Of a stretch of 64,000 bases of DNA, positions 1 through 64,000 are shown piece after piece; position 1 is the stretch's first letter, and the number at the start of each line of letters is the position of its first letter. The notes below the pieces were generated by a model. That model did no database searches and had not been told where the DNA came from. It saw only the letters and a list, made by a program, of their open reading frames with translations. Source of the stretch: an uncultured Cytophaga sp. (GTDB lineage Bacteria > Bacteroidota > Bacteroidia > Cytophagales > Cytophagaceae). The stretch spans positions 1,894 to 65,893 of the forward strand of contig NZ_CALMGQ010000136.1 in NCBI RefSeq assembly GCF_937863595.1, written 5' to 3'. A program made the position numbers and the translations under genes.

Positions 1-1
1 A

Positions 2-832
2 TTCAACAGCTCCGCCATTACAATTATTTGCAACACCATTTTGATCAGACCAATTTGTTACCAAACCTGTTGTGGTATTTCTATTCGCATTAACTAAGGT
101 GTAGGCAGCTGTTACTGCACTGTTCCAAGTAGTAGCTTGTGAGGTTACTTGATCTGCAAATTGTCTATAATATGCTGGTGCTTGATAACCCGGATTTCGG
201 CAGTTATTTCCAAAACCCCAACCATCACCATTGATCGCTTGAAAAGAAGTATTATGGATTTCTGTATTTTTAATAGCCGTAATTAAGGTAGTGGCTTCGT
301 TGGAATAATTGTAGGGGCTTGTAGCTGATGGCCATTGACACTTAGCAATCAATAGTGCCATTGCAGCATCTAGATCTGCATCCGTTGCCCCCCCATTTTG
401 GTCATAGGTACACGTGCCTGTTCTCCAGTTCATCACCCCATTACCGTTTGAATTTGCTTTGTAATACCCCCACAATCCATCAAATAATGTTTTATCTCCT
501 GCATATGCTGCAATTAACATTCCGTAACCAATGCCTTCGGAAACCGTTTGAGCTGCATTATCAAATTTTACTCTAAAATTGGTTCCACATGCTTCTACAT
601 AATTTGTTTTCCATGTTGTGTAAGCGTCTGCAGCATCTTGGGATTTACCATACTGCCCAGAGCCTGGGTTATAAGTGCCAGTAGGCAAATTGGTTGGCAC
701 AATACCATTCCCATAAGGGTTTGCAAGCACACTTATTTTTGAACCAAAAGGAATTGCTGGACTTCCAGAATTTATTTGCCCAAATACTGTGAATGTTGCA
801 AATAAAATGGAAAATAATGTTACTATTCTCAT
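2..832 (-). CDS. Glycoside hydrolase family 8-like secreted enzyme (N-terminal part; gene runs off the window start)
   Basis: My own translation of the minus strand is open from ATG at 832 to the window edge. It is absent from the ORF track because there is no stop inside the window. It starts with a signal-like MRIVTLFSILFATFTVFG. SEGIGYGMLIAAY and ATDADLDAAMALLIAKCQW resemble the GH8 signature region (one mismatch by eye). Listed ORF 669..866 is an out-of-frame overlap. Confidence 0.65.
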   Translation of the reverse strand, partial: MRIVTLFSILFATFTVFGQINSGSPAIPFGSKISVLANPYGNGIVPTNLPTGTYNPGSGQYGKSQDAADAYTTWKTNYVEACGTNFRVKFDNAAQTVSEGIGYGMLIAAYAGDKTLFDGLWGYYKANSNGNGVMNWRTGTCTYDQNGGATDADLDAAMALLIAKCQWPSATSPYNYSNEATTLITAIKNTEIHNTSFQAINGDGWGFGNNCRNPGYQAPAYYRQFADQVTSQATTWNSAVTAAYTLVNANRNTTTGLVTNWSDQNGVANNCNGGAVE

Positions 833-978
833 ATAAAATTGTCTTATATACTCTAATATAAGACATAAGCAGTTGTTAATATTCATTATGTAATAAATAT
901 TAACAAATTAATCCAATTTTTTGAACTGTATTAAAAAGTGCTTCTACTATCCCTTATTATGGGTTGTAAAGAGTTTTT

Positions 979-3069
979 TTATTTGAACAACTGATAAAAA
1001 ATAAAACTACTCGCATACGCTAAAAACGACATGTATACGAATTGTATTATAGGCCACTTCCAACCTTTTGTTTCTCGATATACAACTGCAATTGTACTCA
1101 TGCATTGCAAGGCAAACAGATAAAATAGCAATAGCGAACCTGCCCGTGCGCTGGTATAAAACATATTTCCGTTTTCGTCTTTCTGGTTCTTCATCGATTC
1201 GCGCACTGAAAGTTCGTCATCGGTATTTCCAACACTATAAATGGTTGCCATGGTACCTACAAATACTTCTCTTGCTGCAAATGAAGTAATTAAGGCAATC
1301 CCTATTTTCCAATCATAGCCCAATGGTCTAATTCCAGGTTCTATAAATTTTCCAAATTGACCCGCATACGATGCTTCTAATTTTGCAGACGCAACTTCAT
1401 TTTCATACGCCTCCGTACTTAAATTATTTTTACTGATTGAATCTTCAGCTTTTTGCATATCATCCTTAGGTCCAAATGTTGCCAACACCCACAAGATGAT
1501 TGAAATTGCTATAATTATTTTACCTGCTTCAAACGTAAATGTTTTAACTTTTTCTATAATAGATGTTGCGACATTTTTAAAACGCGGCAATTTATATGTT
1601 GGAAATTCCATGATAAAATAGGTTTTAAAATTACCACCCATCCATTTATGTAAGAACCATGCGCTTACCAAAGCCATAAAAAACCCTAGTAGATAAAACG
1701 CCATTAAAGCCAGACCTTGAAGATTAAATATGCCTAATATTTTTGTATCCGGAATCATCAATCCGATTAAAACTGTAAACACAGGAATACGAGCAGAACA
1801 ACTTATTAAAGGTGTAACCATAATGGTTATTAAACGCTCCTTCCACGTTTCAATGCTTCTCGTAGCCATAATTGCTGGCACTGCACAAGCAACGCCTGAA
1901 ATTAAAGGCACCACACTTCTCCCACTCAATCCAAACGGTCGCATAATTTTATCCATCATAAACATTACGCGCGACATATACCCACTCTCTTCTAAAATGG
2001 CAATGAAAGCAAATAGGAATGCTATTTGAGGAATAAATATTAATACACCTTGTAGGCCGGATAAAATACCTTCAATGATAAAATCACGCAAATAGCCACT
2101 TGGCAAAAGATTTGTAATTACTCCTTTTAATGCTCCAAAGCCTAATTCAATCCATTCCATCGGCAATTCAGACCAAGCAAAGATGGATTGAAAAATAAGA
2201 AATAAGATTACTAAGAATATCAAATACCCCCAAACCTTATGCGTTATAATCTTATCAAGGTTTTTAGACCAACGAACTTTTGTCTGACGCGCATCTTCAC
2301 TCATTACTTTATGAATGACGTTATGTATGGCTTCATAACGCATCAAGGTTTCTCTATATTGAAGCGAATTACTTTGAAGATGATGCTTTGCAACAAGTTC
2401 AGAAATGTCCTTTTTTTCGTCGTCTGTTAAAATTGTTGTTTTTTGGTGTTGATGCGCTAAAAGCAACGCCATATAATCGCTTTTAATTTTAAAGCGACTG
2501 CGAATATAACTAACAACGGGCCCAGCAACTTCTGAAGATTTATAAAAAATATCTGGTACGACATGCACAGGACAAACGAGTGCTGCTTTTAATGCGTCAA
2601 CTCCTTTGCCATTCCGAGCATTGATTTCTACAATCGGAACATTTAATTCTCTTTGTAGTGCTAATAAGTCAAATTCTAAGCCATCTTTCTTAGCTAAATC
2701 AAGCATGTTTAATGCTAAAATCACTGGAAAGCCTAAGTCTTTAACTTGGGTAAATAATAATAAGTTTCGTTTGAAATTAGATGCATCAACAACTACCACC
2801 AGAATATCAGGCGTCTCATTGCGAAGCGTTTCGGTTAAATAATCAAAAACAACTTGTTCGTCTACAGAACGTGGATATATGCTGTACGTTCCTGGTAAGT
2901 CAATAATATCGGCTTGTACAGTAGAGCTTAAAACAGAAACTCCCGTTTTCTTATCTACCGTAACACCTGGGAAATTGCCTATTTTTTGATTTAATCCAGT
3001 TAAATAATTGAAAAGAGAGGATTTGCCTGCATTGGGATTGCCAATTAATGCTACTTTTAATCTTTTCAT
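979..3069 (-). CDS. feoB: Ferrous iron transporter FeoB
   Basis: 696 aa. N-terminal GTPase domain (GNPNAGKSSLFN, DLPGTYS) followed by a long polytopic permease. Lies 28 nt downstream of feoA. Confidence 0.95.
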   Translation of the reverse strand: MKRLKVALIGNPNAGKSSLFNYLTGLNQKIGNFPGVTVDKKTGVSVLSSTVQADIIDLPGTYSIYPRSVDEQVVFDYLTETLRNETPDILVVVVDASNFKRNLLLFTQVKDLGFPVILALNMLDLAKKDGLEFDLLALQRELNVPIVEINARNGKGVDALKAALVCPVHVVPDIFYKSSEVAGPVVSYIRSRFKIKSDYMALLLAHQHQKTTILTDDEKKDISELVAKHHLQSNSLQYRETLMRYEAIHNVIHKVMSEDARQTKVRWSKNLDKIITHKVWGYLIFLVILFLIFQSIFAWSELPMEWIELGFGALKGVITNLLPSGYLRDFIIEGILSGLQGVLIFIPQIAFLFAFIAILEESGYMSRVMFMMDKIMRPFGLSGRSVVPLISGVACAVPAIMATRSIETWKERLITIMVTPLISCSARIPVFTVLIGLMIPDTKILGIFNLQGLALMAFYLLGFFMALVSAWFLHKWMGGNFKTYFIMEFPTYKLPRFKNVATSIIEKVKTFTFEAGKIIIAISIILWVLATFGPKDDMQKAEDSISKNNLSTEAYENEVASAKLEASYAGQFGKFIEPGIRPLGYDWKIGIALITSFAAREVFVGTMATIYSVGNTDDELSVRESMKNQKDENGNMFYTSARAGSLLLFYLFALQCMSTIAVVYRETKGWKWPIIQFVYMSFLAYASSFIFYQLFK

Positions 3070-3097
3070 CTGGATATTAAAATGATAATTGAAGTTA

Positions 3098-3325
3098 TTA
3101 AGAAATTACAATGGTGGAGGCTTCAGCTAGGCGCATGGAAAGCGTATAACCACAAACTTTAATGCAAATAGGGTCGCCAAATGGAGCTTTACAATCCAAT
3201 TCAATTTCACAACCTGGCAAACAGCCCATTTCCAATAGTTTTAAGGACGTTTCTTCGTCTGTAAAGTCACAAATGACTCCTTTTTCTCCTATTCGTAAAT
3301 CTGCAACCGTTTTTACTGGTGTCAT
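3098..3325 (-). CDS. feoA: FeoA family iron transport protein
   Basis: 75 aa small SH3-like FeoA pattern, directly upstream of feoB on the same strand. Confidence 0.85.
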   Translation of the reverse strand: MTPVKTVADLRIGEKGVICDFTDEETSLKLLEMGCLPGCEIELDCKAPFGDPICIKVCGYTLSMRLAEASTIVIS

Positions 3326-3398
3326 TCTTATTTAGAATTAATTTAAACAAAGGTACAACCCATATACGTATGCTCCAATAGAAAAAGATTTTTTATGG

Positions 3399-3412
3399 CT
3401 GATTTAAATCAG
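3399..3412. promoter_or_regulatory. Perfect 14-bp palindrome CTGATTTAAATCAG upstream of feoA (candidate operator, possibly Fur-type)
   Basis: Perfect dyad about 75-85 nt upstream of the feoA start. The TGATTT/AAATCA half-sites loosely resemble GATAAT Fur hexamers. No T-run follows in either direction, so it is not a good terminator. Confidence 0.25.
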
Positions 3413-3442
3413 ACTTTTACCTTAAAAATTTCAGTTATTTAC

Positions 3443-5917
3443 CTACGCTGAATAAAAAATGCGCTTAACTCGCGCTCCAACATTCGTAAGTATTTCATAT
3501 GGTATGGTTTGGATTCTTTTTGCCAACTCTGATACCGTTGGGTTTTCGCCAAAAAGAATTACTTCGTCACCAACTTTTGCTTGTGCATTGGTAATGTCAA
3601 TCATACACATATCCATACAAACATTGCCAATAATTGGACAGCGCACTCCATTTACTGTTACAATCCCGCCGCCATTGCCAAATCTGCGATCGTAACCATC
3701 TGCATACCCAACTGCAACCGTTGCGATTGTTGAGGCACTCTGTACGGTCCCTTTACGGCTATACCCTACCGTTTCTGTGGATGAGACTTCTTTTATTTGG
3801 GAAATATGAGTTTTGAATGTACTGATCGGTTGTAACTCATGCTGAAACTTGCCTGCACTTTCAACACCATATAAACCAATGCCCAAGCGCACCATATTAT
3901 AGTGCGCCTGCGGGAACCGCATGATGCCAGATGAATTCGCTGCATGTTTCAAAAAAGGATGTATGACAACTGTTGTTAATTCTTCCGTAATAGAATCAAA
4001 TGCTTTTAATTGTTCCGCTGTAAATGCATCGTGCTCCTCCCCATCTGATGCCGCTAGGTGTGTAAACATAGACAATACACGTACTTCTGTTTGTGCATTT
4101 TTCAATGTGCTTAGAAGGTTTACTATGTCTTTTTGTTCAAAACCCAAACGCTTCATACCTGTATCCAACTTCAAGTGAATACCTATTTGAAGTTGATTTA
4201 AAACTGCGTAATCAATGAGTTGATTTAATAAATTCGCCTCATACATTTCAGGCTCTAATTGATATTGAATCAAGGTATCAAAACTTGAACGGGTTGGATT
4301 CATAACCATAATCGGCAAGGTGATTCCATTTTCACGTAATCGAGCACCTTCGTCCGCATATGCAACCGCCAAATAATCGACGCCGTGATATTGCAATAAC
4401 TGTGCAATTTCAAAACCACCACTTCCGTAAGAAAGCGCTTTAACCATACACATGATTTTGGTATTTGGTTTCAGCCTACTTCTGTATACATTGAGGTTGT
4501 GAATCAATGCGTCTAAATTAATTTCTAGAACCGTTTCGTGTAGTTTGTATTGCAAGTGTGAAACAATTTTTTCAAAATGAAATGTACGAGCACCTTTTAC
4601 TAAGATAACTTCCTTGTCAATTGAGAACGTTGACAAATTTGAAATGAATGTTTCTGTGTCTTCATAATAAAAACAAGGCTTATGATACCACTTCTTTAAT
4701 TCCTTTATGCCTGAACCAATCGCTATTACTTTATCTAGCTTAATGGCATTTAATACAGCGGCGACACTTTTGTACAATGCTTCTGCCTGCAAGCCGGACT
4801 CTAACACATCTGAAAGAATGAGTGTTTTTTTATCTGTTTGAGTGACATGATCTAAAAAGTCCAAGGCAATGGTTAAGCCTGCTAAATCATTATTATATGA
4901 ATCGTCAATCACATAAGAATTATGGATTGCTTCCTTCAACTCCAATCGCATTTCTATGGGTTTCAATTGCACGATTTTTCTTGAAACATCCGCAATAGAA
5001 TACCCTAAATACAATAACGTAGTTGCAACATGTAAGGCATTTTCAATGGATGCATCGTCCAAAAAAGGAATAGTTAAAATTGCTTCATTTTCTTTACAAA
5101 GAACTTTTAAAACTGTATTTCTTCCTTCTTTTTTTATAAATGTGTATTGAACATCTGCTTCGTTTTTTAAGGACCAACTATAAGTTGCGATGGCAGTATT
5201 CTCTGTCAAAGCTGAACGTATGTCTTCGTGATCCTTACAGAAAATTACAATATCAGAATTCGTAAATAGTTTTAATTTTTCTTTTATTTTTTCTGTACGA
5301 TTCTTAAAGCCTTCGTCATGTGCAGAACCTATGGTTGTAAAAATTCCAATTGTTGGCTTTATAACTTTTTCTAAGGCTTCCATTTCATGTATAGTTGAAA
5401 TCCCCGCTTCAAAAATACCTATTTGATGTCGTTCATTGATTGCCCACACTGAGAGGGGCGCACCTACTTGAGAATTATAACTCCTAGGGCTTTTAACAAC
5501 AGCATAATCCAAGCTTAATAATTGACTCAGCCATTCCTTAATAATTGTTTTGGCATTGCTTCCTGTAATACCAATAATAGGAATAGAGAAATGTGCTCTT
5601 CTGTATGCAGCACAATTTTGTAACGCTTCAATGCTTGATGCAACAGAAATAAACGTAGCCTCCGGAAATTGTTCCTCATCGATTCCGTGCTCAATAACAA
5701 AAAACCGAACACCTCTGTTGTATAAATCTTGTACGTGATCATGACCATCGTGATGCTTGCCCTTAATAGCAAAAAAAACAGCTCCTTCGGGAGCCATCAA
5801 TTTTCTACTGTCAATTAATAATTGCTTTATAATTGTTTCCGGCTTGTGAAGTCTTGAAAACTGTCCATGCACAACAGAAACCAATTGAGCTGTGGTCATA
5901 TCAATGTTTGTCTTCAT
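3443..5917 (-). CDS. Bifunctional UDP-N-acetylmuramoyl-tripeptide:D-Ala-D-Ala ligase (MurF) / alanine racemase (Alr)
   Basis: 824 aa. The N-terminal half is a Mur ligase (GITGSNAKT ATP-binding motif). The C-terminal half is an alanine racemase (MVKALSYGSGG PLP-lysine context, VGYADGY). This fusion is a known Bacteroidota arrangement. Confidence 0.9.
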   Translation of the reverse strand: MKTNIDMTTAQLVSVVHGQFSRLHKPETIIKQLLIDSRKLMAPEGAVFFAIKGKHHDGHDHVQDLYNRGVRFFVIEHGIDEEQFPEATFISVASSIEALQNCAAYRRAHFSIPIIGITGSNAKTIIKEWLSQLLSLDYAVVKSPRSYNSQVGAPLSVWAINERHQIGIFEAGISTIHEMEALEKVIKPTIGIFTTIGSAHDEGFKNRTEKIKEKLKLFTNSDIVIFCKDHEDIRSALTENTAIATYSWSLKNEADVQYTFIKKEGRNTVLKVLCKENEAILTIPFLDDASIENALHVATTLLYLGYSIADVSRKIVQLKPIEMRLELKEAIHNSYVIDDSYNNDLAGLTIALDFLDHVTQTDKKTLILSDVLESGLQAEALYKSVAAVLNAIKLDKVIAIGSGIKELKKWYHKPCFYYEDTETFISNLSTFSIDKEVILVKGARTFHFEKIVSHLQYKLHETVLEINLDALIHNLNVYRSRLKPNTKIMCMVKALSYGSGGFEIAQLLQYHGVDYLAVAYADEGARLRENGITLPIMVMNPTRSSFDTLIQYQLEPEMYEANLLNQLIDYAVLNQLQIGIHLKLDTGMKRLGFEQKDIVNLLSTLKNAQTEVRVLSMFTHLAASDGEEHDAFTAEQLKAFDSITEELTTVVIHPFLKHAANSSGIMRFPQAHYNMVRLGIGLYGVESAGKFQHELQPISTFKTHISQIKEVSSTETVGYSRKGTVQSASTIATVAVGYADGYDRRFGNGGGIVTVNGVRCPIIGNVCMDMCMIDITNAQAKVGDEVILFGENPTVSELAKRIQTIPYEILTNVGARVKRIFYSA

Positions 5918-7229
5918 TCGGAGTCATGCTTTCTGTCAATTGCGAGAATTGCTTGTAATAAATCAAAAAGACTACGCCGGCAAAAAAACAAAATCCAGCT
6001 AAAATCGCATATGCATAGGTGACGTTTGAGCCTTCCATAAAGAATGGCAGTGTGAAAATAGAAAGGAATAGCAATCTAAATATCGTATTCATTACGTTAA
6101 AGAAACTATTTACTCTTCCTGCTAATTCATTTGGGATCAATGAAAACAAGTACGTCACTCTGAAAATACGAGAACTTGCATTCGTAAACCCTTTTAAGAA
6201 AGCAACATTTATAAATATAATTACAGCGCAGGTCATTGAACTCAACAAGAATATAGCACCCGTTGCGAATGTTAATAATATAATAGATTTTAAAACAGGC
6301 ATTTTGCTAAAGAGGGTTTGAATAATAACCCCAGAAAACAATGCACCCAAGCCATACATCATTTCTGTAAGTCCTAACACGGGCGCTCCTTCTTTCAAAT
6401 GGTTCAGAACATACGGAGTCATTAATGCAAATTGTTCGATGTACACTACTATAAAGATAGTGAACGAACAAATACCAAATAGTGCTACTAATTGATTGTT
6501 TCGTAAATACATATAACCCGTCTTCAGACGTTCGTATAACGAACCTTCATCTGAAATTACAAGTTTCATATTTGGAGAATATTTAATCAATAAAATGATT
6601 AAAAAAGAAATAAAATAGGCAATTGCGTCAAACAAAAATATTTCATGAATTTTCCACTTCTCTAGTGAAAATACAATGTCTGTCATCGGAACATGAATAT
6701 TTTTAACCCCTTCGAGTAGCATCGTGCCCATGATTGCGGAGCCCATAACGGCCGACTGCCCAACAATTTCAATCAAAGAAGTTATTTTAGTATAATCTTT
6801 TGGGTCTGAAAGTTCTTGTGAAAAAGCATATAAATTTGGATAGTGAATTACATATCCAAACATGGTTAATGCATAAACCAATATTATTAATATATTCGTG
6901 AGTTCGCCTTCTTTAAATCCCAAAGAAGCGATAGATAAAATAACAATACCACCAATAAAATTTGTACCTAAAAAGACATCTTTACGATTGAAACCATCAA
7001 TGATTGAGCCTGCATATAATGCCCAAAACAAAGAAGCTAGGGTAATAAGAGTCAAGCATAAACTAAAATACGAATAGTTGTTATGGGTATTGAAATAATA
7101 GGGAATAGACATCATCGTGAAACCTTGAGCAAAGCTCGAGACTCCATTTGCTGTCATTAAAATTGCTAATGTCTTTTTATTTGTCAACGATATTAAATCT
7201 AAAGTTACAACACACAAAATGGCAACCAC
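5901..7229 (-). CDS. MFS transporter
   Basis: 442 aa, about 12 hydrophobic segments, MFS motif-A-like GSIIDGFNRKD. The GTG start at 7229 would overlap the divergent recX start, so the true start is probably internal (e.g. TTG near 7187). The 3' end overlaps the murF-alr start by 17 nt. Confidence 0.8.
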   Translation of the reverse strand: MVAILCVVTLDLISLTNKKTLAILMTANGVSSFAQGFTMMSIPYYFNTHNNYSYFSLCLTLITLASLFWALYAGSIIDGFNRKDVFLGTNFIGGIVILSIASLGFKEGELTNILIILVYALTMFGYVIHYPNLYAFSQELSDPKDYTKITSLIEIVGQSAVMGSAIMGTMLLEGVKNIHVPMTDIVFSLEKWKIHEIFLFDAIAYFISFLIILLIKYSPNMKLVISDEGSLYERLKTGYMYLRNNQLVALFGICSFTIFIVVYIEQFALMTPYVLNHLKEGAPVLGLTEMMYGLGALFSGVIIQTLFSKMPVLKSIILLTFATGAIFLLSSMTCAVIIFINVAFLKGFTNASSRIFRVTYLFSLIPNELAGRVNSFFNVMNTIFRLLFLSIFTLPFFMEGSNVTYAYAILAGFCFFAGVVFLIYYKQFSQLTESMTPNEDKH

Positions 7230-7698
7230 AAAAACTGAAAAAGCTTACACCTCTGCTCAAGTATTTGTAAAAATTGCTTCCTTTTGCGCATACCAAGAAC
7301 GCACTCACCAAGAAGTTCGTCTAAAGTTATACGAATATGGCATAAAAACCGATGAAGTTGAAGCATTTATTGTAAAATTAATTGAGGATAATTTTATAAA
7401 TGAAGAACGTTTTGCAAAGGCATATGCAGGCGGAAAATTCAGAATTAAGAAATGGGGGCGTATAAAAATTATAAAAAGCCTGGAAATGAAAGGGTTAAGC
7501 CCATATTGTATTAAATCCGGTTTAAAAGAAATTGAAGAAAAGGATTATGTGGCGACAATCTCCAGCATTATTGACAAAAAAAATTCTGAAATACATCTAA
7601 AAAATCCCTACCAAAAAACATACAAAATTGCAGCTTACTTAATTTCTAGAGGTTTTGAAGCCGATTTGGTTTGGGATATGTTGAGATCTAGTGACTAG
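7219..7698 (+). CDS. recX: Regulatory protein RecX
   Basis: 159 aa with size and helical-repeat pattern typical of RecX (CAYQERTHQEVRLKLYEYG...). Confidence 0.8.
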   Translation: MATTKTEKAYTSAQVFVKIASFCAYQERTHQEVRLKLYEYGIKTDEVEAFIVKLIEDNFINEERFAKAYAGGKFRIKKWGRIKIIKSLEMKGLSPYCIKSGLKEIEEKDYVATISSIIDKKNSEIHLKNPYQKTYKIAAYLISRGFEADLVWDMLRSSD

Positions 7699-7722
7699 TT
7701 TCCAGGTGCTAGTTTCTAGAAG
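7688..7722. repeat. Heptad array, CTAG family, left arm: CTAGTGA CTAGTTT CCAGGTG CTAGTTT CTAGAAG
   Basis: C of C[TC]AG falls at 7688, 7695, 7702, 7709 and 7716, an exact 7-nt phase. The array includes the recX stop codon TAG (7696-7698). Confidence 0.85.
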
Positions 7723-7744
7723 TTGAAAATATGCGCTTGGTCTT

Positions 7745-7790
7745 AAAAAATAGCCTCATAAATCCTGAACGGATATGAGGCTATTTTTTT
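7745..7790. terminator. Bidirectional intrinsic terminator between convergent recX and lysC
   Basis: TAGCCTCATA (7751-7760) pairs with TATGAGGCTA (7774-7783). An A-run lies 5' and a T-run lies 3'. Confidence 0.8.
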
Positions 7791-7800
7791 ATTTTATTGT

Positions 7801-7835
7801 CGAGAAACTAGTAACTAGTCCCTGGAAACTATTTC
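7801..7835. repeat. Heptad array, CTAG family, right arm (inverted): CGAGAAA CTAGTAA CTAGTCC CTGGAAA CTATTTC
   Basis: Unit starts at 7801, 7808, 7815, 7822 and 7829. The reverse complement of 7821-7831 is TAGTTTCCAGG, identical to 7696-7706. The array contains the lysC stop codon (complement of 7829-7831). Confidence 0.85.
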
Positions 7836-9166
7836 ACTGCTTCTTCATGAAAAAACAATTTCTCGTTTAATACATTTAAAGTTTCATTTTTAGAATTTCC
7901 ATCTATCAATATGGATATGTTAAATAGACTACCGCCATACGAAATCATACGTACTGGTGTATGTTCTAAAGCATCAAACAATCGTTTGCTTGTGCCAACT
8001 TTACCTCTGCCAAAATTACCAACTACACAAATAATCGTTTGGTCTAAATCAACTACAACATTTGAAAATTCTTTCAATTCTGCTATAATCAAATCTAAAT
8101 TTTTAGCATCATCAATTGTCAAAGAAACTGCAACTTCAGAAGTTGTAATCATATCTACTGAAGTCTTAAACTTCTCAAAAATCTCAAATACTTTTCTCAA
8201 AAAGCCGTGTGCTTGCAACATTCTGCTCGATTTGATTTTGATCGCTGTAATGCCATCTTTAGCGGCAATTGCTGTAATATCTCTATCTGCAGGTCTATTG
8301 TTTATTACAGTACCTTTTTGCTCTGGATGCATCGTATTTAATAAACGTACAGGAACCTTACGTACTTGTGCTGGACGTATACATGTTGGATGTAAAATTT
8401 TGGCTCCAAAGTATGCTAACTCGGCTGCTTCATCAAACGATATTTCCGGTATTGGGAATGTACGCTTTACGATACGAGGATCGTTGTTGTGCATCCCATC
8501 AATATCTGTCCATATTTGAATTTCGTCCATTTGTAATGCTGCACCTACTAGAGTCGCGGTATAATCAGAACCTCCACGTTTCAAATTGTCAACTTCATTA
8601 TCCGAATTTAAACATACATACCCTTGTGTGATATACAGACTTTTATTTGGATGTTTTGCCAACTGCTCATTTAACTTTGTTTCAATATAATCCAACATCG
8701 GTTCATTGTCCGCATCCGTTTTCATAAACTCCAGTGCGGGCAATAATGCAGATGAATAACCTTGTTCAGACAAATATTCTTGGAACAAGTTTGTGGAAAT
8801 AATTTCTCCTTGAGCTAAAAACAAGCGTGTTTCTTTGTCGCCAAAGTTTGCTGCTCCAACGTATGATTTAATTAGATCATGGTATGTTTTAACAATAGCA
8901 TGGCCTTTTGATTTCCCTTCAGCTGTGCTGTATAGTTCTTCAACAAAAGCTTTATAAGGACCAAATAAGTTTGCTATAGCTTCTTCAGCAGCTTTCGTAT
9001 CTTTTTTAGTTAATTTATTAGATATGTCTACGAGTGCATTCGTAGTGCCTGAAACGGCTGATAATACAACTACTTTTATATCTGGAGTAGATGATATTAA
9101 TTTTGCAACAGAGTGCATACGATCTGGCTTACCTACAGATGTGCCACCGAATTTTAAAACTTTCAT
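7829..9166 (-). CDS. lysC: Aspartate kinase
   Basis: 445 aa with the MKVLKFGGTSVG aspartokinase N-terminus and a C-terminal ACT-like regulatory part. Confidence 0.9.
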   Translation of the reverse strand: MKVLKFGGTSVGKPDRMHSVAKLISSTPDIKVVVLSAVSGTTNALVDISNKLTKKDTKAAEEAIANLFGPYKAFVEELYSTAEGKSKGHAIVKTYHDLIKSYVGAANFGDKETRLFLAQGEIISTNLFQEYLSEQGYSSALLPALEFMKTDADNEPMLDYIETKLNEQLAKHPNKSLYITQGYVCLNSDNEVDNLKRGGSDYTATLVGAALQMDEIQIWTDIDGMHNNDPRIVKRTFPIPEISFDEAAELAYFGAKILHPTCIRPAQVRKVPVRLLNTMHPEQKGTVINNRPADRDITAIAAKDGITAIKIKSSRMLQAHGFLRKVFEIFEKFKTSVDMITTSEVAVSLTIDDAKNLDLIIAELKEFSNVVVDLDQTIICVVGNFGRGKVGTSKRLFDALEHTPVRMISYGGSLFNISILIDGNSKNETLNVLNEKLFFHEEAVK

Positions 9167-9197
9167 TATCTATTATTTCTAAATTGTTTTACTTAAT

Positions 9198-9677
9198 TTA
9201 TTTTGTTAGCGCTAACATTTTTAACGCAGTAATTGCTGCTTCATCGCCTTTATTGCCATGTTTTCCGCCTGCTCTATCGAAAGCTTGCTCCTTGTTATCT
9301 GTTGTTAATACCCCAAAGATAACAGGCTTGTTGTATTTTAAATTTACTTCTGTTATACCTGTTGCTACCGCTTGACAGATAAAATCAAAGTGTCGTGTTT
9401 CGCCTTGAATAACGCAGCCCAAACATATTACTGCGTCAACCTTGTCTTCTAATGCCAACCATTGCGCGCCCAAGCTTAATTCAAACGTACCCGGCACATT
9501 TGTGCGAATGATGTTTGATTTGGGAATGCCGTGCTTTGTAAGTACTTCCATTGCTCCCTCATACAACGCTTCTGTTATTTCTTCATTCCATTCTGCTACA
9601 ACAATACCAAACGTTTTTGAAGAAAGGTTGGGGATTTGTCCCGAATAACTACTTAAATTTTTATCTGCGCTTGACAT
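9198..9677 (-). CDS. ribH: 6,7-dimethyl-8-ribityllumazine synthase
   Basis: 159 aa with typical lumazine synthase length and pattern (FGIVVAEWNEEIT..., VPGTFELS, GVLTT). Confidence 0.9.
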   Translation of the reverse strand: MSSADKNLSSYSGQIPNLSSKTFGIVVAEWNEEITEALYEGAMEVLTKHGIPKSNIIRTNVPGTFELSLGAQWLALEDKVDAVICLGCVIQGETRHFDFICQAVATGITEVNLKYNKPVIFGVLTTDNKEQAFDRAGGKHGNKGDEAAITALKMLALTK

Positions 9678-9695
9678 ATTTTTGTTTTATACAAC

Positions 9696-9728
9696 AAAAG
9701 GGATAAAACGTTTTGCTTTATCCCTTTT
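9696..9728 (-). terminator. Intrinsic terminator after the TPR gene
   Basis: AAAAGGGATAAA (9696-9707) pairs with TTTATCCCTTTT (9717-9728). T-rich downstream on the minus strand. Confidence 0.65.
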
Positions 9729-9750
9729 CACTTTCGTTATTTTGATTGAT

Positions 9751-10458
9751 TTATTCCGAAACAGAAAGGGAGGCTGTTGCCTTCGCTTTATACTTCTTAG
9801 CATCCGTTACGTCTTGAGACTGAGGAAAATCTTTAATGATCTTATCATATGCAGCAGCTGCAGCTTTCCAATCACTTTTCAATTCATACGCCAAACCTAA
9901 TTTCATTAAATAAGCAGGTGTAATTTGCTCGTTCGGCTTATATTCAGATGCTTTTTTGTAATACGTAGCTGCATTGTCATTATCTTCCAATTCTGAATAT
10001 GCATCACCCATTAAACACCAAGCACGTGCTTGTAAAATTCCTTCGTTGGAATCAAATTTCCCTAGGTAATCAATTGCTTCTTGAAACTTAGCTTGTTTCA
10101 AATAAATAACTCCTGTATAAAATGCAGCAAGGTTGCCCGCTTTTGTCCCAGAATATTCATCGGCAATTTCTTGTAAGCCTTTAACTTCTTTTGCAGGAAT
10201 TCCTTTCAAAGCCATTTCTAATGAATCTTGTTCAAAGAAGAATACTGCTTGATACATCTCGGTTTGTGCAACCGCATTATTTTCAGATTGATTGTATTTA
10301 TAAAATGTAAATGCGCCAACTAAGGCAACAAGCGCAACAATACCAATAAGTACAGGCTTTTTGTATTTTTCAACTAATTCTTCAGCAGACATGTTTGTTT
10401 TTTTAGCAAGTGCAGGTTGTGCTTTTTTAGGAGCACTTTTTTCGGTTATTTCAGCCAT
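9751..10458 (-). CDS. Membrane-anchored tetratricopeptide-repeat protein
   Basis: 235 aa with one N-terminal TM helix (PVLIGIVALVALVGAFTFY) followed by TPR-like helical repeats. Confidence 0.6.
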   Translation of the reverse strand: MAEITEKSAPKKAQPALAKKTNMSAEELVEKYKKPVLIGIVALVALVGAFTFYKYNQSENNAVAQTEMYQAVFFFEQDSLEMALKGIPAKEVKGLQEIADEYSGTKAGNLAAFYTGVIYLKQAKFQEAIDYLGKFDSNEGILQARAWCLMGDAYSELEDNDNAATYYKKASEYKPNEQITPAYLMKLGLAYELKSDWKAAAAAYDKIIKDFPQSQDVTDAKKYKAKATASLSVSE

Positions 10459-10483
10459 TATAGTGTTTAAAAAGTAATCTGTT

Positions 10484-11587
10484 TTATTCTGTTATAAATG
10501 GATAGTCTGTTTGTGTATACACATCTGTATATGCTTCTGCAGCATCAGGATATGGAGACGATTCTGCAAACTTAACGGCTTCTTCAATTGTTGCTTTTAA
10601 TTGAGCATCAATTGCATCTAAATCTGCTTCCGTAGCGTATTTTTTAGAAAGTATTGTTTCACGTACTTGCTGAATCGGATCTTGATTTTTATACGAATCT
10701 AATTCTTCTTTTGTGCGGTATTTAGCCGGATCAGACATCGAGTGTCCTTTATATCTGTACGTTCTAAATTCTAACAATGTTGGTCCGCCACCGCTTCTTG
10801 CACGAGCAGCAGCGCGAGCTACTGATAAGTGTACTTCTTCTACACTCATTGCATCTACTGCTTCTGAAGGCATATCGTATGATTCGCCAATTTGATATAA
10901 TTCTGTAACGTTAGAAGTACGTTGCACAGAAGTGCCCATTGCGTACCCATTATTCTCGATTACAAATATAACTGGGATATTCCACAACATCGCTAAGTTA
11001 AATGTTTCGTGTAATGCACCTTGACGCACTGCACCATCGCCCATATAACAAATACATAAGTTGTCGGTACCTTTATACATTTCTGCAAAAGCCAATCCAG
11101 CACCCAATGGAATTTGTCCACCTACAATACCATGACCGCCTGCAAAATTCACTTCTTTATCAAAGATGTGCATCGATCCGCCTTTACCTTTAGAGGTGCC
11201 AGTTGCTTTGCCATACATCTCAGCCATTATTTTTTTAGGATCTGTTCCTAAAACCAATGGTTGACCATGATCTCTATATGTAGTGATGTAATGATCGCCT
11301 TTTTTTAACGCCGATACTGCACCTGCAGCACACGCTTCTTGACCAATATATAAGTGAAGAAAGCCTTTAATCTTTTGCTGACCGTAAAGCTGACCCGTTT
11401 TTTCTTCAAATTTTCTTATCAATTGCATTTTTTCATACCAGAAAAGGTATGTTTCTTTGGTAAATGCTCCTGTGGATTCTACCTTTGTTTTAGTGTTATC
11501 CTTCCCTTTTTCTTTAACACTTGCCATCTCTTCTTGTTTGTGCTGTTTAACAGTATACTTTGAAGAGCTAAAATAAATAAAATTCAT
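10484..11587 (-). CDS. pdhA: Pyruvate dehydrogenase (acetyl-transferring) E1 component, alpha subunit
   Basis: TPP-dependent E1-alpha pattern (YMGDGAVRQGALHE, IENNGYAMGT, YRYKGHSMSD). A start at 11587 would overlap the divergent recF start, so Met21 (11527) is more plausible. Confidence 0.85.
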   Translation of the reverse strand: MNFIYFSSSKYTVKQHKQEEMASVKEKGKDNTKTKVESTGAFTKETYLFWYEKMQLIRKFEEKTGQLYGQQKIKGFLHLYIGQEACAAGAVSALKKGDHYITTYRDHGQPLVLGTDPKKIMAEMYGKATGTSKGKGGSMHIFDKEVNFAGGHGIVGGQIPLGAGLAFAEMYKGTDNLCICYMGDGAVRQGALHETFNLAMLWNIPVIFVIENNGYAMGTSVQRTSNVTELYQIGESYDMPSEAVDAMSVEEVHLSVARAAARARSGGGPTLLEFRTYRYKGHSMSDPAKYRTKEELDSYKNQDPIQQVRETILSKKYATEADLDAIDAQLKATIEEAVKFAESSPYPDAAEAYTDVYTQTDYPFITE

Positions 11588-12707
11588 GTATATTGAAAAG
11601 ATAAGTCTGCTAAATTTTAAGAACTATTCCGAGTTGGAGCTGAGCTTCTCCAAGGAAATCAATCTATTGGCAGGTTTAAATGGTAGCGGGAAGACTAATT
11701 TATTGGATGCAATTTATTGTTTGTGTTTGACTAAGAGCTTCTTAGGAATGAATGATCAGCAAATGATCCATACCAATCAAGGGTATTTTTCGGCTTTAGG
11801 CTGGTTTAAAGAAAATTCAAAAGAATATAAGCTCCAGTACGATTTTGACGGAAAAAAGAAGAATTTCACCGTAGATAAAAAACCCTACCACAAACTTTCG
11901 GAACATATTGGCAAATTTCCCGCAATTGTTCTTACACCACACGATACAGATTTAATCCGAAATGGGTCAGAAGATCGAAGACGATTTTTTGATAGTTTAT
12001 TTTCACAAGCGGATCCCATTTATTTAGAAGCATTAATACGATATACACACTTTATAAAACAACGCAATGCCTTGTTGAAACTAGCTGCTGAAGGCCGTTT
12101 CATTGATCGTATTTTAATGGATGCATACGATCACAATCTAATGCAATCAGGCACTATCATCGCCCAAAAGCGTGCTTCTTACTTACAACGTTTATTGCCT
12201 ATTTTCCAGGAGTATTATTCACTTTTATCCCCAGAATACGAAAACACGCATATTGAGTATGAAACCAAGGTATTGGACCCTAATTTTGAAAAAATATATC
12301 AGGATTCATACTCAAAAGATTTAATACTTCAACGCACCAATAAAGGCGTACACAAAGATGATTTTAAGTTTATTATTAATTCTGAAGCAATCAAACAATA
12401 CGGTTCTCAGGGGCAGCAAAAAACCTTTGTTATCGCTTTAAAATTAGCCCAATACGAACTTTTAAAGGCATGTACGGGCCATGCACCGATTTTGTTAATG
12501 GATGATATTTTTGACAAATTAGATGACATACGTATAGAAAAACTCATTGCATTAGTCCAAAAGCATGTTCACGGTCAATTATTTATCTCTGATGCACGCC
12601 CAGATCGCTCTAGTATTTTTTTCAAGTCTAATTCGAAAGATTTTCGTATGTTTATAATAGATCAAGGTAGTATTTCTCTTAGTAATTTACCTTCTTCAAC
12701 TTCTTAA
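11586..12707 (+). CDS. recF: DNA replication and repair protein RecF
   Basis: 373 aa with Walker A GLNGSGKTNLLDAI, signature-like GSQGQQKT and Walker B LLMDDIFDKLD. Confidence 0.92.
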   Translation: MYIEKISLLNFKNYSELELSFSKEINLLAGLNGSGKTNLLDAIYCLCLTKSFLGMNDQQMIHTNQGYFSALGWFKENSKEYKLQYDFDGKKKNFTVDKKPYHKLSEHIGKFPAIVLTPHDTDLIRNGSEDRRRFFDSLFSQADPIYLEALIRYTHFIKQRNALLKLAAEGRFIDRILMDAYDHNLMQSGTIIAQKRASYLQRLLPIFQEYYSLLSPEYENTHIEYETKVLDPNFEKIYQDSYSKDLILQRTNKGVHKDDFKFIINSEAIKQYGSQGQQKTFVIALKLAQYELLKACTGHAPILLMDDIFDKLDDIRIEKLIALVQKHVHGQLFISDARPDRSSIFFKSNSKDFRMFIIDQGSISLSNLPSSTS

Positions 12708-12711
12708 GTAT

Positions 12712-13032
12712 ATGAACGAAAAATACGAAAAAGATTATTTTAAAAGAAAAAGAGACTCCTTAAGCATTGGTGATGCCATTGATCATTGGATGGACCAATT
12801 GCGTGTGCGCAACAAATACAAAGAAAGCTATATCATACAAAATTGGGAAAAGATCATGGGTGCTCCGATAGCTAAGAGAACCACCAATTTATATATCCGA
12901 AATAAAAAACTATATATTCATTTATCCTCAGCGCCCTTAAAAAGCGAACTAAATCAATCAAAACATAAGGTTGTTGAGTTACTTAATACAGCTGCAGGGG
13001 ATAAAGTAATTGAAGATGTCATATTCTTATAA
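12712..13032 (+). CDS. DUF721-like small protein
   Basis: 106 aa, 4 nt after recF. This position and size are typical of DUF721 proteins in Bacteroidota. Confidence 0.6.
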   Translation: MNEKYEKDYFKRKRDSLSIGDAIDHWMDQLRVRNKYKESYIIQNWEKIMGAPIAKRTTNLYIRNKKLYIHLSSAPLKSELNQSKHKVVELLNTAAGDKVIEDVIFL

Positions 13033-13048
13033 TTTATAATACAGCTAT

Positions 13049-16000
13049 ATGAACCGTAATAACCTATTTTTAGTTTTTTGCCTGTTTCTTCTATCCTTTT
13101 CTTCAAGCGCTCAATTCGCCCCAGAGAAAATGAAAGGGGGCCTATTTGTAGAAAACAAAGGCCAATGGGACAACAATGTATTGTATCGTTCTGAGATTCC
13201 TTCTGGGCAGTTATATATTGAAAAGAATCGATTTTTATTTAATTTTTATGATCAAGCGGCAATGGCTGGTCATCATGCACATGGCTCCGATGATGATTAC
13301 CATTCTTCGAGTCAAGAACGTGTCATCATAGATGATAAAGGAACCGAAAAAAGTTCCATACAGGCGCATGCATACGAAGTTGAGTTTATTGGTTGTTCTC
13401 CTATTTCATCCACCCAAGGAGTAGATCCAACAACTTATAACTACAATTATTTTAAAGGGAATGATAAAAGTAAGTGGGGGTCTAATGTTCACGCCTATTC
13501 TAAAACAATATTGAATGATATTTACCCAAAAACATCCTTAGTTTGTTTTGGACAAGAAACAGGATTTAAATATGAATTTCATTTGCAGCCTGGCGCAAAC
13601 GTTGCGTCCATACAATTAAAATATAATGGGATTGATAGTGTGTATTTGAAAAATGGTGAATTAATCATTGAAACCTCCATCAAAGATTTCTATGAACAAA
13701 AGCCTTTTGCTTATCAAGAAATAAATGGTAAAAACATTCAAGTAGCCTGTTCTTTTAGATTAACAAATAATGTGTTAAGTTTTGATTTTCCGAAAGGCTA
13801 CAATAAAAAATTCCCTTTAGTGATTGACCCACAATTAATTTTTTCTACCTACTCAGGTTCTACTGCTGATAACTGGGGTAATTCTGCAACCTATGATGAC
13901 GATGGCAATACATACATGGTTGGAATTACTTTCGATATGGGTTATCCCTCAACTGTTGGTTCCTACCAAATAAATTATAATGGTTACAAGGAAAGGGCGG
14001 CAAATGATACTATTTTTTATGTTCATAAACAGGATACTACATATTATATTGATTCTATTTCTATTATAAAAAATTATAAATTTGATCCCGATATTGCCAT
14101 TATGAAATTTGATCCTGTAGGCAATTTATTATATGCTACATATTTGGGGGGATCAGAAACAGATATGCCAAGCAGTTGTATTGTAAATAGTAAAAATGAA
14201 CTCGTTTTATTTGGTGTAACAAGTTCGGACGGTCTTGCAGATACAACTTCCCATAAACCAATTGCTTTCCCAACTACTACTGGTGCATATGATGAAATTT
14301 TCAATGGTGGAAAGTTTTCAATGCCTTTTGGAGAAAGTGATCCTATTTATTTTGATCATGGAAGTGATTTATTTGTCTGTGCTCTTAGTGAAAATGGAAA
14401 TGCTTTATCTTATTCTACATTTATTGGTGGTGATAGTCTAGATGGTTTAAGTCTGGAGTTTGATCCTGTAACTCGAAATTATGGAGATCAATTACGTGGA
14501 GAGATCTATTGTGACGAACTTGATAATGTATACATCGTTTCTAAAACGAATTCTGCAAACATCATAAATATGTCTGTTCCTGGATATGACAAAACATTTA
14601 ATGGAAAAATGGATGCGTATGTTTGCAAGATGTCGCCTGACTTAAGTACAATGATTTGGAATACGTTTGTTGGCGGAGATGATTACGATGCAGGATATTC
14701 TATACGAGTAGCGTCAGATAAAAGCGTTTACATCACAGGAGGGACAACCAGTAAAAATTTCCCTGGAGCTTCATCCGGGTTTAAAAAAACGATGATTGCG
14801 ACCGATATTACAGATGGTTTTATTGCGCACATAAGTAGCGATGGAACAACTCTATTAAATGCAACCTATGTTGGTACTGATTCATACGATCAATGTTTCT
14901 TTATTCAATTAGATGCTGCTGAAAATATATATGTCTTAGGTCAAACCCAAGGAGATTATCTTATGTCTCCTAATGTTTATGGTCAACTTTCAACCGGGCA
15001 ATTCATTCAGAAAATTAATCCCAATTTAAGTGTAGCATTATTATCAACAACTATTGGCAACGATGCCAATGCCATTTGTATAGTTCCAACTGCCTTTTTG
15101 GTTAATAATTGTGACAATTTATTAATTTCTGGTTGGGGAGGTAATATTAATAGTTACTCAGACAACTATCTTGGAGGCTATACACATAATTTACCTATTA
15201 CAGCAAATGCTCTATATAATAAAACCGATGGTTCTGATTTTTATTTAATGGTTTTAGAAAAGGAATTTAAGAGTTTATTGTATGCAACATACTACGGCGG
15301 CTTTGGAGAAGATGACCATGTTGATGGCGGAACAAGCAGGTTTGACAAAAATGGAATTGTATATCAATCTGTTTGTGCAAGCTGTAAGACAAGGAAATAT
15401 TCCACATCAAAATTTCCTGTTACAGATGGCTCGATAAAAGGAAGTACTAATTGCAATAATGCATGCTTCAAATACGACTTATCTAACTTGCGCGCAGATT
15501 TTACTTCAAGTCCTCCTAGGTGTGCAGGAGAAGCCGTAACATTTACAAATGCAAGTTTAGGAGGTGTTGCTTATGAATGGGATCTTGGAGACGGAACAAA
15601 AATAAATGGCCCTGGCCCTATTGTTCATTATTATAAAAAACCAGGTTCTTATATCGCAAAACTCATTGCAACAGATTTAACCACGTGTACTAGTAAAGAC
15701 ACCGCAGAGAAAATAATAACCATTCTTCCGTTACCTAGCATTGGTATTAATTTAACAGATACAACTATCTGCTTGGGCGACACCATAAAAATACTGAACT
15801 CGTGTATGCCAAATTATACCTATACATGGTCTCCATCAACTTCTATTACAGATCCTCAGGCATGTGATGCAGGTTTTTTTCCAACGAAAAAAAGCACCTA
15901 TTATTTAAATGTGGTAGATGAGAATGGTTGCAAATACAATGATACGCTAACGATACAGGTTGCAACGTTAGCCAAAGGTGTAAATTGGGAAAATATGACC

Positions 16001-16450
16001 TCTTGTAACGGCAAGCCTACTGTGCGTTTGAGCAATCCAAGCACAGGCCCGCTTAATTACTTTTGGACATTTGGTGATGGGTCTTCCTCAAAAGAAAACT
16101 CTCCAATTCATGAATACAATAAAGGAGGTTCTTACCCAATTGTATTAAATGTATACAATGATTTTTGTTCCGCAACAGAAGTTGGCGTGGTGAAAATCGA
16201 CGATGTTCTTATCCCAAATCTATTTACGCCAAATCAAGATGGTAAAAATGATTGTTTTGAAATTGTTGGACTATATCCAGGCTGGAAAGTTGAAGTATAC
16301 AACCCATGGAATAGCCTAGTATTTAAGGCTGATTCCTATAAAAATGAATTTTGTGGGGATGGTCTTTCAACAAGTGTATATTATTACTTAGTTTGCGCAC
16401 CTTATGGCGATTGCTGTAAGAGCTGGGTTCATATTATATCTGATAAATAA
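13049..16450 (+). CDS. Large secreted SBBP beta-propeller-repeat / PKD-domain protein with T9SS type-B C-terminal sorting domain
   Basis: 1133 aa with a signal peptide. Recurrent YATYLGG / YSTFIGGD / NTFVGGDDYD / YATYYGG repeats look SBBP-like. Two PKD-like segments are present (FTNASLGGVAYEWDLGDG, YFWTFGDGSS). The C-terminus IPNLFTPNQDGKNDCFEI...YYYLV matches the gliding-motility-associated (type B) CTD pattern. Confidence 0.8.
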   Translation: MNRNNLFLVFCLFLLSFSSSAQFAPEKMKGGLFVENKGQWDNNVLYRSEIPSGQLYIEKNRFLFNFYDQAAMAGHHAHGSDDDYHSSSQERVIIDDKGTEKSSIQAHAYEVEFIGCSPISSTQGVDPTTYNYNYFKGNDKSKWGSNVHAYSKTILNDIYPKTSLVCFGQETGFKYEFHLQPGANVASIQLKYNGIDSVYLKNGELIIETSIKDFYEQKPFAYQEINGKNIQVACSFRLTNNVLSFDFPKGYNKKFPLVIDPQLIFSTYSGSTADNWGNSATYDDDGNTYMVGITFDMGYPSTVGSYQINYNGYKERAANDTIFYVHKQDTTYYIDSISIIKNYKFDPDIAIMKFDPVGNLLYATYLGGSETDMPSSCIVNSKNELVLFGVTSSDGLADTTSHKPIAFPTTTGAYDEIFNGGKFSMPFGESDPIYFDHGSDLFVCALSENGNALSYSTFIGGDSLDGLSLEFDPVTRNYGDQLRGEIYCDELDNVYIVSKTNSANIINMSVPGYDKTFNGKMDAYVCKMSPDLSTMIWNTFVGGDDYDAGYSIRVASDKSVYITGGTTSKNFPGASSGFKKTMIATDITDGFIAHISSDGTTLLNATYVGTDSYDQCFFIQLDAAENIYVLGQTQGDYLMSPNVYGQLSTGQFIQKINPNLSVALLSTTIGNDANAICIVPTAFLVNNCDNLLISGWGGNINSYSDNYLGGYTHNLPITANALYNKTDGSDFYLMVLEKEFKSLLYATYYGGFGEDDHVDGGTSRFDKNGIVYQSVCASCKTRKYSTSKFPVTDGSIKGSTNCNNACFKYDLSNLRADFTSSPPRCAGEAVTFTNASLGGVAYEWDLGDGTKINGPGPIVHYYKKPGSYIAKLIATDLTTCTSKDTAEKIITILPLPSIGINLTDTTICLGDTIKILNSCMPNYTYTWSPSTSITDPQACDAGFFPTKKSTYYLNVVDENGCKYNDTLTIQVATLAKGVNWENMTSCNGKPTVRLSNPSTGPLNYFWTFGDGSSSKENSPIHEYNKGGSYPIVLNVYNDFCSATEVGVVKIDDVLIPNLFTPNQDGKNDCFEIVGLYPGWKVEVYNPWNSLVFKADSYKNEFCGDGLSTSVYYYLVCAPYGDCCKSWVHIISDK

Positions 16451-16995
16451 TGCGAATATTACTTTATACTAGTTTGTTTTTGTTTTGCTTTAATGTTCTT
16501 GCACAAGAAGATGGATTACTATCCCACACCTATGGGCAAACGATAACGTTTAAAGCTACTAACAAATGGAGCAAAACAACATCTCACATTGACAAAAAAA
16601 GAAATATACAAGTTTATAATTTCAGCCGCGAAGCAATCACCTCTGATTCTGGAGGCATCTATATAGCTACAAAATCGTGCTTGGTCGAAAAAATTATACC
16701 AACAACCATTAAAAATTATTCTCTAGCTTCTTTAGCTGCATTTAAAAAAAAGAAAGATTTTAAAATAGTTAAAACCATTACTTCTAGTGACGGGCTACTA
16801 AGGTTGCCCTATGCGATTGGTTACTGGGCATTCTATTTAGATGAAAAAGATGTAAAACATCGACTCATCATTATAAATGGCATCCATCCTGCAAGTAGAG
16901 GTTTACAGTTTTTTATCGACTGTCCGGAACCTATATTTTTACAATTAGAGGGAGAAATAACTGCAGAAATCCGATCTTTAAAGTTTTTGCAATAA
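16450..16995 (+). CDS. Hypothetical secreted protein
   Basis: 181 aa with a signal peptide (LFLFCFNVLAQ). Its start overlaps the upstream stop (TAATG), which suggests translational coupling. Confidence 0.55.
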   Translation: MRILLYTSLFLFCFNVLAQEDGLLSHTYGQTITFKATNKWSKTTSHIDKKRNIQVYNFSREAITSDSGGIYIATKSCLVEKIIPTTIKNYSLASLAAFKKKKDFKIVKTITSSDGLLRLPYAIGYWAFYLDEKDVKHRLIIINGIHPASRGLQFFIDCPEPIFLQLEGEITAEIRSLKFLQ

Positions 16996-17028
16996 AAAAA
17001 GCGGCACATTGGGAGTATGCCGCTTTTC
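16994..17028 (+). terminator. Intrinsic terminator
   Basis: AAAAGCGGCA (16997-17006) pairs with TGCCGCTTTT (17018-17027). Confidence 0.75.
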
Positions 17029-17169
17029 TACTAACAGGAATTTAAATTGGAATTTGTGTTATCTATTGTCTATTTATACCTCTAAGAATGGATAGGTAAC
17101 CGCAAATTGTAAACTTTCATTATAATTCCTTTTAAAATCATTTATAAAAACTATTGATTTAATAGTCAA

Positions 17170-18771
17170 TTACTTATAAAATGAGTATTGCCTAAATGCT
17201 TTTTTATTTGGCAAGATGTAGCCAATAATAATGTGGTTTTTAAAATCAATAACACGGATTAATTCAGGTTTGCTTTCTTTAAAGGTTTCAGTCTCAAAAT
17301 TACTTACCCGTTCGCGTAAGGTTATAGGAACGATACCAATTTGGTGTTTGTATGTAGTAGAGTCTAACATGCAGTGCACATACACAGTACGTATGGATGT
17401 TGAGGAGCTATTGTAAGGATAATACCCATTATAACCATTGTAGTAACCTGGAGAATCCCAGCCATAATTATTATATGGAGAGCCCCCATATCCATAGCCA
17501 CCCATGCCGCCGCCCATGCCCATGCCGTTCCCCATACCCATGCCCATATTTCCCATTCCCATGCCAACACCACCCATTCCCATGCCCATACCCATTCCCA
17601 TTCCCATAGAGATTGTTGGCCTGCCAGAGGATGGATTATTATAATTGTTATTCGTTACCATCTCTTCAAAACTTCCAATTTCTACAATGTAAGAACTGTC
17701 TTTAAGGTTCACTGCAATACTTAAATTACCTGCAAGTGCTTTTTTGAAAAAGGTAGCATTGTCATCAATGATTCTAGTATTGTCGCCGCTATTCTCTTGA
17801 ATAATGGGGCCGTTCTTAAAATCCATTGGCATGTGTGGAGTCGCATAATACGTTACATAACTTTGATTGCTCTCTATATCCATTGCAATTAAAGACATTT
17901 GTTCCATGCTCATCGTCACTCGAAACAAGGTATTCTTGTACAAAAAAGAGTTCCCTTGTTTTTTAAAAGAAGTATTTCCATAATCTAAGCTGTATGCAAA
18001 TTGCTTATAACGTGCTACGTTTGTTTCTAAATCTAATTTAACCACGTGAGAGAAATCGGCATCATCAAAAATCAAATATATGTTATTCTCAAAACTGTAA
18101 ATCTTCTTAGTAGCTCGTGCAGATTTTACATTGTTTTCAATGTCATAATTTATTGCATCGATACCAACAACGGTCGTTCTGTCTTCATTTAATAATTGAT
18201 TTCCTGAACTTAGCCTTTTATAAAAGTCTGGCATGTCAATTAAATAGGTATTTTTAACTAGTGCATGATTCTTGATTGCATACACATCTATTTGGTTTTT
18301 ATTTTGAGTTGCTGTGAGTATATAATATTCACCATTCAATAATACACATTTTAAAAATTTTTCTGAATAGGTGATTTGGCCTATAATCTTACTATTTAGG
18401 TTGCCTCCAGATCGGGCAACGTTGAATTGGGTAATTTGATTGGAACGTAGATTTAACGTATATATAGAACAGGTGTCTTTGTTTAATTCTATTCCTAAAT
18501 ACGTGTCCTTTTTTTGATTTGAAGGAATTGTAAAAATTGCTGTTCCTATTTTTTTATGGTTTGCATTATAAAAGACACATTCATACTGTGACTTCGTTTT
18601 AAATGCAACTACATAATTTTCAGTGGTGTCAACTGCAGAATAGATGCTTTCTGTAGAACGCACTACTAATTCTGTTTCGCCTTCCAAATTTTGAGCTACG
18701 CCCTGCTTGGTGCTTAAAAACCCAAGCAATAAAAGGCATATAAATACAAACTTTCTCATTATACTATCCAT
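17170..18771 (-). CDS. Hypothetical secreted protein with internal (Gly-Met)n and Gly/Tyr/Asn low-complexity insert
   Basis: 533 aa with a signal peptide (FVFICLLLLGFLSTKQGVAQ). The insert reads SMGMGMGMGMGMGGVGMGMGNMGMGMGNGMGMGGGMGGYGYGGSPYNNYGWDSPGYYNGYNGYYPYN and is flanked by ordinary beta-rich sequence. Confidence 0.7.
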   Translation of the reverse strand: MDSIMRKFVFICLLLLGFLSTKQGVAQNLEGETELVVRSTESIYSAVDTTENYVVAFKTKSQYECVFYNANHKKIGTAIFTIPSNQKKDTYLGIELNKDTCSIYTLNLRSNQITQFNVARSGGNLNSKIIGQITYSEKFLKCVLLNGEYYILTATQNKNQIDVYAIKNHALVKNTYLIDMPDFYKRLSSGNQLLNEDRTTVVGIDAINYDIENNVKSARATKKIYSFENNIYLIFDDADFSHVVKLDLETNVARYKQFAYSLDYGNTSFKKQGNSFLYKNTLFRVTMSMEQMSLIAMDIESNQSYVTYYATPHMPMDFKNGPIIQENSGDNTRIIDDNATFFKKALAGNLSIAVNLKDSSYIVEIGSFEEMVTNNNYNNPSSGRPTISMGMGMGMGMGMGGVGMGMGNMGMGMGNGMGMGGGMGGYGYGGSPYNNYGWDSPGYYNGYNGYYPYNSSSTSIRTVYVHCMLDSTTYKHQIGIVPITLRERVSNFETETFKESKPELIRVIDFKNHIIIGYILPNKKAFRQYSFYK

Positions 18772-18846
18772 AATTCATTTCAATTTTAACAAAAATAGTG
18801 CTTAAATGATTTCGCTTTTCTATCTTTATTCACTTATAACCAATGT

Positions 18847-19545
18847 ATGCAAGGCATCACTTTTAAAAAATATGTACTGATTGGCTTTGTAGCCCTTATA
18901 GTAAATATACTCCTTTTTATTTTTTGGTGGGTAGTTACCGACCCAAGTAATTATATCTGGAAAGCTATTCCTTCAATACGCATTCAATCCATCATTTCTG
19001 CTTGCAATAAACTTTTTTTGATTCGGTATTATATTTCTGTCGTTAGTATAAATATTGTTGGACTTGCGTTTGTCTTATTTGATGTAAAACGAATGCTGTC
19101 TCTTTGTATTATAGGCCTTGGGGTATTATTTTATATGTTAAGTAGTTATTTCTTTTCTCCTTTTATAGGAAAAAATTATTTTGAGATTTTCCTAAATCAA
19201 GAGGTAAGCAAGGGATTATATTTAGAGCCTGTTCAAGATGCAGGAAAATGCATTGGACCATTTCTATTCGATCATTTATCAAGTGAAAGTAGTTATACAA
19301 GAGAGCAAGCCGCCAGAGGCCTCGGGGTTTTATCGTATACTGCCGCAATTGATAAATTAAATCAGATACTAAATGATAGTTCCGAATCCACGAACATGCG
19401 TGCGGAATGTTATTTTTCATTAAAAAAAATGAATGTAAAAGAAAGCAAGTTGTTACTAGAAGGGTTTTCCATTCGCCAAACTACTTTAATTGATAGTAGC
19501 TTGGCAAACAAAATAAATTATTTAGAAGTGCACGATCCTTTTTAA
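18847..19545 (+). CDS. Hypothetical membrane protein with C-terminal HEAT-like repeat
   Basis: 232 aa with about 4 TM helices. The C-terminal REQAARGLGVLSYTAAIDKLNQILND... looks like a HEAT/PBS-lyase repeat. Confidence 0.5.
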   Translation: MQGITFKKYVLIGFVALIVNILLFIFWWVVTDPSNYIWKAIPSIRIQSIISACNKLFLIRYYISVVSINIVGLAFVLFDVKRMLSLCIIGLGVLFYMLSSYFFSPFIGKNYFEIFLNQEVSKGLYLEPVQDAGKCIGPFLFDHLSSESSYTREQAARGLGVLSYTAAIDKLNQILNDSSESTNMRAECYFSLKKMNVKESKLLLEGFSIRQTTLIDSSLANKINYLEVHDPF

Positions 19546-19561
19546 CAAAAAATCTTTTTTA

Positions 19562-20743
19562 TTATTCAACGTAAAGAACCAAACCTTTTAAGTATTCACC
19601 TTCGGGATGATAAATATTTATTGGGTGATCCGCAGGCTGATGCATTTGGTGTATGATGCGCACGTTTCTATGAGCATCTGCTGCTGCACCAAAAACAATC
19701 TTTTGAAACAGATCTTTGTCAATATTTTGGGAGCATGAATACGTAAATACCAAGCCGCCTTTTTTAATTTTACGAAATGCCTTTAAGTTAATTTGTTTGT
19801 ATCCTCTACAGGCATTGGCAACAGCCTTTGCTGATTTAGCGAAAGCAGGTGGATCTAGTACAATGATGTCATAGTGATCCTTTTCTATTTCGCCTAAAAA
19901 ATCGAAGCAATCTGCAGCAATGGTATTGTGATTGAAAGCGGGGAAATTCAATTCCATATTTTTACCCGCCAAAGCAACTGCATCTTTAGAGATATCTACA
20001 GAATCAACCAAGGCTGCGCCACCAGCTGCAGCATACACACTGAAGCCGCCTGTATAACAAAACGTATTTAATACATTTTTTCCTTTGGAATAGGTTTTAA
20101 GTAACTCTCGATTGTCTCGTTGATCGACAAAAAAACCTGTCTTTTGTCCGTCAATAAAATCAACTTCAAAAGCTACATTATTTTCTTTTACCAATACTGG
20201 CACTTCCACTCCACCTTCAAGCCAGGCACTACCCGTACGGATATCCTCTAATACAGTAGAAGAAGTTTTCGCTTTAATATAAATATGTTTAAAACCGATT
20301 TCTATCAACGCTTGCTTAACAGCAGGGACAAGTTTTTCAACACCTTTTATGAGTATTTGTAAAACAACCACTTCGCCGTATACATCCGCAATAATGCCTG
20401 GGAAGAAGTCACCTTCCGCATGTAGCAAGCGATACACATTGGTTGTGTCTTTATTAATAACAGTGGATCTTAGTAAAAATGCATTTTTAATTTTAGTAGC
20501 CCAATATGCATCGCTTAATACATCTTCCGATAAATTATCCCACTCAAATAATCTACAAACGATTTGGCTTTTATGAGAAAGAAAGCCATAACATAAGTTC
20601 TTATTTTCAAAATCTGTTACCAATACAATTGTTCCTTCTTCCTCATTTGGGAGTTTTGCAACAGCGCCTGAAAAAATCCATGGATGGCGATTATTAATGG
20701 AACGTTCTTTACCCTTTTTTAATTGAAGTATTGGAATTGGCAT
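19562..20743 (-). CDS. Class I SAM-dependent rRNA methyltransferase (RlmI-like, PUA-type N-terminus)
   Basis: 393 aa with N-terminal KKGKERSINNRHPWIFSGAV and a SAM fold region (VLNTFCYTGGFSVYAA, DIIVLDPPAF). Confidence 0.8.
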   Translation of the reverse strand: MPIPILQLKKGKERSINNRHPWIFSGAVAKLPNEEEGTIVLVTDFENKNLCYGFLSHKSQIVCRLFEWDNLSEDVLSDAYWATKIKNAFLLRSTVINKDTTNVYRLLHAEGDFFPGIIADVYGEVVVLQILIKGVEKLVPAVKQALIEIGFKHIYIKAKTSSTVLEDIRTGSAWLEGGVEVPVLVKENNVAFEVDFIDGQKTGFFVDQRDNRELLKTYSKGKNVLNTFCYTGGFSVYAAAGGAALVDSVDISKDAVALAGKNMELNFPAFNHNTIAADCFDFLGEIEKDHYDIIVLDPPAFAKSAKAVANACRGYKQINLKAFRKIKKGGLVFTYSCSQNIDKDLFQKIVFGAAADAHRNVRIIHQMHQPADHPINIYHPEGEYLKGLVLYVE

Positions 20744-20838
20744 ATAGAATGAATTATTAGGCTACAAAGTTACCTAAATTACTTGAAATATGTCTTTAAA
20801 ACCGTTAATTTACATAGATATAACGTACACATACGCGC

Positions 20839-21546
20839 ATGAAAAAAAGTTTACTTCTAATTTTAATCCTACTGAGTTTTCAAACAATTATTTTAGCACA
20901 AGTAAATAAAAAAATATATGGTGTTTTTGAGAACAAGACGTTGTTACAAGTTGGTATTTTGGAAGATAGCGCAGGCAATAGCATGAAAAGCATCGTACGA
21001 TTTTCGCCCTTTGCAAACTACACCATACAAGCACATAAAGATTTCAATACGCACTTCGGAGTATATACTGGCGTCGGCATTAAAAATGTTGGGTTCATTT
21101 ACAAGTCAAATGACACCATAAATCAAAAAGTAAAAAACCGTGCCTATTCCATTAGTATTCCACTTGGATTAAAATATGGAAATATTGCCGACGATAAATA
21201 TCTGTATGTTGCGGCAGAGGTTCTTGTTCAGTTTGACTACAAAGAAAAAGCGTTCAATAAATTTGGAGATAAAAGTATAAGAAAAAGTTATGGTGCCGTT
21301 AATACTCTTAATTATTCTGCAATGATAGGTTATAATTACAAAGGCTTTACTATTGGTGCGGAGTATACTTTGGGCAATTTCTACGATCCCAAATACCGTT
21401 TCCAACCGGATAAAAATAATGCCTCTAAGATTGCAGCTCCATCCAAATCGAATATACTAACATTCTTTATAGGATTTAGAACAAACTTAAGTGCAGAAAA
21501 AGTTGCTGCACCAGATAAGAATCTCCAACAAGCTAGGATATTTTAA
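20839..21546 (+). CDS. Outer-membrane beta-barrel protein (OMP_b-brl_2 / PorT-like family)
   Basis: 235 aa with a signal peptide, alternating beta-strand pattern and terminal aromatic residue (…ARIF). Confidence 0.55.
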   Translation: MKKSLLLILILLSFQTIILAQVNKKIYGVFENKTLLQVGILEDSAGNSMKSIVRFSPFANYTIQAHKDFNTHFGVYTGVGIKNVGFIYKSNDTINQKVKNRAYSISIPLGLKYGNIADDKYLYVAAEVLVQFDYKEKAFNKFGDKSIRKSYGAVNTLNYSAMIGYNYKGFTIGAEYTLGNFYDPKYRFQPDKNNASKIAAPSKSNILTFFIGFRTNLSAEKVAAPDKNLQQARIF

Positions 21547-21556
21547 TCACACGTTC

Positions 21557-21599
21557 TACAATAAAAAACCGATACAAATTGTATCGGTTTTTTATTGTA
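21557..21599. terminator. Bidirectional terminator with a 20-bp perfect stem
   Basis: TACAATAAAAAACCGATACA (21557-21576) pairs with TGTATCGGTTTTTTATTGTA (21580-21599). It lies between convergent genes. Confidence 0.8.
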
Positions 21600-21722
21600 A
21601 CACATTTACGTTACCAGCGGGTATGAGCAAAGCAGAAGAGTCTTGTGTTTAAACGATAGGAAGAACAGCTGTTTGTATGTTTTAACATCTTCTTTACTAA
21701 CTCATTAATAGAATAAGTTGGC

Positions 21723-22325
21723 CTATTGAATACCTTGAATCAAGATTGGAAAATCAACTTCTACATCCGTTTCTCCTAGGTTCGCATTTCCGTTTCCAGT
21801 CTTTGGTTTTAAACCTGGTTGGTGCTTTAGAACAACTTTATACTTATTTGCTTTCGTTGTAAATCCAGCACCCGTATTAATTGAAATTCTCAAGCCAACT
21901 GGTACGCTATTGTCATCAAAATCCAAATACGTTGTTGTTAAGTCATACATGCCTAGTTTTGAATAAAAGAACTGATGTGCATCTTTTTCCGTTGCTTCTA
22001 TATCGTTTGAAATAGTATCAATAGGTGTTTTTGTTTCATCTAATAATAAAACACGAACCGTATAAGTTGTATTTTCAAGTAATTTTATTGTGTCCAATTT
22101 AGGAGCAGTTCCTCCGTCTCCATCAATATCCCTGTATGAAAAGTATTTTACATCCGTTGGGCTTGCGTCTGTTGATACAACTAATCTTACCGTAGTGATG
22201 AGCTCTTGATCATTTGAATTAGCTGGGATCGAGACATCCTTGTCATCTTTTTTACATGCATACAGCATGCAAACGAATGATAATAAAAGTAAAGCCTTCG
22301 CATGAATATTTTTTTTTGCTTTCAT
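21723..22325 (-). CDS. Hypothetical lipoprotein, third gene of a TonB-dependent receptor operon
   Basis: 200 aa with a lipobox (LSFVCMLYAC). Its start lies 4 nt after the receptor stop. Confidence 0.6.
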   Translation of the reverse strand: MKAKKNIHAKALLLLSFVCMLYACKKDDKDVSIPANSNDQELITTVRLVVSTDASPTDVKYFSYRDIDGDGGTAPKLDTIKLLENTTYTVRVLLLDETKTPIDTISNDIEATEKDAHQFFYSKLGMYDLTTTYLDFDDNSVPVGLRISINTGAGFTTKANKYKVVLKHQPGLKPKTGNGNANLGETDVEVDFPILIQGIQ

Positions 22326-22328
22326 ATT

Positions 22329-24668
22329 TTAAATCGTTTTGTTTTTTGTGAAATCTAATGGGATTTGTAATCGAAGTACAATGTTTCTGCCTACAGCATC
22401 GGAGTAATATCTAAAGCGATCTAGATAATCTCTGTATTGCGCATTTAATAAATTTTGTCCCGTTAATGTAATCAGCATGTCTTGCTTAGCAATGGTGAGG
22501 TACGCACCAACCTCAGCTTGTATCAAGAAATAGGCAGGAGGAGGCGCTTTGTAATCACTATTTATAGGCGTATTGCTTTTATGAGCAACCCAAATTCCAT
22601 CTACAGACAAATATGGTTTTACTATTTTCCCTTTTGTTCGCAAAACAAGCTTCAATCCGTTTTGCCATTTTGTAGGTGGAATAGAAATCAGCCAATCGTT
22701 TTGTGTTCGATCGTAGGCACTCACTAAGGATAGCCTTGTTGAATAAATGATGTGCTTTGTAAGGCTGTCATTAAATGCAATATCAAATCCTCCATACGTT
22801 GCGTTTACTTGTGTATACTCAAATGTTGGGAATGCTCCACGTATCGTTAATGTTGCTGGGAATACGGGTTTTAAATAAATGTAATTATTAAAATAATATC
22901 CATAGGCATGAATGTATCCGAAACATTTTTTAAAGAAATAATTTAGTGTTACCGACGCATTTACGGATTGCTCAGGTTTCAAATTGGGGTTTCCTATTTC
23001 ATACGCTGCTGCCCCATGATGTACCCCATAGCTATATAATTCATTTACATTAGGTGGCCTGTATGCAGTTCCAACTGTACTTAACAAAGTATAGTTTTTG
23101 CCAAGTTCGTGTGATACTCCTAAGCTCGCCGTGGGGCTTTGAAAGGTACGATACGGCGTTTTTAAAATGCCATTTTCATAATAATACGATTGAAGCGTTT
23201 TGTAATCATAACGCAAACCTGCTTCGATTTTTGTTTTTTTAGAAAATGTATACGCTTCTGTTACATATACACCTATCGCATTGCTTAAAAAATTTGGAAT
23301 GAAAAATCGTCCTTCGTACGTATTCTTTTGGTTGATATAACTAATGCCTGCAACGCCTCTTAGCTTGCCTATTGTATGTTCCACATAAGATTGAATATTA
23401 TGGGTGGTTAATTCAAATTGCAATTGCGCCTGATCTGGAAGATTTGGGTTGTAAGCTTTATGGCTGTCGTATTCTTGGCGTTTATTGTATTGCCTTGCAT
23501 ATTCTACAACCCATCTATTTCTGCCAAAATTATAATATGCTTTATTTTTCCAAAGTTCGTGGCCCACAACTTGTTTTGGTCGTTCTATCGAATAAGAAAA
23601 ATCGGATGTTACCGCAGGTTGATTGCTATTAATGGCAGTTATTAAATCTGTTACATTGCCTATATGAGAGCCTGCAAAAATTCCTAGTTCCGTATTAAAC
23701 TGACTATAGAATGTTTCTAGTCCCCAATGTGTACGCTGATATGCTGCGGCTGCGGAGAAATTCTTTTCTTGAAAGCCTGTATTCTTCAACCAATAATCAG
23801 GTGTGCGAGAATTTCCGCCTTTACGTAGTGTCCCTTGTAACCGAACAGCCAATCCCGGTATATGAGAAAATCCATGTTCAACAATTCCAGAAACCACGCC
23901 TGCTCTGTTGTTGCTAAAACCCGCAAGATTTATTTGTGCTCTCGTTCCTCTGAATGTATTTAACGCTTCAGGGTCCAACAATACTACCCCGCCAATGGCA
24001 TCTGAACCATAACGAATCGATTGTGCGCCTTTTATTACAGTGATTTTATTTGCTATAAAAGGGTCCACTTCTGGTGCGTGTTCATTGCCCCACTGTTGAC
24101 CTTCTTGACGGATTCCATTATTTAAAATCAATACCCTATTGCCGTACATGCCTTGTATAACAGGTTTGAAAATTGTTGGACCCGTTTGCAATGCTGAAAC
24201 ACCAGGAATAGATGTTAAACTTTCCCCTAAACTTGCTCCACGCACACGGGCCAATGCTTCTTTTTCAAGTGTTTCGGAAGTACTTATTTCAGGCTGATTG
24301 TTTTTTCGAAACCCTTCAATGATGATTTCACCATAAACCCGTTCCTCCATTAAAAATTTAACTTCAGTCGTATTTTTTAATGTAATAACCGTGTCTTTAT
24401 GCACACCTAAATACATATCCATATGGATTGTATAGGTTCCTGCACACAAATTGTCGAATTTAAATTCTCCTAATGCATTTGTGAGTGCATACGTATTTAT
24501 TTCATCAATAGAAATCATTGCTCCATCAATAGGCATACTATCGTTTAGATATAAAATTTTGCCAACTAATTTATAAGAGCAACTATCAGTAGATCGTTGC
24601 ATTGCCTGTGCCTTTGCAATACTTGGAAGTATGCACATACACATCAATGCAAAAAGAATATTCTTCAC
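22329..24668 (-). CDS. TonB-dependent receptor with N-terminal carboxypeptidase-regulatory-like domain
   Basis: 779 aa with a signal peptide, a CarboxypepD_reg-like segment (GEFKFDNLCAGTYTIHM), a plug domain (VIKGAQSIRYGSDAIGGVVLL) and a long beta-barrel. Confidence 0.9.
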   Translation of the reverse strand: MKNILFALMCMCILPSIAKAQAMQRSTDSCSYKLVGKILYLNDSMPIDGAMISIDEINTYALTNALGEFKFDNLCAGTYTIHMDMYLGVHKDTVITLKNTTEVKFLMEERVYGEIIIEGFRKNNQPEISTSETLEKEALARVRGASLGESLTSIPGVSALQTGPTIFKPVIQGMYGNRVLILNNGIRQEGQQWGNEHAPEVDPFIANKITVIKGAQSIRYGSDAIGGVVLLDPEALNTFRGTRAQINLAGFSNNRAGVVSGIVEHGFSHIPGLAVRLQGTLRKGGNSRTPDYWLKNTGFQEKNFSAAAAYQRTHWGLETFYSQFNTELGIFAGSHIGNVTDLITAINSNQPAVTSDFSYSIERPKQVVGHELWKNKAYYNFGRNRWVVEYARQYNKRQEYDSHKAYNPNLPDQAQLQFELTTHNIQSYVEHTIGKLRGVAGISYINQKNTYEGRFFIPNFLSNAIGVYVTEAYTFSKKTKIEAGLRYDYKTLQSYYYENGILKTPYRTFQSPTASLGVSHELGKNYTLLSTVGTAYRPPNVNELYSYGVHHGAAAYEIGNPNLKPEQSVNASVTLNYFFKKCFGYIHAYGYYFNNYIYLKPVFPATLTIRGAFPTFEYTQVNATYGGFDIAFNDSLTKHIIYSTRLSLVSAYDRTQNDWLISIPPTKWQNGLKLVLRTKGKIVKPYLSVDGIWVAHKSNTPINSDYKAPPPAYFLIQAEVGAYLTIAKQDMLITLTGQNLLNAQYRDYLDRFRYYSDAVGRNIVLRLQIPLDFTKNKTI

Positions 24669-24712
24669 GCAATGAAAATTTAATAAGAATTAAATGTTAG
24701 TTAAATTGAATT

Positions 24713-25018
24713 TTAAAAAACAATCGGAGGCCCGCGTCCTTTAGTAAAAATTGAAAACTGAAATATCTTCTTTTTAAAAGTACAGCTATATATAAAGAAT
24801 ACGATGCTTACAACAGTAAAGAAAAATAGTGTTGGCACTATAAAGTCGGCCGAAACAAGATCAAGGGAGCAAATCAAACATTCGTCACCAAGCGGTATAT
24901 TAATTCCTTGATGCTTATATTCCTCCGCATGGTGGTGCAAATTTGGCAGCACCACCCGTGTAAAAAACAAGAGGAATACTCCAATAAGTAAGCGATATGT
25001 ATTTTTCTGATTCAACAC
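24713..25018 (-). CDS. Small membrane protein with His-cluster and CxxC-like motif
   Basis: 101 aa with two TM segments flanking NLHHHAEEYKHQGINIPLGDECLIC. It is the first gene of the receptor operon, 44 nt upstream of the receptor. Confidence 0.5.
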   Translation of the reverse strand: MLNQKNTYRLLIGVFLLFFTRVVLPNLHHHAEEYKHQGINIPLGDECLICSLDLVSADFIVPTLFFFTVVSIVFFIYSCTFKKKIFQFSIFTKGRGPPIVF

Positions 25019-25383
25019 AGGGTGTTACAAAATTCAACTTAATTAAGTTCATTCCCAAATGAAAGCTTGCTAATTATGAGTTAAAATGAGACCATTAGGA
25101 TACTCCATTTGCTTTAACAGCTAATTTTAGCATAAACAATATTGTAAGCCGTCTATTTGCAAACTCTTTAATATATTTAGGTTGAGTAGCAATCATTTTT
25201 AGATTTAAGGACCCCCAAAAACAGTGATATTTAAATAAAATATATAACTTGTTATAGTTTTAATTACTACTTCAACACTATTTGATTAAAACTCCTTCAC
25301 TTCATTACATCTCAAAAAGTAAAAATGTTAACCCTTATCGATTCTAATCGTATAGAAAGGTACGTTTTTTCGAATTTACACAT

Positions 25384-25959
25384 ATGTCTCGCTTAATCAT
25401 TGGCAATCAGTTTAAAAAAGGATCCCTTATTCTACTAACAATTATATTGTTGTTTGTAGTTGTTGGTATTGCTTTGCCATCTTCCTATCATGTGGAACGT
25501 TCCATAAAAATAAATGGATCGAATGAAGCTATTTTCCCTTATTTAAACAATCTGCAAAAATGGAAATCTTGGACTGCCTTAAACAATAACAAAGATTATT
25601 CATTGGTTCAGAAATATAGCGGTTCTGCGCAAGGTATTGGTAGTGAAATGAGCTACAACGGCGACAAGTTAGGCAAAGGGAATATAAAAATTATTGATAA
25701 TGAGCTAAATGACCATGTATCCTTTATATTGTTGATTAATAATCGATTCAATACAGATGGTAATATCAAAATTGACGCTATTACAAAAACCACTTCAAAA
25801 GTTACGGTAAGCCTAACTGGGGATGTAGGTTTTCACCTGCCCAACAGGTATATCATATTAATGATGAATAATATTGCAGGTTCTTTGTTTCAAGAAAGCC
25901 TAAATCGGCTTAAAATGATTATAGAATCTAAAAATTCGGATTCCAATGAAGGCTTCTAA
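25384..25959 (+). CDS. Membrane-anchored SRPBCC (polyketide cyclase/START-like) family protein
   Basis: 191 aa with an N-terminal TM helix followed by a START/SRPBCC-like pattern (SYHVERSIKING...FPYLNNLQKWKSW). Confidence 0.5.
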   Translation: MSRLIIGNQFKKGSLILLTIILLFVVVGIALPSSYHVERSIKINGSNEAIFPYLNNLQKWKSWTALNNNKDYSLVQKYSGSAQGIGSEMSYNGDKLGKGNIKIIDNELNDHVSFILLINNRFNTDGNIKIDAITKTTSKVTVSLTGDVGFHLPNRYIILMMNNIAGSLFQESLNRLKMIIESKNSDSNEGF

Positions 25960-26022
25960 GCTTTCTTTGCCTTTTTCTCCCTTCCTTTTTCTATCTTTGT
26001 GTCTTAATTACCTATACTACCC

Positions 26023-27093
26023 ATGCTTGATAAATTAGAAGCAATTAGAGAACGATTTATAGAAGTTTCAGAAGCCATTCTAGATCCGAACATTATGTCG
26101 GATATGAAACGCTATACTTCCCTTAATAAAGAATATAAAGAACTCAATAAGATCAATGATGTTTATGTACAATACAAAAATATTTTGGACAACATTGACA
26201 GTTCAAAAAAAGTATTGAGTGTAGAAAAAGATCCAGATTTTAGAGAAATGGCAAAAGAAGAGCTTGAAACGCTAGCCACTCAAAAAGATGAATTAGAAAT
26301 TGTAATTAAAGAACTTCTAATACCAAAAGACCCCAACGATAGTAAAAACATCATCCTCGAAATTAGAGGTGGTAGTGGTGGAGACGAAGCTTCTATTTTT
26401 GCTGGAGATATATTCCGTATGTACCAACGTTATTGCGAACGCATGAATTGGAAAATGGAATTGATTGATGCAACCGAAGGAACATCTGGTGGATACAAAG
26501 AAATTATTTGTAGCGTAGCCGGTGATGATGTTTTCGGAAAATTAAAATTTGAATCAGGCGTACATCGTGTACAACGTGTACCAGCAACGGAAACACAAGG
26601 CCGCATACATACATCTGCAGCATCTGTAGCAGTATTGCCAGAAGTGGAAGAAGTGGATATTCAATTAAACATGAATGACATTCGTAAGGATACATTTTGT
26701 TCTTCTGGACCAGGTGGACAATCTGTAAACACAACGTATTCTGCTATCCGTCTTACACACATACCTTCTGGTACGGTTGTGCAATGCCAAGATGAGAAGT
26801 CTCAAATGAAAAACTTTGATAAAGCATTAAAAGTATTGCGTTCTCGTATTTATGAAATTGAATATAAAAAACAACAAGACGAATTAGGTAAAGCACGTAA
26901 TTCCATGATTGGTAGTGGTGACCGTTCGGATAAAATTAGAACATACAATTACCCACAAAGCCGTGTTACTGATCACCGCATTGGCTATACGGTACATAAC
27001 CTTACACAAGTAATGGATGGCAACATCGGTGACTTTATTGAAGAACTCAGGTTGGCTGAAAATGCAAACCGACTTCAAGAAGGTGTTGCTTAA
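26023..27093 (+). CDS. prfA: Peptide chain release factor 1
   Basis: 356 aa with the GGQ motif (SSGPGGQSVNT) and the RF1-type PAT tripeptide (RVPATETQGRIHTS). Confidence 0.95.
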   Translation: MLDKLEAIRERFIEVSEAILDPNIMSDMKRYTSLNKEYKELNKINDVYVQYKNILDNIDSSKKVLSVEKDPDFREMAKEELETLATQKDELEIVIKELLIPKDPNDSKNIILEIRGGSGGDEASIFAGDIFRMYQRYCERMNWKMELIDATEGTSGGYKEIICSVAGDDVFGKLKFESGVHRVQRVPATETQGRIHTSAASVAVLPEVEEVDIQLNMNDIRKDTFCSSGPGGQSVNTTYSAIRLTHIPSGTVVQCQDEKSQMKNFDKALKVLRSRIYEIEYKKQQDELGKARNSMIGSGDRSDKIRTYNYPQSRVTDHRIGYTVHNLTQVMDGNIGDFIEELRLAENANRLQEGVA

Positions 27094-27102
27094 TACTATT
27101 CT

Positions 27103-27137
27103 ATAAAGGGTTGGTTTCACCAACCCTTTATATTTAT
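27103..27137 (+). terminator. Intrinsic terminator after prfA
   Basis: ATAAAGGGTTGG (27103-27114) pairs with CCAACCCTTTAT (27120-27131), followed by a T-rich stretch. Confidence 0.7.
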
Positions 27138-27147
27138 ACCTTATGCT

Positions 27148-28476
27148 ATGAGATATTGTTCCCTTTGTTTTTTTATCATTTTGGTTTTGCATTTTTTTGG
27201 TTGCAAGCCCAAAGATGAAGAGCTGAGCAACAATGTTAGCAATAGGCTGAGTTTTTCAGAAGATACTATTTTTTTTGATACCCTTTTTGCAAGTGTCGGC
27301 AGTATTACCAAAAGATTAATCGTTTACAATCCAAACAAAAATAAAATTCGTGTTTCAAGTATTATACTAGCGGGAGGCTCCAATTCTCCGTATAGCATTA
27401 TTGTAAACGGGCGCAGCGGTCCGCTAGTATCTGATCTAGAAATACTTGGTAAGGACAGCGTATATGTTTTGGTTAAAGTTTTAATAAATCCAAGCAATCA
27501 AAACATGCCCTTTCTGGTTAGTGATTCAATCTTATTCAATACCAATACGAACAATCAAAAAATACTACTTGAAACGTATGGTCAAGATGCGCATTTTTAT
27601 AAAAAAACCACCTTGCCTTGCAATACAACTTGGACAAACGATAAGCCCTATGTACTCTATGATACTATACAAATTGGTATTGGCTGTGAATTGAAAATAG
27701 AAGCCGGTTGCAAAATATACATGCACAATGCCGCTGCCATAAATGTTAAGGGGCGCTTAACGGTGGACGGAACCAAAACAGATTCTGTCTTGATTGCTTC
27801 AGATAAATTAGATGCTTCTGCAAAAGCAGATCTTGGTCAATGGGGCGGAATTATTTTCCAGACAACCAGCACAGACAACCGCATTTCTTGGACAACCATA
27901 CGGAATGCAACAACCGCATTGAAATTATTTTCAGTTGTGGATGCCGATACAATTGCAGAACTAAGTTTAGACCATGTATCGATACTTTATACAAGCAAAG
28001 GTTTGATAGATGCGGCGACTGTTGATCTAAATGGTTCAAACATTCTCTTAAGCAATAGTCCGTATGCTGCGCTTAAACACCTAGGTGGTTGTGGTGTTTG
28101 GAAGCACTGTACATTCGTAAATTATTCAACACGCTTTGTTAGAGAGGAGCCTTGTTTGGTGCTAGGCGATAATGCTTCTTCTTTAAAGATGTATGTATTT
28201 AACAGTATTTTGTGGGGTGATAAAACCGATGAAATTTTGGCAACAAATACGCCTGCACTTTTTGTGCAATCTAGTATTTGGAAGTCAGCCTTTCTTGGAA
28301 CGCATTCAACTATTTTGAATGCAGACCCTCTGTTTAAAAATAGCACACTATTTAATTTTCAATTAAAGGATACCTCCCCTGCCATCGACCTTTGTTTGCC
28401 AGTGGGTATTTCAGACGATTTAATTGGCACCCCAAGAGATGCTAACCCAGATGCTGGTGCGTATGAATTTCAATAG
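27148..28476 (+). CDS. Hypothetical lipoprotein
   Basis: 442 aa with a lipobox (LHFFGC). Beta-rich, and I recognised no family. Its TAG stop runs directly into a CTAG-family heptad array. Confidence 0.6.
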   Translation: MRYCSLCFFIILVLHFFGCKPKDEELSNNVSNRLSFSEDTIFFDTLFASVGSITKRLIVYNPNKNKIRVSSIILAGGSNSPYSIIVNGRSGPLVSDLEILGKDSVYVLVKVLINPSNQNMPFLVSDSILFNTNTNNQKILLETYGQDAHFYKKTTLPCNTTWTNDKPYVLYDTIQIGIGCELKIEAGCKIYMHNAAAINVKGRLTVDGTKTDSVLIASDKLDASAKADLGQWGGIIFQTTSTDNRISWTTIRNATTALKLFSVVDADTIAELSLDHVSILYTSKGLIDAATVDLNGSNILLSNSPYAALKHLGGCGVWKHCTFVNYSTRFVREEPCLVLGDNASSLKMYVFNSILWGDKTDEILATNTPALFVQSSIWKSAFLGTHSTILNADPLFKNSTLFNFQLKDTSPAIDLCLPVGISDDLIGTPRDANPDAGAYEFQ

Positions 28477-28480
28477 TTAG

Positions 28481-28515
28481 ATAGTTTCTAGATGATAGTT
28501 ACCAGGTGTTAGACA
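28481..28515. repeat. Heptad array, CTAG family: ATAGTTT CTAGATG ATAGTTA CCAGGTG TTAGACA
   Basis: AG dinucleotides fall at 28483, 28490, 28497, 28504 and 28511, an exact 7-nt phase. It is preceded by TAGTTAG, which contains the stop codon (28474-28476). Confidence 0.8.
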
Positions 28516-28757
28516 ACAAAATTACAGTGGTTGTTATAATGCAATAAAATTTACCTCACAGGCTATCTTGATTTTTTTCAACCACCCATTAAATTAAATC
28601 CTTCTACAATTTTTATTGACTTCGTACGTCTATCTTATCAGTAAATACCTTTCTGAATGTTATGTTTTTACAGGTATATGCTGTAAATTTAAATAGTAGT
28701 AAATTTCTGAATTAACTTACTTAAAAATTTAACCCTAAATCTAAAATCTATACCCCG

Positions 28758-29339
28758 ATGAAACGTTTGTTACCACTTCCTCTTTATGCCCTTTTGATTT
28801 CGCTTTTATTTAGCTCTTGTGGTTACAATACCATGGTTACGCAACAAGAAGCAGTTGATGGTGAATGGGCTCAAGTTAATGCTGCTTATCAACAAAGAAA
28901 TGATTTGATTGGCAACTTGGTTGAAACCGTAAAAGGCTATGCTAATTTCGAACAAGAAACGTTGATTAAAGTAACCGAAGCACGTGCTTCAGCAACACAA
29001 GTTAAAGTGGATGCATCCCAATTAACTGAAGAAGGTATTCAGAAATATCAAGCTGCCCAAGGTCAATTAACAAGCGCATTGAGTAAGTTACTATCCATTA
29101 CAGAAAATTATCCAAACTTAAAGGCGGATCAAGGATTTTCAGATTTGCGCGCAGAATTGTCTGGACAAGAAAATAGAATTCTCGTTGCTCGTAGAAAGTT
29201 CAACGATGCAGTAAAAGAATACAATACTACAATCCAAACATTCCCAAACAACATGATGTCTGGCATGTTTGGATTCAAGAAAAAAGGATATTTCGAAGCA
29301 GAAGCTGGTGCTGAAAAAGCAGTAAAAGTTAAATTTTAA
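28758..29339 (+). CDS. lemA: LemA family protein
   Basis: 193 aa with an N-terminal anchor/lipobox-like LLFSSCGYN and the LemA pattern (QRNDLIGNLVETVKGYANFEQETL...NRILVARRKFNDAVKEYN). Confidence 0.85.
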   Translation: MKRLLPLPLYALLISLLFSSCGYNTMVTQQEAVDGEWAQVNAAYQQRNDLIGNLVETVKGYANFEQETLIKVTEARASATQVKVDASQLTEEGIQKYQAAQGQLTSALSKLLSITENYPNLKADQGFSDLRAELSGQENRILVARRKFNDAVKEYNTTIQTFPNNMMSGMFGFKKKGYFEAEAGAEKAVKVKF

Positions 29340-29341
29340 GT

Positions 29342-29779
29342 ATGCCACATTCCTTTTTTAATGCTCAAGAAACTGCTGCACTCAATGAAGCCATTCAGGA
29401 AGCAGAGAAATCTACGTCTGGAGAAATACGTTTGCATATTGAAAACGTGTGCAAATACGATGTATTAGATCGTGCTGCAGATGTGTTCGCAGATCTTGCT
29501 ATGCATAAAACGGAATTGAGAAATGGAGTACTCTTTTACCTTTCCATAAAAGATCGAAAATTTGCAATAATAGGAGATGCAGGCATCAACACTAAGGTGC
29601 CTGCAGGCTTCTGGGATTCTATTAAAGAAATTGTTTTAACGCACTTTAAAAACAATTTGTATGCACAAGGTTTGAGTGAAGGAATTAAAAAGGCTGGATC
29701 AAAACTAAGTGAGCATTTCCCGTATTCCAACAACGATGTAAACGAATTGCCAAACGATATTTCTTTCAAGAAAAACTAG
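29342..29779 (+). CDS. TPM-domain protein (TLP18.3/Psb32/MOLO-1 family), soluble form
   Basis: 145 aa, 2 nt after lemA, with a TPM-like pattern (SGEIRLHIE..., NGVLFYLSIKDRKFAIIGD). Confidence 0.7.
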   Translation: MPHSFFNAQETAALNEAIQEAEKSTSGEIRLHIENVCKYDVLDRAADVFADLAMHKTELRNGVLFYLSIKDRKFAIIGDAGINTKVPAGFWDSIKEIVLTHFKNNLYAQGLSEGIKKAGSKLSEHFPYSNNDVNELPNDISFKKN

Positions 29780-30568
29780 ATGAAAAGCAGATTCTTAATC
29801 CTATTTCTTTTTCTGATCTCCTTAGCAGTAGGTGCTCAACAAAGTGATTTTCCTGCAAAACCCAGTCCGCCAAGATTGGTAAATGATTTCGCAGGAATGT
29901 TGACGCCAACCGAAGTAAGTGAATTAGAGCAAAAAGTAAATAGATTTAATGATTCTACTTCGATAGAAATTTCTATTGTCATTATAGGAAACTTGGGCGA
30001 TTACGATATTGCAGATTATGCATTTCAATTAGGTGATTTATGGGGTATTGGTAAGAAGTCGAAAGACAATGGTGTCTTGTTGTTAATTGCAAAAGAAAAC
30101 AGAAAAGCATTTATAGCAACTGGCTACGGTATGGGTGGCGTATTGCCAGATATGCGTTGCAAACGTATCATCGAATCGGAGTTGATTCCTCAATTTAAAC
30201 GTGGGAATTATTACAATGGTATTAATTTTTCTGTAGATGCAATCATTCGTTACTCAGCAAACGAATATGTAGCAGACCCTGTACAACAAAAAGGCTTAAA
30301 GCCTGGTTATGTATTTCTATTCATACTTGTTGCTATCATTATTATCGGATTTATAAATCGCAAAGACTCAGGGAATAATTCAAACGGAAACTCTGGCAAT
30401 GGCAGCGGAGGCTTTTTAGGCGGACTTCTTGGCGGAGCTGCTATGGGCAGCAGCTATAGAAATAGTGGAGGGTTTGGTGGATTCGGAGGCGGAAGTAGCG
30501 GCGGAGGAGGCTTTGGTGGCTTTGGCGGTGGTGGTTTCGGTGGTGGCGGATCTGGCGGTAGTTGGTAA
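29780..30568 (+). CDS. TPM-domain protein, YgcG-like (signal peptide, TPM domain, TM helix, Gly-rich tail)
   Basis: 262 aa. VNDFAGMLTP...NGVLLLIAKENRKAFIATGYG is a TPM core. A TM helix (YVFLFILVAIIIIGFI) follows, and the tail reads GGFGGFGGGSSGGGGFGGFGGGGFGGGGSGGSW. Confidence 0.8.
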   Translation: MKSRFLILFLFLISLAVGAQQSDFPAKPSPPRLVNDFAGMLTPTEVSELEQKVNRFNDSTSIEISIVIIGNLGDYDIADYAFQLGDLWGIGKKSKDNGVLLLIAKENRKAFIATGYGMGGVLPDMRCKRIIESELIPQFKRGNYYNGINFSVDAIIRYSANEYVADPVQQKGLKPGYVFLFILVAIIIIGFINRKDSGNNSNGNSGNGSGGFLGGLLGGAAMGSSYRNSGGFGGFGGGSSGGGGFGGFGGGGFGGGGSGGSW

Positions 30569-30599
30569 TAACCTGTTATTGTTCATTTTTTACTTAGCA

Positions 30600-30990
30600 T
30601 TTGTTTTATTCTAATTAAACGTAGATGGACTGTTATTAAGCGCAGTATTCATTATACGCCTACGAATATAAAGAATGATACAATATTGGCTTTGGAGATA
30701 CGAATAGTAACACTAGTGTGATTGACGAAATTCTTATTTCCAACAATGGGGCTGGTTAAAAAGTAGTAGCGACTATTGTTGCTACATTATTTGCATTTAT
30801 TGATACGTACAGATAGTTAATGGCTTACGAAACTCGCAGTGCAAAATCACAACCTGACTATATAGACTGAAAATCACTAAATTTCTTGATGAAATTAAAG
30901 AAGACTTTGAAATTTTTGGAGAACGTAAAATTGTATTCAAACAACAACGGAAAAGAATTATCAAACGATATTTCTTTTACTAATAACTAG
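30600..30990 (+). pseudogene. Decayed copy of the 145-aa TPM gene (remnant of a tandem duplication)
   Basis: The frame ending at TAG 30988-30990 reads ...LKKTLKFLENVKLYSNNNGKELSNDISFTNN*. The C-terminus of 29342..29779 reads IKKAGSKLSEHFPYSNNDVNELPNDISFKKN*. Upstream similarity appears only in a shifted frame (FLDEIKE vs FWDSIKE), and a stop lies at 30868. The left boundary is approximate. Confidence 0.6.
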
Positions 30991-31761
30991 ATGAAAAGCA
31001 GATTCCTATTCTTATTTATTTTACTATTTTCTTTTAAAGTAAGTGCGCAATCAAATGATTTCCCTCCAAAACCCAGTCCCGCGCGATTTGTAAACGACTT
31101 TGCAGGGCTGTTAAGTGCGACCGAAGCAAATGAATTGGAGCAAAAAGTAAAAAGATTTAACGATTCTACTTCCATAGAAATTGCCATTGTCATAATCAGC
31201 AATCTGGGTGATTATGACATTTCAGATTATGCATTCCAGTTAGGCGAATTATGGGGTATTGGTAAGAAATCAAAAAACAACGGTGTCTTATTATTAATCG
31301 CAAAAGAAAATAGAAAAGCATTTATAGCTACTGGTTATGGTATGGGTGGCGTTTTGCCAGATATGCGTTGCAAGCTCATCATCGAATCGGAGTTGGTTCC
31401 TCAATTTAAGCGTAGTAATTATTTCAATGGCATTAATTTTACGATTGACGCCATTATTCGGTATTCCGAAAATGAATATGCTGCAGATCCAAAGGGCAAT
31501 AAAAGTTCGCCGGTACCGAATTTGTTTATCATGATTTTCGTTCTCATTATTATAGTTAGTTTTTTCAACTATATAAATAGAGACAAGAAGGGAAATAATA
31601 AAAGTAGATCAAAAGGTGGTCGGTTTGGACCAATTATAGGTGGAGGTCTTGGTGGTTATAGTAGCGATAGCAGCGATAGTGACAGTTCTGGTGACAGTTC
31701 TGGCGGCGGTGGCTTTGGCGGCGGTGGCTTCGGTGGTGGTGGTTCTGGCGGTAGCTGGTAA
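30991..31761 (+). CDS. TPM-domain protein, YgcG-like (tandem paralog of 29780..30568)
   Basis: 256 aa. By eye it is roughly 85% identical to the first copy over the signal peptide and TPM domain. The TM and tail regions diverge (adds SDSSDSDSSGDSS) but end in the same GGSGGSW. Confidence 0.8.
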   Translation: MKSRFLFLFILLFSFKVSAQSNDFPPKPSPARFVNDFAGLLSATEANELEQKVKRFNDSTSIEIAIVIISNLGDYDISDYAFQLGELWGIGKKSKNNGVLLLIAKENRKAFIATGYGMGGVLPDMRCKLIIESELVPQFKRSNYFNGINFTIDAIIRYSENEYAADPKGNKSSPVPNLFIMIFVLIIIVSFFNYINRDKKGNNKSRSKGGRFGPIIGGGLGGYSSDSSDSDSSGDSSGGGGFGGGGFGGGGSGGSW

Positions 31762-31779
31762 TTATTTAAGTATTAACAA

Positions 31780-32013
31780 ATGACTACAGAAGAAGCAAAA
31801 GTAATCTTTCAAAAATCTTTGACTCATTTTCAAAAACATAATTATAGAACGAATTTATATCAAGTTGAAGCGGAACTAATTTCTGTTTGTTGTCTTACGA
31901 TTATACAAGACAAGGCCATTCCACAAGCGAATGAATATGCCCTTGCATTCACGAATGCATGTAAGGAAATTTGTGATATCTATACACAACAACATGCAAA
32001 CAAAGCCATTTGA
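31780..32013 (+). CDS. Hypothetical small protein (in-frame TGA; frame stays open to 32118)
   Basis: 77-aa ORF. The same frame continues for 34 more codons after the TGA and ends at a TAA inside a hairpin. Confidence 0.4.
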   Translation: MTTEEAKVIFQKSLTHFQKHNYRTNLYQVEAELISVCCLTIIQDKAIPQANEYALAFTNACKEICDIYTQQHANKAI

Positions 32014-32103
32014 AGCATTGAGAAGAATATTTTATGGGATGGTTTGTGGGATCAATTGAAAGAATATTTTTATGATAACCATGGATTAAAAATTGGTGAA
32101 GCT

Positions 32104-32137
32104 CCATTTAAATATTAATACCAATAAATTTAAATGG
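32104..32137 (+). terminator. Hairpin (candidate terminator)
   Basis: CCATTTAAAT (32104-32113) pairs with ATTTAAATGG (32128-32137). There is no strong T-run. Confidence 0.4.
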
Positions 32138-32235
32138 CACAGCCATAATCTTCTAACAAAAATTCGTGACGCAATATCCCAGCACTAGTTTTCAGTCTTA
32201 ATGGGGATTTCATTGATGATTCATTTATATACTCT

Positions 32236-33573
32236 TTGAATCAAATCGAATCATTCTTTTGTTTTATATTTGTTGAACAACATAGATATACTAGATTATT
32301 TTCGCCTAAGTTCATTTTTATACTCATACACTCAACTATGCAAAAAACCCCTACGATTAAAAGACTTATACATTTTTCAATACTGATTTTATTGTCGAAT
32401 GCGTGTTTTTTGTACTCGCCCAAACCAACAATAGATACTGAATTTTGGGGAGAATATGTTCCACTTAACCCTTACGCAGGTTTTATTCTAAATTACGATT
32501 CAAACGAGTATATAGAAAGTGCAATGAGTCCTTCTGTTTTATTGCGTGAAAATTATGTGAGACAAAGCCGTCCTTTATATTCTGTTGTAGCGTCATGTGT
32601 CGGCTATACGGTACATTATATAAGCAGTCCATTTAAAAACCTATTCGAATTAACACTCAAAAAAAGTATGTATGTTGGATATGTATTTCTAAATTTTACT
32701 ATCCTATTACTCTCATTGTACTTTTTCGATAAGATTGTACGAATACTTACGGATGGCAATATTTCGTATACAACTACACTAATGCTATCTGTTTTTATTG
32801 CATCTAACTTTATGACCAAAGCATTTTTTTGGACGGCACATCAACAAATGTTTGCCTTCCTAATTCCCTTGTTCTGTATATATATATCCATCAAATGGCT
32901 TAAGGTTATGTCAACGAAAAATATATACCTGTACTTTTTTATGTTAGGTTTAGGTATGCTGATGTACGGAAGCTTTTTAATTTTATTTGTAAGCGCGCTC
33001 TTATATCTGTGCTACATCTTATATGATGACAAGAAATTAATGAGCAATCATACATTCGGCTTTCTTTTTATTAGCTGTATACTTTTCTTGCTACCTACGC
33101 TATTATGGATTTTATTTTTAAAATATAAAGGTATTGAATACTACAATCATGAGATTGTTCGATACAGGCAACTAGTATGGATCATAGATTCGTTATCTGT
33201 TTCTCCAACAAATTTCGCTACTGCTCTGTGTTTGAATTTAGTGGAGTTTATTTCTACGCTTACTATGATGTACATATTTATGGCATTCGTAGGTGTTACT
33301 ATAATCTTCAGAAAAATCAAAGCGCAGCCTGCTTTTATATTTGATAGAAATACGAAATTGATTTTGCTACAGCTAGGTTGCTTTACGGTTTTCTTTATGC
33401 TGCTGGGTTATTATGCGGAACGACTCACCTTCACAATAATGCCAATATTGCTTTGCTTAAGTATTGCTCAAGCAGGTAGCCTATTGAATGCTAAAAAAGC
33501 ACAAATCGCAATCTTTATTACGGTGTGTGTGTGGCATACTTATAACGTTTTTTCTTATGGGCCATTTTCGTGA
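32236..33573 (+). CDS. Polytopic integral membrane protein of unknown function
   Basis: 445-aa ORF from a TTG. A more plausible start is ATG 32338 (MQKTPTIKRL...). It has at least 10 hydrophobic helices, and I recognised no family. Confidence 0.6.
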   Translation: MNQIESFFCFIFVEQHRYTRLFSPKFIFILIHSTMQKTPTIKRLIHFSILILLSNACFLYSPKPTIDTEFWGEYVPLNPYAGFILNYDSNEYIESAMSPSVLLRENYVRQSRPLYSVVASCVGYTVHYISSPFKNLFELTLKKSMYVGYVFLNFTILLLSLYFFDKIVRILTDGNISYTTTLMLSVFIASNFMTKAFFWTAHQQMFAFLIPLFCIYISIKWLKVMSTKNIYLYFFMLGLGMLMYGSFLILFVSALLYLCYILYDDKKLMSNHTFGFLFISCILFLLPTLLWILFLKYKGIEYYNHEIVRYRQLVWIIDSLSVSPTNFATALCLNLVEFISTLTMMYIFMAFVGVTIIFRKIKAQPAFIFDRNTKLILLQLGCFTVFFMLLGYYAERLTFTIMPILLCLSIAQAGSLLNAKKAQIAIFITVCVWHTYNVFSYGPFS

Positions 33574-33688
33574 AGATACGCTGAATTCCATCTATGGCAT
33601 GTTACATAAGCTAGGACGTTATATTTTAACACCCATATATCGGTTTATTCGTAATTATCTTTAAATTACTATTCTAAAAGCTATAGCC

Positions 33689-35122
33689 ATGCGATTTTCT
33701 ATACCTGTTTCACTTTTGATTTTTACACTTGCTTTTTCTGCCACTGCACAGAATTTTCAGCCGTTTAAAAATAAGTATAAATACCAGTATACATATACTG
33801 GATACATAATGAACCAAATTAATACTGAGTTAATACATGGGATCGAAGTAGATAGTGCGGTTTTAATTGGTTCTGACTCTATTTTTTATTTTAATCAACT
33901 ACAAGTAGAATATGCCCCTAGAAGCAATTTCTTTGGGGATTCATTGATCAAGAAAATAAATGGCGAATATCTTTTTCTCGGTTCAAATTATACTCAAACT
34001 GACACAGTAATTTTAAAAACACAAGAAATACTTGGTGCGCTGTGGACGTTCAAGCTCAACAATATTTTATATACTGTTCATTATAATAGCTACGAAGAAG
34101 AGCTTGTGCTAACAAATCAAATGGATTATGTGAAAACATTCTTAGTTGAAAATACTTCAGGCTTTAAGGATTCAATCAAAATTTCTGAAAAATTTGGCCT
34201 TGTATATTCATTTCCATTTTTCGATAATCTTTTTTTTGGCTCTAGCCATTTTAACCTAACGTATATTTTAAATACGAAGACTGGCATAAACAAACTTAAT
34301 TTCTTTGATTATTTCAACTATGATATTGGAGACATTTTAATTTATCAACCGAACCTTACATATCCGAATCGGCCGCCTGTAGGTAATGATATATTTAAAG
34401 TTCTCACAAAAATAATTTCTTTAAACGGCGATACCGTTACTTATTTATTTAGCTTATGTCATATTGATGCTTTCGACGGAAGCATTTATTCTACCAATCA
34501 AACCCATTGTAAATTAATAGTTACAGAATGTTCAGTGAATGGGGACTTTCCTTACACGTACCCACTTACTTTTCCCCCAAACAAATATGGAGAGTATCTT
34601 ACATTTGCTCCTAATATGAATAATAACCGGAGTTTGCTAATAGCGCCTCCTATGGTATTTGAGGCTCCAGTTTCATCATATTCATTTCAGATAGGCAGTG
34701 GATTGTCTTCTTATTCATTTTCTGGCAATTCGGGCTTTAATGATGGTATGCCTCTTCCATCTAAAGGTTATGCAAACATACGATACATTAAACAATCAAT
34801 TTTAGATGATGATTGTAATGGCTTAGAATTAATTCTTGATACAAAAAACCTACAAACGTCTAGTGGGAAACTACTCGTTTCTCCGAATCCATTTGAAAAT
34901 TCTATCTTACTTAATGCATCAAATTTAACTGTTGGAAATTGGAATCTTCGAATTGTATCTACTCTTGGCGTTGAAGTGCATACTTCCTCAATTGTAATTT
35001 CTTCTTCTAATCAACAGATAGACCTTTCTAATTTACCCGCACTTACGGCAGGCATTTATTTTCTAACTCTTGAAAATGAAGGTCAGGTGTATATTCAGAA
35101 GATTGTTAAAAATAATTATTAA
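33689..35122 (+). CDS. Secreted protein with T9SS type-A (Por) C-terminal sorting domain
   Basis: 477 aa with a signal peptide (LIFTLAFSATAQ). The C-terminal ~80 aa (LLVSPNPFENSILL...LTAGIYFLTLENEGQVYIQKIVKN) match the Por secretion tail pattern. Confidence 0.75.
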   Translation: MRFSIPVSLLIFTLAFSATAQNFQPFKNKYKYQYTYTGYIMNQINTELIHGIEVDSAVLIGSDSIFYFNQLQVEYAPRSNFFGDSLIKKINGEYLFLGSNYTQTDTVILKTQEILGALWTFKLNNILYTVHYNSYEEELVLTNQMDYVKTFLVENTSGFKDSIKISEKFGLVYSFPFFDNLFFGSSHFNLTYILNTKTGINKLNFFDYFNYDIGDILIYQPNLTYPNRPPVGNDIFKVLTKIISLNGDTVTYLFSLCHIDAFDGSIYSTNQTHCKLIVTECSVNGDFPYTYPLTFPPNKYGEYLTFAPNMNNNRSLLIAPPMVFEAPVSSYSFQIGSGLSSYSFSGNSGFNDGMPLPSKGYANIRYIKQSILDDDCNGLELILDTKNLQTSSGKLLVSPNPFENSILLNASNLTVGNWNLRIVSTLGVEVHTSSIVISSSNQQIDLSNLPALTAGIYFLTLENEGQVYIQKIVKNNY

Positions 35123-35138
35123 TAATCGTAAAATACAA

Positions 35139-35169
35139 ACGTCGCCGAGGTTTTAAACCTCGGCGACGT
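35139..35169. terminator. Bidirectional GC-rich hairpin terminator
   Basis: ACGTCGCCGAGG (35139-35150) pairs with CCTCGGCGACGT (35158-35169). It lies between convergent genes. Confidence 0.8.
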
Positions 35170-35189
35170 TAAATAATGATTCTTTATTC

Positions 35190-38054
35190 CTACTTCAACT
35201 TCTCATTTAAATACCGCGCTGTATGTCCCTTCGTACATTTGAGCATTTGTTCTGGCGTGCCTTCAAAGATCACTTCTCCGCCGCCGTTGCCTCCTTCTGG
35301 ACCTATGTCAATAATCCAATCGGCGCATTTAATCATTTCCATATTGTGCTCAATTACAATCACAGAATTTCCTTTATTAATCAAGGCCTGAATGGAATCC
35401 AATAATTTACGGATGTCATGAAAGTGCAAGCCTGTTGTTGGTTCATCAAACAAAAACAAAATATGGTCGTTTTTGTCTTCGGGTGATTTCCCTAAAAACG
35501 AAGCAAGTTTCACACGTTGTGCTTCTCCACCCGATAAGGAACTCGAAGATTGCCCCAGTTTCACATATCCCAAACCTACGTCAGATAAGGGTTGTAGCTT
35601 TTCAATTAATTTATTTTTGTCTTTAAAGAAGTCTAAACTTTCTTCAATCGTCATATCCAATACATCCGAAATACTTTTTTCGTTGTATTTGACTTCTAGT
35701 ATTTCTTGTTTGAAACGTTTGCCATTACAGGCTTCGCAGATTAAATGTACGTCTGCCATGAATTGCATTTCAACCGTTACAATACCTTCACCTTGACACA
35801 ATTCACATCTGCCACCATCTACATTGAATGAAAAATGGCCAGGCTTATATCCGCGGGATTTTGCTAAGCCTTGTTCTGCATATAAGGTTCGAATGATGTC
35901 GTAAGCTTTCACATACGTCACCGGATTGGAACGTGACGATTTGCCAATTGGATTTTGATCTACAAATTCAATTTGCGTTACCTCACGTATGTCTCCATCG
36001 ATGCGGTCAAACTTACCCGTGAACTCCCCGGAAAAACCAAATATCTTTTGAAGCGAAGGGAATAATATTTTCTTAACTAACGTAGACTTCCCTGAACCAC
36101 TTACGCCTGTAACAACAGTGAAGGTGTGTAGCGGGAATTTTACATCGATGTTTTTAAGATTGTTTTCGCGGGCGCCTTTTATCTCTATAAACGTATTCCA
36201 CTTTCTGCGGTGCTTAGGTACTTCAATTGATGTGCGGCCTGTTAAATAATCGGTTGTGTACGATCCGCTGTGCGTTAACATATCATCAATTACACCTTGA
36301 AACATCAGCTCACCACCATGAATACCTGCATCTGGACCAATATCAATAATTTGATCCGCAGCACGCATCACTTCTTCTTCGTGCTCCACAACAATAACCG
36401 TGTTGCCCATGTCGCGCAACATCTTAAGCACTTCTACTAGCTTTCCTGTATCGCGCGGATGCAAACCAATACTTGGCTCATCCAATACATACATAGAACC
36501 TACCAGAGCACTACCTAAAGAAGTTGCTAACTTAATACGTTGAAACTCTCCACCCGAAAGCGATGCTGTTAAACGATTCAAGGTTAAATACCCCAAGCCT
36601 ACTTTTTCTAAATAGGATAGTCTATTGATAATTTCTTTTAATAAACGCTCTGCAATCTTTGCTTCGTTCTTATGAAGTTTTACTGTGTTGAAAAACTTCA
36701 CGGCATGATCAACAGACATCAATACAATATCTGTGATTGATTTCTCTGCCACTTTAACATAAGATGCATCTTTACGTAAACGCGTGCCTCTGCAGTCCGG
36801 ACAAACGGTTCTGCCTCTAAAGCGGGAAAGCATTACGCGATATTGTATTTTATATGTTTGCGTTTCTAAATACGCAAAAAATGCCGTTAAGCCTTCAAAG
36901 TACTTATTGCCATCCCAAAGCAATTGCTTCTCTTCTGGACTTAAATCTTGTACAGCTCTATGAATGGGAAAGTCGAATTTAATTCCGTTTTTAATAAGTG
37001 GTTTCTGCCACTCATTCATTTTTTCTCCACGCCAAGCAGCAATCGCGCCTTCGTAAACAGACAAGGATTTATCTGGAATAACCAAATCTTCGTCGATGCC
37101 CATTACATGTCCAAAACCTTCGCAGGTTCTGCAGGCGCCATATGGATTGTTAAAACTGAAAAAATTTGCCGTTGGTTCTTCGAAAATAATTCCGTCTGCT
37201 TCAAAACGATCGCAGAAGTCTTCTGTTACTTTATCGGGTATAACAATTCTGCAATCTCCTTCGCCTTCTGCAAAGGCTGTTTGTACAGAGTCTGCCACAC
37301 GGAACACCGCATCTTCTTCAACTTTGTTGACGGTATTTCGGTCAATTAAAATCCACGCTTCTGCTTTTGCAGGAATGGCTTTTGTTCCTTTTTCAAGCAG
37401 TTCTTCCATCAACACAACTTCCCCATTCAAATACAAACGGGTAAATCCTTTCTGCAACAGTACTTGTAACTCTTCGTGGGGTTTGCGATCGTGTTTTAAT
37501 TTAAACGGAGCAAGTACCATGAACCGTGTTCCTTCCTCGTATTTAAAAATCCAATCAATAACATCTGTAACGGTATTCTTTTTTACTTCTACTCCACTAA
37601 GAGGCGAAATGGTATGCCCAACCCGCGCAAATAATAATTTTAGGTAATCATAAATCTCTGTTGTTGTACCAACCGTGGAACGTGGGTTGCGTGAATTTGC
37701 TTTTTGTTCAATGGCAATTGCGGGAGACACGCCTTTGATGTAATCTACTTCTGGCTTCTCCATACGACCCAAAAACTGACGCGCGTAAGAGCTTAAACTC
37801 TCTACGTACATACGTTGCCCTTCGGCAAACAAGGTGTCAAAAGCCAAAGAAGATTTTCCAGAACCCGACAAACCTGTAATGACGATTAATTTATTTCTTG
37901 GAATGGCAACATCTATGTTCTTGAGATTATGAACCCGCGCACCTTTAATGATGATAAAATTTCGTGGACTCAACGATTCTAAATCCACACTATATGTTTT
38001 TTTTTTCACAGCTACTTCTTTCATACATTCAATCTTGGTCATTCGGCAATACAC
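35190..38054 (-). CDS. uvrA: Excinuclease ABC subunit UvrA
   Basis: 954 aa with two ABC ATPase modules ([25 protein letters not shown]), zinc-finger cysteines and [12 protein letters not shown]. The true start is probably an internal Met (38042 or 38024). Confidence 0.95.
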
Positions 38055-38118
38055 CTCTTTTATAAGGAATACATACTGTTTAAAGTTCCACTTTTTTATT
38101 CAATAATCACAATTAAAA

Positions 38119-38153
38119 AGTACTTAGTACGCAGTATAAAGTATGGAGTACTA
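38119..38153. repeat. Heptad array, GTAC family (reverse orientation): AGTACTT AGTACGC AGTATAA AGTATGG AGTACTA
   Basis: AGTA falls at 38119, 38126, 38133, 38140 and 38147, an exact 7-nt phase. Confidence 0.85.
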
Positions 38154-38409
38154 AAACAAAAATTTATCTTCTCTGGCGCCAGTCTTATCTATCCTAAACG
38201 CAGCTAATTGTTAAACACTGCTATTTCAACAATACAGTAAGTATGAACAGAAAGCGGACTTGTGTCAATCATTTCGCAGTCTTTGACTACATGGCTAAAT
38301 ACATTTTTTAAACAGAGCTAATGAATTAAGGCTTGTAATTTTTTTGAATAATATCGATACTATTTATCCCTCAATCATGTACCCAAGTTAATGACAATGA
38401 GCCATCTTT

Positions 38410-38437
38410 GTACTCCGTACTCTATACTCTGTACTTT
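38410..38437. repeat. Heptad array, GTAC family (forward): GTACTCC GTACTCT ATACTCT GTACTTT
   Basis: Units start at 38410, 38417, 38424 and 38431. The array is preceded by CCATCTTT and ends just before the stop codon (38441-38443) of the DUF606 gene. Confidence 0.85.
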
Positions 38438-38440
38438 CTC

Positions 38441-38881
38441 CTACTTCTTATAAAACAGCCACAAGGAAAAAAACATCAAGCCCATGGCAGAAATTTTCTT
38501 CCAACCAATTTTAATAGGTATCCCTGTAAATATGCCGAAATGATCGATTACGGCACTTGTGGTCAGTTGGGTTATGATTAACAACATCAATACATTACCA
38601 ATGCCGATTTTAGGAACCATTATAATGATTGCCAAAACATAAAAGGCCCCTAAAATACCACCCGAAAGTTGCCATAACGGAACATCTTTCACCAACGTAA
38701 TATTCCCTTTTCCAAAAAAGAGCATTGCAATTCCAATCGTTACCAAGCCAACAAAAAAAGACGTGAAAGATGCTTCCATTGTGCCAATCTGCTTTCCTAA
38801 TGCCCCATTTACGCCTGCTTGAAAAGCAACGGCAATGCCTGCTAAGGCAAGTGTTATAAAGTATGTTGTGTTCATTTTCAT
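38441..38881 (-). CDS. DMT-superfamily small transporter (DUF606 / YdcZ-like)
   Basis: 146 aa with 5 TM helices and an N-terminus ...AVAFQAGVNGALGKQIG typical of DUF606. Confidence 0.7.
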   Translation of the reverse strand: MKMNTTYFITLALAGIAVAFQAGVNGALGKQIGTMEASFTSFFVGLVTIGIAMLFFGKGNITLVKDVPLWQLSGGILGAFYVLAIIIMVPKIGIGNVLMLLIITQLTTSAVIDHFGIFTGIPIKIGWKKISAMGLMFFSLWLFYKK

Positions 38882-38895
38882 GTGTTTTTGAAGAA

Positions 38896-38923
38896 AGTAT
38901 AGAGTACAGAGTACGGAGTACTA
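38896..38923. repeat. Heptad array, GTAC family (reverse): AGTATAG AGTACAG AGTACGG AGTACTA
   Basis: AGTA falls at 38896, 38903, 38910 and 38917. Segment 38892-38921 is the inverted complement of 38410-38439 at 28 of 30 positions. Confidence 0.85.
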
Positions 38924-39076
38924 AGACTTAAAAACAATGTTTTTGATGAATTTGTTTATTATGTGTGGTCTATGCTCTTTAATCCAAGTAATTTAAAATA
39001 ACAATTCTATTTGTATGTCATGTTATTATCGTTTTCTCGCCATTGAACCACCCTAGACTGCTAATCATCCATCTTT

Positions 39077-39104
39077 GTACTATGTACTTTGTACTTTGTA
39101 CGTT
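39077..39104. repeat. Heptad array, GTAC family (forward): GTACTAT GTACTTT GTACTTT GTACGTT
   Basis: GTAC falls at 39077, 39084, 39091 and 39098. It is preceded by the same CCATCTTT flank as the 38410 array. Confidence 0.85.
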
Positions 39105-39254
39105 TTTTTCCAGTTACTTTTCCCTACCCCTACGTATATATCCTTGTAAATATCATTATTTACTCCTAATTTAGGATTATTATAGCCTTTACGTATAAAC
39201 CACAAAATACTACCCTATGAGTTAGACCTCTACGTTAACTAAACATGTACGGAT

Positions 39255-39860
39255 ATGAAAATTTCAACTGTTTGTGATTCCGCATTGGTATCTCAATATA
39301 TCCACGGTAACGAAGAGGCTTTTGCTGAACTCATAAAAAGGCACAAATCAAAAGTTTATTCCACTATTTATTTAATTGTCAAGGATCGCTACATAGCAGA
39401 AGATCTCTTGCAAGACGTTTTTATTAAGGTCATTCACAAGATGAAAGGCGGACAATATAACGAAGAGGGGAAATTTTTACCTTGGGTTGCTCGTATTGCG
39501 CACAATTTAGCCATCGATTATTTCAGACGTACTAAAAGATATCCGACCGTCGTTATGGATGAAGGAATGAATATTTTCGACACCCTGCACTTTTCTGAAG
39601 ATTCGTATGAAACCACTCAGATTAAAGCAGAAAACGAAAATTTAATTCATTCGTTGATTCAAAAATTGCCTGAAAGTCAGCGTGAAGTAGTAATGATGAG
39701 ACATTTCTCCGACATGAGTTTTCAGGAAATTGCTGATGCTACTGGTGTAAGTATTAACACCGCTTTGGGCAGAATGCGTTATGCATTGATCAATCTCCGC
39801 AAGGAGCTGACACCGCAACCAAAGACGCCTGTGTATGATAAAAACGTTTACCCAAAATGA
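39255..39860 (+). CDS. ECF-type RNA polymerase sigma-70 family factor
   Basis: 201 aa with region 2 (DLLQDVFIKV..., WVARIAHNLAIDYFRR) and region 4 (MRHFSDMSFQEIADATGVSINTALGRMRYA). Confidence 0.9.
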   Translation: MKISTVCDSALVSQYIHGNEEAFAELIKRHKSKVYSTIYLIVKDRYIAEDLLQDVFIKVIHKMKGGQYNEEGKFLPWVARIAHNLAIDYFRRTKRYPTVVMDEGMNIFDTLHFSEDSYETTQIKAENENLIHSLIQKLPESQREVVMMRHFSDMSFQEIADATGVSINTALGRMRYALINLRKELTPQPKTPVYDKNVYPK

Positions 39861-40065
39861 TGTTGTTCGATTTGTTTATGATGAAGTAGGTCCGATTGAA
39901 CGGACTCAGTTTAAAAGTTTGTTATTAATTGATTCAGATTTTCACCAATTGTATACAAAATACAATAAAATGAAAATGCGATTAGACAAAACAACTCTTG
40001 AACCTTCAGAAAATGTCATAAACCGTATTTTAATGTATTCAAAATCCTTTTCTTTGCAACAGTAA
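39835..40065 (+). CDS. Hypothetical small protein downstream of the sigma factor (possible cognate regulator)
   Basis: 76 aa, overlapping the sigma gene end by 26 nt. I recognised no motif. Confidence 0.4.
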   Translation: MIKTFTQNDVVRFVYDEVGPIERTQFKSLLLIDSDFHQLYTKYNKMKMRLDKTTLEPSENVINRILMYSKSFSLQQ

Positions 40066-40074
40066 ATTACTGAT

Positions 40075-40728
40075 ATGCTACGCAAAGAACGTTTTGAAAG
40101 ATTTCTTTCCTATTTCTCAACCCATTCACCCGAACCAGAAACAGAGCTCGTATATACAAATCCATACGAGCTCTTGGTGGCGGTGAGTTTGAGTGCGCAA
40201 TGCACAGACAAACGGGTTAACCTCACAACTCCGGCTTTATTCAATCGTTTTCCCGATGCCTATGCTTTATCACAAGCAACGGTAGAAGAAGTATTTGGGT
40301 ACATTCGAAGCATATCCTACCCCAACAACAAAGCCAAACATTTGGTTGGAATGGCACAATTACTCATCAACGATTATAAGGGAGAAATACCTGACACAGT
40401 TGAAGAGTTGATCAAACTTCCAGGCGTTGGCCGCAAAACAGCAAATGTAATTGCCAGTGTCATTTGGCATCAACCAACCATGGCGGTTGATACGCACGTA
40501 TATAGGGTTTCAAGAAGAATTGGATTGGTGCCGCAAACGGCAACAACTCCATTAGCAGTTGAAAAACATCTGATGAAATACATTCCAACGGATCTTGTTT
40601 ACAAATCACATCACTGGCTTATTTTACACGGTCGCTATACCTGTTTGGCACGCACACCAAAATGCGAAATTTGTCCGCTTACAGATATTTGTATGTATTA
40701 CGCTAAAAAAATAAAGGCGGAGAAATAG
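40075..40728 (+). CDS. nth: Endonuclease III
   Basis: 217 aa with HhH-GPD (LPGVGRKTANV), catalytic D in VDTHV, and a C-terminal 4Fe-4S cluster CLARTPKCEICPLTDIC. Confidence 0.93.
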   Translation: MLRKERFERFLSYFSTHSPEPETELVYTNPYELLVAVSLSAQCTDKRVNLTTPALFNRFPDAYALSQATVEEVFGYIRSISYPNNKAKHLVGMAQLLINDYKGEIPDTVEELIKLPGVGRKTANVIASVIWHQPTMAVDTHVYRVSRRIGLVPQTATTPLAVEKHLMKYIPTDLVYKSHHWLILHGRYTCLARTPKCEICPLTDICMYYAKKIKAEK

Positions 40729-40796
40729 TTTGTACTTATAGTGTTAGGTTAAAAAGGCACATGTATATTATCTATTATATATCCGCAGTACATCGT

Positions 40797-40824
40797 CTAG
40801 CAACTGGAAACTAGCGCCTAGCAA
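40797..40824. repeat. Heptad array, CTAG family (inverted orientation): CTAGCAA CTGGAAA CTAGCGC CTAGCAA
   Basis: C[T]NG units start at 40797, 40804, 40811 and 40818. The reverse complement contains CTAGTTTCCAG, as at 7695-7705. Confidence 0.8.
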
Positions 40825-40954
40825 CATTTCTTCGTGTTTGGGCAAAAACCAGCGTACACGAATTATTAAAACACAATCCAATAGTTTCACTGAAATGTGC
40901 TACTAGAGTTTCATTTTTTATTGTACCTTATCGCTGTATCTTATCCCTGTTATT

Positions 40955-42811
40955 TTGTGCGGCATTAATGTAATCATCGACAAAAAAGGGCATTTAACAG
41001 CTGACTCTATTCAAGCTATGAATGCTGCAACTCTTTATAGAGGACCAGACAATAGTGATTTCGTTTCCTTTCAATACAAAGGGCAGCACATCTTTATTGG
41101 CAACAATCGATTGGAAATTGTTGACCGTAATGTACACTCCAACCAACCTTTTCACTCTAAAGACAAACGCTATTCTTTAACGTTTAACGGGGCTATCTAT
41201 AATTACAAAGAATTAAAACAACGAATATCGAACGATGAATGGCAAACAGAATCCGATACAGAGGTTTTACTTCATTGGATGATGGAAAAAGGTTTAGGAG
41301 GATTAACTGAATTGAATGGCATGTTTGCATTTGCGTTGTATGATCGACAAGAAAACAGCCTAGTTATTGCACGTGATCCAAGCGGAATTAAACCAGTGTA
41401 CTACTATAACGACGATAATTATTTTATTGCTTCTTCAGAAATCAAGGGGATACTTGCTAGCGGTTTGGTTAAAAAAGAATTTAACAGCTCTCAAGTAAAC
41501 CATTACTTACAATTCAAATACGCAGCAAAGCCATTTACCTTTTATAAAAATATTTTTGAATTGAATGAAGCATCATTCATTAAAATCGATGCGCATGATT
41601 TTAAAATAAAACGCTACGAAAGACCTGTAAATATAGCAGACAGCAGTCCCGTTAAAGACCAAACACTCATACATACATGTAATGATTTATTAACAAATTC
41701 TGTTTCAAGACAATTGGTGGCAGATGTTCCTGTGGGATTGTTTTTAAGTGGTGGAATTGATTCGACTTTATTGCTTTCAAAAATACATTCTTTAGGACAT
41801 ATCGGGTTTCCGACCTTTACCATTGCGAATGCTTTAAATGAAAAAGCCTACGGAACAAACGATGTTACCTTTGCGCGTTTGGCTGCAAAGAAATATCAAT
41901 CCGATCATCATGAAATAAACGTGGACTCTAGTATGCTGCAACAACTTCCGGAGTTTGTAAAACTAATTGATCAACCTATTGGAGATTCGGCGATTTTCTT
42001 AACGCACGTCATTTCTGAAGAAGCGAAAAAACACATCAAGGTAGCACTTAACGGTGCTGGAGCAGATGAAATGTTTGCTGGCTACAACCGACACCAAGCT
42101 TATAATAGTTATCTCCATCATCTGTTGCACAAAAAGACGGCGATAAAATTGATAAAAGGAACCTACAATATTCTGCCCGATGGAGGGAATCATTCGCTCA
42201 AAAAAGTATTTCGTTTGTGGAACAAATTTACAGGATTATTAGATGTAGATCCCATTCAAACATGCATGAATTTTTCGTCTTCTGAATACTTTATTCAAAG
42301 AGATGATTCAACTCAAGAAGAGGCTGAAGACAAAAACTACGAAGATGTTTCATATTATCTAAATTTTTGTTTGCGCACCGATCGATCAAAATATTTAATT
42401 TCCGACATTCTTGCGCTTACGGATAAAATGACCATGCGTTCTTCTATTGAAGCGCGTGTACCTTATTTGGATCAAGAGGTTAAGCAATTTGTTGAAGGAT
42501 TGAATCCATCGGTATTGTTGAAAAACGGAAGGAAGTGGATACTCAAAGAAGTATTAAAAATGAACGGGGGGGCAGCGTTTTTAAATCGTCCCAAAGAAGG
42601 TTTTGGTATGCCTTTTGGGCGTTGGATTAAGATGCCTCAAAATATAAATTTTGTGAAGCAATTGAGGAATAGTCTTCATCCAATTTATGAATGGGTTCCG
42701 TATGATACAGTTGGGAAACTTATAGACACACATCTGAACAATAGCAGAGATTGCTCTTCGGAGTTATGGTCTGTGTTGTTGCTTATGAATTGGTATGAAA
42801 AAGAATTTTAA
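40955..42811 (+). CDS. asnB: Asparagine synthase (glutamine-hydrolysing)
   Basis: 618 aa. A TTG start is followed by Cys2 (MCGI...), as expected for class-II amidotransferases. SGGIDS PP-loop motif (LFLSGGIDST). Confidence 0.85.
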   Translation: MCGINVIIDKKGHLTADSIQAMNAATLYRGPDNSDFVSFQYKGQHIFIGNNRLEIVDRNVHSNQPFHSKDKRYSLTFNGAIYNYKELKQRISNDEWQTESDTEVLLHWMMEKGLGGLTELNGMFAFALYDRQENSLVIARDPSGIKPVYYYNDDNYFIASSEIKGILASGLVKKEFNSSQVNHYLQFKYAAKPFTFYKNIFELNEASFIKIDAHDFKIKRYERPVNIADSSPVKDQTLIHTCNDLLTNSVSRQLVADVPVGLFLSGGIDSTLLLSKIHSLGHIGFPTFTIANALNEKAYGTNDVTFARLAAKKYQSDHHEINVDSSMLQQLPEFVKLIDQPIGDSAIFLTHVISEEAKKHIKVALNGAGADEMFAGYNRHQAYNSYLHHLLHKKTAIKLIKGTYNILPDGGNHSLKKVFRLWNKFTGLLDVDPIQTCMNFSSSEYFIQRDDSTQEEAEDKNYEDVSYYLNFCLRTDRSKYLISDILALTDKMTMRSSIEARVPYLDQEVKQFVEGLNPSVLLKNGRKWILKEVLKMNGGAAFLNRPKEGFGMPFGRWIKMPQNINFVKQLRNSLHPIYEWVPYDTVGKLIDTHLNNSRDCSSELWSVLLLMNWYEKEF

Positions 42812-43986
42812 TGAAGATTTTATACATACATCAATACTTTAAAACGCCAGAAGAAGGCGGTGCTATTCGCTCCTGGCATATCGCTTCGGGTATGGTACAA
42901 GCGGGACATGAAGTGCATCTAATTACCTCTCACAACAAGCCCGAACAAATTACAAGACTCATTAATGGAATTACCGTAACGTATCTTCCAATCGCCTACG
43001 ACAATGCCTTTGGTTTTTTTAAACGAACGATTTCATTTTTACGTTTTATTCTTTCTTCTTATTCGTGTGCAAAAAAAATTGGAGGTGTTGATTTGTGCTA
43101 TGCTACCTCAACACCCATAACTGTTGGGTTTGTATCCTTGCTTCTAAAACGAAATAAGAACATTCCGTATATTTTTGAAGTGCGTGACTTATGGCCAGAA
43201 GCTCCGATACAAATGGGCGTCATTAAAAACAGCTTGCTCAAATATTTCTTGTTCAAACTTGAAAAAAATATTTACTCGCATGCAAAAAAAATTATCGCTT
43301 TGTCTCCGAGCATGAAAGACAGTATTGTCAAAATGTGTCCGGCTAAGGAAGTTGTTGTAATCCCAAATATGTCAGACTGTGCATTTTTTCAATACAAAGA
43401 AAAAAATGAGTCTTTAGAAAAAAAAATCGGCATTGATGGAAATTTTGTAGTTAGTTATATAGGAAGCGCAGGCCTTTCCAATAATCTTACCTACTTAGTT
43501 GACATCATAGATTATTGTAAAAAAATAAAAAATACGGATTTATTCTTTGTCATTCAAGCGGCTGGTTCTGAATTGAATTATATTCAAGATGAAATAAAAA
43601 AAATCAATTATCCCTTCGTTAAATTCATCCCTTACAGCAATAAGCAAGGTGTAAAAGAAGTGTTGAACATAAGCGATGCAGTTTACATATCATTCGATTC
43701 AAAACCTATATTGCAAACAAATAGCCCGAATAAATTTTTTGACGCACTTGCTGCAGGTCGTATGGTGATTGTAAATACAGAAGGTTGGCTAAAAGATATT
43801 ATTGAGAAAGAAGGGCTTGGGTTTTATGCAAATCCTAAAATTCCCCAAGATTTCATAGACAAGATTCAACCGTATATAAACGACAAAACTCGCCTGCATG
43901 CTTCTCAGAACAATGCCAGACGAGTTGCTGAAGATTATTTTTCAACCGATATATTGGTTGCGAAAGTTATAGAGACAATTTGCTGA
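42811..43986 (+). CDS. Glycosyltransferase family 4-like
   Basis: 391 aa with a GT-B N-terminus (KILYIHQYFKTPEEGG). The start overlaps the asnB stop (TAATG). Confidence 0.75.
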   Translation: MKILYIHQYFKTPEEGGAIRSWHIASGMVQAGHEVHLITSHNKPEQITRLINGITVTYLPIAYDNAFGFFKRTISFLRFILSSYSCAKKIGGVDLCYATSTPITVGFVSLLLKRNKNIPYIFEVRDLWPEAPIQMGVIKNSLLKYFLFKLEKNIYSHAKKIIALSPSMKDSIVKMCPAKEVVVIPNMSDCAFFQYKEKNESLEKKIGIDGNFVVSYIGSAGLSNNLTYLVDIIDYCKKIKNTDLFFVIQAAGSELNYIQDEIKKINYPFVKFIPYSNKQGVKEVLNISDAVYISFDSKPILQTNSPNKFFDALAAGRMVIVNTEGWLKDIIEKEGLGFYANPKIPQDFIDKIQPYINDKTRLHASQNNARRVAEDYFSTDILVAKVIETIC

Positions 43987-43987
43987 T

Positions 43988-45016
43988 TTATTTTTTTGGT
44001 TTTAATGGTGGCTTATAACCCGATTCCTTGAATATTTTTCCGGCATCCTTTTGATCCATTAATTCTTGCAGAGTAACTTCTGGGTGTGTGATCATGTACT
44101 TGCGTACAATTTGCCAGCCCAACCATCTTCCAATGCGTCCCGGACAATCGTTACTTATTTCATTTACAAATGGACCTTCGCCTGTATATTGCTCTACGAT
44201 TTTACGGCTTGATTCAAATAAAATTTTACGATCGATAAAATGTCCCCAAATAACAGGAAGATTCGCATCAATCGATTTTAATTCTTTTGAACTGTACCCT
44301 ATATTTAAAGAATCTTCCAAATCAGGCATCACGCGTTCAACAAAATAATGCGCCTTCCCATAATAAATCATTTCCGCCAATAGTGTTTCGTCTGAGGGGT
44401 TATTCTTATTAAATTTTGTTGATATACCTAAAGCGATCATGGGCAATAAATACGGCTTATCGTAGCGGCCCAACATATATTCATATAAGTTTGGTTTGTA
44501 CGAAGATTTAGGGCCTAAATACCAATCCAAACACACTACAATTGCTGAGTCAGAGAAAGAAATGTCTGGCTCCATTAAACCAGAGTAAATGGTATAAATT
44601 TTGGGTTCCTTAAAATCAGTGATATAGTATTCCATTAATTGAAAAGCCGATGCTAAGCCACTTTTAAATTGCTTCATATCGCCCCATGTTGAGTCTACTT
44701 CCTTGCCAAAGTTTCTCAAGCCTGGATTGTTATAATAACCAAACATGTGATCAACATCTGCAGCCATGGGCTTTTTAGCAACACCTCTAAGATATTGTTT
44801 AAAAAATGGAGGGTTCGCTACCAAAATTCGCTCCATCTCTTCCTTAGTTTGCATGGCCAATAATTGTTTGTCCAACCGAATAACGTCCGCAGCAACAACT
44901 ACCTCTTCTGCCTCTTCAGGCTTTATAACTTGTTTCTCAATTACATTTGATTCCGACTTTTGATCTTTGCAAGAAAAAAGTGCCGCTGTAAATAGTATCG
45001 CTATCCAAAATTTCAT
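43988..45016 (-). CDS. Lipoprotein, possibly gliding-motility lipoprotein GldB (DUF2268-like)
   Basis: 342 aa with a lipobox (LFTAALFSC). Size and lipoprotein nature fit GldB, and gldD is present in the same window. The family call is from memory only. Confidence 0.4.
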   Translation of the reverse strand: MKFWIAILFTAALFSCKDQKSESNVIEKQVIKPEEAEEVVVAADVIRLDKQLLAMQTKEEMERILVANPPFFKQYLRGVAKKPMAADVDHMFGYYNNPGLRNFGKEVDSTWGDMKQFKSGLASAFQLMEYYITDFKEPKIYTIYSGLMEPDISFSDSAIVVCLDWYLGPKSSYKPNLYEYMLGRYDKPYLLPMIALGISTKFNKNNPSDETLLAEMIYYGKAHYFVERVMPDLEDSLNIGYSSKELKSIDANLPVIWGHFIDRKILFESSRKIVEQYTGEGPFVNEISNDCPGRIGRWLGWQIVRKYMITHPEVTLQELMDQKDAGKIFKESGYKPPLKPKK

Positions 45017-45060
45017 ATTTTTAAAGATATATTAATTTTAATATACATAACGACAAATTT

Positions 45061-45774
45061 ATGAAAAAAATATCGCTTCTTTTTTTATCTAGCTTTTTAA
45101 CTGTAGCAAGTTTTGCTCAAGTAACCATTGGCTTGCGTGCTTCATCGGTTGTATGTATGGATCGAGTAAAAGATTTGAACAATGCAGATGGTTATGAATT
45201 TAAAAATAATAGTTCAGGTATTCGTTTTGCAGTAGGCCCAACGTTTGATTTTGCAATAAGCGACAATTATGCCTTTTCTACAGGTGCGTGGTATTTAAGT
45301 AGAAGATCTGGATTGTCTATTAACAGCCCTTCTGGAGTCACAAATCCAGCCACAAATCCATTTAGCCTCTACCAAGGTTCGGTTGACCAAAAGGATATTG
45401 TAAGTCTTCAATCCGTCCAAATTCCAATAACATTTAAAGTGTATACAAATGAAATTACAACCAATGTAAAGTTGTATTTTCAATTAGGCGCATTAGCAAC
45501 CATAAATTTTTATGAAAAATTTAAAAGTCAAAATTCTAGTTTAGTTGGTGATTATCAAAACAAATACAATGCATTTGATGTGTCTGCCTACATGGCGGCA
45601 GGCGTTAATTACCAGATTGGTGAATCGAATGCTTTGTTTGCTGGATTGTATTATAGCAGAGGTCTAACAAACGTTTTGAATAGTAGAACTTCTAATACAA
45701 CTAATGAAAAATTTAATAAGTCTGCAAAATACAATATGGATTTAATTGGTTTAGAAGTAGGTATAAACTTTTAA
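45061..45774 (+). CDS. Outer-membrane beta-barrel protein (OMP_b-brl_2 / PorT-like family)
   Basis: 237 aa with a signal peptide (FLTVASFAQ), amphipathic beta-strands and a terminal ...VGINF. Confidence 0.55.
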   Translation: MKKISLLFLSSFLTVASFAQVTIGLRASSVVCMDRVKDLNNADGYEFKNNSSGIRFAVGPTFDFAISDNYAFSTGAWYLSRRSGLSINSPSGVTNPATNPFSLYQGSVDQKDIVSLQSVQIPITFKVYTNEITTNVKLYFQLGALATINFYEKFKSQNSSLVGDYQNKYNAFDVSAYMAAGVNYQIGESNALFAGLYYSRGLTNVLNSRTSNTTNEKFNKSAKYNMDLIGLEVGINF

Positions 45775-45792
45775 AATACGTTATTATTAATA

Positions 45793-45833
45793 AAAAAATC
45801 CCTTTCCGATAATTATCAGAAAGGGATTTTTTT
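45793..45833. terminator. Bidirectional intrinsic terminator
   Basis: AAAAAATCCCTTTC (45793-45806) pairs with GAAAGGGATTTTTT (45819-45832). Confidence 0.8.
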
Positions 45834-45853
45834 ATTAATACGATATTAAAGAA

Positions 45854-47461
45854 TTATTTTTCTGAAGTAACGTATTCTTCGTTTCTATAATCCTCAAGTG
45901 TTGCTTCACTTTCCATATCAATATTTTGAGAACCTTCATCTAAGAATTTAAACTCTGTTAAACCCAGAGATGAATCTGTTCGCAATTTCACATAACGGAA
46001 ATACTTTAAGAACCATTTTGTTCTCTTAGATATAAAGCCCGCTGTAAAATATGCATAAATATATGGATGCAATACCAAGGTTATGTTTTTCTCATTTTGC
46101 TTGGTAATGATGTAATCCAACTTGTGTTCTATTTGATCGGTTACTGCAATACTTGCACTGATTTTGCCTGTGCCATTACAGCTAGGACAAACTTCTAGCG
46201 TAATTAAATTTGTTTGAGGACGTACACGTTCTCTCGTAATTTGCATCAAGCCAAATTTTGTTAATGGAAGAATCACGTTTTTAGAACGATCGTCTTTCAT
46301 TTCCAATTTCATGCGTTCGTATATTACTTTGCGGTTATCGAGATTTTTCATATCGATAAAATCCACAACAATAATACCGCCCATATCTCTAAGTCTTAAT
46401 TGACGTGCTATTTCACGACAAGATTCTAGATTGGTGTGTAATGCTGTTTCTTCTTGGCTGGTTTCAGTATTTGATTTGTTACCACTGTTCACATCAATAA
46501 CATGTAATGCTTCTGTGTGTTCAATAATCAAATATCCACCGCCCGTTAAACTAACGGATTTTCCGAATAAGGTTTTCAGTTGTTTTTCTACACCCGTAGC
46601 TTCAAACATTTTTGTTTTGCCTTGGTGTAATTTAACTAAGCGTTCCTTATCAGGAGCAATGTTTTTAATGTACGAACGGAGATCGTCATACAACTCTTTT
46701 GTATCTACATTGATGCTGTCAAAACTCTCGTTCAACATATCTCTTAAGATGGAAGAGGTGCGATCCAATTCGCCAATAATTAAGTCTCTAGGTCTTGCTT
46801 TCTTAAGAACAGCAATACCATCTTCCCACGTTTTTACTAAATTTCGAAGATCCTTATCAAGTTCCGCAACCTCTTTATTCGACGCTACTGTGCGTATGAT
46901 TACGCCGAAGTTTTCTGGACGAATAGAAGAAATTAAGCGTACCAAACGTTGGCGCTCTTCTTTATCTGTAATTTTTTTGGAGACAGAAACTACATTAGAA
47001 AAAGGTACTAAAACTAAATAACGACCTGCAAGAGAAATCTCGCATGAAAGTCTAGGCCCCTTTGTAGATATAGGTTCTTTAACAACCTGAACTAAAATTT
47101 GGGTTCCTTTATCTAGTACCTGAATTACTTTACCATCTTTTTTTATTTCCGGTTCTAACTCAAACTTTTTGAGTAGCGCCGGGGTGGATGCTGAGGTAAT
47201 TGCATTTTTTGTAAACTTGCTCAGGGATTTAATCTTCGGACCAAGGTCAAAATAATGCAAAAAAGCATCCTTCTCATACCCAACATCTATGAAAGCTGCA
47301 TTCAGTCCAGGTACGACTTTGCGTACTGTACCTAAATAGATATCACCAACATTAAATTTACGGGCATGATCCTCAAATTGGTATTCAACAAGCCTCTTAT
47401 CGTGGATTAGGGCAATGCGATCTCCATTTTGAGACGAACTTATAAATAATTCGTTGCTCAC
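45854..47461 (-). CDS. Ribonuclease E/G family protein
   Basis: 535 aa with an N-terminal S1 domain (GDIYLGTVRKVVPGLNAAFIDVG) and a catalytic region (VIDVNSG..., GGIIVVDFIDM). Confidence 0.9.
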   Translation of the reverse strand: MSNELFISSSQNGDRIALIHDKRLVEYQFEDHARKFNVGDIYLGTVRKVVPGLNAAFIDVGYEKDAFLHYFDLGPKIKSLSKFTKNAITSASTPALLKKFELEPEIKKDGKVIQVLDKGTQILVQVVKEPISTKGPRLSCEISLAGRYLVLVPFSNVVSVSKKITDKEERQRLVRLISSIRPENFGVIIRTVASNKEVAELDKDLRNLVKTWEDGIAVLKKARPRDLIIGELDRTSSILRDMLNESFDSINVDTKELYDDLRSYIKNIAPDKERLVKLHQGKTKMFEATGVEKQLKTLFGKSVSLTGGGYLIIEHTEALHVIDVNSGNKSNTETSQEETALHTNLESCREIARQLRLRDMGGIIVVDFIDMKNLDNRKVIYERMKLEMKDDRSKNVILPLTKFGLMQITRERVRPQTNLITLEVCPSCNGTGKISASIAVTDQIEHKLDYIITKQNEKNITLVLHPYIYAYFTAGFISKRTKWFLKYFRYVKLRTDSSLGLTEFKFLDEGSQNIDMESEATLEDYRNEEYVTSEK

Positions 47462-47498
47462 GCTTCTATTTAAATGTAAAAGGTTCTAAAATAGAAAT

Positions 47499-47525
47499 TA
47501 GCTGGAATCTGAAAGAAACCAGCTA
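47499..47525 (-). terminator. Candidate terminator after the 29-aa basic ORF
   Basis: TAGCTGG (47499-47505) pairs with CCAGCTA (47519-47525). T-rich downstream on the minus strand. Confidence 0.4.
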
Positions 47526-47552
47526 TTTCAAAACTTATTAAGAAAGAAGGGA

Positions 47553-47642
47553 CTACTTCTTCTTATGTCTATTTTTTCTTAGACGTTTTTTTCTTTTGTG
47601 TGTAGCGATCTTATGTCGTTTTCTTTTTTTACCGCAAGGCAT
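47553..47642 (-). CDS. 29-aa hyper-basic protein MPCGKKRKRHKIATHKRKKRLRKNRHKKK (candidate small ribosome-associated protein, bS22/AURKAIP1-like)
   Basis: ATG at 47642 and TAG at 47553-47555. It falls below the ORF-track length cut-off. About 20 of 29 residues are K/R/H. It sits between the TPR gene and rne/rng on the same strand and is followed by a hairpin. Confidence 0.5.
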   Translation of the reverse strand: MPCGKKRKRHKIATHKRKKRLRKNRHKKK

Positions 47643-47668
47643 AATTGTAATCGTTTAAATGTATAATA

Positions 47669-48556
47669 TTATTGATTAGATTCTTTTAAATAGCTATCAA
47701 CGATTGCTTGAAACTCAGGGTCTTTATCCAACCCTTTTGCTTTTTCAAAGTATTGTTTCGCCTTCTTTTTATTTCCCAATTCTTGATAACTTAAACCTAA
47801 GTAAAACGTTCCAGACGCATGTTCTGGATTCACTTCAGTCAAAGTTTTAAAGCGCTCTGCTGCTTTCGCATATTGGCCAGATTGCATAGACAAATATCCC
47901 AAATTAAATAAAGCCGTTTGATTTGTCGGATCTTCTTTAATTACATCTCTCAAAAGAGTGACGCCTTCCATTGGGTTAGACGTGGTAACATACGTCATTG
48001 CCAATTTGGATTTTGTATCTAAATCTGCTGCATTTAACTCAAGCGCTTTTTTATAAAAGCCTCTTGATTTATCCATGTAAGCAGATTTTTCATTTACTGA
48101 AACTAAATCTGATGCTTGCATGAATGCATCGCCTGCAGAAACTAAATTTTTCTCGGTTGGCTGCAATACTGCAATTTCCCCTGAATATTTAGCAACACTA
48201 TCATATTGGTGGAATTTTGTATAAAACACCAAAATTGAGTCTGCAAAGATACGCTTTTTTTCGTTATTCGAAATGGAATAATAATTCTTTGTTAAATCTT
48301 GTATTCTTTTTTGATCGGCATCAGACGCTTTATGCGTGTGCTTCTCAGCCATCATTTTGCCAATCTCAGATAACGAGTCCGATTTAGCAACAGGTGTTTC
48401 TGTGCCAGACACCTCATCTTTTTCATTGTGAACCAAGAACTTAGGAAGGCTAAATACAAGTCCAATACCTACTACAGCTATTAAAGCTACAATGATTTGT
48501 TTCTTTTGCATGATTAAAGAAGAATAGAAAGAGCCTGCATGTACATACAGGCTCAA
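47669..48556 (-). CDS. Membrane-anchored tetratricopeptide-repeat protein
   Basis: 295 aa. The likely start is Met16 (48511; MQKKQIIVALIAVVGIGLVF). TPR-like repeats follow (e.g. ALFNLGYLSMQSGQYAKAAERFK). Confidence 0.65.
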   Translation of the reverse strand: MSLYVHAGSFYSSLIMQKKQIIVALIAVVGIGLVFSLPKFLVHNEKDEVSGTETPVAKSDSLSEIGKMMAEKHTHKASDADQKRIQDLTKNYYSISNNEKKRIFADSILVFYTKFHQYDSVAKYSGEIAVLQPTEKNLVSAGDAFMQASDLVSVNEKSAYMDKSRGFYKKALELNAADLDTKSKLAMTYVTTSNPMEGVTLLRDVIKEDPTNQTALFNLGYLSMQSGQYAKAAERFKTLTEVNPEHASGTFYLGLSYQELGNKKKAKQYFEKAKGLDKDPEFQAIVDSYLKESNQ

Positions 48557-48586
48557 CTCATTTTATTTCATCAAATAATGCTGATA

Positions 48587-48919
48587 CTAGTCAACTTCTT
48601 CGTCAGCAGCAATAAGTTTCTCTGCCATAACTTTTACTTTCTTGCTAGATTTGATTTTCTCAACGAAAACCTTAGCAGGCTTAAAGCTTGGAATGTAGTG
48701 CTCATCTATGATGATTGCTGTGTTTTTAGAAATGTTACGTGCTACTTTGCGTGCGCGTTTTTTGTTGATAAAACTACCGAAACCTCTTACGTAGATGTTG
48801 TTTCCTTCAGACATAGAGTCCTTGACAACCTTAAAGAATGCTTCTACTGTTGTTGTTACATCAGCTTTGTCAATTCCTGTCTTTTCTGCGATTTCGTTAA
48901 TTACGTCTGCCTTCGTCAT
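48587..48919 (-). CDS. HU family DNA-binding protein
   Basis: 110 aa with MTKADVINEIAEKTGI...VRGFGSF...RNISKNTAIIIDEHYIPSFKPAK, the HU/IHF fold pattern, plus an acidic C-terminal extension. Confidence 0.9.
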   Translation of the reverse strand: MTKADVINEIAEKTGIDKADVTTTVEAFFKVVKDSMSEGNNIYVRGFGSFINKKRARKVARNISKNTAIIIDEHYIPSFKPAKVFVEKIKSSKKVKVMAEKLIAADEEVD

Positions 48920-49044
48920 TACTCTATATTTATTAATTATATGATACTTAATTAGTTCAAAAATAGCTTACAAATTTAGGCTACTATTTCGTGAATAAAA
49001 AATATATTTACTTAATTAATCCTACATAATTTTGTGTAACATAA

Positions 49045-50136
49045 GTGGTTAAGCACTTCGTCCCCATGCAAGATCCTACAATGATACAAAAAAAATTCCA
49101 TAAAGAACTGATTCGATGGTATTTAAAAAATAAAAGAGAACTCCCTTGGCGAGAAACAACGGACCCATATCCAATATGGCTCTCGGAAATAATTTTACAA
49201 CAGACTCGCGTTCAGCAAGGAATGCCTTATTATTTTGCCTTTTTAACGCAATTTCCCTCTGTTTTCGACCTTGCAAATGCGAGTGAAAAAGATGTTTTAT
49301 CTCTTTGGCAAGGCCTAGGATATTATTCAAGAGCCCGAAATTTACATAAAACTGCCCAGCAAATTGTAACTGAATTTAATGGCGTTTTCCCGGATTCTTA
49401 TGTTGGATTGTTGACTTTAAAAGGCGTAGGGCCCTATACTGCAGCAGCAATAGCTTCCTTTGCCTATAAAGAAAAAGTATCTGTTGTGGATGGAAACGTC
49501 TACCGCGTATTAACCCGAGTCTTTGGTATTTATGAGGATATAACCTTAAATACAACAAAGAAACAGATAGCCGAATTAGCTCAAAGCCTTATACCCACTA
49601 AAGATCCAGACATTTACAATCAGGCAATCATGGAGTTTGGTGCGATGCATTGTACCCCTGCTGATCCCAATTGTGAAAATTGTCCATTTTCAGGGATTTG
49701 CGTAGCATATAGTGCGGGCGACCAAAAAATATTGCCACTTAAAGCAAAGGCAAAGGCGAAACAAAATAGATTCTTTAATTATTTTATCATTCGTAATGGC
49801 GATGTGGTTTTAATGAAAGAACGTGGTGCAAACGATATTTGGCAAGGTTTGTATGAATTTTGGTTGCACGAAACAGAGCGTATCGTGAGCTTAGACGAAC
49901 TGCTGCTCGACCAAATAAGACTTACAGAAAAGCATCTGCGTGCGGAATACGGACCATATAAACACATTTTAAGTCACCAAATCTTACATGCATCCTTTTA
50001 TGCATTTGATGTTCCTAAAATAATATTCAACGCCATAAAAAAGCAATATTCGATGCAAGAAATTAACATAAGTGAAATAACGCAAACCCCAAAGCCTGTT
50101 TTGATTACTAAGTGTTTGAGGGCTCATAAATTTTAA
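49045..50136 (+). CDS. mutY: A/G-specific adenine DNA glycosylase MutY
   Basis: 363 aa with HhH-GPD (LKGVGPYTAAAI), a 4Fe-4S motif CTPADPNCENCPFSGIC and a C-terminal NUDIX-like domain. The start is probably ATG 49066. Confidence 0.9.
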   Translation: MVKHFVPMQDPTMIQKKFHKELIRWYLKNKRELPWRETTDPYPIWLSEIILQQTRVQQGMPYYFAFLTQFPSVFDLANASEKDVLSLWQGLGYYSRARNLHKTAQQIVTEFNGVFPDSYVGLLTLKGVGPYTAAAIASFAYKEKVSVVDGNVYRVLTRVFGIYEDITLNTTKKQIAELAQSLIPTKDPDIYNQAIMEFGAMHCTPADPNCENCPFSGICVAYSAGDQKILPLKAKAKAKQNRFFNYFIIRNGDVVLMKERGANDIWQGLYEFWLHETERIVSLDELLLDQIRLTEKHLRAEYGPYKHILSHQILHASFYAFDVPKIIFNAIKKQYSMQEINISEITQTPKPVLITKCLRAHKF

Positions 50137-50192
50137 GTATCTTTATTATTAATTAATAAATTTTTCAATACAGCTAAAAACAAAAAACTCCC

Positions 50193-50651
50193 ATGGCAGG
50201 AATTAACAAAGTAATTTTAGTAGGGCATCTTGGTAAAGATCCTGAAGTACGTGCAGTAGGCACAGATCGTAAAGTTGCAAACTTTTCTTTGGCAACTACA
50301 GAATCTTACAAAAACAAAAACGGCGAACGTGTTGACCAGACTGAATGGCACAACATTGTATTTTGGGGGCCAATTGTAGATGTAATTGAACGTTATCTTA
50401 AAAAAGGAAGTCAAATCTATGTTGAAGGCAAAATTCGTTCGCGTTCATACGATGATAAAGATGGCATTAAAAGATACGCAACGGATATCGTTGGTGATAC
50501 TATGACAATGTTAGGAGGAAAACCTAATTCAGAAAATTCTGGAGGGTCGTCTACATCAAACGCATCATCGTCAAGTCCATCTAGTCCAGCAATGGAAAGC
50601 GCTGGATCATTTGAGCCGCAAACTAGTGGTGCAGACGATTTACCATTCTAA
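50193..50651 (+). CDS. ssb: Single-stranded DNA-binding protein
   Basis: 152 aa with an OB fold (MAGINKVILVGHLGKDPE...TEWHNIV.WG), a Gly/Ser-rich linker and an acidic tip DDLPF. Confidence 0.95.
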   Translation: MAGINKVILVGHLGKDPEVRAVGTDRKVANFSLATTESYKNKNGERVDQTEWHNIVFWGPIVDVIERYLKKGSQIYVEGKIRSRSYDDKDGIKRYATDIVGDTMTMLGGKPNSENSGGSSTSNASSSSPSSPAMESAGSFEPQTSGADDLPF

Positions 50652-50759
50652 TTTTCACAAAAAATTGTTAATGGAACGATCATCTGATCCTTACCCCATA
50701 CCTACATACAGTATAGTTGCTGCTTATAACACTCCTATACTATATGCTTAAACAATTGT

Positions 50760-50805
50760 AAAGTCTGTTGTAAGTAATTTACTTATGACAGACTTTTTTT
50801 ATTTT
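50760..50805 (+). terminator. Intrinsic terminator after ssb
   Basis: AAAGTCTGT (50760-50768) pairs with ACAGACTTT (50788-50796), followed by TTTTTATTTT. Confidence 0.75.
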
Positions 50806-50831
50806 AAAACAAACTAATCAATTAACGTTTT

Positions 50832-51710
50832 ATGTCCGAAGGGAATAAACAGAATAAAAAGTCGAGCAATTCATTTTCAAAATGGCTGCGTAAATCAATT
50901 GGTATTCCAGAGATTACCGACAGCCAACGCGAGTATATTGAAAAACTAGAGCACGAGTTAGAGTCAACCAAAGGGAAACTTAGCACGCGCGAAGAAAAAG
51001 AAATGCTTCGAGGATTGGTGAAATTTGGCAATATCATGGTGAAGCAAATTATGTGCCCACGTATGGATATGGCTGCTGTTGATATTGCATTAACATATCA
51101 AGAATTACAACAATATATTAGTACCTGCGGCTTCTCAAGAATTCCTGTATACAAAGAATCTGGTGATAAGATTGAAGGTGTTTTAAATATTAAAGACTTA
51201 TTTCCGTTTTATAACAAAGACAAAGACTTTCACTGGCAACAATTGATTCGCACAGTAGAATTTATCCCTGAAACAAAACTGATAGAAGAGCTCTTGCGCG
51301 AGTTCCAATTGAAACACTTACATATGGCCATTGTTGTGGATGAATATGGTGGTACCGCTGGCTTAATTACAATGGAAGATGTGATTGAGGAAATTGTTGG
51401 AGACATACACGATGAGTATGATGATGATATCAAACAATTTGCAAAATTGAGTGATACCAGTTATTTAGTAGAAGGTAAAATGTCTTTGGTAGATTTCTAC
51501 AAAGCGCTCGAATTAGATCGCGATGTTTTCGCTGAAGTGAAAGGTGAAAGCGAAACCTTAGGTGGCCTATTACTAAACATCAACTCTGACATGCCAAAAC
51601 TTGGCGATGAGATTACGTATGCGGATTACATTTTTAAAATTGATGCAGTAACAAATAAGCGCATCTTGCGCGTTAAAGTAACCGTTCCTGAAAATGAACA
51701 TAACAAATAA
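50832..51710 (+). CDS. CorC/YbeX-like protein (CBS pair + CorC_HlyC domain, no DUF21 membrane domain)
   Basis: 292 aa with a CBS-pair region (VKQIMCPRMDM..., AIVVDEYGGTAGLITMEDVIEEIVGDI) and a C-terminal transporter-associated domain. It occupies the slot upstream of gldD. Confidence 0.8.
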   Translation: MSEGNKQNKKSSNSFSKWLRKSIGIPEITDSQREYIEKLEHELESTKGKLSTREEKEMLRGLVKFGNIMVKQIMCPRMDMAAVDIALTYQELQQYISTCGFSRIPVYKESGDKIEGVLNIKDLFPFYNKDKDFHWQQLIRTVEFIPETKLIEELLREFQLKHLHMAIVVDEYGGTAGLITMEDVIEEIVGDIHDEYDDDIKQFAKLSDTSYLVEGKMSLVDFYKALELDRDVFAEVKGESETLGGLLLNINSDMPKLGDEITYADYIFKIDAVTNKRILRVKVTVPENEHNK

Positions 51711-52290
51711 AACATTTCTTCTTTTATCTTTTGCTGCCTCAATGTTGCTCTTGTCTTCTTGTAATGAAGAAACAACATTTCAACCCAAGCCAAAAGGATA
51801 TAACAAAATAGATCTACCTGCACACACGTACGATACGCTTAAAGGCGACTATCCATACACCTTTGAATATGCGCACACAGCTATTATTGCGCCCGATACA
51901 AGCAAAACAGCAGAACCTTATTGGCTTGATATTTACTACCCAGAATATAAAGCAAATATTCAAATCACCTATAAAAACCCGAAGGGCAATGCAAAATTGC
52001 TTGATGAATACATACGGGATTCCCATACCTTAGCAAATAAGCATAATGTAAAAGCATACGCCATCGACGAACTGATTATTTCAAACCCAAATGGCTACGC
52101 TGTTAAGGTATTCGAATTAGCAGGTGATGTGCCTAGTCAAATACAATTTCACGTGAGTGATTCAACAAATCATTTCCTACGTGGTGCCGTATATTTTAGA
52201 ACGTCTACTAAAAATGATTCGCTTGCGCCAGTCATTCGTTATATGAAAGAAGATGTACTACATCTAATTGAAACACTTAAGTTTAAATAA
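51694..52290 (+). CDS. gldD: Gliding motility lipoprotein GldD
   Basis: 198 aa with a lipobox (LLLSSC), PKPKGYNKIDLP near the N-terminus and a C-terminal ...DSLAPVIRYMKEDVLHLIETLKF, as I recall for GldD. It overlaps the upstream gene by 17 nt. Confidence 0.65.
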   Translation: MNITNKTFLLLSFAASMLLLSSCNEETTFQPKPKGYNKIDLPAHTYDTLKGDYPYTFEYAHTAIIAPDTSKTAEPYWLDIYYPEYKANIQITYKNPKGNAKLLDEYIRDSHTLANKHNVKAYAIDELIISNPNGYAVKVFELAGDVPSQIQFHVSDSTNHFLRGAVYFRTSTKNDSLAPVIRYMKEDVLHLIETLKFK

Positions 52291-52291
52291 T

Positions 52292-52333
52292 AAAACTAAA
52301 TTCCAAATAACAAAAAACAAATTCCAAACTACT
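52292..52333. repeat. Heptad array, CAAA family (left arm): AAAACTA AATTCCA AATAACA AAAAACA AATTCCA AACTACT
   Basis: C falls at 52304, 52311, 52318, 52325 and 52332, an exact 7-nt phase. The array starts 2 nt after the gldD stop. Confidence 0.75.
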
Positions 52334-52344
52334 GAAATCTACAT

Positions 52345-52380
52345 CCGTTTGTTATTTATTATTTGTTATTTGTTTTTTTG
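52345..52380. repeat. Heptad array, CAAA family (right arm, inverted): CCGTTTG TTATTTA TTATTTG TTATTTG TTTTTTTG
   Basis: Units start at 52345, 52352, 52359 and 52366. The reverse complement reads CAAATAA/CAAAAAA units like the left arm. The array ends 8 nt before the recG start. Confidence 0.75.
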
Positions 52381-52387
52381 AGAAGCT

Positions 52388-54478
52388 ATGTCAACACTCC
52401 TTGACACTAAAGTCGAGTTTCTAAAGGGTATTGGGCCGCAAAAAGCTGCGTTGCTTAATACAGAGTTGCGTATTTTCACCTTTGAAGATTTACTGTATTA
52501 TTTTCCTTTCAGACATGAGGATCGCAGTAAAATCTATCCCATCAAAGATATTCACGAAGACCTCCCCTATATACAAGTTCGGGGAAGAATAACAGGCATA
52601 TCATCGCAAGGTGTTGGACCAAAGAAACGACTGATCGCTTTTGTACAAGACGATACAGGAATTTTAGAATTGGTTTGGTTTCAGGGTGGTGCTTGGATTG
52701 AAAAAAATATTTTACCCAATACCATTTACGTAGTTTTTGGTAAACCCAATCTCTATGGCCGCAAACTCAATGTGGTGCACCCAGAAATGGAAGTGTATTC
52801 AGATGAGCATGCGCAAAAAGGATTGCAGGCTGTATACAATGTTACAGAGAAACTAAAAGGCAGAAGCATCGATAGCAAAGCGCTTTCAAAAATAATTGAA
52901 CGTGTTGTCAAAGAAGTTGCGCCACGCTTGCCCGAAATATTGCCTGCTAACATCATTCAAAACTTCAAACTTATCTCCCGAGCGCAAGCAATGGAGTGGA
53001 TACACATGCCACCCAATGCTGCGTCTTTAGAGAAAGCAATTGCACGGTTGAAGTTTGAAGAATTATTTTTGATTCAAATTAAATTACTGCATCAAAAAAG
53101 TTACCGTAAAGTACATTACAAAGGATTTGTGTTTAATCACATACCAACCTTAAATGTATTTTACAAAGAACATCTTCCATTTGATTTAACTGATGCTCAA
53201 AAAAGAGTTATCAAAGAAATCTACAAAGACGTTACTTCTGGAACACAGATGAACAGACTCTTACAAGGTGATGTTGGTAGCGGAAAAACAATTGTAGGTT
53301 TTTTATGTATGATCATGGCCATTGATAATGGCTATCAAGCGTGCTTGATAGCACCTACAGAAATACTTGCGGCACAACATTATGAAGGCTTAAAAGAACT
53401 CGCTTCTAAAGTAGGCCTAACGGTTGCTAAGCTTACAGGTTCATCCAAGAAAAAAGAACGCGAAGTTATTCATCGTGATTTGCTCGATGGAAGTTTGAAT
53501 ATATTAATTGGCACCCACGCCATTCTCGAAGACATTGTTCAGTTTAAAGAATTAGGGATTTGTATCATCGATGAACAACATCGTTTTGGCGTAGCACAAC
53601 GTGCAAAACTTTGGAAGAAAAATAAAGAAACGCCTCCACATATTTTGGTGATGACGGCAACGCCTATTCCACGTACGTTGGCAATGACTTTGTATGGCGA
53701 TTTAGATATTTCTGTAATTGACCAAATGCCAGCAGGTAGAAAGCCTATTTCTACATCGCACAAATACGACAAAGATCGTTTGCTTGTATTCGGCTTTATT
53801 CGTAAACAGGTATTGGAAGGCCGACAAGTATACATCGTGTATCCCTTAATTGAAGAATCTGAAAAATTAGATTTAAAAGATTTGATGGATGGTTTTGAAA
53901 GTGTGAATCGTGCGTTCCCAGAGTTTCCTATAAGTATTCTTCATGGACGTATGAAGCCCGCAGACAAAGACTATGAAATGCAACGTTTTGTAAAAGGCGA
54001 AACAAAGATCATGGTTGCCACAACTGTTATTGAAGTAGGTGTAAACGTACCGAATGCAAGTGTGATGGTGATTGAAAATTCAGAGCGCTTTGGGTTGTCG
54101 CAGTTGCATCAATTGCGCGGTCGCGTTGGTCGTGGTGCAGATCAATCGTATTGCGTCCTAATGACGAGTCATAAATTATCAGCAAATAGTAAAACACGTA
54201 TAGAAACAATGGTGCGTACCACCAACGGCTTTGAAATCGCAGATGTAGATTTGAAACTCCGCGGACCAGGTGATTTAGCAGGTACGCAACAAAGCGGCGT
54301 ATTGGATTTAAGATTGGCGGATTTGGCTCAAGATGCACATACCCTGCAACACAGCCGACAAGCAGCGATGGACTTGCTAGACAGTGATCCCGATTTATTA
54401 AAACCTGAAAATCGTATGCTCCGTGGTTACATGGAATCGAAAAGTAAGAATAGTAAAGAGTGGAGTAGAATTAGTTAA
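52388..54478 (+). CDS. recG: ATP-dependent DNA helicase RecG
   Basis: 696 aa with a wedge/OB N-terminus and SF2 helicase motifs (GDVGSGKT, DEQHRFG, MTATPIPRT, QLHQLRGRVGRG). Confidence 0.95.
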   Translation: MSTLLDTKVEFLKGIGPQKAALLNTELRIFTFEDLLYYFPFRHEDRSKIYPIKDIHEDLPYIQVRGRITGISSQGVGPKKRLIAFVQDDTGILELVWFQGGAWIEKNILPNTIYVVFGKPNLYGRKLNVVHPEMEVYSDEHAQKGLQAVYNVTEKLKGRSIDSKALSKIIERVVKEVAPRLPEILPANIIQNFKLISRAQAMEWIHMPPNAASLEKAIARLKFEELFLIQIKLLHQKSYRKVHYKGFVFNHIPTLNVFYKEHLPFDLTDAQKRVIKEIYKDVTSGTQMNRLLQGDVGSGKTIVGFLCMIMAIDNGYQACLIAPTEILAAQHYEGLKELASKVGLTVAKLTGSSKKKEREVIHRDLLDGSLNILIGTHAILEDIVQFKELGICIIDEQHRFGVAQRAKLWKKNKETPPHILVMTATPIPRTLAMTLYGDLDISVIDQMPAGRKPISTSHKYDKDRLLVFGFIRKQVLEGRQVYIVYPLIEESEKLDLKDLMDGFESVNRAFPEFPISILHGRMKPADKDYEMQRFVKGETKIMVATTVIEVGVNVPNASVMVIENSERFGLSQLHQLRGRVGRGADQSYCVLMTSHKLSANSKTRIETMVRTTNGFEIADVDLKLRGPGDLAGTQQSGVLDLRLADLAQDAHTLQHSRQAAMDLLDSDPDLLKPENRMLRGYMESKSKNSKEWSRIS

Positions 54479-54485
54479 AGGAAGT

Positions 54486-54520
54486 GGAAGGCTTAATGCG
54501 GAAGGCCTAAGGCTTCATAC
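54486..54520. repeat. Heptad array, GGAAGGC family: GGAAGGC TTAATGC GGAAGGC CTAAGGC TTCATAC
   Basis: AA falls at 54488, 54495, 54502 and 54509, an exact 7-nt phase. The array starts 8 nt after the recG stop. Only a weak complementary arm (GCACCTTTCC near 54615) is visible. Confidence 0.7.
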
Positions 54521-54595
54521 TATACCACTGACCTTTAAATAAATTAATTGTATACTTTTTTAAATTGATAATTTTAAAAACATCATAAAACAAAA

Positions 54596-54626
54596 AAGGT
54601 TCGAACTTTCGCCCGCACCTTTCCTA
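54596..54626 (-). terminator. Candidate intrinsic terminator after lspA
   Basis: On the minus strand, AAAGGT...ACCTTT encloses GCGGGCGAAAGTTCGA and is followed by TTTTGTTTT. Confidence 0.5.
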
Positions 54627-54644
54627 TTCTTTAAATTAATATTT

Positions 54645-55262
54645 TTATAATTCCTCTTCTTTTTTCTCCTCAACAACCTTTACTTCTTCTGGGAAATACC
54701 TTTTCTGAAAAATCAAAATAAGTGCTACACCAACAAAAATCGTTGCATCTGCAAAATTAAAGATTGGCCACAAAGGATAATAACTTCCGCCAATACCAGG
54801 TACCCATTCTGGAATAAGACAATTGCAGATATCTACATAAAACATATCAATGACTCTGCCGTGAAACCAAAGCATGGGAGCATCGTAGGTTGGTAGATTT
54901 AAGAACACACCATAAAACGTACTGTCTACCACATTTCCCATAGCGCCGCCCAATATCAATGCCACGCACCAAAGGAAGCCTTCGTGCATCTCTTTCTTAG
55001 CCATTTTATACAAATAAATAGTTATTACACCCATTGCTACCAAACGGAACAAACTCAAAATAAGCTTGCCGTAATTTCCTGCAATCTTAATTCCGAAGGC
55101 CATTCCTTCATTGGTGATGTAATGCAACTTAAACCAATCTCCTAATCGAATGCTCGGGTGTTCGTAGCCTTCAAATGGAAACGTTTTAAAAACCCATAAC
55201 TTGATTATTTGATCGATTAAAATAACCAGTATGGTAAGTATGAAATATTTTGTGTAACGCAT
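54645..55262 (-). CDS. lspA: Lipoprotein signal peptidase (signal peptidase II)
   Basis: 205 aa with 4 TM helices and LspA boxes (TNEGMAFG, GGAMGNVVDS, FNFADATIFVG). It has an unusual acidic C-terminal tail EEVKVVEEKKEEEL. Confidence 0.9.
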   Translation of the reverse strand: MRYTKYFILTILVILIDQIIKLWVFKTFPFEGYEHPSIRLGDWFKLHYITNEGMAFGIKIAGNYGKLILSLFRLVAMGVITIYLYKMAKKEMHEGFLWCVALILGGAMGNVVDSTFYGVFLNLPTYDAPMLWFHGRVIDMFYVDICNCLIPEWVPGIGGSYYPLWPIFNFADATIFVGVALILIFQKRYFPEEVKVVEEKKEEEL

Positions 55263-55297
55263 TTTTAAGTTTTAAGTAATATGTTTTAAGTTTTAAG
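55263..55297. repeat. Heptad array, TTAAG family (left arm): TTTTAAG TTTTAAG TAATATG TTTTAAG TTTTAAG
   Basis: G falls at 55269, 55276, 55283, 55290 and 55297, an exact 7-nt phase. The array begins 1 nt upstream of the lspA start codon. Confidence 0.9.
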
Positions 55298-55323
55298 AAA
55301 AAGAAATATTGAGAATGGGCCCT

Positions 55324-55352
55324 CATATAACTTATTACTTAAAACTTAAAAC
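55324..55352. repeat. Heptad array, TTAAG family (right arm, inverted): CATATAA CTTATTA CTTAAAA CTTAAAA C
   Basis: C falls at 55324, 55331, 55338, 55345 and 55352. Segment 55333-55351 is the perfect reverse complement of 55263-55281 (19 bp). The array ends 2 nt before the ileS stop codon. Confidence 0.9.
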
Positions 55353-55353
55353 G

Positions 55354-58300
55354 TTATTTTTCTATTTTCATGATAAGTGTTTGCTCATCCATTTCTATTT
55401 CTGTTCCGCCTGTAAGAACATCAACAATATCTAATGACAATGCTTGTGTTTCGGTACAAATATATTCTTGGTTAGAGCGCAATGCACTATTAATTAGCTC
55501 GTCATTACGTTGTATGCTAATGCGAATTTTGTCTTGTACTTCCAAGCCCATATCCTTGCGCATGTTTTGAACTCTGTTTACAACATCGCGCGCAATGCCT
55601 TCTTGCTTCAGTTCATCACTCAATGTGATATCAAGCGCAACAGTAAGTCCAGCTTCCGATGCCACAGACCAGCCTGGAATGTCTTGTGAACGTATTTCTA
55701 CATCTTCCGCAGTAATGGCTATAACTGCTCCATCGGCAAGTTTCAAATCGAATGTACCACGCTCGATCGTTGTTATATCATCTGCACTTAAGGTTGCAAT
55801 TGCATTTCCAATTTCTTTCAGCTTTGCACCATATTCTTTACCTAGTTTTTTGAAATTCGGTTTGATGGTTTTAACGACAATGCCAGAAGTGTCTTCGATG
55901 TATTCGATTGTCTTAATATTGACTTCGTTTTTAATCAAATCTTCTACTGCTTGAATTTGTGCTTTCAACCGTGGTTGCAAAATCGGAATTAAAATTCTTG
56001 AAAGTGGCTGACGTACTTTTATATTCACCGAAGGTGATTTGCGAATCGAATGCACAAGCGATGAAACGCGTTGTGCCAAACTCATACGTTCTTCCAATTC
56101 AAGATCCAAATAGGCATCGGTTACTTTCGGGAAGTCTGCAAGATGCACAGAGCTCACTGTATTTTTCTTACTTACTTCGTTTAAGTCACGGAACAATTTA
56201 TCTAAATAGAAGGGCGCGATTGGTGCACCTAATTTAGCAACGGTTTCCAAACACGTATATAAGGTCTGATACGCAGCTGTTTTGTCTGCATTGTATTCAC
56301 CTTTCCAGAAACGCTTTCTATTTAACCGCACATACCAGTTACTTAAATCGTCTACCACAAAATCTTGTATCGCTCTACCTGCTTTTGTTGGCTCATAATC
56401 TGCAAATGCATCGCCAACTTCTTTTATTAAGGATTGAAGTTTAGATAAAACCCAACGATCGCTTTCGGTCCGTTCTTTCAAAGGTATCTCTGCTTCAGCA
56501 AACGAGAAATTATCTAAGTTTGCATATAGTGCAAAGAAGGAGTAGGTATTTTGAAGGGTGCCGAAGAAACGTCTTTGTACTTCAGTGATGCCATCTAAGT
56601 TGAATTTCAAATTGTCCCATGGTTGCGCATTGGTAATCATATACCAACGTGTCGCATCCGGACCATATTTATCAATGGTTTCAAACGGATTTACAACATT
56701 GCCTAAACGCTTAGACATTTTGTTTCCATTTTTATCCAACACCAAACCGTTTGCAATTACATTTTTGAATGCAACTTTATCAAACAACATTCCAGAGATG
56801 GCGTGTAAGGTAAAGAACCAGCCACGTGTTTGATCGACACCTTCCGCAATAAAATCTGCCGGGTAATTGTTGTCAAACAGTTCTTTATTCTCAAACGGAT
56901 AATGCCACTGTGCATAGGGCATTGCGCCTGAATCAAACCAAACATCAATTAAGTCTAGTTCACGTTTCATCGGCTTTCCAGAATCACTCAGTAAAACGAT
57001 ATTGTCTACATAAGGTCTGTGTAAGTCATTTATTTCTGTTGCTGTTTCAATACCGGCTTTTTGTGCTTTGGCAATTTCAGCTTTTAATTCTTCGATTGAA
57101 CCAATACATTTTTCTTCTGAACCATCTTCTGTACGCCATATCGGAAGGGGTGTTCCCCAATAGCGTGAACGAGACAAATTCCAGTCTACTAAGTTTTCCA
57201 ACCAGTTACCAAAACGTCCTGTACCGGTAGATTCTGGTTTCCAGTTGATGGATTTATTCAATTCAACCAAGCGATCTTTTTTCGCAGTGGTCTTGATAAA
57301 CCAAGAATCTAATGGATAATACAACACCGGCTTGTCTGTTCTCCAGCAATGCGGATAGCTGTGTTCGTAACGTTCTACTTTAAATGCACGATTGGCTTCT
57401 TTCAATTTAATTGAAATGCGTTCGTCTACACTTAAGTATTTATCTCTACCTTGTTTGTTACGTTCTACTTCTTTTTCTTCGTCTGTTAAATATGCTTCTT
57501 TCACATACTCTCCAGCGAAGTCCGTAACTTCTTTAGTGAACCTACCTTGTCTATCTACTAAAGGGTATTCATTGCCCCTGTCGTCTTTGGTAACGATTGA
57601 AGGTATGCCTGCTTGTTTAGCAACACGCGCATCATCCGCACCAAAGGTTGGTGCTATATGTACGATACCTGTTCCATCTTCTGTGCTTACAAAATCACCT
57701 GCAATCACGCGGAAAGCAGCAGTATCAGGTTGTAAGTACGGCATCAATTGTTCGTATTCCACCCCAACAAGATCTTTTCCCTTAAAGGAAGAAATAAGTT
57801 TGAATGGAATCAATTTGTCACCTGATGTATATTCTTCTAATGAAATATCTTTTGCCTTGTCAGAAAAATATTTACCCATTAATGCTTTCGCAAGAATGAC
57901 TTGTATGGGTAAAAATGTATATGGGTTGAATGTAGAAACCAATACATATTCAATATTCTCCCCAACAGCTAAAGCGCTGTTAGAAGGAAGTGTCCAAGGA
58001 GTTGTTGTCCACGCAATAAAATACGTTTCTTCCGTTGCATTAGGAACCTGAATTTTAGAGTTTGGCTTCAATTTGAATTGCGCAACTGCACTTGTATCGC
58101 GCACATCTTTATACGTTCCTGGTTGATTTAGTTCATGTGAACTTAAACCGGTACCTGCAGCAGGCGAATAAGGCTGAATTGTATAGCCTTTGTATAATAA
58201 ATTTTGAGAATGGAATTGTTTTAATAAATGCCAAACCGATTCAATATAATTATTTTCGAATGTGATATACGGTTTTTCAAGATCAACCCAATAACCCATT

Positions 58301-58707
58301 TTTACAGTAAGTTCATCCCACTCGGATTTGTATTTCATTACCGATTCGCGACATTTCTTATTGTATTCTTCAACAGAAATTTTCTTGCCGATATCTTCCT
58401 TTGTAATACCAAGCTCCTTCTCAACCTGCAACTCAACGGGCAAGCCATGTGTATCCCAGCCGCCTTTGCGTTTTACTTGGAAGCCTTGCATGGTTTTAAA
58501 ACGACAGAAAATGTCTTTTACTGTACGGCCCATTACATGGTGTATACCTGGTGTTCCGTTCGCAGACGGTGGACCTTCGTAAAAGGTAAATGTTGGCTTG
58601 CCTTCTCTTGTGTCTATGGATTTTTCAAAAATATTATTGTCTTTCCAGAACTGTTGAATTTCATTTCCAACTTCTGACAGTTCGGTTTTCTTTTCGTTAT
58701 ACTTCAC
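55354..58707 (-). CDS. ileS: Isoleucine--tRNA ligase
   Basis: 1117 aa with a class-I HIGH-type motif (PSANGTPGIHHVMG) and KMSKS (NKMSKRLGN), plus a large editing insertion. Confidence 0.95.
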   Translation of the reverse strand: MKYNEKKTELSEVGNEIQQFWKDNNIFEKSIDTREGKPTFTFYEGPPSANGTPGIHHVMGRTVKDIFCRFKTMQGFQVKRKGGWDTHGLPVELQVEKELGITKEDIGKKISVEEYNKKCRESVMKYKSEWDELTVKMGYWVDLEKPYITFENNYIESVWHLLKQFHSQNLLYKGYTIQPYSPAAGTGLSSHELNQPGTYKDVRDTSAVAQFKLKPNSKIQVPNATEETYFIAWTTTPWTLPSNSALAVGENIEYVLVSTFNPYTFLPIQVILAKALMGKYFSDKAKDISLEEYTSGDKLIPFKLISSFKGKDLVGVEYEQLMPYLQPDTAAFRVIAGDFVSTEDGTGIVHIAPTFGADDARVAKQAGIPSIVTKDDRGNEYPLVDRQGRFTKEVTDFAGEYVKEAYLTDEEKEVERNKQGRDKYLSVDERISIKLKEANRAFKVERYEHSYPHCWRTDKPVLYYPLDSWFIKTTAKKDRLVELNKSINWKPESTGTGRFGNWLENLVDWNLSRSRYWGTPLPIWRTEDGSEEKCIGSIEELKAEIAKAQKAGIETATEINDLHRPYVDNIVLLSDSGKPMKRELDLIDVWFDSGAMPYAQWHYPFENKELFDNNYPADFIAEGVDQTRGWFFTLHAISGMLFDKVAFKNVIANGLVLDKNGNKMSKRLGNVVNPFETIDKYGPDATRWYMITNAQPWDNLKFNLDGITEVQRRFFGTLQNTYSFFALYANLDNFSFAEAEIPLKERTESDRWVLSKLQSLIKEVGDAFADYEPTKAGRAIQDFVVDDLSNWYVRLNRKRFWKGEYNADKTAAYQTLYTCLETVAKLGAPIAPFYLDKLFRDLNEVSKKNTVSSVHLADFPKVTDAYLDLELEERMSLAQRVSSLVHSIRKSPSVNIKVRQPLSRILIPILQPRLKAQIQAVEDLIKNEVNIKTIEYIEDTSGIVVKTIKPNFKKLGKEYGAKLKEIGNAIATLSADDITTIERGTFDLKLADGAVIAITAEDVEIRSQDIPGWSVASEAGLTVALDITLSDELKQEGIARDVVNRVQNMRKDMGLEVQDKIRISIQRNDELINSALRSNQEYICTETQALSLDIVDVLTGGTEIEMDEQTLIMKIEK

Positions 58708-61126
58708 GGCTCTCGTCGTTTCTAGGTGTTTTAATTTCTAAACGCATCAGATCGATTTCTACATCGTCGTCTTCTGTATGCAATTTTTCGTGTTTATCCT
58801 TTATGATCGGATATAAATTGATTTTCTCTCCCTTACTAAATGTCAATAACAATGCGGGCAATACAATTAAATTTGTAAACATGGCAAAGAACAAGGTTAA
58901 GGAAGTTAAAATTCCTAAAGCTATTGTTCCGCCAAAATCAGAGAATGCAAAGATTAAGAAACCACAGAACAATACGATAGATGTATAAATCATACTAACG
59001 CCTTCTTCTTCTAAAGATTTCACAACAGCTTGCATTGTGTTTCCTTTATAATGCTTCAATTCTTGTTTGAACTTACTCAAATAGTGTATCGTACTGTCAA
59101 TGGATATACCGAAAGATATGCCGAAGATCAATGCTGTACTTGGCTTCAACGGAATATTAAACAAGCCCATAATTCCGGCAGTTAAAATAATTGGAATAAT
59201 ATTCGGTATTAATGAGATGATAATAATTTTTGGATTCGTAAAGATGAACGCCATCATCAGCGAAATCAAGCCAAAAGCCCATACCAATGATTCTGATAAA
59301 TCGTCAATCAAATATTGATTTCCTTTTAAGAACAATAACGTTGTGCCCGTAATGTGTACTTTTTGATTGGCCGTATCCGGAAATATTTCACGTGTTTTAG
59401 GGATGATATTTTTCTCAACAAGTTGCTTCATTTTATCTGTACCAATATCTGCAACCTTACACGTAAATCGAATGTACTGGCCCGTAGAGTCTACGAATGA
59501 ACGCATCAACTTGTCTTCCGATTTGTCATTTGTCTTCATAAAAGAAGCCAGGCTAATCATTTCTTGCTTTGTCGGAATTTCATAAAATTCAGGGAGCCCA
59601 TTGTAATAAGCCTGCTTCGCTCCTTTGACAATGTTCAATACAGAAAGTGGTGGCGATACGTTGTTTAATGATTTCAAATAGGTTTCCAATTCATCTAACT
59701 TTTTCAAATTAGCAGGAATTCGAATTCCTTTTTTCTTTCCTAAATCGACGATAATTTCTAAGGGCATTACTCCTTTAAAATGCTGTTCAAAAAATGACAA
59801 GTCTGTTTTTACTCCGCTACTTTTTGGAAGATCATCAACCATATACGAGATAACTTGTATGCGATAGATCCCTACTATTGAAAGTGCGATAATTAAACAC
59901 GTAATAATATATACAACTGAACGATAACGCAACACGATGTATTGCAACATATTGTTTACACGTCGTAAAAAACGCAAATCTAAATGTTTTAATTGTTTGT
60001 CGTTTGGTGCGGGCAAATAACACAACATTGTAGGAATAACAACCAAAGAAATTACAAAGGTAGCGGCACTTATTAAACCTGCAACCATACCAAACTCTTT
60101 GATGATAATAATATTTGTAAAATATAACACCAAAAATCCTACAGCAGTATTCATGTTGGTCATGAAGGTTAAGAAGCCAATTTTCTCAACAATTCTACTG
60201 ATGGCTTTTATTTTATTTCCATGCTTGCGGTATTCTTGATGGTACTTATTGTACATGTAAATACAATTGGGAATACCAATTACAATAATTAATGCGGGCA
60301 ACATACCTGTTAGTATGGTTATTTTATAACCCAACAAAACAATGGTACCCATTGTCCATATTACTGTAACAACAATTACTAAGAAGGTAAAGAATACTGC
60401 GTAGAGGTTTCTGAAAAAGAAAAATAATATAAGTGAAGTTACTAAAACAGATAAGACTAAGAAGAACTTAAACTCTTTTTGAACATCACGCACCATAATG
60501 GTACGCACGTAAGGCAAGCCTGCAAAATGTGTTTCAATATGAGTGTCTTCTTTGAATTTAGCCGACAAGTCTAATATGTCTCCAACTATTTTTTGTCTTC
60601 CGTTGGAATTGAGTTGTTTCGCATCAATTGATATGGCAATAAGAGCCGCGTTTGTATTCGAATTTGTAATTAATCCTTTGTAAAATAATTGATCGTTTGC
60701 TAATGCTATCAAGGAGTCTAATTCATGCTGAGAAGTGGGCCTCTTAGTAAAAATTGAACGTACGTCTAATTTAGAATTTATGGTGTCTTTGGTTAGCATT
60801 TTTACGGTTGGTAACGATATTGCATCATTCACGCCAGCTGTATTTTTTATTTCAAGACATAAGTCATAAAATCTATTAAAGGTTTCCAGTTTAAAAATTT
60901 TGGGGTCTTGAATTCCCACAACCATAATGTTTGCATCCTCTCCAAACATTTTTTTGAAGCCCTTGAAATAAATCATTTCAGGATCTTCTTGAGGAACCAC
61001 CTTTAAGAAATCATATGTTATATCAATTTCTGTGGCTTTATAAGCCATGAATCCTGTAATAGAACCTGTTATTATTAAAAGTATCAATCGATACTTGATA
61101 ATGAAACTCCCTAACCTAACCCACAT
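58697..61126 (-). CDS. RND/MMPL-superfamily membrane transporter (sterol-sensing-domain-like, 12 TM)
   Basis: 809 aa with two repeats, each a large extracytoplasmic loop plus a 5-6 TM bundle. The stop overlaps the ileS start by 11 nt. Confidence 0.75.
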   Translation of the reverse strand: MWVRLGSFIIKYRLILLIITGSITGFMAYKATEIDITYDFLKVVPQEDPEMIYFKGFKKMFGEDANIMVVGIQDPKIFKLETFNRFYDLCLEIKNTAGVNDAISLPTVKMLTKDTINSKLDVRSIFTKRPTSQHELDSLIALANDQLFYKGLITNSNTNAALIAISIDAKQLNSNGRQKIVGDILDLSAKFKEDTHIETHFAGLPYVRTIMVRDVQKEFKFFLVLSVLVTSLILFFFFRNLYAVFFTFLVIVVTVIWTMGTIVLLGYKITILTGMLPALIIVIGIPNCIYMYNKYHQEYRKHGNKIKAISRIVEKIGFLTFMTNMNTAVGFLVLYFTNIIIIKEFGMVAGLISAATFVISLVVIPTMLCYLPAPNDKQLKHLDLRFLRRVNNMLQYIVLRYRSVVYIITCLIIALSIVGIYRIQVISYMVDDLPKSSGVKTDLSFFEQHFKGVMPLEIIVDLGKKKGIRIPANLKKLDELETYLKSLNNVSPPLSVLNIVKGAKQAYYNGLPEFYEIPTKQEMISLASFMKTNDKSEDKLMRSFVDSTGQYIRFTCKVADIGTDKMKQLVEKNIIPKTREIFPDTANQKVHITGTTLLFLKGNQYLIDDLSESLVWAFGLISLMMAFIFTNPKIIIISLIPNIIPIILTAGIMGLFNIPLKPSTALIFGISFGISIDSTIHYLSKFKQELKHYKGNTMQAVVKSLEEEGVSMIYTSIVLFCGFLIFAFSDFGGTIALGILTSLTLFFAMFTNLIVLPALLLTFSKGEKINLYPIIKDKHEKLHTEDDDVEIDLMRLEIKTPRNDESREV

Positions 61127-61390
61127 ATAGTATTTTCAAATAATTAAGGTGGCTAATTTAAGCAAATTTGCTGATATCTGTATTGAAAAATATGCTCGGA
61201 AGGCTAATTTAATATATTGACAATCTGATTATTATATAAAAATGTATGTTTTTTTACAAAATTATATAAAATGATGAATTCTCAGATAGCTTTTAAGAGC
61301 AATAGAGATAGGGGTTTTCCATTTATCGCCAAGCATTTAATCGTATACCCTAATGACAACTTCTTCGTTTAAGCTAAAAAATACGCAGAA

Positions 61391-61924
61391 ATGATTCAAA
61401 TAAAAATTCCGTGTGAGGCTAGTTGGAATGAAATGACTCCAAAAAATGAAGGTAAATTTTGCAGAACTTGTGAAAAGGTGGTGGTAGATTTTAGTCGGAT
61501 GGATGATTTTCAGATTAAAGAATATTTTACAACACATTCACAGCAAAAAACCTGTGGTAGATTTTTAACAACACAAATTGATCGTCCATTAGAACCGCAG
61601 CCTAAGTCAAAAAACTTATTTAAAAGCTTGCCTCGTTTTTCAGCATTTAATTTCTTTGTAGTCTTTTTTGCGAGTTCTATTTTATGGCTGAGCAGTTGTA
61701 TTAAAAAGAATGTCGTAACAGGGGAAGTAAATAATAATGAATGCGAACCAAGACTAATGGGCGATACAATCATAACGCCCATATTGAAGCCGGATACAAC
61801 AGCAGCCATCAAGGAAGATACCATTAATTTTATTTCTGGTGAAGTCGCAGAAACCATTCCCGTTAAAATGGGAAAAATTAAAATAGCGGATACGCTGTCT
61901 CAAAAAGTGGTTCGAAAGAAATAA
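61391..61924 (+). CDS. Hypothetical membrane-anchored protein with N-terminal Cys motif
   Basis: 177 aa with IPCEASWNEMTPKNEGKFCRTCEKVVVDF (C-x17-C-x2-C) followed by one TM helix. Confidence 0.5.
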   Translation: MIQIKIPCEASWNEMTPKNEGKFCRTCEKVVVDFSRMDDFQIKEYFTTHSQQKTCGRFLTTQIDRPLEPQPKSKNLFKSLPRFSAFNFFVVFFASSILWLSSCIKKNVVTGEVNNNECEPRLMGDTIITPILKPDTTAAIKEDTINFISGEVAETIPVKMGKIKIADTLSQKVVRKK

Positions 61925-62683
61925 TTACGCTTCAAAAAAATATTCGTAAGCAGTTCCAACAAAAGATTCCTTTAATGCATCATAGTTTTCAATTAAAGAA
62001 TTTAACGATTCTGCATTTTGGCGATTCAATAAAGAAATAGGTTTCTGCTTAGATATTCCTAGAAATTTTTGAATTTGAAATAATGTTTCATTTGGTTGCT
62101 CGGTCAATGTTTCATAATCTACTTCGAATACAGGTGTATTGTGTATTTTTAAAATTGATTGTGTTTCGAGTTCCCATTTGGCATACTGTTCGAAAGTTTC
62201 AATACATTCCCTTTTAGATAGACTGATTTTTTTATTAGGTGTCGTTTCCTTAATGACTGCTATACTTGACCATTCCTGAGTCTTTTGAGCAATCCGTAAC
62301 GAAACATATACACGTAACAGGTTTCTACGATGAACCTTTATGATGTACATCCTGGGGTCGCTTAATAAATCAATAAATAGTTTTTTCTTAATGGGCTCAT
62401 CCATGTATTCATAAAAAAATTTAAGACCCACCGCTCTAATTGTTTTAGAGTATTCTTTTAATAACAAGTTCTTATCTGCTGTTACCGAAAATGATTCATT
62501 CAAAGATAAAATTCGAGTATGTGAATTTAGGTACGTATGCAACAAGGATGAGCCGGTGCGTGGATGACTCAAAATTAAAAAAATGGAATAGTTTGTATGC
62601 TTATAAAATGGAAATGCATTCAGTGCCTGTTTGATTTTTATAGTAAGAAATACACGTAAATACCGACCACTAACGATTTTCAT
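61925..62683 (-). CDS. Sulfotransferase family protein
   Basis: 252 aa with a PAPS 5'-phosphosulfate-binding-loop-like HPRTGSSLLHTYL near the N-terminus. The first ~30 aa of the ORF may not be coding. Confidence 0.6.
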   Translation of the reverse strand: MKIVSGRYLRVFLTIKIKQALNAFPFYKHTNYSIFLILSHPRTGSSLLHTYLNSHTRILSLNESFSVTADKNLLLKEYSKTIRAVGLKFFYEYMDEPIKKKLFIDLLSDPRMYIIKVHRRNLLRVYVSLRIAQKTQEWSSIAVIKETTPNKKISLSKRECIETFEQYAKWELETQSILKIHNTPVFEVDYETLTEQPNETLFQIQKFLGISKQKPISLLNRQNAESLNSLIENYDALKESFVGTAYEYFFEA

Positions 62684-62792
62684 ACAATGAAAGTACCTGT
62701 TTTGTTTAAAAGAAAAAAGTATAAGTGATAGAGATTGTGATTAATTCAATTTAAATTCACCTTATTATATAAAAAGATATTTTTATTGATCG

Positions 62793-63989
62793 ATGCTTCA
62801 AAAAATAACCGTAACATTTTTTTCAAAAGTTTTAAATGCCCTGTTGGGATTTTTAAATGCGATTTTGATTACGCAATTTTTAGGTGCCGATGGAAAAGGA
62901 GTTACAAGTTTATTTATGGCAAGCGTAGGCTTATGCATTATGTTTTGCCAACTCATGAGTGGGAATGTATTGGTATTCTTGTCATCAAGGATGGCTACTT
63001 CAACCTTATTGTTTGTTAGTTATGCATGGTCCATGCTTATTTCAATCGTATTGCCCATGTTGCTTTTTACATTTCATCTGTTACCTTCCGAATATTTGAT
63101 TGACTGTATAACAATCAGCACCTTCTATGCTTTATTTCATGCACATACATTTATTTTACTAGGGAGAGAAAAAACGCATCTTTATAATATATTGACTCCA
63201 CTCCCATTGCTCTTACAACTTATTACGGGTGTGATTCTTTTTATTGTATTGCAGAGCCACAATATTACACTGTACATTCATAGCTTAAACTATGCTTTCG
63301 GCTTGAGCTTTATAATAACTCTTTTATTTGTTCTCCCCAAAATTGGACCTATGCTATTTCCGAATAAAAATTCCATTCGCACTATTTGGAAAAAAGGGCG
63401 GCAAGCGCAATTGTCAAACATCTTATTTTTCTTCAATAATAGAATCTTCTTTTATCTTCTCGGATTCTATTTCTTGCAAACACAAGTTGGTATATACTCA
63501 GTCGCCATTATGTTGATTGAATCCGTCTTATTAATTGGCAACAGCTTTTCGTTAATGTTATATGCTCGAATTTCAAATACTGTTTCATTAATAGACTCCA
63601 TTCTTATAAGCAAAAAATATATGCTGATAAGTTTTAGCTTAACCTTATTTGCATTGGTACTTATTGCAATTATCCCTAATGATGTCTATGTTATTTTATT
63701 TGGAAAAGATTTCTCCGTTGTTAAAAAAATTGCACTTTACCTATCTCCAGGTACGCTTTTAATGAGTACGTATTATATCACAAGTTCTTATTTCAGTGGC
63801 ATCGGCAAATATGCTTACAATAATTTCGTTGTGGGTTTGGGGTTATTGCTAACTATTGTTGGAGGAATAATTTTTATTCCAAACGGAGATATTTTTACGG
63901 CTGCGATTATTACGTCAATTGCCTTTAGTATTATTGCTCTTTGTAGTTTATGGCAATTTAAAAACGAGATGTTGTTGCATTCAAAATAA
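62793..63989 (+). CDS. Polysaccharide flippase-like (Wzx/MOP superfamily) membrane protein
   Basis: 398 aa with about 12 TM helices and the typical low-complexity hydrophobic Wzx look. It is adjacent to the sulfotransferase. Confidence 0.6.
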   Translation: MLQKITVTFFSKVLNALLGFLNAILITQFLGADGKGVTSLFMASVGLCIMFCQLMSGNVLVFLSSRMATSTLLFVSYAWSMLISIVLPMLLFTFHLLPSEYLIDCITISTFYALFHAHTFILLGREKTHLYNILTPLPLLLQLITGVILFIVLQSHNITLYIHSLNYAFGLSFIITLLFVLPKIGPMLFPNKNSIRTIWKKGRQAQLSNILFFFNNRIFFYLLGFYFLQTQVGIYSVAIMLIESVLLIGNSFSLMLYARISNTVSLIDSILISKKYMLISFSLTLFALVLIAIIPNDVYVILFGKDFSVVKKIALYLSPGTLLMSTYYITSSYFSGIGKYAYNNFVVGLGLLLTIVGGIIFIPNGDIFTAAIITSIAFSIIALCSLWQFKNEMLLHSK

Positions 63990-64000
63990 TGCACGAACGA

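Follow-up and report, generated by a model that had tools for sequence, protein, structure and literature searches.

The window analysed here, a 64,000-nt stretch of DNA from an uncultured Cytophaga sp., carries arrays of degenerate 7-nt units between its genes, and this period-7 observation is confirmed to be real and specific. We lean towards the view that the arrays are quasi-palindromes made from degenerate heptanucleotide tandem repeats that originated at the DNA level, boundary stem-loops in transcripts being a possible by-product. With an array taken, as in the sequence-only reading that first described them, to be at least 4 units with at least 4 of 7 positions in common, 9 arrays were found in the intergenic DNA of the window against 0.08 expected. 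All 9 are intergenic, coding DNA has none, and the same definition applied to the window at periods 5, 6 and 8 to 11 gave no arrays. The intergenic DNA matches itself at lags of 7, 14 and 21 (z about 3 each against dinucleotide shuffles), and local lag-7 segments scoring 10 or more numbered 6 against 0.09 expected (0 of 200 shuffles reached this); among periods 3 to 15 there were no other local segments save at period 14. TRF independently reported period-7 arrays at 38409, 38896, 39073, 52304, 52348, 55263 and 55329. The examples of exact phase from 38119, 55269, 7688, 52304 and 54488 onwards hold, and the count of 13 arrays in 8 intergenic regions is reached once four weaker arrays are added to the nine, namely, 7688-7720, 7797-7832, 28474-28516 (one 8-nt step) and 40797-40821 (3 units only). 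Within an array the period is strict and 4 of 7 columns are fixed, the units being about 73% alike. The arrays are also present in relatives: 13 to 16 related loci of the Cytophaga lineage contain 32 to 35 arrays, all of them intergenic (85 per 100 kb of intergenic DNA for 32 arrays), with none at periods 5, 6 and 8 to 10, while the intergenic DNA of other Bacteroidota has 76 period-7 arrays against 4, 12 and 6 at periods 6, 8 and 10, respectively.

The arrays come as inverted pairs at the edges of genes. An inverted partner lies no more than 400 nt away for 88% of arrays in the Cytophaga lineage, compared to 1% of controls; the paired arms are 4 to 252 nt apart with an arm-to-arm identity of 87%, and a pair usually occupies its spacer completely, reaching from the stop codon at one end to the neighbouring gene. 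The median distance from an array to the intergenic edge is 2 nt, and 57% of arrays are within 5 nt of it as against 16% when placed at random in the same spacers. Thus, the inverted pairing and the bias toward gene ends that had been claimed are both borne out, and it can be seen in the sequence that the stop codons of recX, lysC, the gene at 27148..28476, ydcZ (DUF606), ileS, gldD and recG are touched. The hairpins fold at -14 to -57 kcal/mol with z of -2.9 to -8.3. One pair that was followed across lineages lies between ileS and lspA:

55263-55297, unstranded: TTTTAAG arm that adjoins the start codon of lspA (55262, minus strand)
55324-55354, unstranded: CTTAAAA arm that adjoins the ileS stop codon and is the inverted partner of 55263-55297

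These arms pair at 92% over 26 nt, and the hairpin is retained in 8 lineages with the repeat word altered in both arms, one clade having TTTTAAG as its word and the other TGTAAAG. Arm-to-arm covariation, which had been suggested as a check, was found: double, compensatory changes occur in 10 of 17 pairs, 85.8% of cells are paired, and the covariation score of 0.412 (against 0.216) was not attained in any of 500 shuffles; slid controls stayed at or below 0.24. The arms thus remain complementary while their sequence turns over. A retained hairpin of this kind would be expected if the arrays were selected RNA elements, whose stem-loops end or attenuate transcription, shield 3' ends, serve as RNase III sites between cistrons or mask a downstream start, the repeats providing several pairing registers. 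In the window, two unit pairs beside the lspA start codon are alternative pairing partners for the ileS-proximal arm. Arms abutting stop and start codons and a T run after some 3' arms (52380 onwards, 38110 onwards, and in L164) fit the same explanation, as does the fact that of 21 spacers with arrays 19 are downstream of a gene (16 co-directional and 3 convergent) and only 2 are divergent. However, we consider it quite improbable, and the arrays around recG are among the reasons:

52298-52332, unstranded: CAAAnnn arm, immediately past the stop codon of gldD (52288-52290)
52346-52380, unstranded: nnnTTTG arm, inverted partner of 52298-52332, ending 7 nt before the recG start and followed by a T run
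54486-54515, unstranded: GGAAGGC/CTAAGGC array, immediately past the stop codon of recG (54476-54478)

The gldD-recG hairpin folds much better in antisense (-22.6) than in sense (-13.9). In general, the two strands fold with about equal stability, antisense being sometimes better, and sense-strand mismatches between arms are G.U in 9 cases and A.C in 8. Since G.U is not in excess and the strands are equally stable, nothing points to RNA specifically, and no strand-specific mark of RNA selection was found in either measure. The arms flanking ydcZ and the pair in a divergent spacer would require implausibly long transcripts; arrays are wholly lost with flanking genes intact in close relatives (L001 at recG, L180 at lysC); and neither the terminator scan nor Rfam detected any of the arrays. 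L002, L003 and L004 have arms orthologous to the CAAAnnn arm of gldD-recG; L001 has none. The array at 54486-54515 has no separate partner and is weakly self-complementary, with a fold that is not significant (z -1.65); orthologous AAGCC/AAGGC arrays lie 3' of recG in L004 and L174. Selection on an RNA or DNA structure would also yield the 8-lineage hairpin with compensatory change, a point against the view we favour. Of the earlier proposal of boundary stem-loops, the structure stands, by folding, partners, edge bias and covariation, the boundary function being putative.

A separate word for each locus had also been proposed. There are indeed several unrelated words, but two of them form dispersed families. 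The CTAG type occurs in 4 intergenic regions of the window and includes, with a nested terminator, the following:

7688-7720, unstranded: CTAG-type arm (CTAGTGA CTAGTTT CCAGGTG CTAGTTT CTAGAAG), including the recX stop codon 7696-7698
7745-7790, unstranded: two-way hairpin terminator, a 16-bp perfect stem with A/T runs, between two CTAG arms
7797-7832, unstranded: CTAG-type arm, inverted partner of 7688-7720, including the lysC stop codon 7829-7831
28474-28516, unstranded: ATAG/CTAG/CCAG-type array, beginning at the stop codon of the gene at 27148..28476
40797-40821, unstranded: short CTAG-type array of 3 units, intergenic, upstream of the asparagine synthase gene

The recX-lysC arms pair at 88% over 24 nt, and the terminator between them, which had been noted earlier, was recovered by an inverted-repeat search and by folding; each related lineage has a non-homologous terminator of its own here. 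The arms at this site are of the CTAG or the GTAC type depending on the lineage. Positions 7695-7712 are identical to 40797-40814 of the other strand at 17 of 18 positions, and 7797-7832 is 89% identical over 36 nt to an array at a different locus of another strain (L161:9118-9153). The array at 28474-28516 has unit spacings of 8, 7, 7, 7 and 7 and has TAGTTTCTAGA and CCAGGTG in common with the arm at 7688. By eye only, CTAAATC TAAAATC TATACCC at 28735-28755, by the start of the LemA-family gene, is a possible weak partner of it. No clear partner was found for the array at 40797-40821.

The GTAC type occurs in 4 places in the window, all around ydcZ and uvrA:

38114-38154, unstranded: array A (AGTACTT AGTACGC AGTATAA AGTATGG AGTACTA), directly upstream of a conserved box before uvrA
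38406-38439, unstranded: array B, adjoining the ydcZ stop codon 38441-38443 (directly after)
38892-38925, unstranded: array C, upstream of ydcZ and 10 nt from its start codon
39071-39106, unstranded: array D (TGTACTA TGTACTT TGTACTT TGTAC), at the outer end of a replaced module

The best complementarity in this family is between 38405-38439 (B) and 38892-38926 (C), 32 of 35 positions, and this inverted match brackets the ydcZ gene and not an intergenic region. Array B matches D directly. At recX-lysC in another species, the array L178:11457-11488 has almost the same units as B. Array A is kept in strain L161 with one substitution, while L162 and L164 have other words, the ydcZ-uvrA word being AGTACnn, AGTGGTC or AGTnnTC by strain; array D is absent from its site in L161, L162 and L164. 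The 219-bp module at 38889-39107, which includes array C, is replaced in L161 by a non-homologous module at 8914-9155, the flanks being 97% identical. Modules are missing at the same sites in L164, L165, L166 and L180. Whole arm-loop-arm modules are thus gained, lost or swapped between close strains. Such replacement, exactly bounded by arrays, together with the presence of CTAG- and GTAC-type arrays at unlinked loci and at non-orthologous sites in different species, is what non-autonomous mobile elements like REPINs or BIMEs would produce, the array pair and its interior being copied in trans by a transposase, e.g., a REP-associated tyrosine transposase. The nearly constant inverted doublets also resemble REPINs (PMC3116915). 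We nevertheless think this explanation unlikely. Three of the five families (CAAA, TTTTAAG/TGTAAAG and AAGGC) are at orthologous sites only and change in place, the dispersed families have only about 8 sites each in 352 kb, the arm spacing is not fixed, and the arrays have neither a GTAG nor a CGTC tag (PMC3733652). In addition, the interiors of different modules are unrelated, the swapped module showed no target-site duplication, and there is no transposase among the 40 window proteins scanned, though a single-copy gene elsewhere is conceivable.

The omega repressor of inc18 plasmids at its heptad operators and HutP at its NAG-N4 RNA sites recognize 7-nt steps in direct or inverted orientation. 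The strict period with its fixed columns could likewise reflect cooperative sites for an oligomeric protein that reads such steps, as these do or as a cold-shock protein might at one heptamer per domain. AG stands at a fixed column in CTAG, AGTAC, TTTTAAG, TGTAAAG, AAGGC and CAGTnnT, which formally fits NAG-N4, and, according to the summary in PMC4679880, CspB is a heptamer binder of weak specificity. But AG occurs by chance on either strand in more than half of random heptamers, the CAAA/TTTG family has none, and by calculation 4 fixed columns in 4 to 5 units at about 15% divergence are not unusual given the detection rule. Moreover, at least 5 unrelated words are in use, the word at a fixed site is replaced between species, and no candidate binder is encoded beside the arrays. 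Omega and HutP each have one fixed word and one protein beside its own regulon, whereas in Cytophaga the word varies with locus and species, and the arrays lie next to unrelated housekeeping genes. A single oligomeric reader, as had been suggested, is therefore very improbable, and the arrays would not be operator-like sites for one sequence-specific protein; sites for a reader within individual word families are still conceivable.

Under the quasi-palindrome explanation, which we favour, the arrays would have been born by 7-nt slippage of the DNA, probably in bursts, and would then have decayed by point mutation. The likeness of the arms may be maintained by copying arm from arm, either by intramolecular template switching in a hairpin or by inter-arm recombination, and a related array elsewhere in the genome may sometimes serve as the source. 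That arms are more alike than units is expected if the arms copied each other after the units had diverged. Selection on coding sequence would restrict the spread of arrays, so that they end at codon boundaries. A transcript crossing them would carry a 20-35 bp AU-rich stem-loop between cistrons or at its 3' end. This would likely act as a barrier to 3' exonucleases, a site for a double-strand RNase or an extension of a terminator stem; the effect may be a by-product and not the reason for the existence of the arrays. Hairpin-linked slippage was the most compatible of the ideas raised earlier, but it does not stand whole. Unit likeness is independent of distance (5.11, 5.11 and 5.10 of 7 for adjacent and farther units), so ongoing unit-by-unit slippage is not visible and a burst origin must be assumed, and close strains show replacement of whole modules but no change in unit number: near-identical strains did not differ in it, either with L167 at ileS-lspA, where it is identical to the window, or with L161 at array A. 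Slippage and copying leave the step of 7 unexplained, for which papers citing Mrazek 2007 relay, at second hand, a polymerase-contact idea.

The sequence-only reading recognized no named class here, but precedents have been described, namely, heptanucleotide simple sequence repeats, cyanobacterial STRR and the (GGGANTN)n inverted pairs of Xanthomonas. REPs, with which the arrays share an extragenic location, dispersed families, strain presence/absence, long-hairpin inverted doublets as in BIMEs and REPINs, and frequent placement after stop codons or between operon genes, are 20-40 nt palindromes that bear GTAG or CGTC as a tag and number hundreds of nearly identical copies, REPIN spacing being fixed (PMC3116915, PMC2817692, PMC3733652). 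The Cytophaga arms, unlike these, are tandem heptads, mostly low-copy or single-locus, at variable distances, with no transposase identified. TAACTGA direct heptamer repeats of Beggiatoaceae, Cyanobacteria and five Bacteroidetes (MacGregor 2015, PMC4679880) are likewise intergenic and often a few nt from a start codon, and they occur in genomes of Cytophagia and Flavobacteriia with other heptamer repeats in the spacers too; the Cytophaga arrays are similar in being 7-nt, intergenic and often near a gene edge, while TAACTGA is a single cross-phylum word in direct repeats (one indirect case in 170) with a proposed role in translational regulation. In long simple repeats of prokaryotes, 7 is the favoured unit length with an intergenic bias, and polymerase slippage is the proposed origin of the heptanucleotide repeats (Mrazek, Guo and Shah 2007, as cited in PMC4679880 and PMC4692102). 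The Cytophaga arrays share this unit length and bias with them and with STRR heptamers. As far as those citing accounts describe them, such surveys deal with near-perfect repeats, and the Cytophaga arrays differ in their degenerate units, in having no adjacency signal and no strain-level change in copy number, and in inverted pairing as the rule. Close in architecture are the Xanthomonas GGGAATC, or (GGGANTN)n, heptamers (Rehm et al. 2015, PMC4692102), which are heterogeneous 7-nt units with 4-5 conserved positions in arrays of mostly about 4 units, 89-93% intergenic and on average 28 nt from the 3' end of the upstream ORF, with most arrays in inverted pairs and 70-75 convergent inverted pairs per genome capable of forming stem-loops; related species have them beside the same genes with extensive variation in length and sequence. 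The Cytophaga arrays too are intergenic, inverted, near ORF 3' ends and made of degenerate 7-nt units. In each Xanthomonas genome a single G-rich word that could form G-quadruplexes predominates, whereas the Cytophaga words (CTAG, GTAC, CAAA, TTTTAAG and AAGGC) are several, AT-rich and none quadruplex-capable, pairing is near universal, and a pair often occupies its whole spacer. Because these precedents have been described, the Cytophaga arrays belong to an already known kind of repeat and are a dense, AT-rich local form of the known excess of 7-bp simple repeats in prokaryotes.

The window has a G+C content of 36% and its genes are ordinary housekeeping genes, including recX, lysC, uvrA, ydcZ, an ECF sigma factor gene, gldD, recG, lspA, and ileS. 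The nearest relatives of its RecG protein are those of Cytophaga aurantiaca DSM 3654 (94% amino-acid identity) and of Cytophaga MAGs (90-93%), which places the window in a Cytophaga species, perhaps C. hutchinsonii. The sequence-only reading had claimed that intergenic DNA here carries arrays of contiguous degenerate 7-nt units with a strict period of 7, and four analyses bear this out. The intergenic DNA matches itself more than expected at lags 7, 14, and 21 (z 2.9-3.1), and no other lag is equally consistent. Six local lag-7 segments score at least 10 against 0.09 in dinucleotide shuffles, and each of the other periods within 3-13 and 15 gives at most one. When the array rule of that reading (four or more units in a row, with at least 4 of the 7 positions shared) was applied to the whole window, nine arrays were found against 0.08 expected, all nine of them intergenic, and at equivalent stringency the intergenic DNA of the window has no arrays at periods 5, 6, and 8-11. 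Seven of the nine were also reported independently by Tandem Repeats Finder, as period-7 arrays with head-to-tail units. Adding four weaker arrays to the nine gives 13 arrays in eight spacers, the number originally read. The arrays do contact stop codons, and an ordinary terminator does lie nested between two arms (an arm being one array of an inverted pair) at 7745-7790, as had been described. The arrays named individually here are as follows.

Heptad arrays of the window referred to by position
7688-7720: weaker array
7797-7832: weaker array
28474-28516: weaker array
38114-38154: array A, GTAC-type, near ydcZ
38406-38439: array B, GTAC-type, near ydcZ
38892-38925: array C, GTAC-type, near ydcZ
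39071-39106: array D, GTAC-type, near ydcZ
40797-40821: weaker array
54486-54515: lone array after recG

The unit sequences, or words, that were seen are CTAGnnn, AGTACnn, CAAAnnn, TTTTAAG, and GGAAGGC, all without G tracts, and the commonest unit pattern is four fixed and three variable columns, with four to six units per array. The claim that each locus has a private word stands in part only: CTAG-type arrays are present in four spacers, and one of them, at 40797-40814, agrees at 17/18 positions with the opposite strand of 7695-7712; there are four GTAC-type arrays around ydcZ. Two pairs of the latter, B with D and A with C, consist of direct copies. The strongest complementarity among these four is that of 38405-38439 with 38892-38926 (32/35), and this pair flanks the ydcZ gene itself, which corrects the description of arms at the two edges of one spacer. 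The ydcZ gene (38441-38881), which encodes a 146-aa DMT exporter, is thus enclosed by an inverted repeat of 35 bp. In the window and in three relatives (L161, L162, and L164) it is found between the sigma factor gene and uvrA; in the comparison locus L165 it is downstream of uvrA, and from this region of L166 it is missing. The gene may be a cassette able to move or invert. A scan of viral contigs gave no match for the CTAG word and two for the GTAC word, about chance level, one of which is a genuine AGAGTAC heptad array. This array, on a GC-rich phage contig from IMG/VR (L181:5738-5772), has the five units GTACAGA, GTACGGA, GTACAGA, GTACAGA, and GTGAGGA, and directly precedes a Shine-Dalgarno sequence and start codon. 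Its occurrence in an unrelated phage contig indicates that the same word can arise elsewhere.

Related loci were gathered around recG, uvrA, lspA, and lysC, and the counts below cover 13 non-redundant Cytophaga-lineage sequences and 156 loci of other Bacteroidota (169 in total). A metagenome scan with UvrA, in which the best relative was 69% identical, served for background statistics only and not as a source of orthologous spacers. In the 13 Cytophaga sequences there are 32 period-7 arrays, all intergenic and none coding (85 per 100 kb of intergenic DNA), and no intergenic arrays at periods 5, 6, 8, 9, and 10. The other Bacteroidota have 76 intergenic period-7 arrays; period-7 arrays there are mostly intergenic, at 26 per 100 kb of intergenic DNA against 0.75 in coding DNA, and intergenic arrays at periods 6, 8, and 10 number 4, 12, and 6. 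Over all 169 loci, 108 intergenic arrays at period 7 stand against the same 4, 12, and 6. The Cytophaga lineage has roughly one array per 5-7 kb of genome, and 88% of its arrays have an inverted partner no more than 400 nt away that matches at 17/21 or better. Control segments from spacers have one in 1% of cases, and in the other Bacteroidota the figures are 14% for arrays and 2% for controls. The loops between arms are 4-252 nt long. The median distance of an array to the nearer spacer edge is 2 nt, and 57% of arrays are within 5 nt of it, against 16% under random placement in the same spacers. The 21 array-bearing spacers are co-directional in 16 cases, convergent in three, and divergent in two, and 19 of them are downstream of a gene. 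Much longer or cleaner heptad arrays occur in the other Bacteroidota (L051:8171-8286, L071:2887-2940, L076:822-860, and L009:1645-1781); one example has 16 units of TTGTTAG, and one L009 spacer contains five overlapping arrays.

Folding predicts that paired arms form long hairpins on either strand.

Predicted folds of array-bearing spacers
ileS-lspA: -23.5 kcal/mol, z -5.7
gldD-recG, sense: -13.9 kcal/mol, z -2.9
gldD-recG, antisense: -22.6 kcal/mol, z -4.2
recX-lysC, inner terminator included: -55 kcal/mol, z -8.3

The fold of the lone array after recG was not significant (z -1.65), and Rfam gave no match at gathering score over the whole window. T runs follow some arms. The view that the arrays are not simply terminators was upheld, as a terminator scan of 37900-55500 gave 21 terminator-like sites with no array among them and the recX-lysC arms enclose a separate canonical terminator. 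Two near-perfect palindromes, 45785-45840 (28 nt at 96%) and 21557-21599 (21 nt at 100%), are almost loopless with A and T runs, lie between convergent genes, lack the heptad build, and resemble ordinary two-way terminators.

The window also has repeats of other periods. A degenerate CCCATG repeat of period 6/12/18 at 17497-17608 is inside a minus-strand ORF (17170-18771; 533 aa, no Pfam match) and presumably encodes a Gly/His/Met-rich low-complexity stretch. Period-15 repeats, TGGTGGATTTGGCGG at 30514-30559 and TGGCGGCGGTGGCTT at 31701-31751, are at the 3' ends of two neighboring genes, an ORF at 29780..30568 whose orthologues in relatives have a TPM domain and a TPM-domain gene at 30991..31761, and would encode glycine-rich tails.

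Eight distinct lineages yielded the ileS-lspA spacer, and in each it folds into a hairpin of -15 to -36 kcal/mol, built of GTTTTAA/CTTAAAA in one clade and GTGTAAA/TTTACAC in the other. In the alignment 85.8% of cells are paired and 10 of 17 consensus pairs have changed on both sides with pairing retained. The covariation score is 0.412 against 0.216 in shuffles (0/500 reach it), and slid controls give at most 0.24. All these figures come from eight sequences in two clades and hence from few independent events. Thus the arrays exceed shuffled controls, are found in relatives, and show both positional bias toward gene edges and covariation between arms, so that on all three counts the outcome is the reverse of what the sequence-only reading had said would speak against it.

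Words also change at other fixed sites. At ydcZ-uvrA the window and its sister strain have AGTACnn arms, L162 has AGTGGTC/GACCACT, and L164 has AGTnnTC, there with an 11-nt loop and a T run; arms are missing wherever ydcZ is elsewhere or absent. The recX-lysC arms are CTAG-type in the window and in the comparison locus L176 and GTAC-type in L178, whose units nearly match array B of the window; L180 has the terminator only, and the inner terminator is non-homologous from lineage to lineage. Upstream of recG, a CAAA/TTTG pair is retained in three MAGs and absent in C. aurantiaca. A box, TGAATAAAAAAGYGGAACTTTAAAG, at 38079-38104 on the minus strand directly upstream of uvrA is kept in all six relatives (UvrA 86-99%) while its surroundings have been replaced, and may serve as promoter or regulatory site of that gene.

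The relative L161, with UvrA 99% identical, has flanks 97% identical to the window and arrays A and B 98.5% identical. Between the sigma factor gene and ydcZ, the window has a 219-bp module at 38889-39107, made of array D, a core, and array C, and L161 has in its place an unrelated module of 242 bp (L161:8914-9155). Each module is bounded by its own type of heptad array. In L161 these are two CTAG-type arrays in inverted orientation, one of them 89% identical over 36 nt to window 7797-7832. Unit number did not change between the window and L161 or the comparison locus L167, although the number and order of units vary from species to species.

The most economical account is an origin at the level of DNA, which we consider probable, if by a modest degree. 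Heptad tandem arrays would arise in non-coding DNA, gain an inverted duplicate or have one arm corrected by the other, and occasionally be copied from locus to locus, with coding sequence limiting their spread; the outcome would be quasi-palindromes filling the spacers. Transcripts crossing them would carry a long AU-rich stem-loop at the 3' end or between cistrons, and an effect on RNA ends or processing is for this reason likely, though unproven. Arm-to-arm identity is 87% against 73% from unit to unit, which indicates that copying or correction between arms came later than the divergence of the units. Units at distances 1, 2, and 3 are equally alike (5.11, 5.11, and 5.10 of 7, with no fall-off) and only 7% of adjacent units are identical; a few perfect adjacent copies do exist, such as 39083-39096 and three copies of GACCACT in L162. 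The flat similarity and the low adjacent identity argue against continuing unit-by-unit slippage and fit arrays that were made at once and then decayed, or were copied whole. Palindromic 4-nt cores (CTAG, GTAC, and TTAA) causing the 7-nt step as mini-hairpins were rejected, because in 81 sequences such cores make up 7.1% of the core runs at period 7, where 6.25% is the baseline, as were restriction-site avoidance and decoys, these three tetranucleotides being near expectation in coding and intergenic DNA.

That the arrays are RNA elements under selection we consider unlikely. The covariation in the ileS-lspA hairpin is what such elements could show; on the other side, the stems of 16 hairpins with known sense strand have 346 Watson-Crick pairs, 9 G.U, 8 A.C, and 33 other mismatches, and fold energies do not differ consistently between sense and antisense. 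Since G.U and A.C are about equal and the energies do not differ, there is no sign of selection on one RNA strand, in a test of low power that used the best ungapped stems.

A protein reading 7-nt steps is very improbable. Core-plus-spacer columns might suggest such a reader, but 35-65% of random placements (4-5 units, 4-5 non-consensus cells) fall within three or fewer columns, and given the small arrays and the detection rule the pattern is not by itself evidence of a reader. Similarly, AG is at a fixed column in six of seven word families, as in HutP-like NAG-N4 sites, but the fit is not significant because more than half of random heptamers would carry AG. Unlike the sites of the omega repressor (WATCACW) or HutP, the word varies by locus and species, and no regulator of either type is encoded beside the arrays among the window proteins.

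A REPIN-like mobile element, suggested by inverted pairs at dispersed sites, is unlikely, though less so than selected RNA elements. REP, BIME, and REPIN sequences form high-copy families of near-identical 20-40 nt elements. In the 352 kb covered, two of the five families here are dispersed, at about eight sites apiece. The arms consist of tandem heptads and not of palindromic units, GTAG/CGTC end tags were not seen, and unlike REPINs there is no characteristic arm spacing. No transposase, RAYT (Y1 transposase) included, was found among the 40 window proteins scanned. MITE copies were rejected since the GTAC-bounded modules share only their arrays and have unrelated internal parts, and there is no target-site duplication at the borders of the swapped module. 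It is also conceivable, but quite unlikely, that the arrays are an undescribed Cytophagaceae class of heptad modules, each with two arms around a variable core, actively made or moved by dedicated machinery as interchangeable gene-boundary cassettes, some with terminators. The machinery might be a hairpin-dependent copying enzyme or a transposase recognizing the 7-nt register and not the word. This reading would account jointly for the strict period, the near-universal pairing, and the module swap between 97% identical flanks. The mobile element, the selected RNA elements, and the protein reader partly overlap the DNA-level account and each other.

Should the hairpins act on transcripts, Bacteroidota, which are not known to have Hfq or ProQ, would possess a widespread form of operon punctuation that annotation has missed; should they be a by-product, the arrays would be the trace of a replication or repair process with a 7-nt step. 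This lineage is a clean case for study because its arrays are dense, almost all paired, and run edge to edge between housekeeping genes in a graded series of relatives, which show compensatory arm change, word change at a fixed site, and strain-level replacement of whole modules.

The assertion that the arrays belong to no named class stood as regards REP/REPIN and MITE, and the arrays differ as well from omega and HutP sites, from Rfam families, and from intrinsic terminators, which are short G+C-rich stems followed by a T run; it did not stand in full, since the arrays belong to a published kind of heptamer repeat. No paper describing such arrays in Cytophaga was found. That repeats of 7 bp are in excess in the non-coding DNA of bacteria was published in 2007, and the sole proposal for the 7-nt step in the literature reached is a polymerase-contact length that favors slippage (Mrazek et al. 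2007, as cited in PMC4679880 and PMC4692102). TAACTGA heptamer repeats are present in Beggiatoaceae, Cyanobacteria, and five Bacteroidetes, and spacers of Gramella and Aequorivita contain other heptamer repeats (PMC4679880). With the heptanucleotide LSSR/STRR the arrays share 7-nt head-to-tail units, an excess over chance and over neighboring unit lengths, and intergenic bias. The slippage signature of those repeats is near-perfect copies and copy-number change among close strains, and here the picture is mixed: units are 73% alike and equal in number in the window, L161, and L167, yet species differ in unit number and order and a few adjacent copies are perfect. The closest described case is the (GGGANTN)n of Xanthomonas, where a genome has 183-186 arrays, most with four units. 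Of these 89-93% are intergenic, and the average distance to the upstream ORF is 28 nt; 70-75 convergent inverted pairs occur, and the arrays vary among related species (PMC4692102). The Cytophaga arrays share with these the heterogeneous units with 4-5 fixed positions, the size of about four units, and the intergenic placement of convergent inverted pairs close to where the upstream ORF ends; unlike them, there is no G-rich, quadruplex-capable word and no single dominant word here. The Cytophaga arrays are thus a variant of a published repeat kind and not a new category, set apart from the described heptamer repeats by being AT-rich, made of several words, almost always paired, and spacer-filling.

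Follow-up and report, generated by a model that had tools for sequence, protein, structure and literature searches.

The recX and lysC genes of an uncultured Cytophaga sp. converge on a short spacer in which both stop codons sit inside a mirrored pair of 7-nt repeat arrays, and a terminator-like hairpin lies between these arrays. Does such a symmetry mark a device dedicated to these two genes, as the original prediction for this locus implied, or is it one instance of a more general kind of repeat? We addressed this question in the 64-kb stretch of DNA that contains the junction (64,000 nt; hereafter, the window), in orthologous junctions of relatives, and in other contigs of Bacteroidota. The recX/lysC symmetry is most likely a local copy of a widespread, little-studied bacterial repeat class rather than a gene-specific device, as the same architecture, built from other 7-nt units, is found elsewhere in the window and in many Bacteroidota. 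With moderate confidence, we further propose that the junction is a bidirectional intrinsic terminator inside paired, mirrored, degenerate heptad arrays, which are made and kept alike mainly by slippage and template switching at the level of DNA.

The spacer between recX (+ strand) and lysC (- strand) is 130 nt long (Table 1). The lysC gene is present in identical form on a metagenome contig (L081), where it matches PF00696 and ACT_9, and its homologues carry the name aspartate kinase. Five units make up the left array and four and a half the right; the units are degenerate around a conserved C[T/C]AG core, and the heptad phase extends into the last recX codons, as had been claimed. Six of the window's 90 CTAG sites fall within the 130-nt stretch. 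Head-to-tail 7-nt units in at least three copies are what defines the STRR and LSSR repeats, and the close inverted pair of like arrays corresponds to the arrangement described in Xanthomonas. Units with G-tracts (GGGAATC type) are absent from the junction, where the units are CTAGTTn and CCAGGTG and hold no G3 tracts. Tandem Repeats Finder at a score of at least 30 called other arrays in the window and did not call those of recX/lysC.

Table 1. Coordinates of the recX/lysC junction and of the other heptad arrays in the window
Feature	Position	Strand	Description
recX coding sequence	7219..7698	+	Open reading frame; RecX_HTH1/2/3 Pfam matches
Left heptad array	7688..7722	+	CTAGTGA, CTAGTTT, CCAGGTG, CTAGTTT, CTAGAAG; start of recX 3' UTR
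Last three recX codons and TAG stop	7688-7698	+	Inside left heptad array; phase read from the sequence
recX stop TAG	7696-7698	+	
Left copy of perfect 11-nt inverted repeat	7696..7706	+	TAGTTTCCAGG; begins with the recX stop codon
Bidirectional intrinsic-terminator-like hairpin	7745..7789	both	AAAAAATAGCCTCATA, 13-nt loop, TATGAGGCTATTTTTT
Right heptad array	7801..7831	-	+ strand letters CGAGAAA, CTAGTAA, CTAGTCC, CTGGAAA, CTA; on the - strand TAG, TTTCCAG, GGACTAG, TTACTAG, TTTCTCG; start of lysC 3' UTR
Right copy of perfect 11-nt inverted repeat	7821..7831	-	TAGTTTCCAGG; begins with the lysC stop TAG on the - strand
lysC stop	7829-7831	-	Reads CTA on the + strand, TAG on the - strand
lysC (aspartate kinase) coding sequence	7829..9166	-	Open reading frame; AA_kinase and ACT in precomputed annotation
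CTAG-type array	28474..28520	+	TAGTTAG, ATAGTTT, CTAGATG, ATAGTTA, CCAGGTG, TTAGACA; directly 3' of a TAG stop
AGTAC-type heptad array	38117..38155	+	Left arm of pair bracketing the co-directional spacer 38043-38440
Inverted partner of 38117-38155	38407..38437	-	Its end lies 5 nt short of the stop codon of YdcZ-family gene 38441-38881
AGTAC-type heptad array	38893..38925	+	Starts 12 nt upstream of the ATG of gene 38441-38881 (-)
Inverted partner of 38893-38925	39071..39102	-	Divergent spacer
CTAG-type array	40797..40825	-	CTAGCAA, CTGGAAA, CTAGCGC, CTAGCAA; close likeness to the lysC-side arm
Inverted pair AAATAAC / TTTGTTA	52304..52378		Arms 52304-52322 / 52348-52378; between two + strand genes
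Inverted pair TTTTAAG / CTTAAAA	55263..55352		Arms 55263-55297 / 55329-55352

The two 3' UTRs begin identically, in agreement with the original prediction: TAGTTTCCAGG matches exactly at only two places in the 64 kb, counting both strands, and these are the two mirrored positions at the gene ends. With up to one mismatch allowed, there are 5 matches against 0.88 expected, a count reached in 0 of 100 shuffles. The inverted repeat is prolonged to 24-nt arms with 88% complementarity (7696-7719 versus 7808-7831), which lie 88 nt apart; after a 2-nt mismatch, CTAGTT matches in both arms. The predicted difference in length is also there, as the right arm has one additional heptad (ACTAGTT), past which TCTAG aligns with TCTCG.

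Between the arms lies the terminator that the prediction had placed there. Its stem consists of two 16-nt arms (7745-7760 and 7774-7789) with 100% complementarity; the T-run extends to 7798 on the + strand, and the A-run, which is a T-run on the - strand, starts at 7745. A GC-containing hairpin followed by a U-run is thus present on both strands, which by sequence and fold makes it a bidirectional intrinsic (Rho-independent) terminator. For this inner hairpin, folding predicts -22.3 kcal/mol when the + strand is read and -23.7 kcal/mol for the - strand (z about -7), and its stem pairs covary, with compensatory changes among 7 orthologues. A simple terminator consensus scan did not call the hairpin, because the 13-nt loop exceeds the 8-nt limit of the scan.

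When folded in silico, the entire spacer adopts a single long stem, interrupted in places and tipped by the terminator, as had been suggested. The predicted energy is -61.2 kcal/mol for the + strand (z = -9.3) and -57.7 kcal/mol for the - strand (z = -8.8). Both stop codons lie within the arms, but contrary to the first claim they are not strictly the outermost paired triplets: predicted pairing runs about 5 bp further into both coding ends (AGTGA with TCACT). The left array alone is also predicted to self-fold through its palindromic CTAG cores, at -12.8 kcal/mol. A known RNA family was considered for the junction and rejected. Rfam 15 gave 0 matches in the whole window at the gathering threshold, and the only matches below threshold or by E-value were plant microRNA precursor models, which are spurious, since any long hairpin would be expected to produce them.

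Could the symmetry have arisen by chance in an AT-rich spacer? The perfect match is short, and this is the one point in favor of such an explanation. Against it stand the restriction of the exact 11-mer to two mirrored positions, a count that no shuffle reached, a fold z-score of -9, and the same architecture in orthologues and at unrelated loci. We therefore regard chance as refuted.

The closer relatives, which were reached through a protein database and contig look-ups, show how the junction changes over time. In seven distinct relatives whose lysC is at least 85% identical, paired arms around the terminator are kept, and the fold z-scores range from -5.4 to -13.1; a further relative with 84% lysC identity (L098) is without arms. 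The orthologous arms are recognizable, differ by unit substitutions and whole-unit indels, and vary in the number of units. By the prediction's own refuting conditions the arms hold up as real: these junctions keep them, and the two arms do not drift independently. Five lineages have CTAG-type units in both arms, and the other two (L094, L097) have GTAC/AGTAC-type units in both, with the inner flank ACAATAAAA retained despite the different units; the change of both arms with retention of the flank points to exchange between them. The prediction had asked whether orthologues also end in TAGTTTCCAGG; this sequence itself is not conserved among them. The last recX codons are heptad-encoded in all lineages, so that the recX C-terminus varies with the unit type, and in L094 AGTAC units encode the recX tail. 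No junction polymorphism was seen within the window's own population, as the ten contigs examined from metagenome samples (L081-L090) are identical across the junction.

Such persistence raises the possibility of a functional long-range RNA stem, in which the arms would pair as a 25 to 60 bp duplex in read-through or co-directional transcripts. The duplex would be cut by RNase III or block exonucleases, and so would insulate the convergent genes from antisense read-through or process and stabilize mRNA ends; the terminal stems of 23S rRNA intervening sequences (IVSs) serve as the model for processing. Several observations are in line with this possibility. Arm pairing is predicted in every orthologue despite the sequence differences, a 9-bp outer arm helix is kept in the RNAalifold consensus of the orthologues with some compensatory changes, and one lineage changed both arms jointly from CTAG-type to GTAC-type units. 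Co-directional spacers, moreover, necessarily place both arms on one RNA. There are also precedents: the terminal inverted repeats of IVSs are RNase III substrates, and the IVS of Coxiella has tandem heptamers at the cleavage site (PMC4990558), while a heptanucleotide repeat in a Haemophilus 5' UTR, as summarized in PMC12721329, acts via an RNase III-targeted structure. On the other hand, the arms are absent in L098, and many arms are AT-rich and would give weak duplexes. At the convergent recX/lysC site, the strong terminator between the arms also means that both would rarely be found on one RNA. Together with the mismatch pattern described below, these points lead us to consider an RNA stem rather unlikely as the main explanation.

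The idea of a device dedicated to recX and lysC is not supported by the rest of the window. We find at least 4 further inverted pairs of 7-nt arrays, each with a different unit, and the window's pairs bracket convergent, co-directional and divergent spacers alike. Units differ by locus, with three CTAG-type and two AGTAC-type loci in the 64 kb, and many have palindromic cores (CTAG, GTAC, TTAA, AATT). The pair at 52304-52378 forms an AT-rich hairpin followed by a T-run, and the pair at 55263-55352 takes up all of its spacer, which has the ATG of one - strand gene at one end and the stop codon of the following gene at the other. Some sequence is shared across loci. The array at 28474-28520 includes TAGTTACCAGG, which has one mismatch to the recX arm, and the inner boundary TAGACAA, which related arrays have in common at 3 or more loci. 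A 21-mer in the array at 38893-38925, AGTACAGAGTACGGAGTACTA, is found unchanged at the recX 3' end of the relative L094, so that different species carry it at different loci.

Three simpler descriptions of these pairs were rejected. "Six-frame stop" heptads do not hold as a general rule: every frame is closed by CTAG and TTTTAAG units, but not by AGTAC units or by the AAATAAC pair when read on its GTTATTT strand. A MITE or other element with a shared interior does not fit either, as the pairs and the orthologous junctions are similar only within the arrays (all-against-all blastn). Lastly, the arms cannot be target-site duplications from repeated insertion and excision, since these would be direct and not inverted; no direct repeats of this kind were seen flanking the recX/lysC arms.

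The positions of the arrays suggest another alternative, in which the 7-nt units would be binding sites, each occupied by one monomer of a protein that binds single-stranded nucleic acids. Cold-shock proteins, ribosomal protein S1, or a dimeric DNA-binding protein on the palindromic cores would be candidates; once bound at the ends of genes, they would modulate how translation terminates or starts, or how stable the mRNA is. The arrays do abut stop and start codons, and the palindromic cores of many units would suit a dimer. In addition, CspB bound heptamer direct repeats with one protein per heptamer in studies cited in PMC4679880, and S1, Csp and CsrA have been proposed as binders of the TAACTGA repeats upstream of start codons (PMC4679880). 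A single sequence-specific binder is hard to reconcile with units that vary by locus without a common motif, however, and the mirrored arrangement would be left unexplained. We consider protein binding very improbable.

To place the junction in a wider context, we examined loci gathered via lysC from genome and metagenome contigs, with at most 65% identity among the matches listed. Arrays of period 7 show a 4- to 10-fold excess across the 815 kb that these 160 other Bacteroidota contigs provide: 17 were found in 539 kb of GTDB Bacteroidota loci, versus 1-5 for periods that are not multiples of three, and 23 in 276 kb of metagenome loci, versus 0-5 for other periods. The window itself has 4 such arrays, versus 0-1 for other periods and 0.05 in shuffles. 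An inverted partner (at least 16 of 21 positions, within 400 nt) accompanies 19 of the 39 strict arrays, and a direct partner accompanies 5. In Chitinophaga solisilvae (L020), a gap-interrupted palindrome follows the lysC stop, with all 73 aligned arm positions matching; another locus (L066) has two unit types in mirrored unit order. Arrays also occur singly, and some run in frame within a lysA-like gene. This independence of gene context fits a DNA-level process better than a terminator-specific function, and the single and coding arrays also count against the RNA stem. A blastn comparison of the junction with plasmids gave no match.

The mismatches between arms bear on the choice between selection on an RNA stem and a DNA-level origin. 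Across 23 arm pairs (799 aligned positions), there are 690 matches, 27 G:T, 25 A:C and 57 other mismatches. G·U is thus not in excess over A·C, and the majority of mismatches could not pair on either strand; the missing G·U bias speaks for an origin at the DNA level and against lasting selection on an RNA stem. A hand tally of the seven co-directional pairs with an assigned transcribed strand, which covers only 9 mismatches, gave 4 wobble-compatible versus 5 anti-wobble cases; this weak test agrees with an absence of RNA-level selection. Of the 10 arm-to-arm gaps in the 23 pairs, 5 are exactly 7 nt. The lack of a G·U excess and the 7-nt size of about half the gaps favor slippage combined with template switching.

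In the mechanism we envisage, replication slippage would add or remove whole 7-nt units, while intrastrand template switching or gene conversion across the hairpin (quasi-palindrome correction) would copy one arm onto the other. Ectopic conversion among arrays at different loci could spread unit types. Arrays would grow outward until met by protein-coding constraint, which may be why they reach and slightly enter both gene ends; that they contain both stop codons would follow from the TAG carried in the units. The hairpin would end both transcripts and the arms would be dispensable for termination, contributing at most a small local hairpin to each 3' UTR and a long duplex to any read-through RNA. 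We infer that there is no essential RNA-level role; whatever the RNA stem may do would be secondary. For heptamers, the most abundant class of long simple sequence repeats, polymerase slippage is the cause put forward in the literature (Mrazek 2007, as cited in PMC4679880).

Not all observations favor slippage and template switching. The architecture persists at the orthologous site during sequence turnover, which stem selection would also give, and the same holds for the RNAalifold outer helix with its compensatory changes. The arrays lie at the outer edges of spacers, not at random positions within them. The TAGACAA boundary and the identical 21-mer shared across loci hint at mobility or sequence-specific recognition. 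Nor did the ten population contigs show any ongoing polymorphism that would be direct evidence of template switching.

Genes for PF05635, a four-helix-bundle protein that goes by the name "23S rRNA intervening sequence protein" and has a homologue in Avd, a component of diversity-generating retroelements, are almost always embedded in heptad arrays in our sample. This sample consists of 13 loci, drawn from Bacteroidota, Cyanobacteria, viral contigs and a Treponema plasmid; a search for more loci in viral contigs gave only 3. Inverted flanks (at least 16 of 21 positions) were present in 9 of the 13, versus 5.6% of 375 control genes, and a period-7 array upstream likewise in 9 of 13, versus 1.6% of control genes. 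The arm architecture at recX/lysC is the same as around PF05635 genes, except that the recX/lysC arms enclose a terminator and not an ORF.

One may therefore ask whether the junction is a non-autonomous copy of a mobile or selfish palindromic element, with the heptad arrays as termini or landing pads of PF05635 cassettes and the ORF-less pairs related to these cassettes as REPINs are to RAYT genes. The enrichment over control genes would be expected, and an identity of 70-80% between PF05635 proteins of different phyla implies that they have spread horizontally. An ORF-less hairpin (L117) resembles the flanks of a Limnospira PF05635 gene. Arrays of the CTAG and AGTAC types are each found at several loci with inner boundaries in common, and one 21-mer is the same at different loci of different species. 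Yet an HMM built from 120 PF05635 homologues found no PF05635 ORF in the window, the interiors of the window's pairs share no similarity, and throughout the clade the recX/lysC arms have changed where they stand, between orthologous flanks. Neither a target-site duplication nor an empty site was seen, the association could instead mean that cassettes insert into pre-existing hairpins, and PF05635 is not known to have nuclease or transposase activity. We judge a mobile copy unlikely. In DNA-level slippage and template switching, which we prefer, the embedding of PF05635 genes in arrays is nevertheless not predicted by a purely passive process.

A broader and quite speculative version, which we think improbable, is that paired inverted heptad arrays are selfish or maintained palindromic elements tied across phyla to the PF05635 protein, with ORF-less pairs such as recX/lysC as non-autonomous relatives. 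The PF05635 gene would then sit between the two arms of its own array, like RAYT genes between REPs, and RNase III would process the arm duplex in the way it does IVS stems. Were this correct, a single explanation would cover rRNA intervening sequences, the heptad palindromes of Bacteroidota and the STRRs of cyanobacteria.

No long simple repeat is more common in bacteria than the heptanucleotide tandem repeat, a type described as early as 1990 that has no accepted function or origin. In Bacteroidota, such repeats typically form mirrored pairs that bracket whole spacers and reach stop or start codons; they persist at orthologous sites while the units of both arms are replaced together, and they can occur in frame. 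For annotation, it is important to be aware that heptad pairs mimic long hairpins, sRNAs or MITEs and rewrite protein C-termini; for assembly, that they are prone to 7-nt slippage. They also bear on the growth of palindromes in bacterial genomes, and the unexpected association with PF05635 is a testable handle on what makes and maintains them.

How does the junction compare with known repeats? Its nearest kin are the heptamers of cyanobacteria (STRR), Beggiatoaceae (TAACTGA) and Xanthomonas (paired GGGAATC). REP/BIME elements and REPINs are short extragenic inverted hairpin repeats, often located after stop codons and between convergent genes, and the RAYT gene is itself flanked by REP repeats. 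REPs consist of one conserved 20-40 nt sequence in hundreds of copies, not of 7-nt tandem arrays; the unit sequence of recX/lysC-type arrays, in contrast, is specific to each locus. The 23S rRNA IVSs with an S23p (PF05635) ORF, e.g., in Coxiella burnetii, have terminal inverted repeats that form a long stem around the insert, and tandem heptamers at one end with copy-number polymorphism (PMC4990558). The PF05635 genes outside rRNA in our sample resemble them in their inverted heptad flanks, whereas the recX/lysC pair encloses a terminator and lies between protein-coding genes in a window without PF05635.

The TAACTGA repeats of Beggiatoaceae, Cyanobacteria and five Bacteroidetes (MacGregor 2015, PMC4679880) are likewise heptamers beside gene ends whose units contain stop codons, and "other heptamer direct repeats" were noted in spacers of Gramella, Aequorivita and Elizabethkingia (PMC4679880). 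Unlike the arrays described here, they have one unit and are nearly always forward direct repeats just upstream of start codons; only 1 of 170 sets was inverted, and a role in translation was proposed (PMC4679880). The cyanobacterial STRRs and the LSSRs, as described in PMC4679880 and PMC4692102, are over-represented intergenic tandem heptamers with several unit types per genome, whose copy number changes in 7-nt steps and for which polymerase slippage was proposed (Mazel 1990; Mrazek 2007, as cited there). Our arrays share with them the excess of period 7 over other periods and the whole-unit length variation between arms and relatives. In the accounts given there, STRR/LSSR are mainly direct arrays, with few inverted pairs in Nostoc (Rehm et al., PMC4692102), and are not presented as mirrored terminator brackets or as containing stop codons.

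The Xanthomonas GGGAATC repeats (Rehm et al. 2015, PMC4692102) are also intergenic tandem 7-nt arrays, and each genome has 70-75 cases of two nearby arrays on opposite strands, capable of forming a stem-loop or cruciform. These repeats are transcribed, of unknown function, and not conserved at the same genes between species (PMC4692102). They use one G-rich unit genome-wide, which forms G-quadruplexes, whereas the units here are AT-rich, locus-specific, often with palindromic cores, and free of G-tracts; in addition, the recX/lysC arms border on or run into the gene ends and have a terminator between them.

The convergent recX/lysC junction is a local case of a widespread repeat architecture, in which arrays of 7-nt units (heptads) stand in inverted orientation. 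We assigned recX by its Pfam domains and lysC by its AA_kinase and ACT domains, found on the identical lysC of contig L081 from the same population, and by its homologues, which carry the name aspartate kinase. Repeat search and folding both confirm the original observation of inverted CTAG-heptad arms enclosing a terminator. At up to one mismatch, the 11-mer at the two gene ends has five matches in the window versus 0.88 expected, a number that no shuffle reached; the inverted repeat around it extends to 24 nt with 88% complementarity, and the right arm has one additional heptad, ACTAGTT, relative to the left. Tandem Repeats Finder does not list these arrays because they are degenerate. The enclosed hairpin has a predicted folding energy of -22.3 kcal/mol on one strand and -23.7 kcal/mol on the other, and the whole spacer is predicted to fold as a single long interrupted stem (-61.2 kcal/mol, z = -9.3 on the + strand; -57.7 kcal/mol, z = -8.8 on the - strand), in line with the long-range stem proposed earlier. 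Both stop codons do lie within the arms, but they are not strictly the outermost paired triplets, as the predicted pairing runs about 5 bp into the coding ends of recX and lysC.

Heptad arrays and neighboring features, with positions in the window unless another contig or genome is named
Feature	Position	Strand	Remarks
recX	7219-7698	+	RecX Pfam domains; TAG stop at 7696-7698
lysC	7829-9166	-	stop written CTA at 7829-7831
11-nt inverted repeat TAGTTTCCAGG	7696-7706 and 7821-7831	+ and -	exact count in window, 2
Left heptad array	7688-7722		CTAGTGA, CTAGTTT, CCAGGTG, CTAGTTT, CTAGAAG
Right heptad array	7801-7831		CGAGAAA, CTAGTAA, CTAGTCC, CTGGAAA, CTA
Hairpin inside recX/lysC arms	7745-7789		16 bp, perfect, A and T runs
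AGTACnn pair	38117-38155 vs 38407-38437		co-directional spacer
AGTACnG pair	38893-38925 vs 39071-39102		divergent spacer; start 12 nt from an ATG
AAATAAC / TTTGTTA pair	52304-52378		
TTTTAAG / CTTAAAA pair	55263-55352		occupies spacer from ATG to next stop
Two other CTAG-type arrays	28474-28520 and 40797-40825		
Chitinophaga solisilvae (L020)			heptad arms run on into terminator; 73/73 aligned arm positions match
Puia (L035, L041)			heptad hairpins starting at lysC stop
Daejeonella (L016)			GAGCAAG arms; outermost triplets are both convergent stop codons
Locus L066			two unit types, mirrored order
Locus L117	305-412		near-perfect heptad hairpin without ORF, units ATGTTCA and ATTCTCA, between strong terminator and ribH start codon; 38/40 aligned arm positions match
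In-frame lysA-like arrays	L030 5383-5450; L036 5418-5450; L056 5430-5505; L132 2745-2838; L151 3621-3706; L168 3560-3652		

All ten population contigs examined (L081-L090) carry an identical junction. Relatives were found via lysC homologues and contig look-ups; counting the window, the arms are present in seven lineages whose lysC is 85-91% identical. CTAG/CCAG-type arms flank the terminator in five of these (the window, L091, L100, L104 and L102, the last with a different partner gene); they are recognisably orthologous and vary by substitutions and whole-unit indels. The other two, L094 and L097 (lysC 87%), have GTAC/AGTAC-type units in both arms, keep the inner flank ACAATAAAA and have a recX C-terminus re-coded by the new units. 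The arms do not drift independently, both being of the one type or both of the other in each lineage. The interpretation first put forward is supported in part: arms are retained and co-vary in orthologues, but the specific 11-mer is not conserved. L098 (lysC 84%) has a 76-nt spacer with the hairpin only, and the gene order is broken in L103 (lysC 80%). Close relatives also differ in the length (159 to 163 aa) and the sequence of the recX C-terminus (L094 3965-4456, L097 3963-4448), because the last three to six codons are written by the resident heptad unit: ...STEY* from AGTAC units, ...SSD* or ...TSN* from CTAG units.

In the predicted folds of all arm-bearing junctions the arms are paired (z -5.4 to -13.1). 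The RNAalifold consensus retains 20 pairs for the terminator and, farther out, a helix of 9 bp between the arms, with at least one compensatory change in 22 of 30 pairs. That the architecture persists at orthologous junctions, and that unit type changes jointly in both arms, fit a role at the RNA level, for example as an RNase III site or as insulation from read-through.

Further period-7 arrays in the window, located with Tandem Repeats Finder and our own scans, form inverted pairs, each locus with its own unit, and period 7 is exceptional there among periods 4-13. The two other CTAG-type arrays and the recX/lysC arms have in common TAGTTnCCAGG-like units and the inner boundary TAGACAA. A classical MITE was rejected, since the pair interiors have nothing in common, and no Rfam family matches. 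A gene for a YdcZ-family small exporter (38441-38881, -) has AGTAC-type inverted pairs on both sides (38043-38440, 38882-39254), with common inner boundaries (GGAGTACTAARAC left, CCATCTTTGTACT right) and mutually unrelated interiors of 250 and 145 nt, to which no feature is assigned. The 21-mer AGTACAGAGTACGGAGTACTA, three different heptad variants in identical order, lies at 38903-38923 in the divergent spacer beside this gene and, in a different species, at the recX 3' end of L094 (lysC 87% identical; - strand, reverse-complement position 2353), which suggests that array sequence is mobile or undergoes ectopic conversion. At a second convergent junction (54479-54644), weaker GGAAGnn / CTTTCnn period-7 stretches, seen by eye only, adjoin both stops.

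Across the lysC loci of 80 GTDB Bacteroidota genomes (539 kb) we counted 17 strict period-7 arrays versus 1-5 at periods 5, 6, 8, 10, 11 and 12; 80 metagenome contigs (276 kb) held 23, versus 0-5 at other periods. An inverted partner (at least 16 of 21 positions matching, within 400 nt) accompanies 19 of 39 distinct arrays and a direct partner only 5. Inverted pairs are present in every gene context, and the Daejeonella pair has the stop-codon placement originally reported for recX/lysC. In at least six Sphingobacteriia-type genomes, the coding sequence of a lysA-like gene for diaminopimelate decarboxylase contains inverted arrays in frame, with differing units and always at one and the same loop, between ...YQAYHxIEN and YDVVGPICES; they form a repeat-encoded, fast-changing protein insert.

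Over 23 pairs and 799 aligned positions, the arms show 690 matches, 27 G:T, 25 A:C and 57 other mismatches, and five of the ten gaps between them are exactly 7 nt. A hand tally of seven co-directional pairs with an assigned transcribed strand gave four wobble-compatible versus five anti-wobble mismatches. If selection on the RNA had maintained a stem, G·U should be common among the mismatches, and A·C and transversions scarce, whereas the observed spectrum is symmetric; moreover, arms elsewhere are AT-rich and weak, and at recX/lysC a strong terminator intervenes between the arms. We therefore consider an RNA-level role unlikely. Protein binding to the heptads, as proposed for TAACTGA repeats (PMC4679880), would leave the locus-specific units and the mirroring unexplained, and seems more doubtful still.

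We favor an origin at the DNA level because the mismatches are symmetric, the L020 and L117 arms are near-perfect (0 mismatches in 73 and 2 in 40 positions, which looks like recent DNA-level copying) and pairs occur in all gene contexts, including in frame in lysA-like genes, where a terminator would be harmful. The steps that we infer, in a scheme to which we give roughly even chances, are slippage, which would add or remove 7-nt units, and copying across the hairpin by template switching or by gene conversion, which would make the arms alike. Arrays would grow outward until halted by coding constraint, and the terminator hairpin would be the part that works. With TAG present in the units on either strand, the stop codon at each gene end would be the first such triplet that falls in frame within the array, so that stops inside the arms would need no special function.

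On contig L013, a 121-aa ORF (4335-4700) between heptad arms matches PF05635 (E = 6.5e-28), the four-helix-bundle family named '23S rRNA intervening sequence protein'. Its homologues, which occur in Bacteroidota, Cyanobacteria, Planctomycetota and other groups, are 70-80% identical. We compiled 13 PF05635 loci (L013; L186-L188; L193-L201): L013, three contig look-ups, three viral contigs and six plasmid loci from Bernardetia, Chondrinema, Euhalothece, Nostoc (two) and Treponema. Inverted flanks (at least 16 of 21 positions) were found at 9 of 13, versus 5.6% of 375 control genes, and a period-7 array upstream at 9 of 13, versus 1.6% of controls. PF05635 genes thus sampled nearly always lie between inverted heptad arrays; they come from Bacteroidota, from Cyanobacteria (Limnospira, Euhalothece, Nostoc) and from a Treponema plasmid. 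Flank units include TAACTGA and TGACCAG, whose reverse complement CTGGTCA is one base off the STRR2 unit TTGGTCA. The ORF-less hairpin of L117 (TGAACATTGAGAAT) is similar to the flanks of the Limnospira PF05635 gene (L187). The Coxiella 23S rRNA intervening sequence, with the same ORF family, combines an RNase III-cut terminal stem with polymorphic tandem heptamers (PMC4990558). Our literature search found no paper linking PF05635 to heptamer arrays in general. The window contains no PF05635 ORF, and the family may bear on the recX/lysC junction by analogy only; the finding would gain interest if the link were causal.

Heptameric simple repeats are known, including cyanobacterial STRRs and Mrazek's long simple sequence repeats, as cited in PMC4679880 and PMC4692102. 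TAACTGA units of Beggiatoaceae, Cyanobacteria and five Bacteroidetes nearly always form direct repeats that precede a start codon (PMC4679880). The closest precedent for the recX/lysC pair is in Xanthomonas, where two GGGAATC arrays stand in convergent orientation in 70-75 cases per genome (PMC4692102). Pairs of the recX/lysC type differ from these known repeats in that their units are locus-specific, often with palindromic cores, their unit order is mirrored, they bracket entire spacers up to or into stop and start codons and, in the recX/lysC case, they enclose a terminator.
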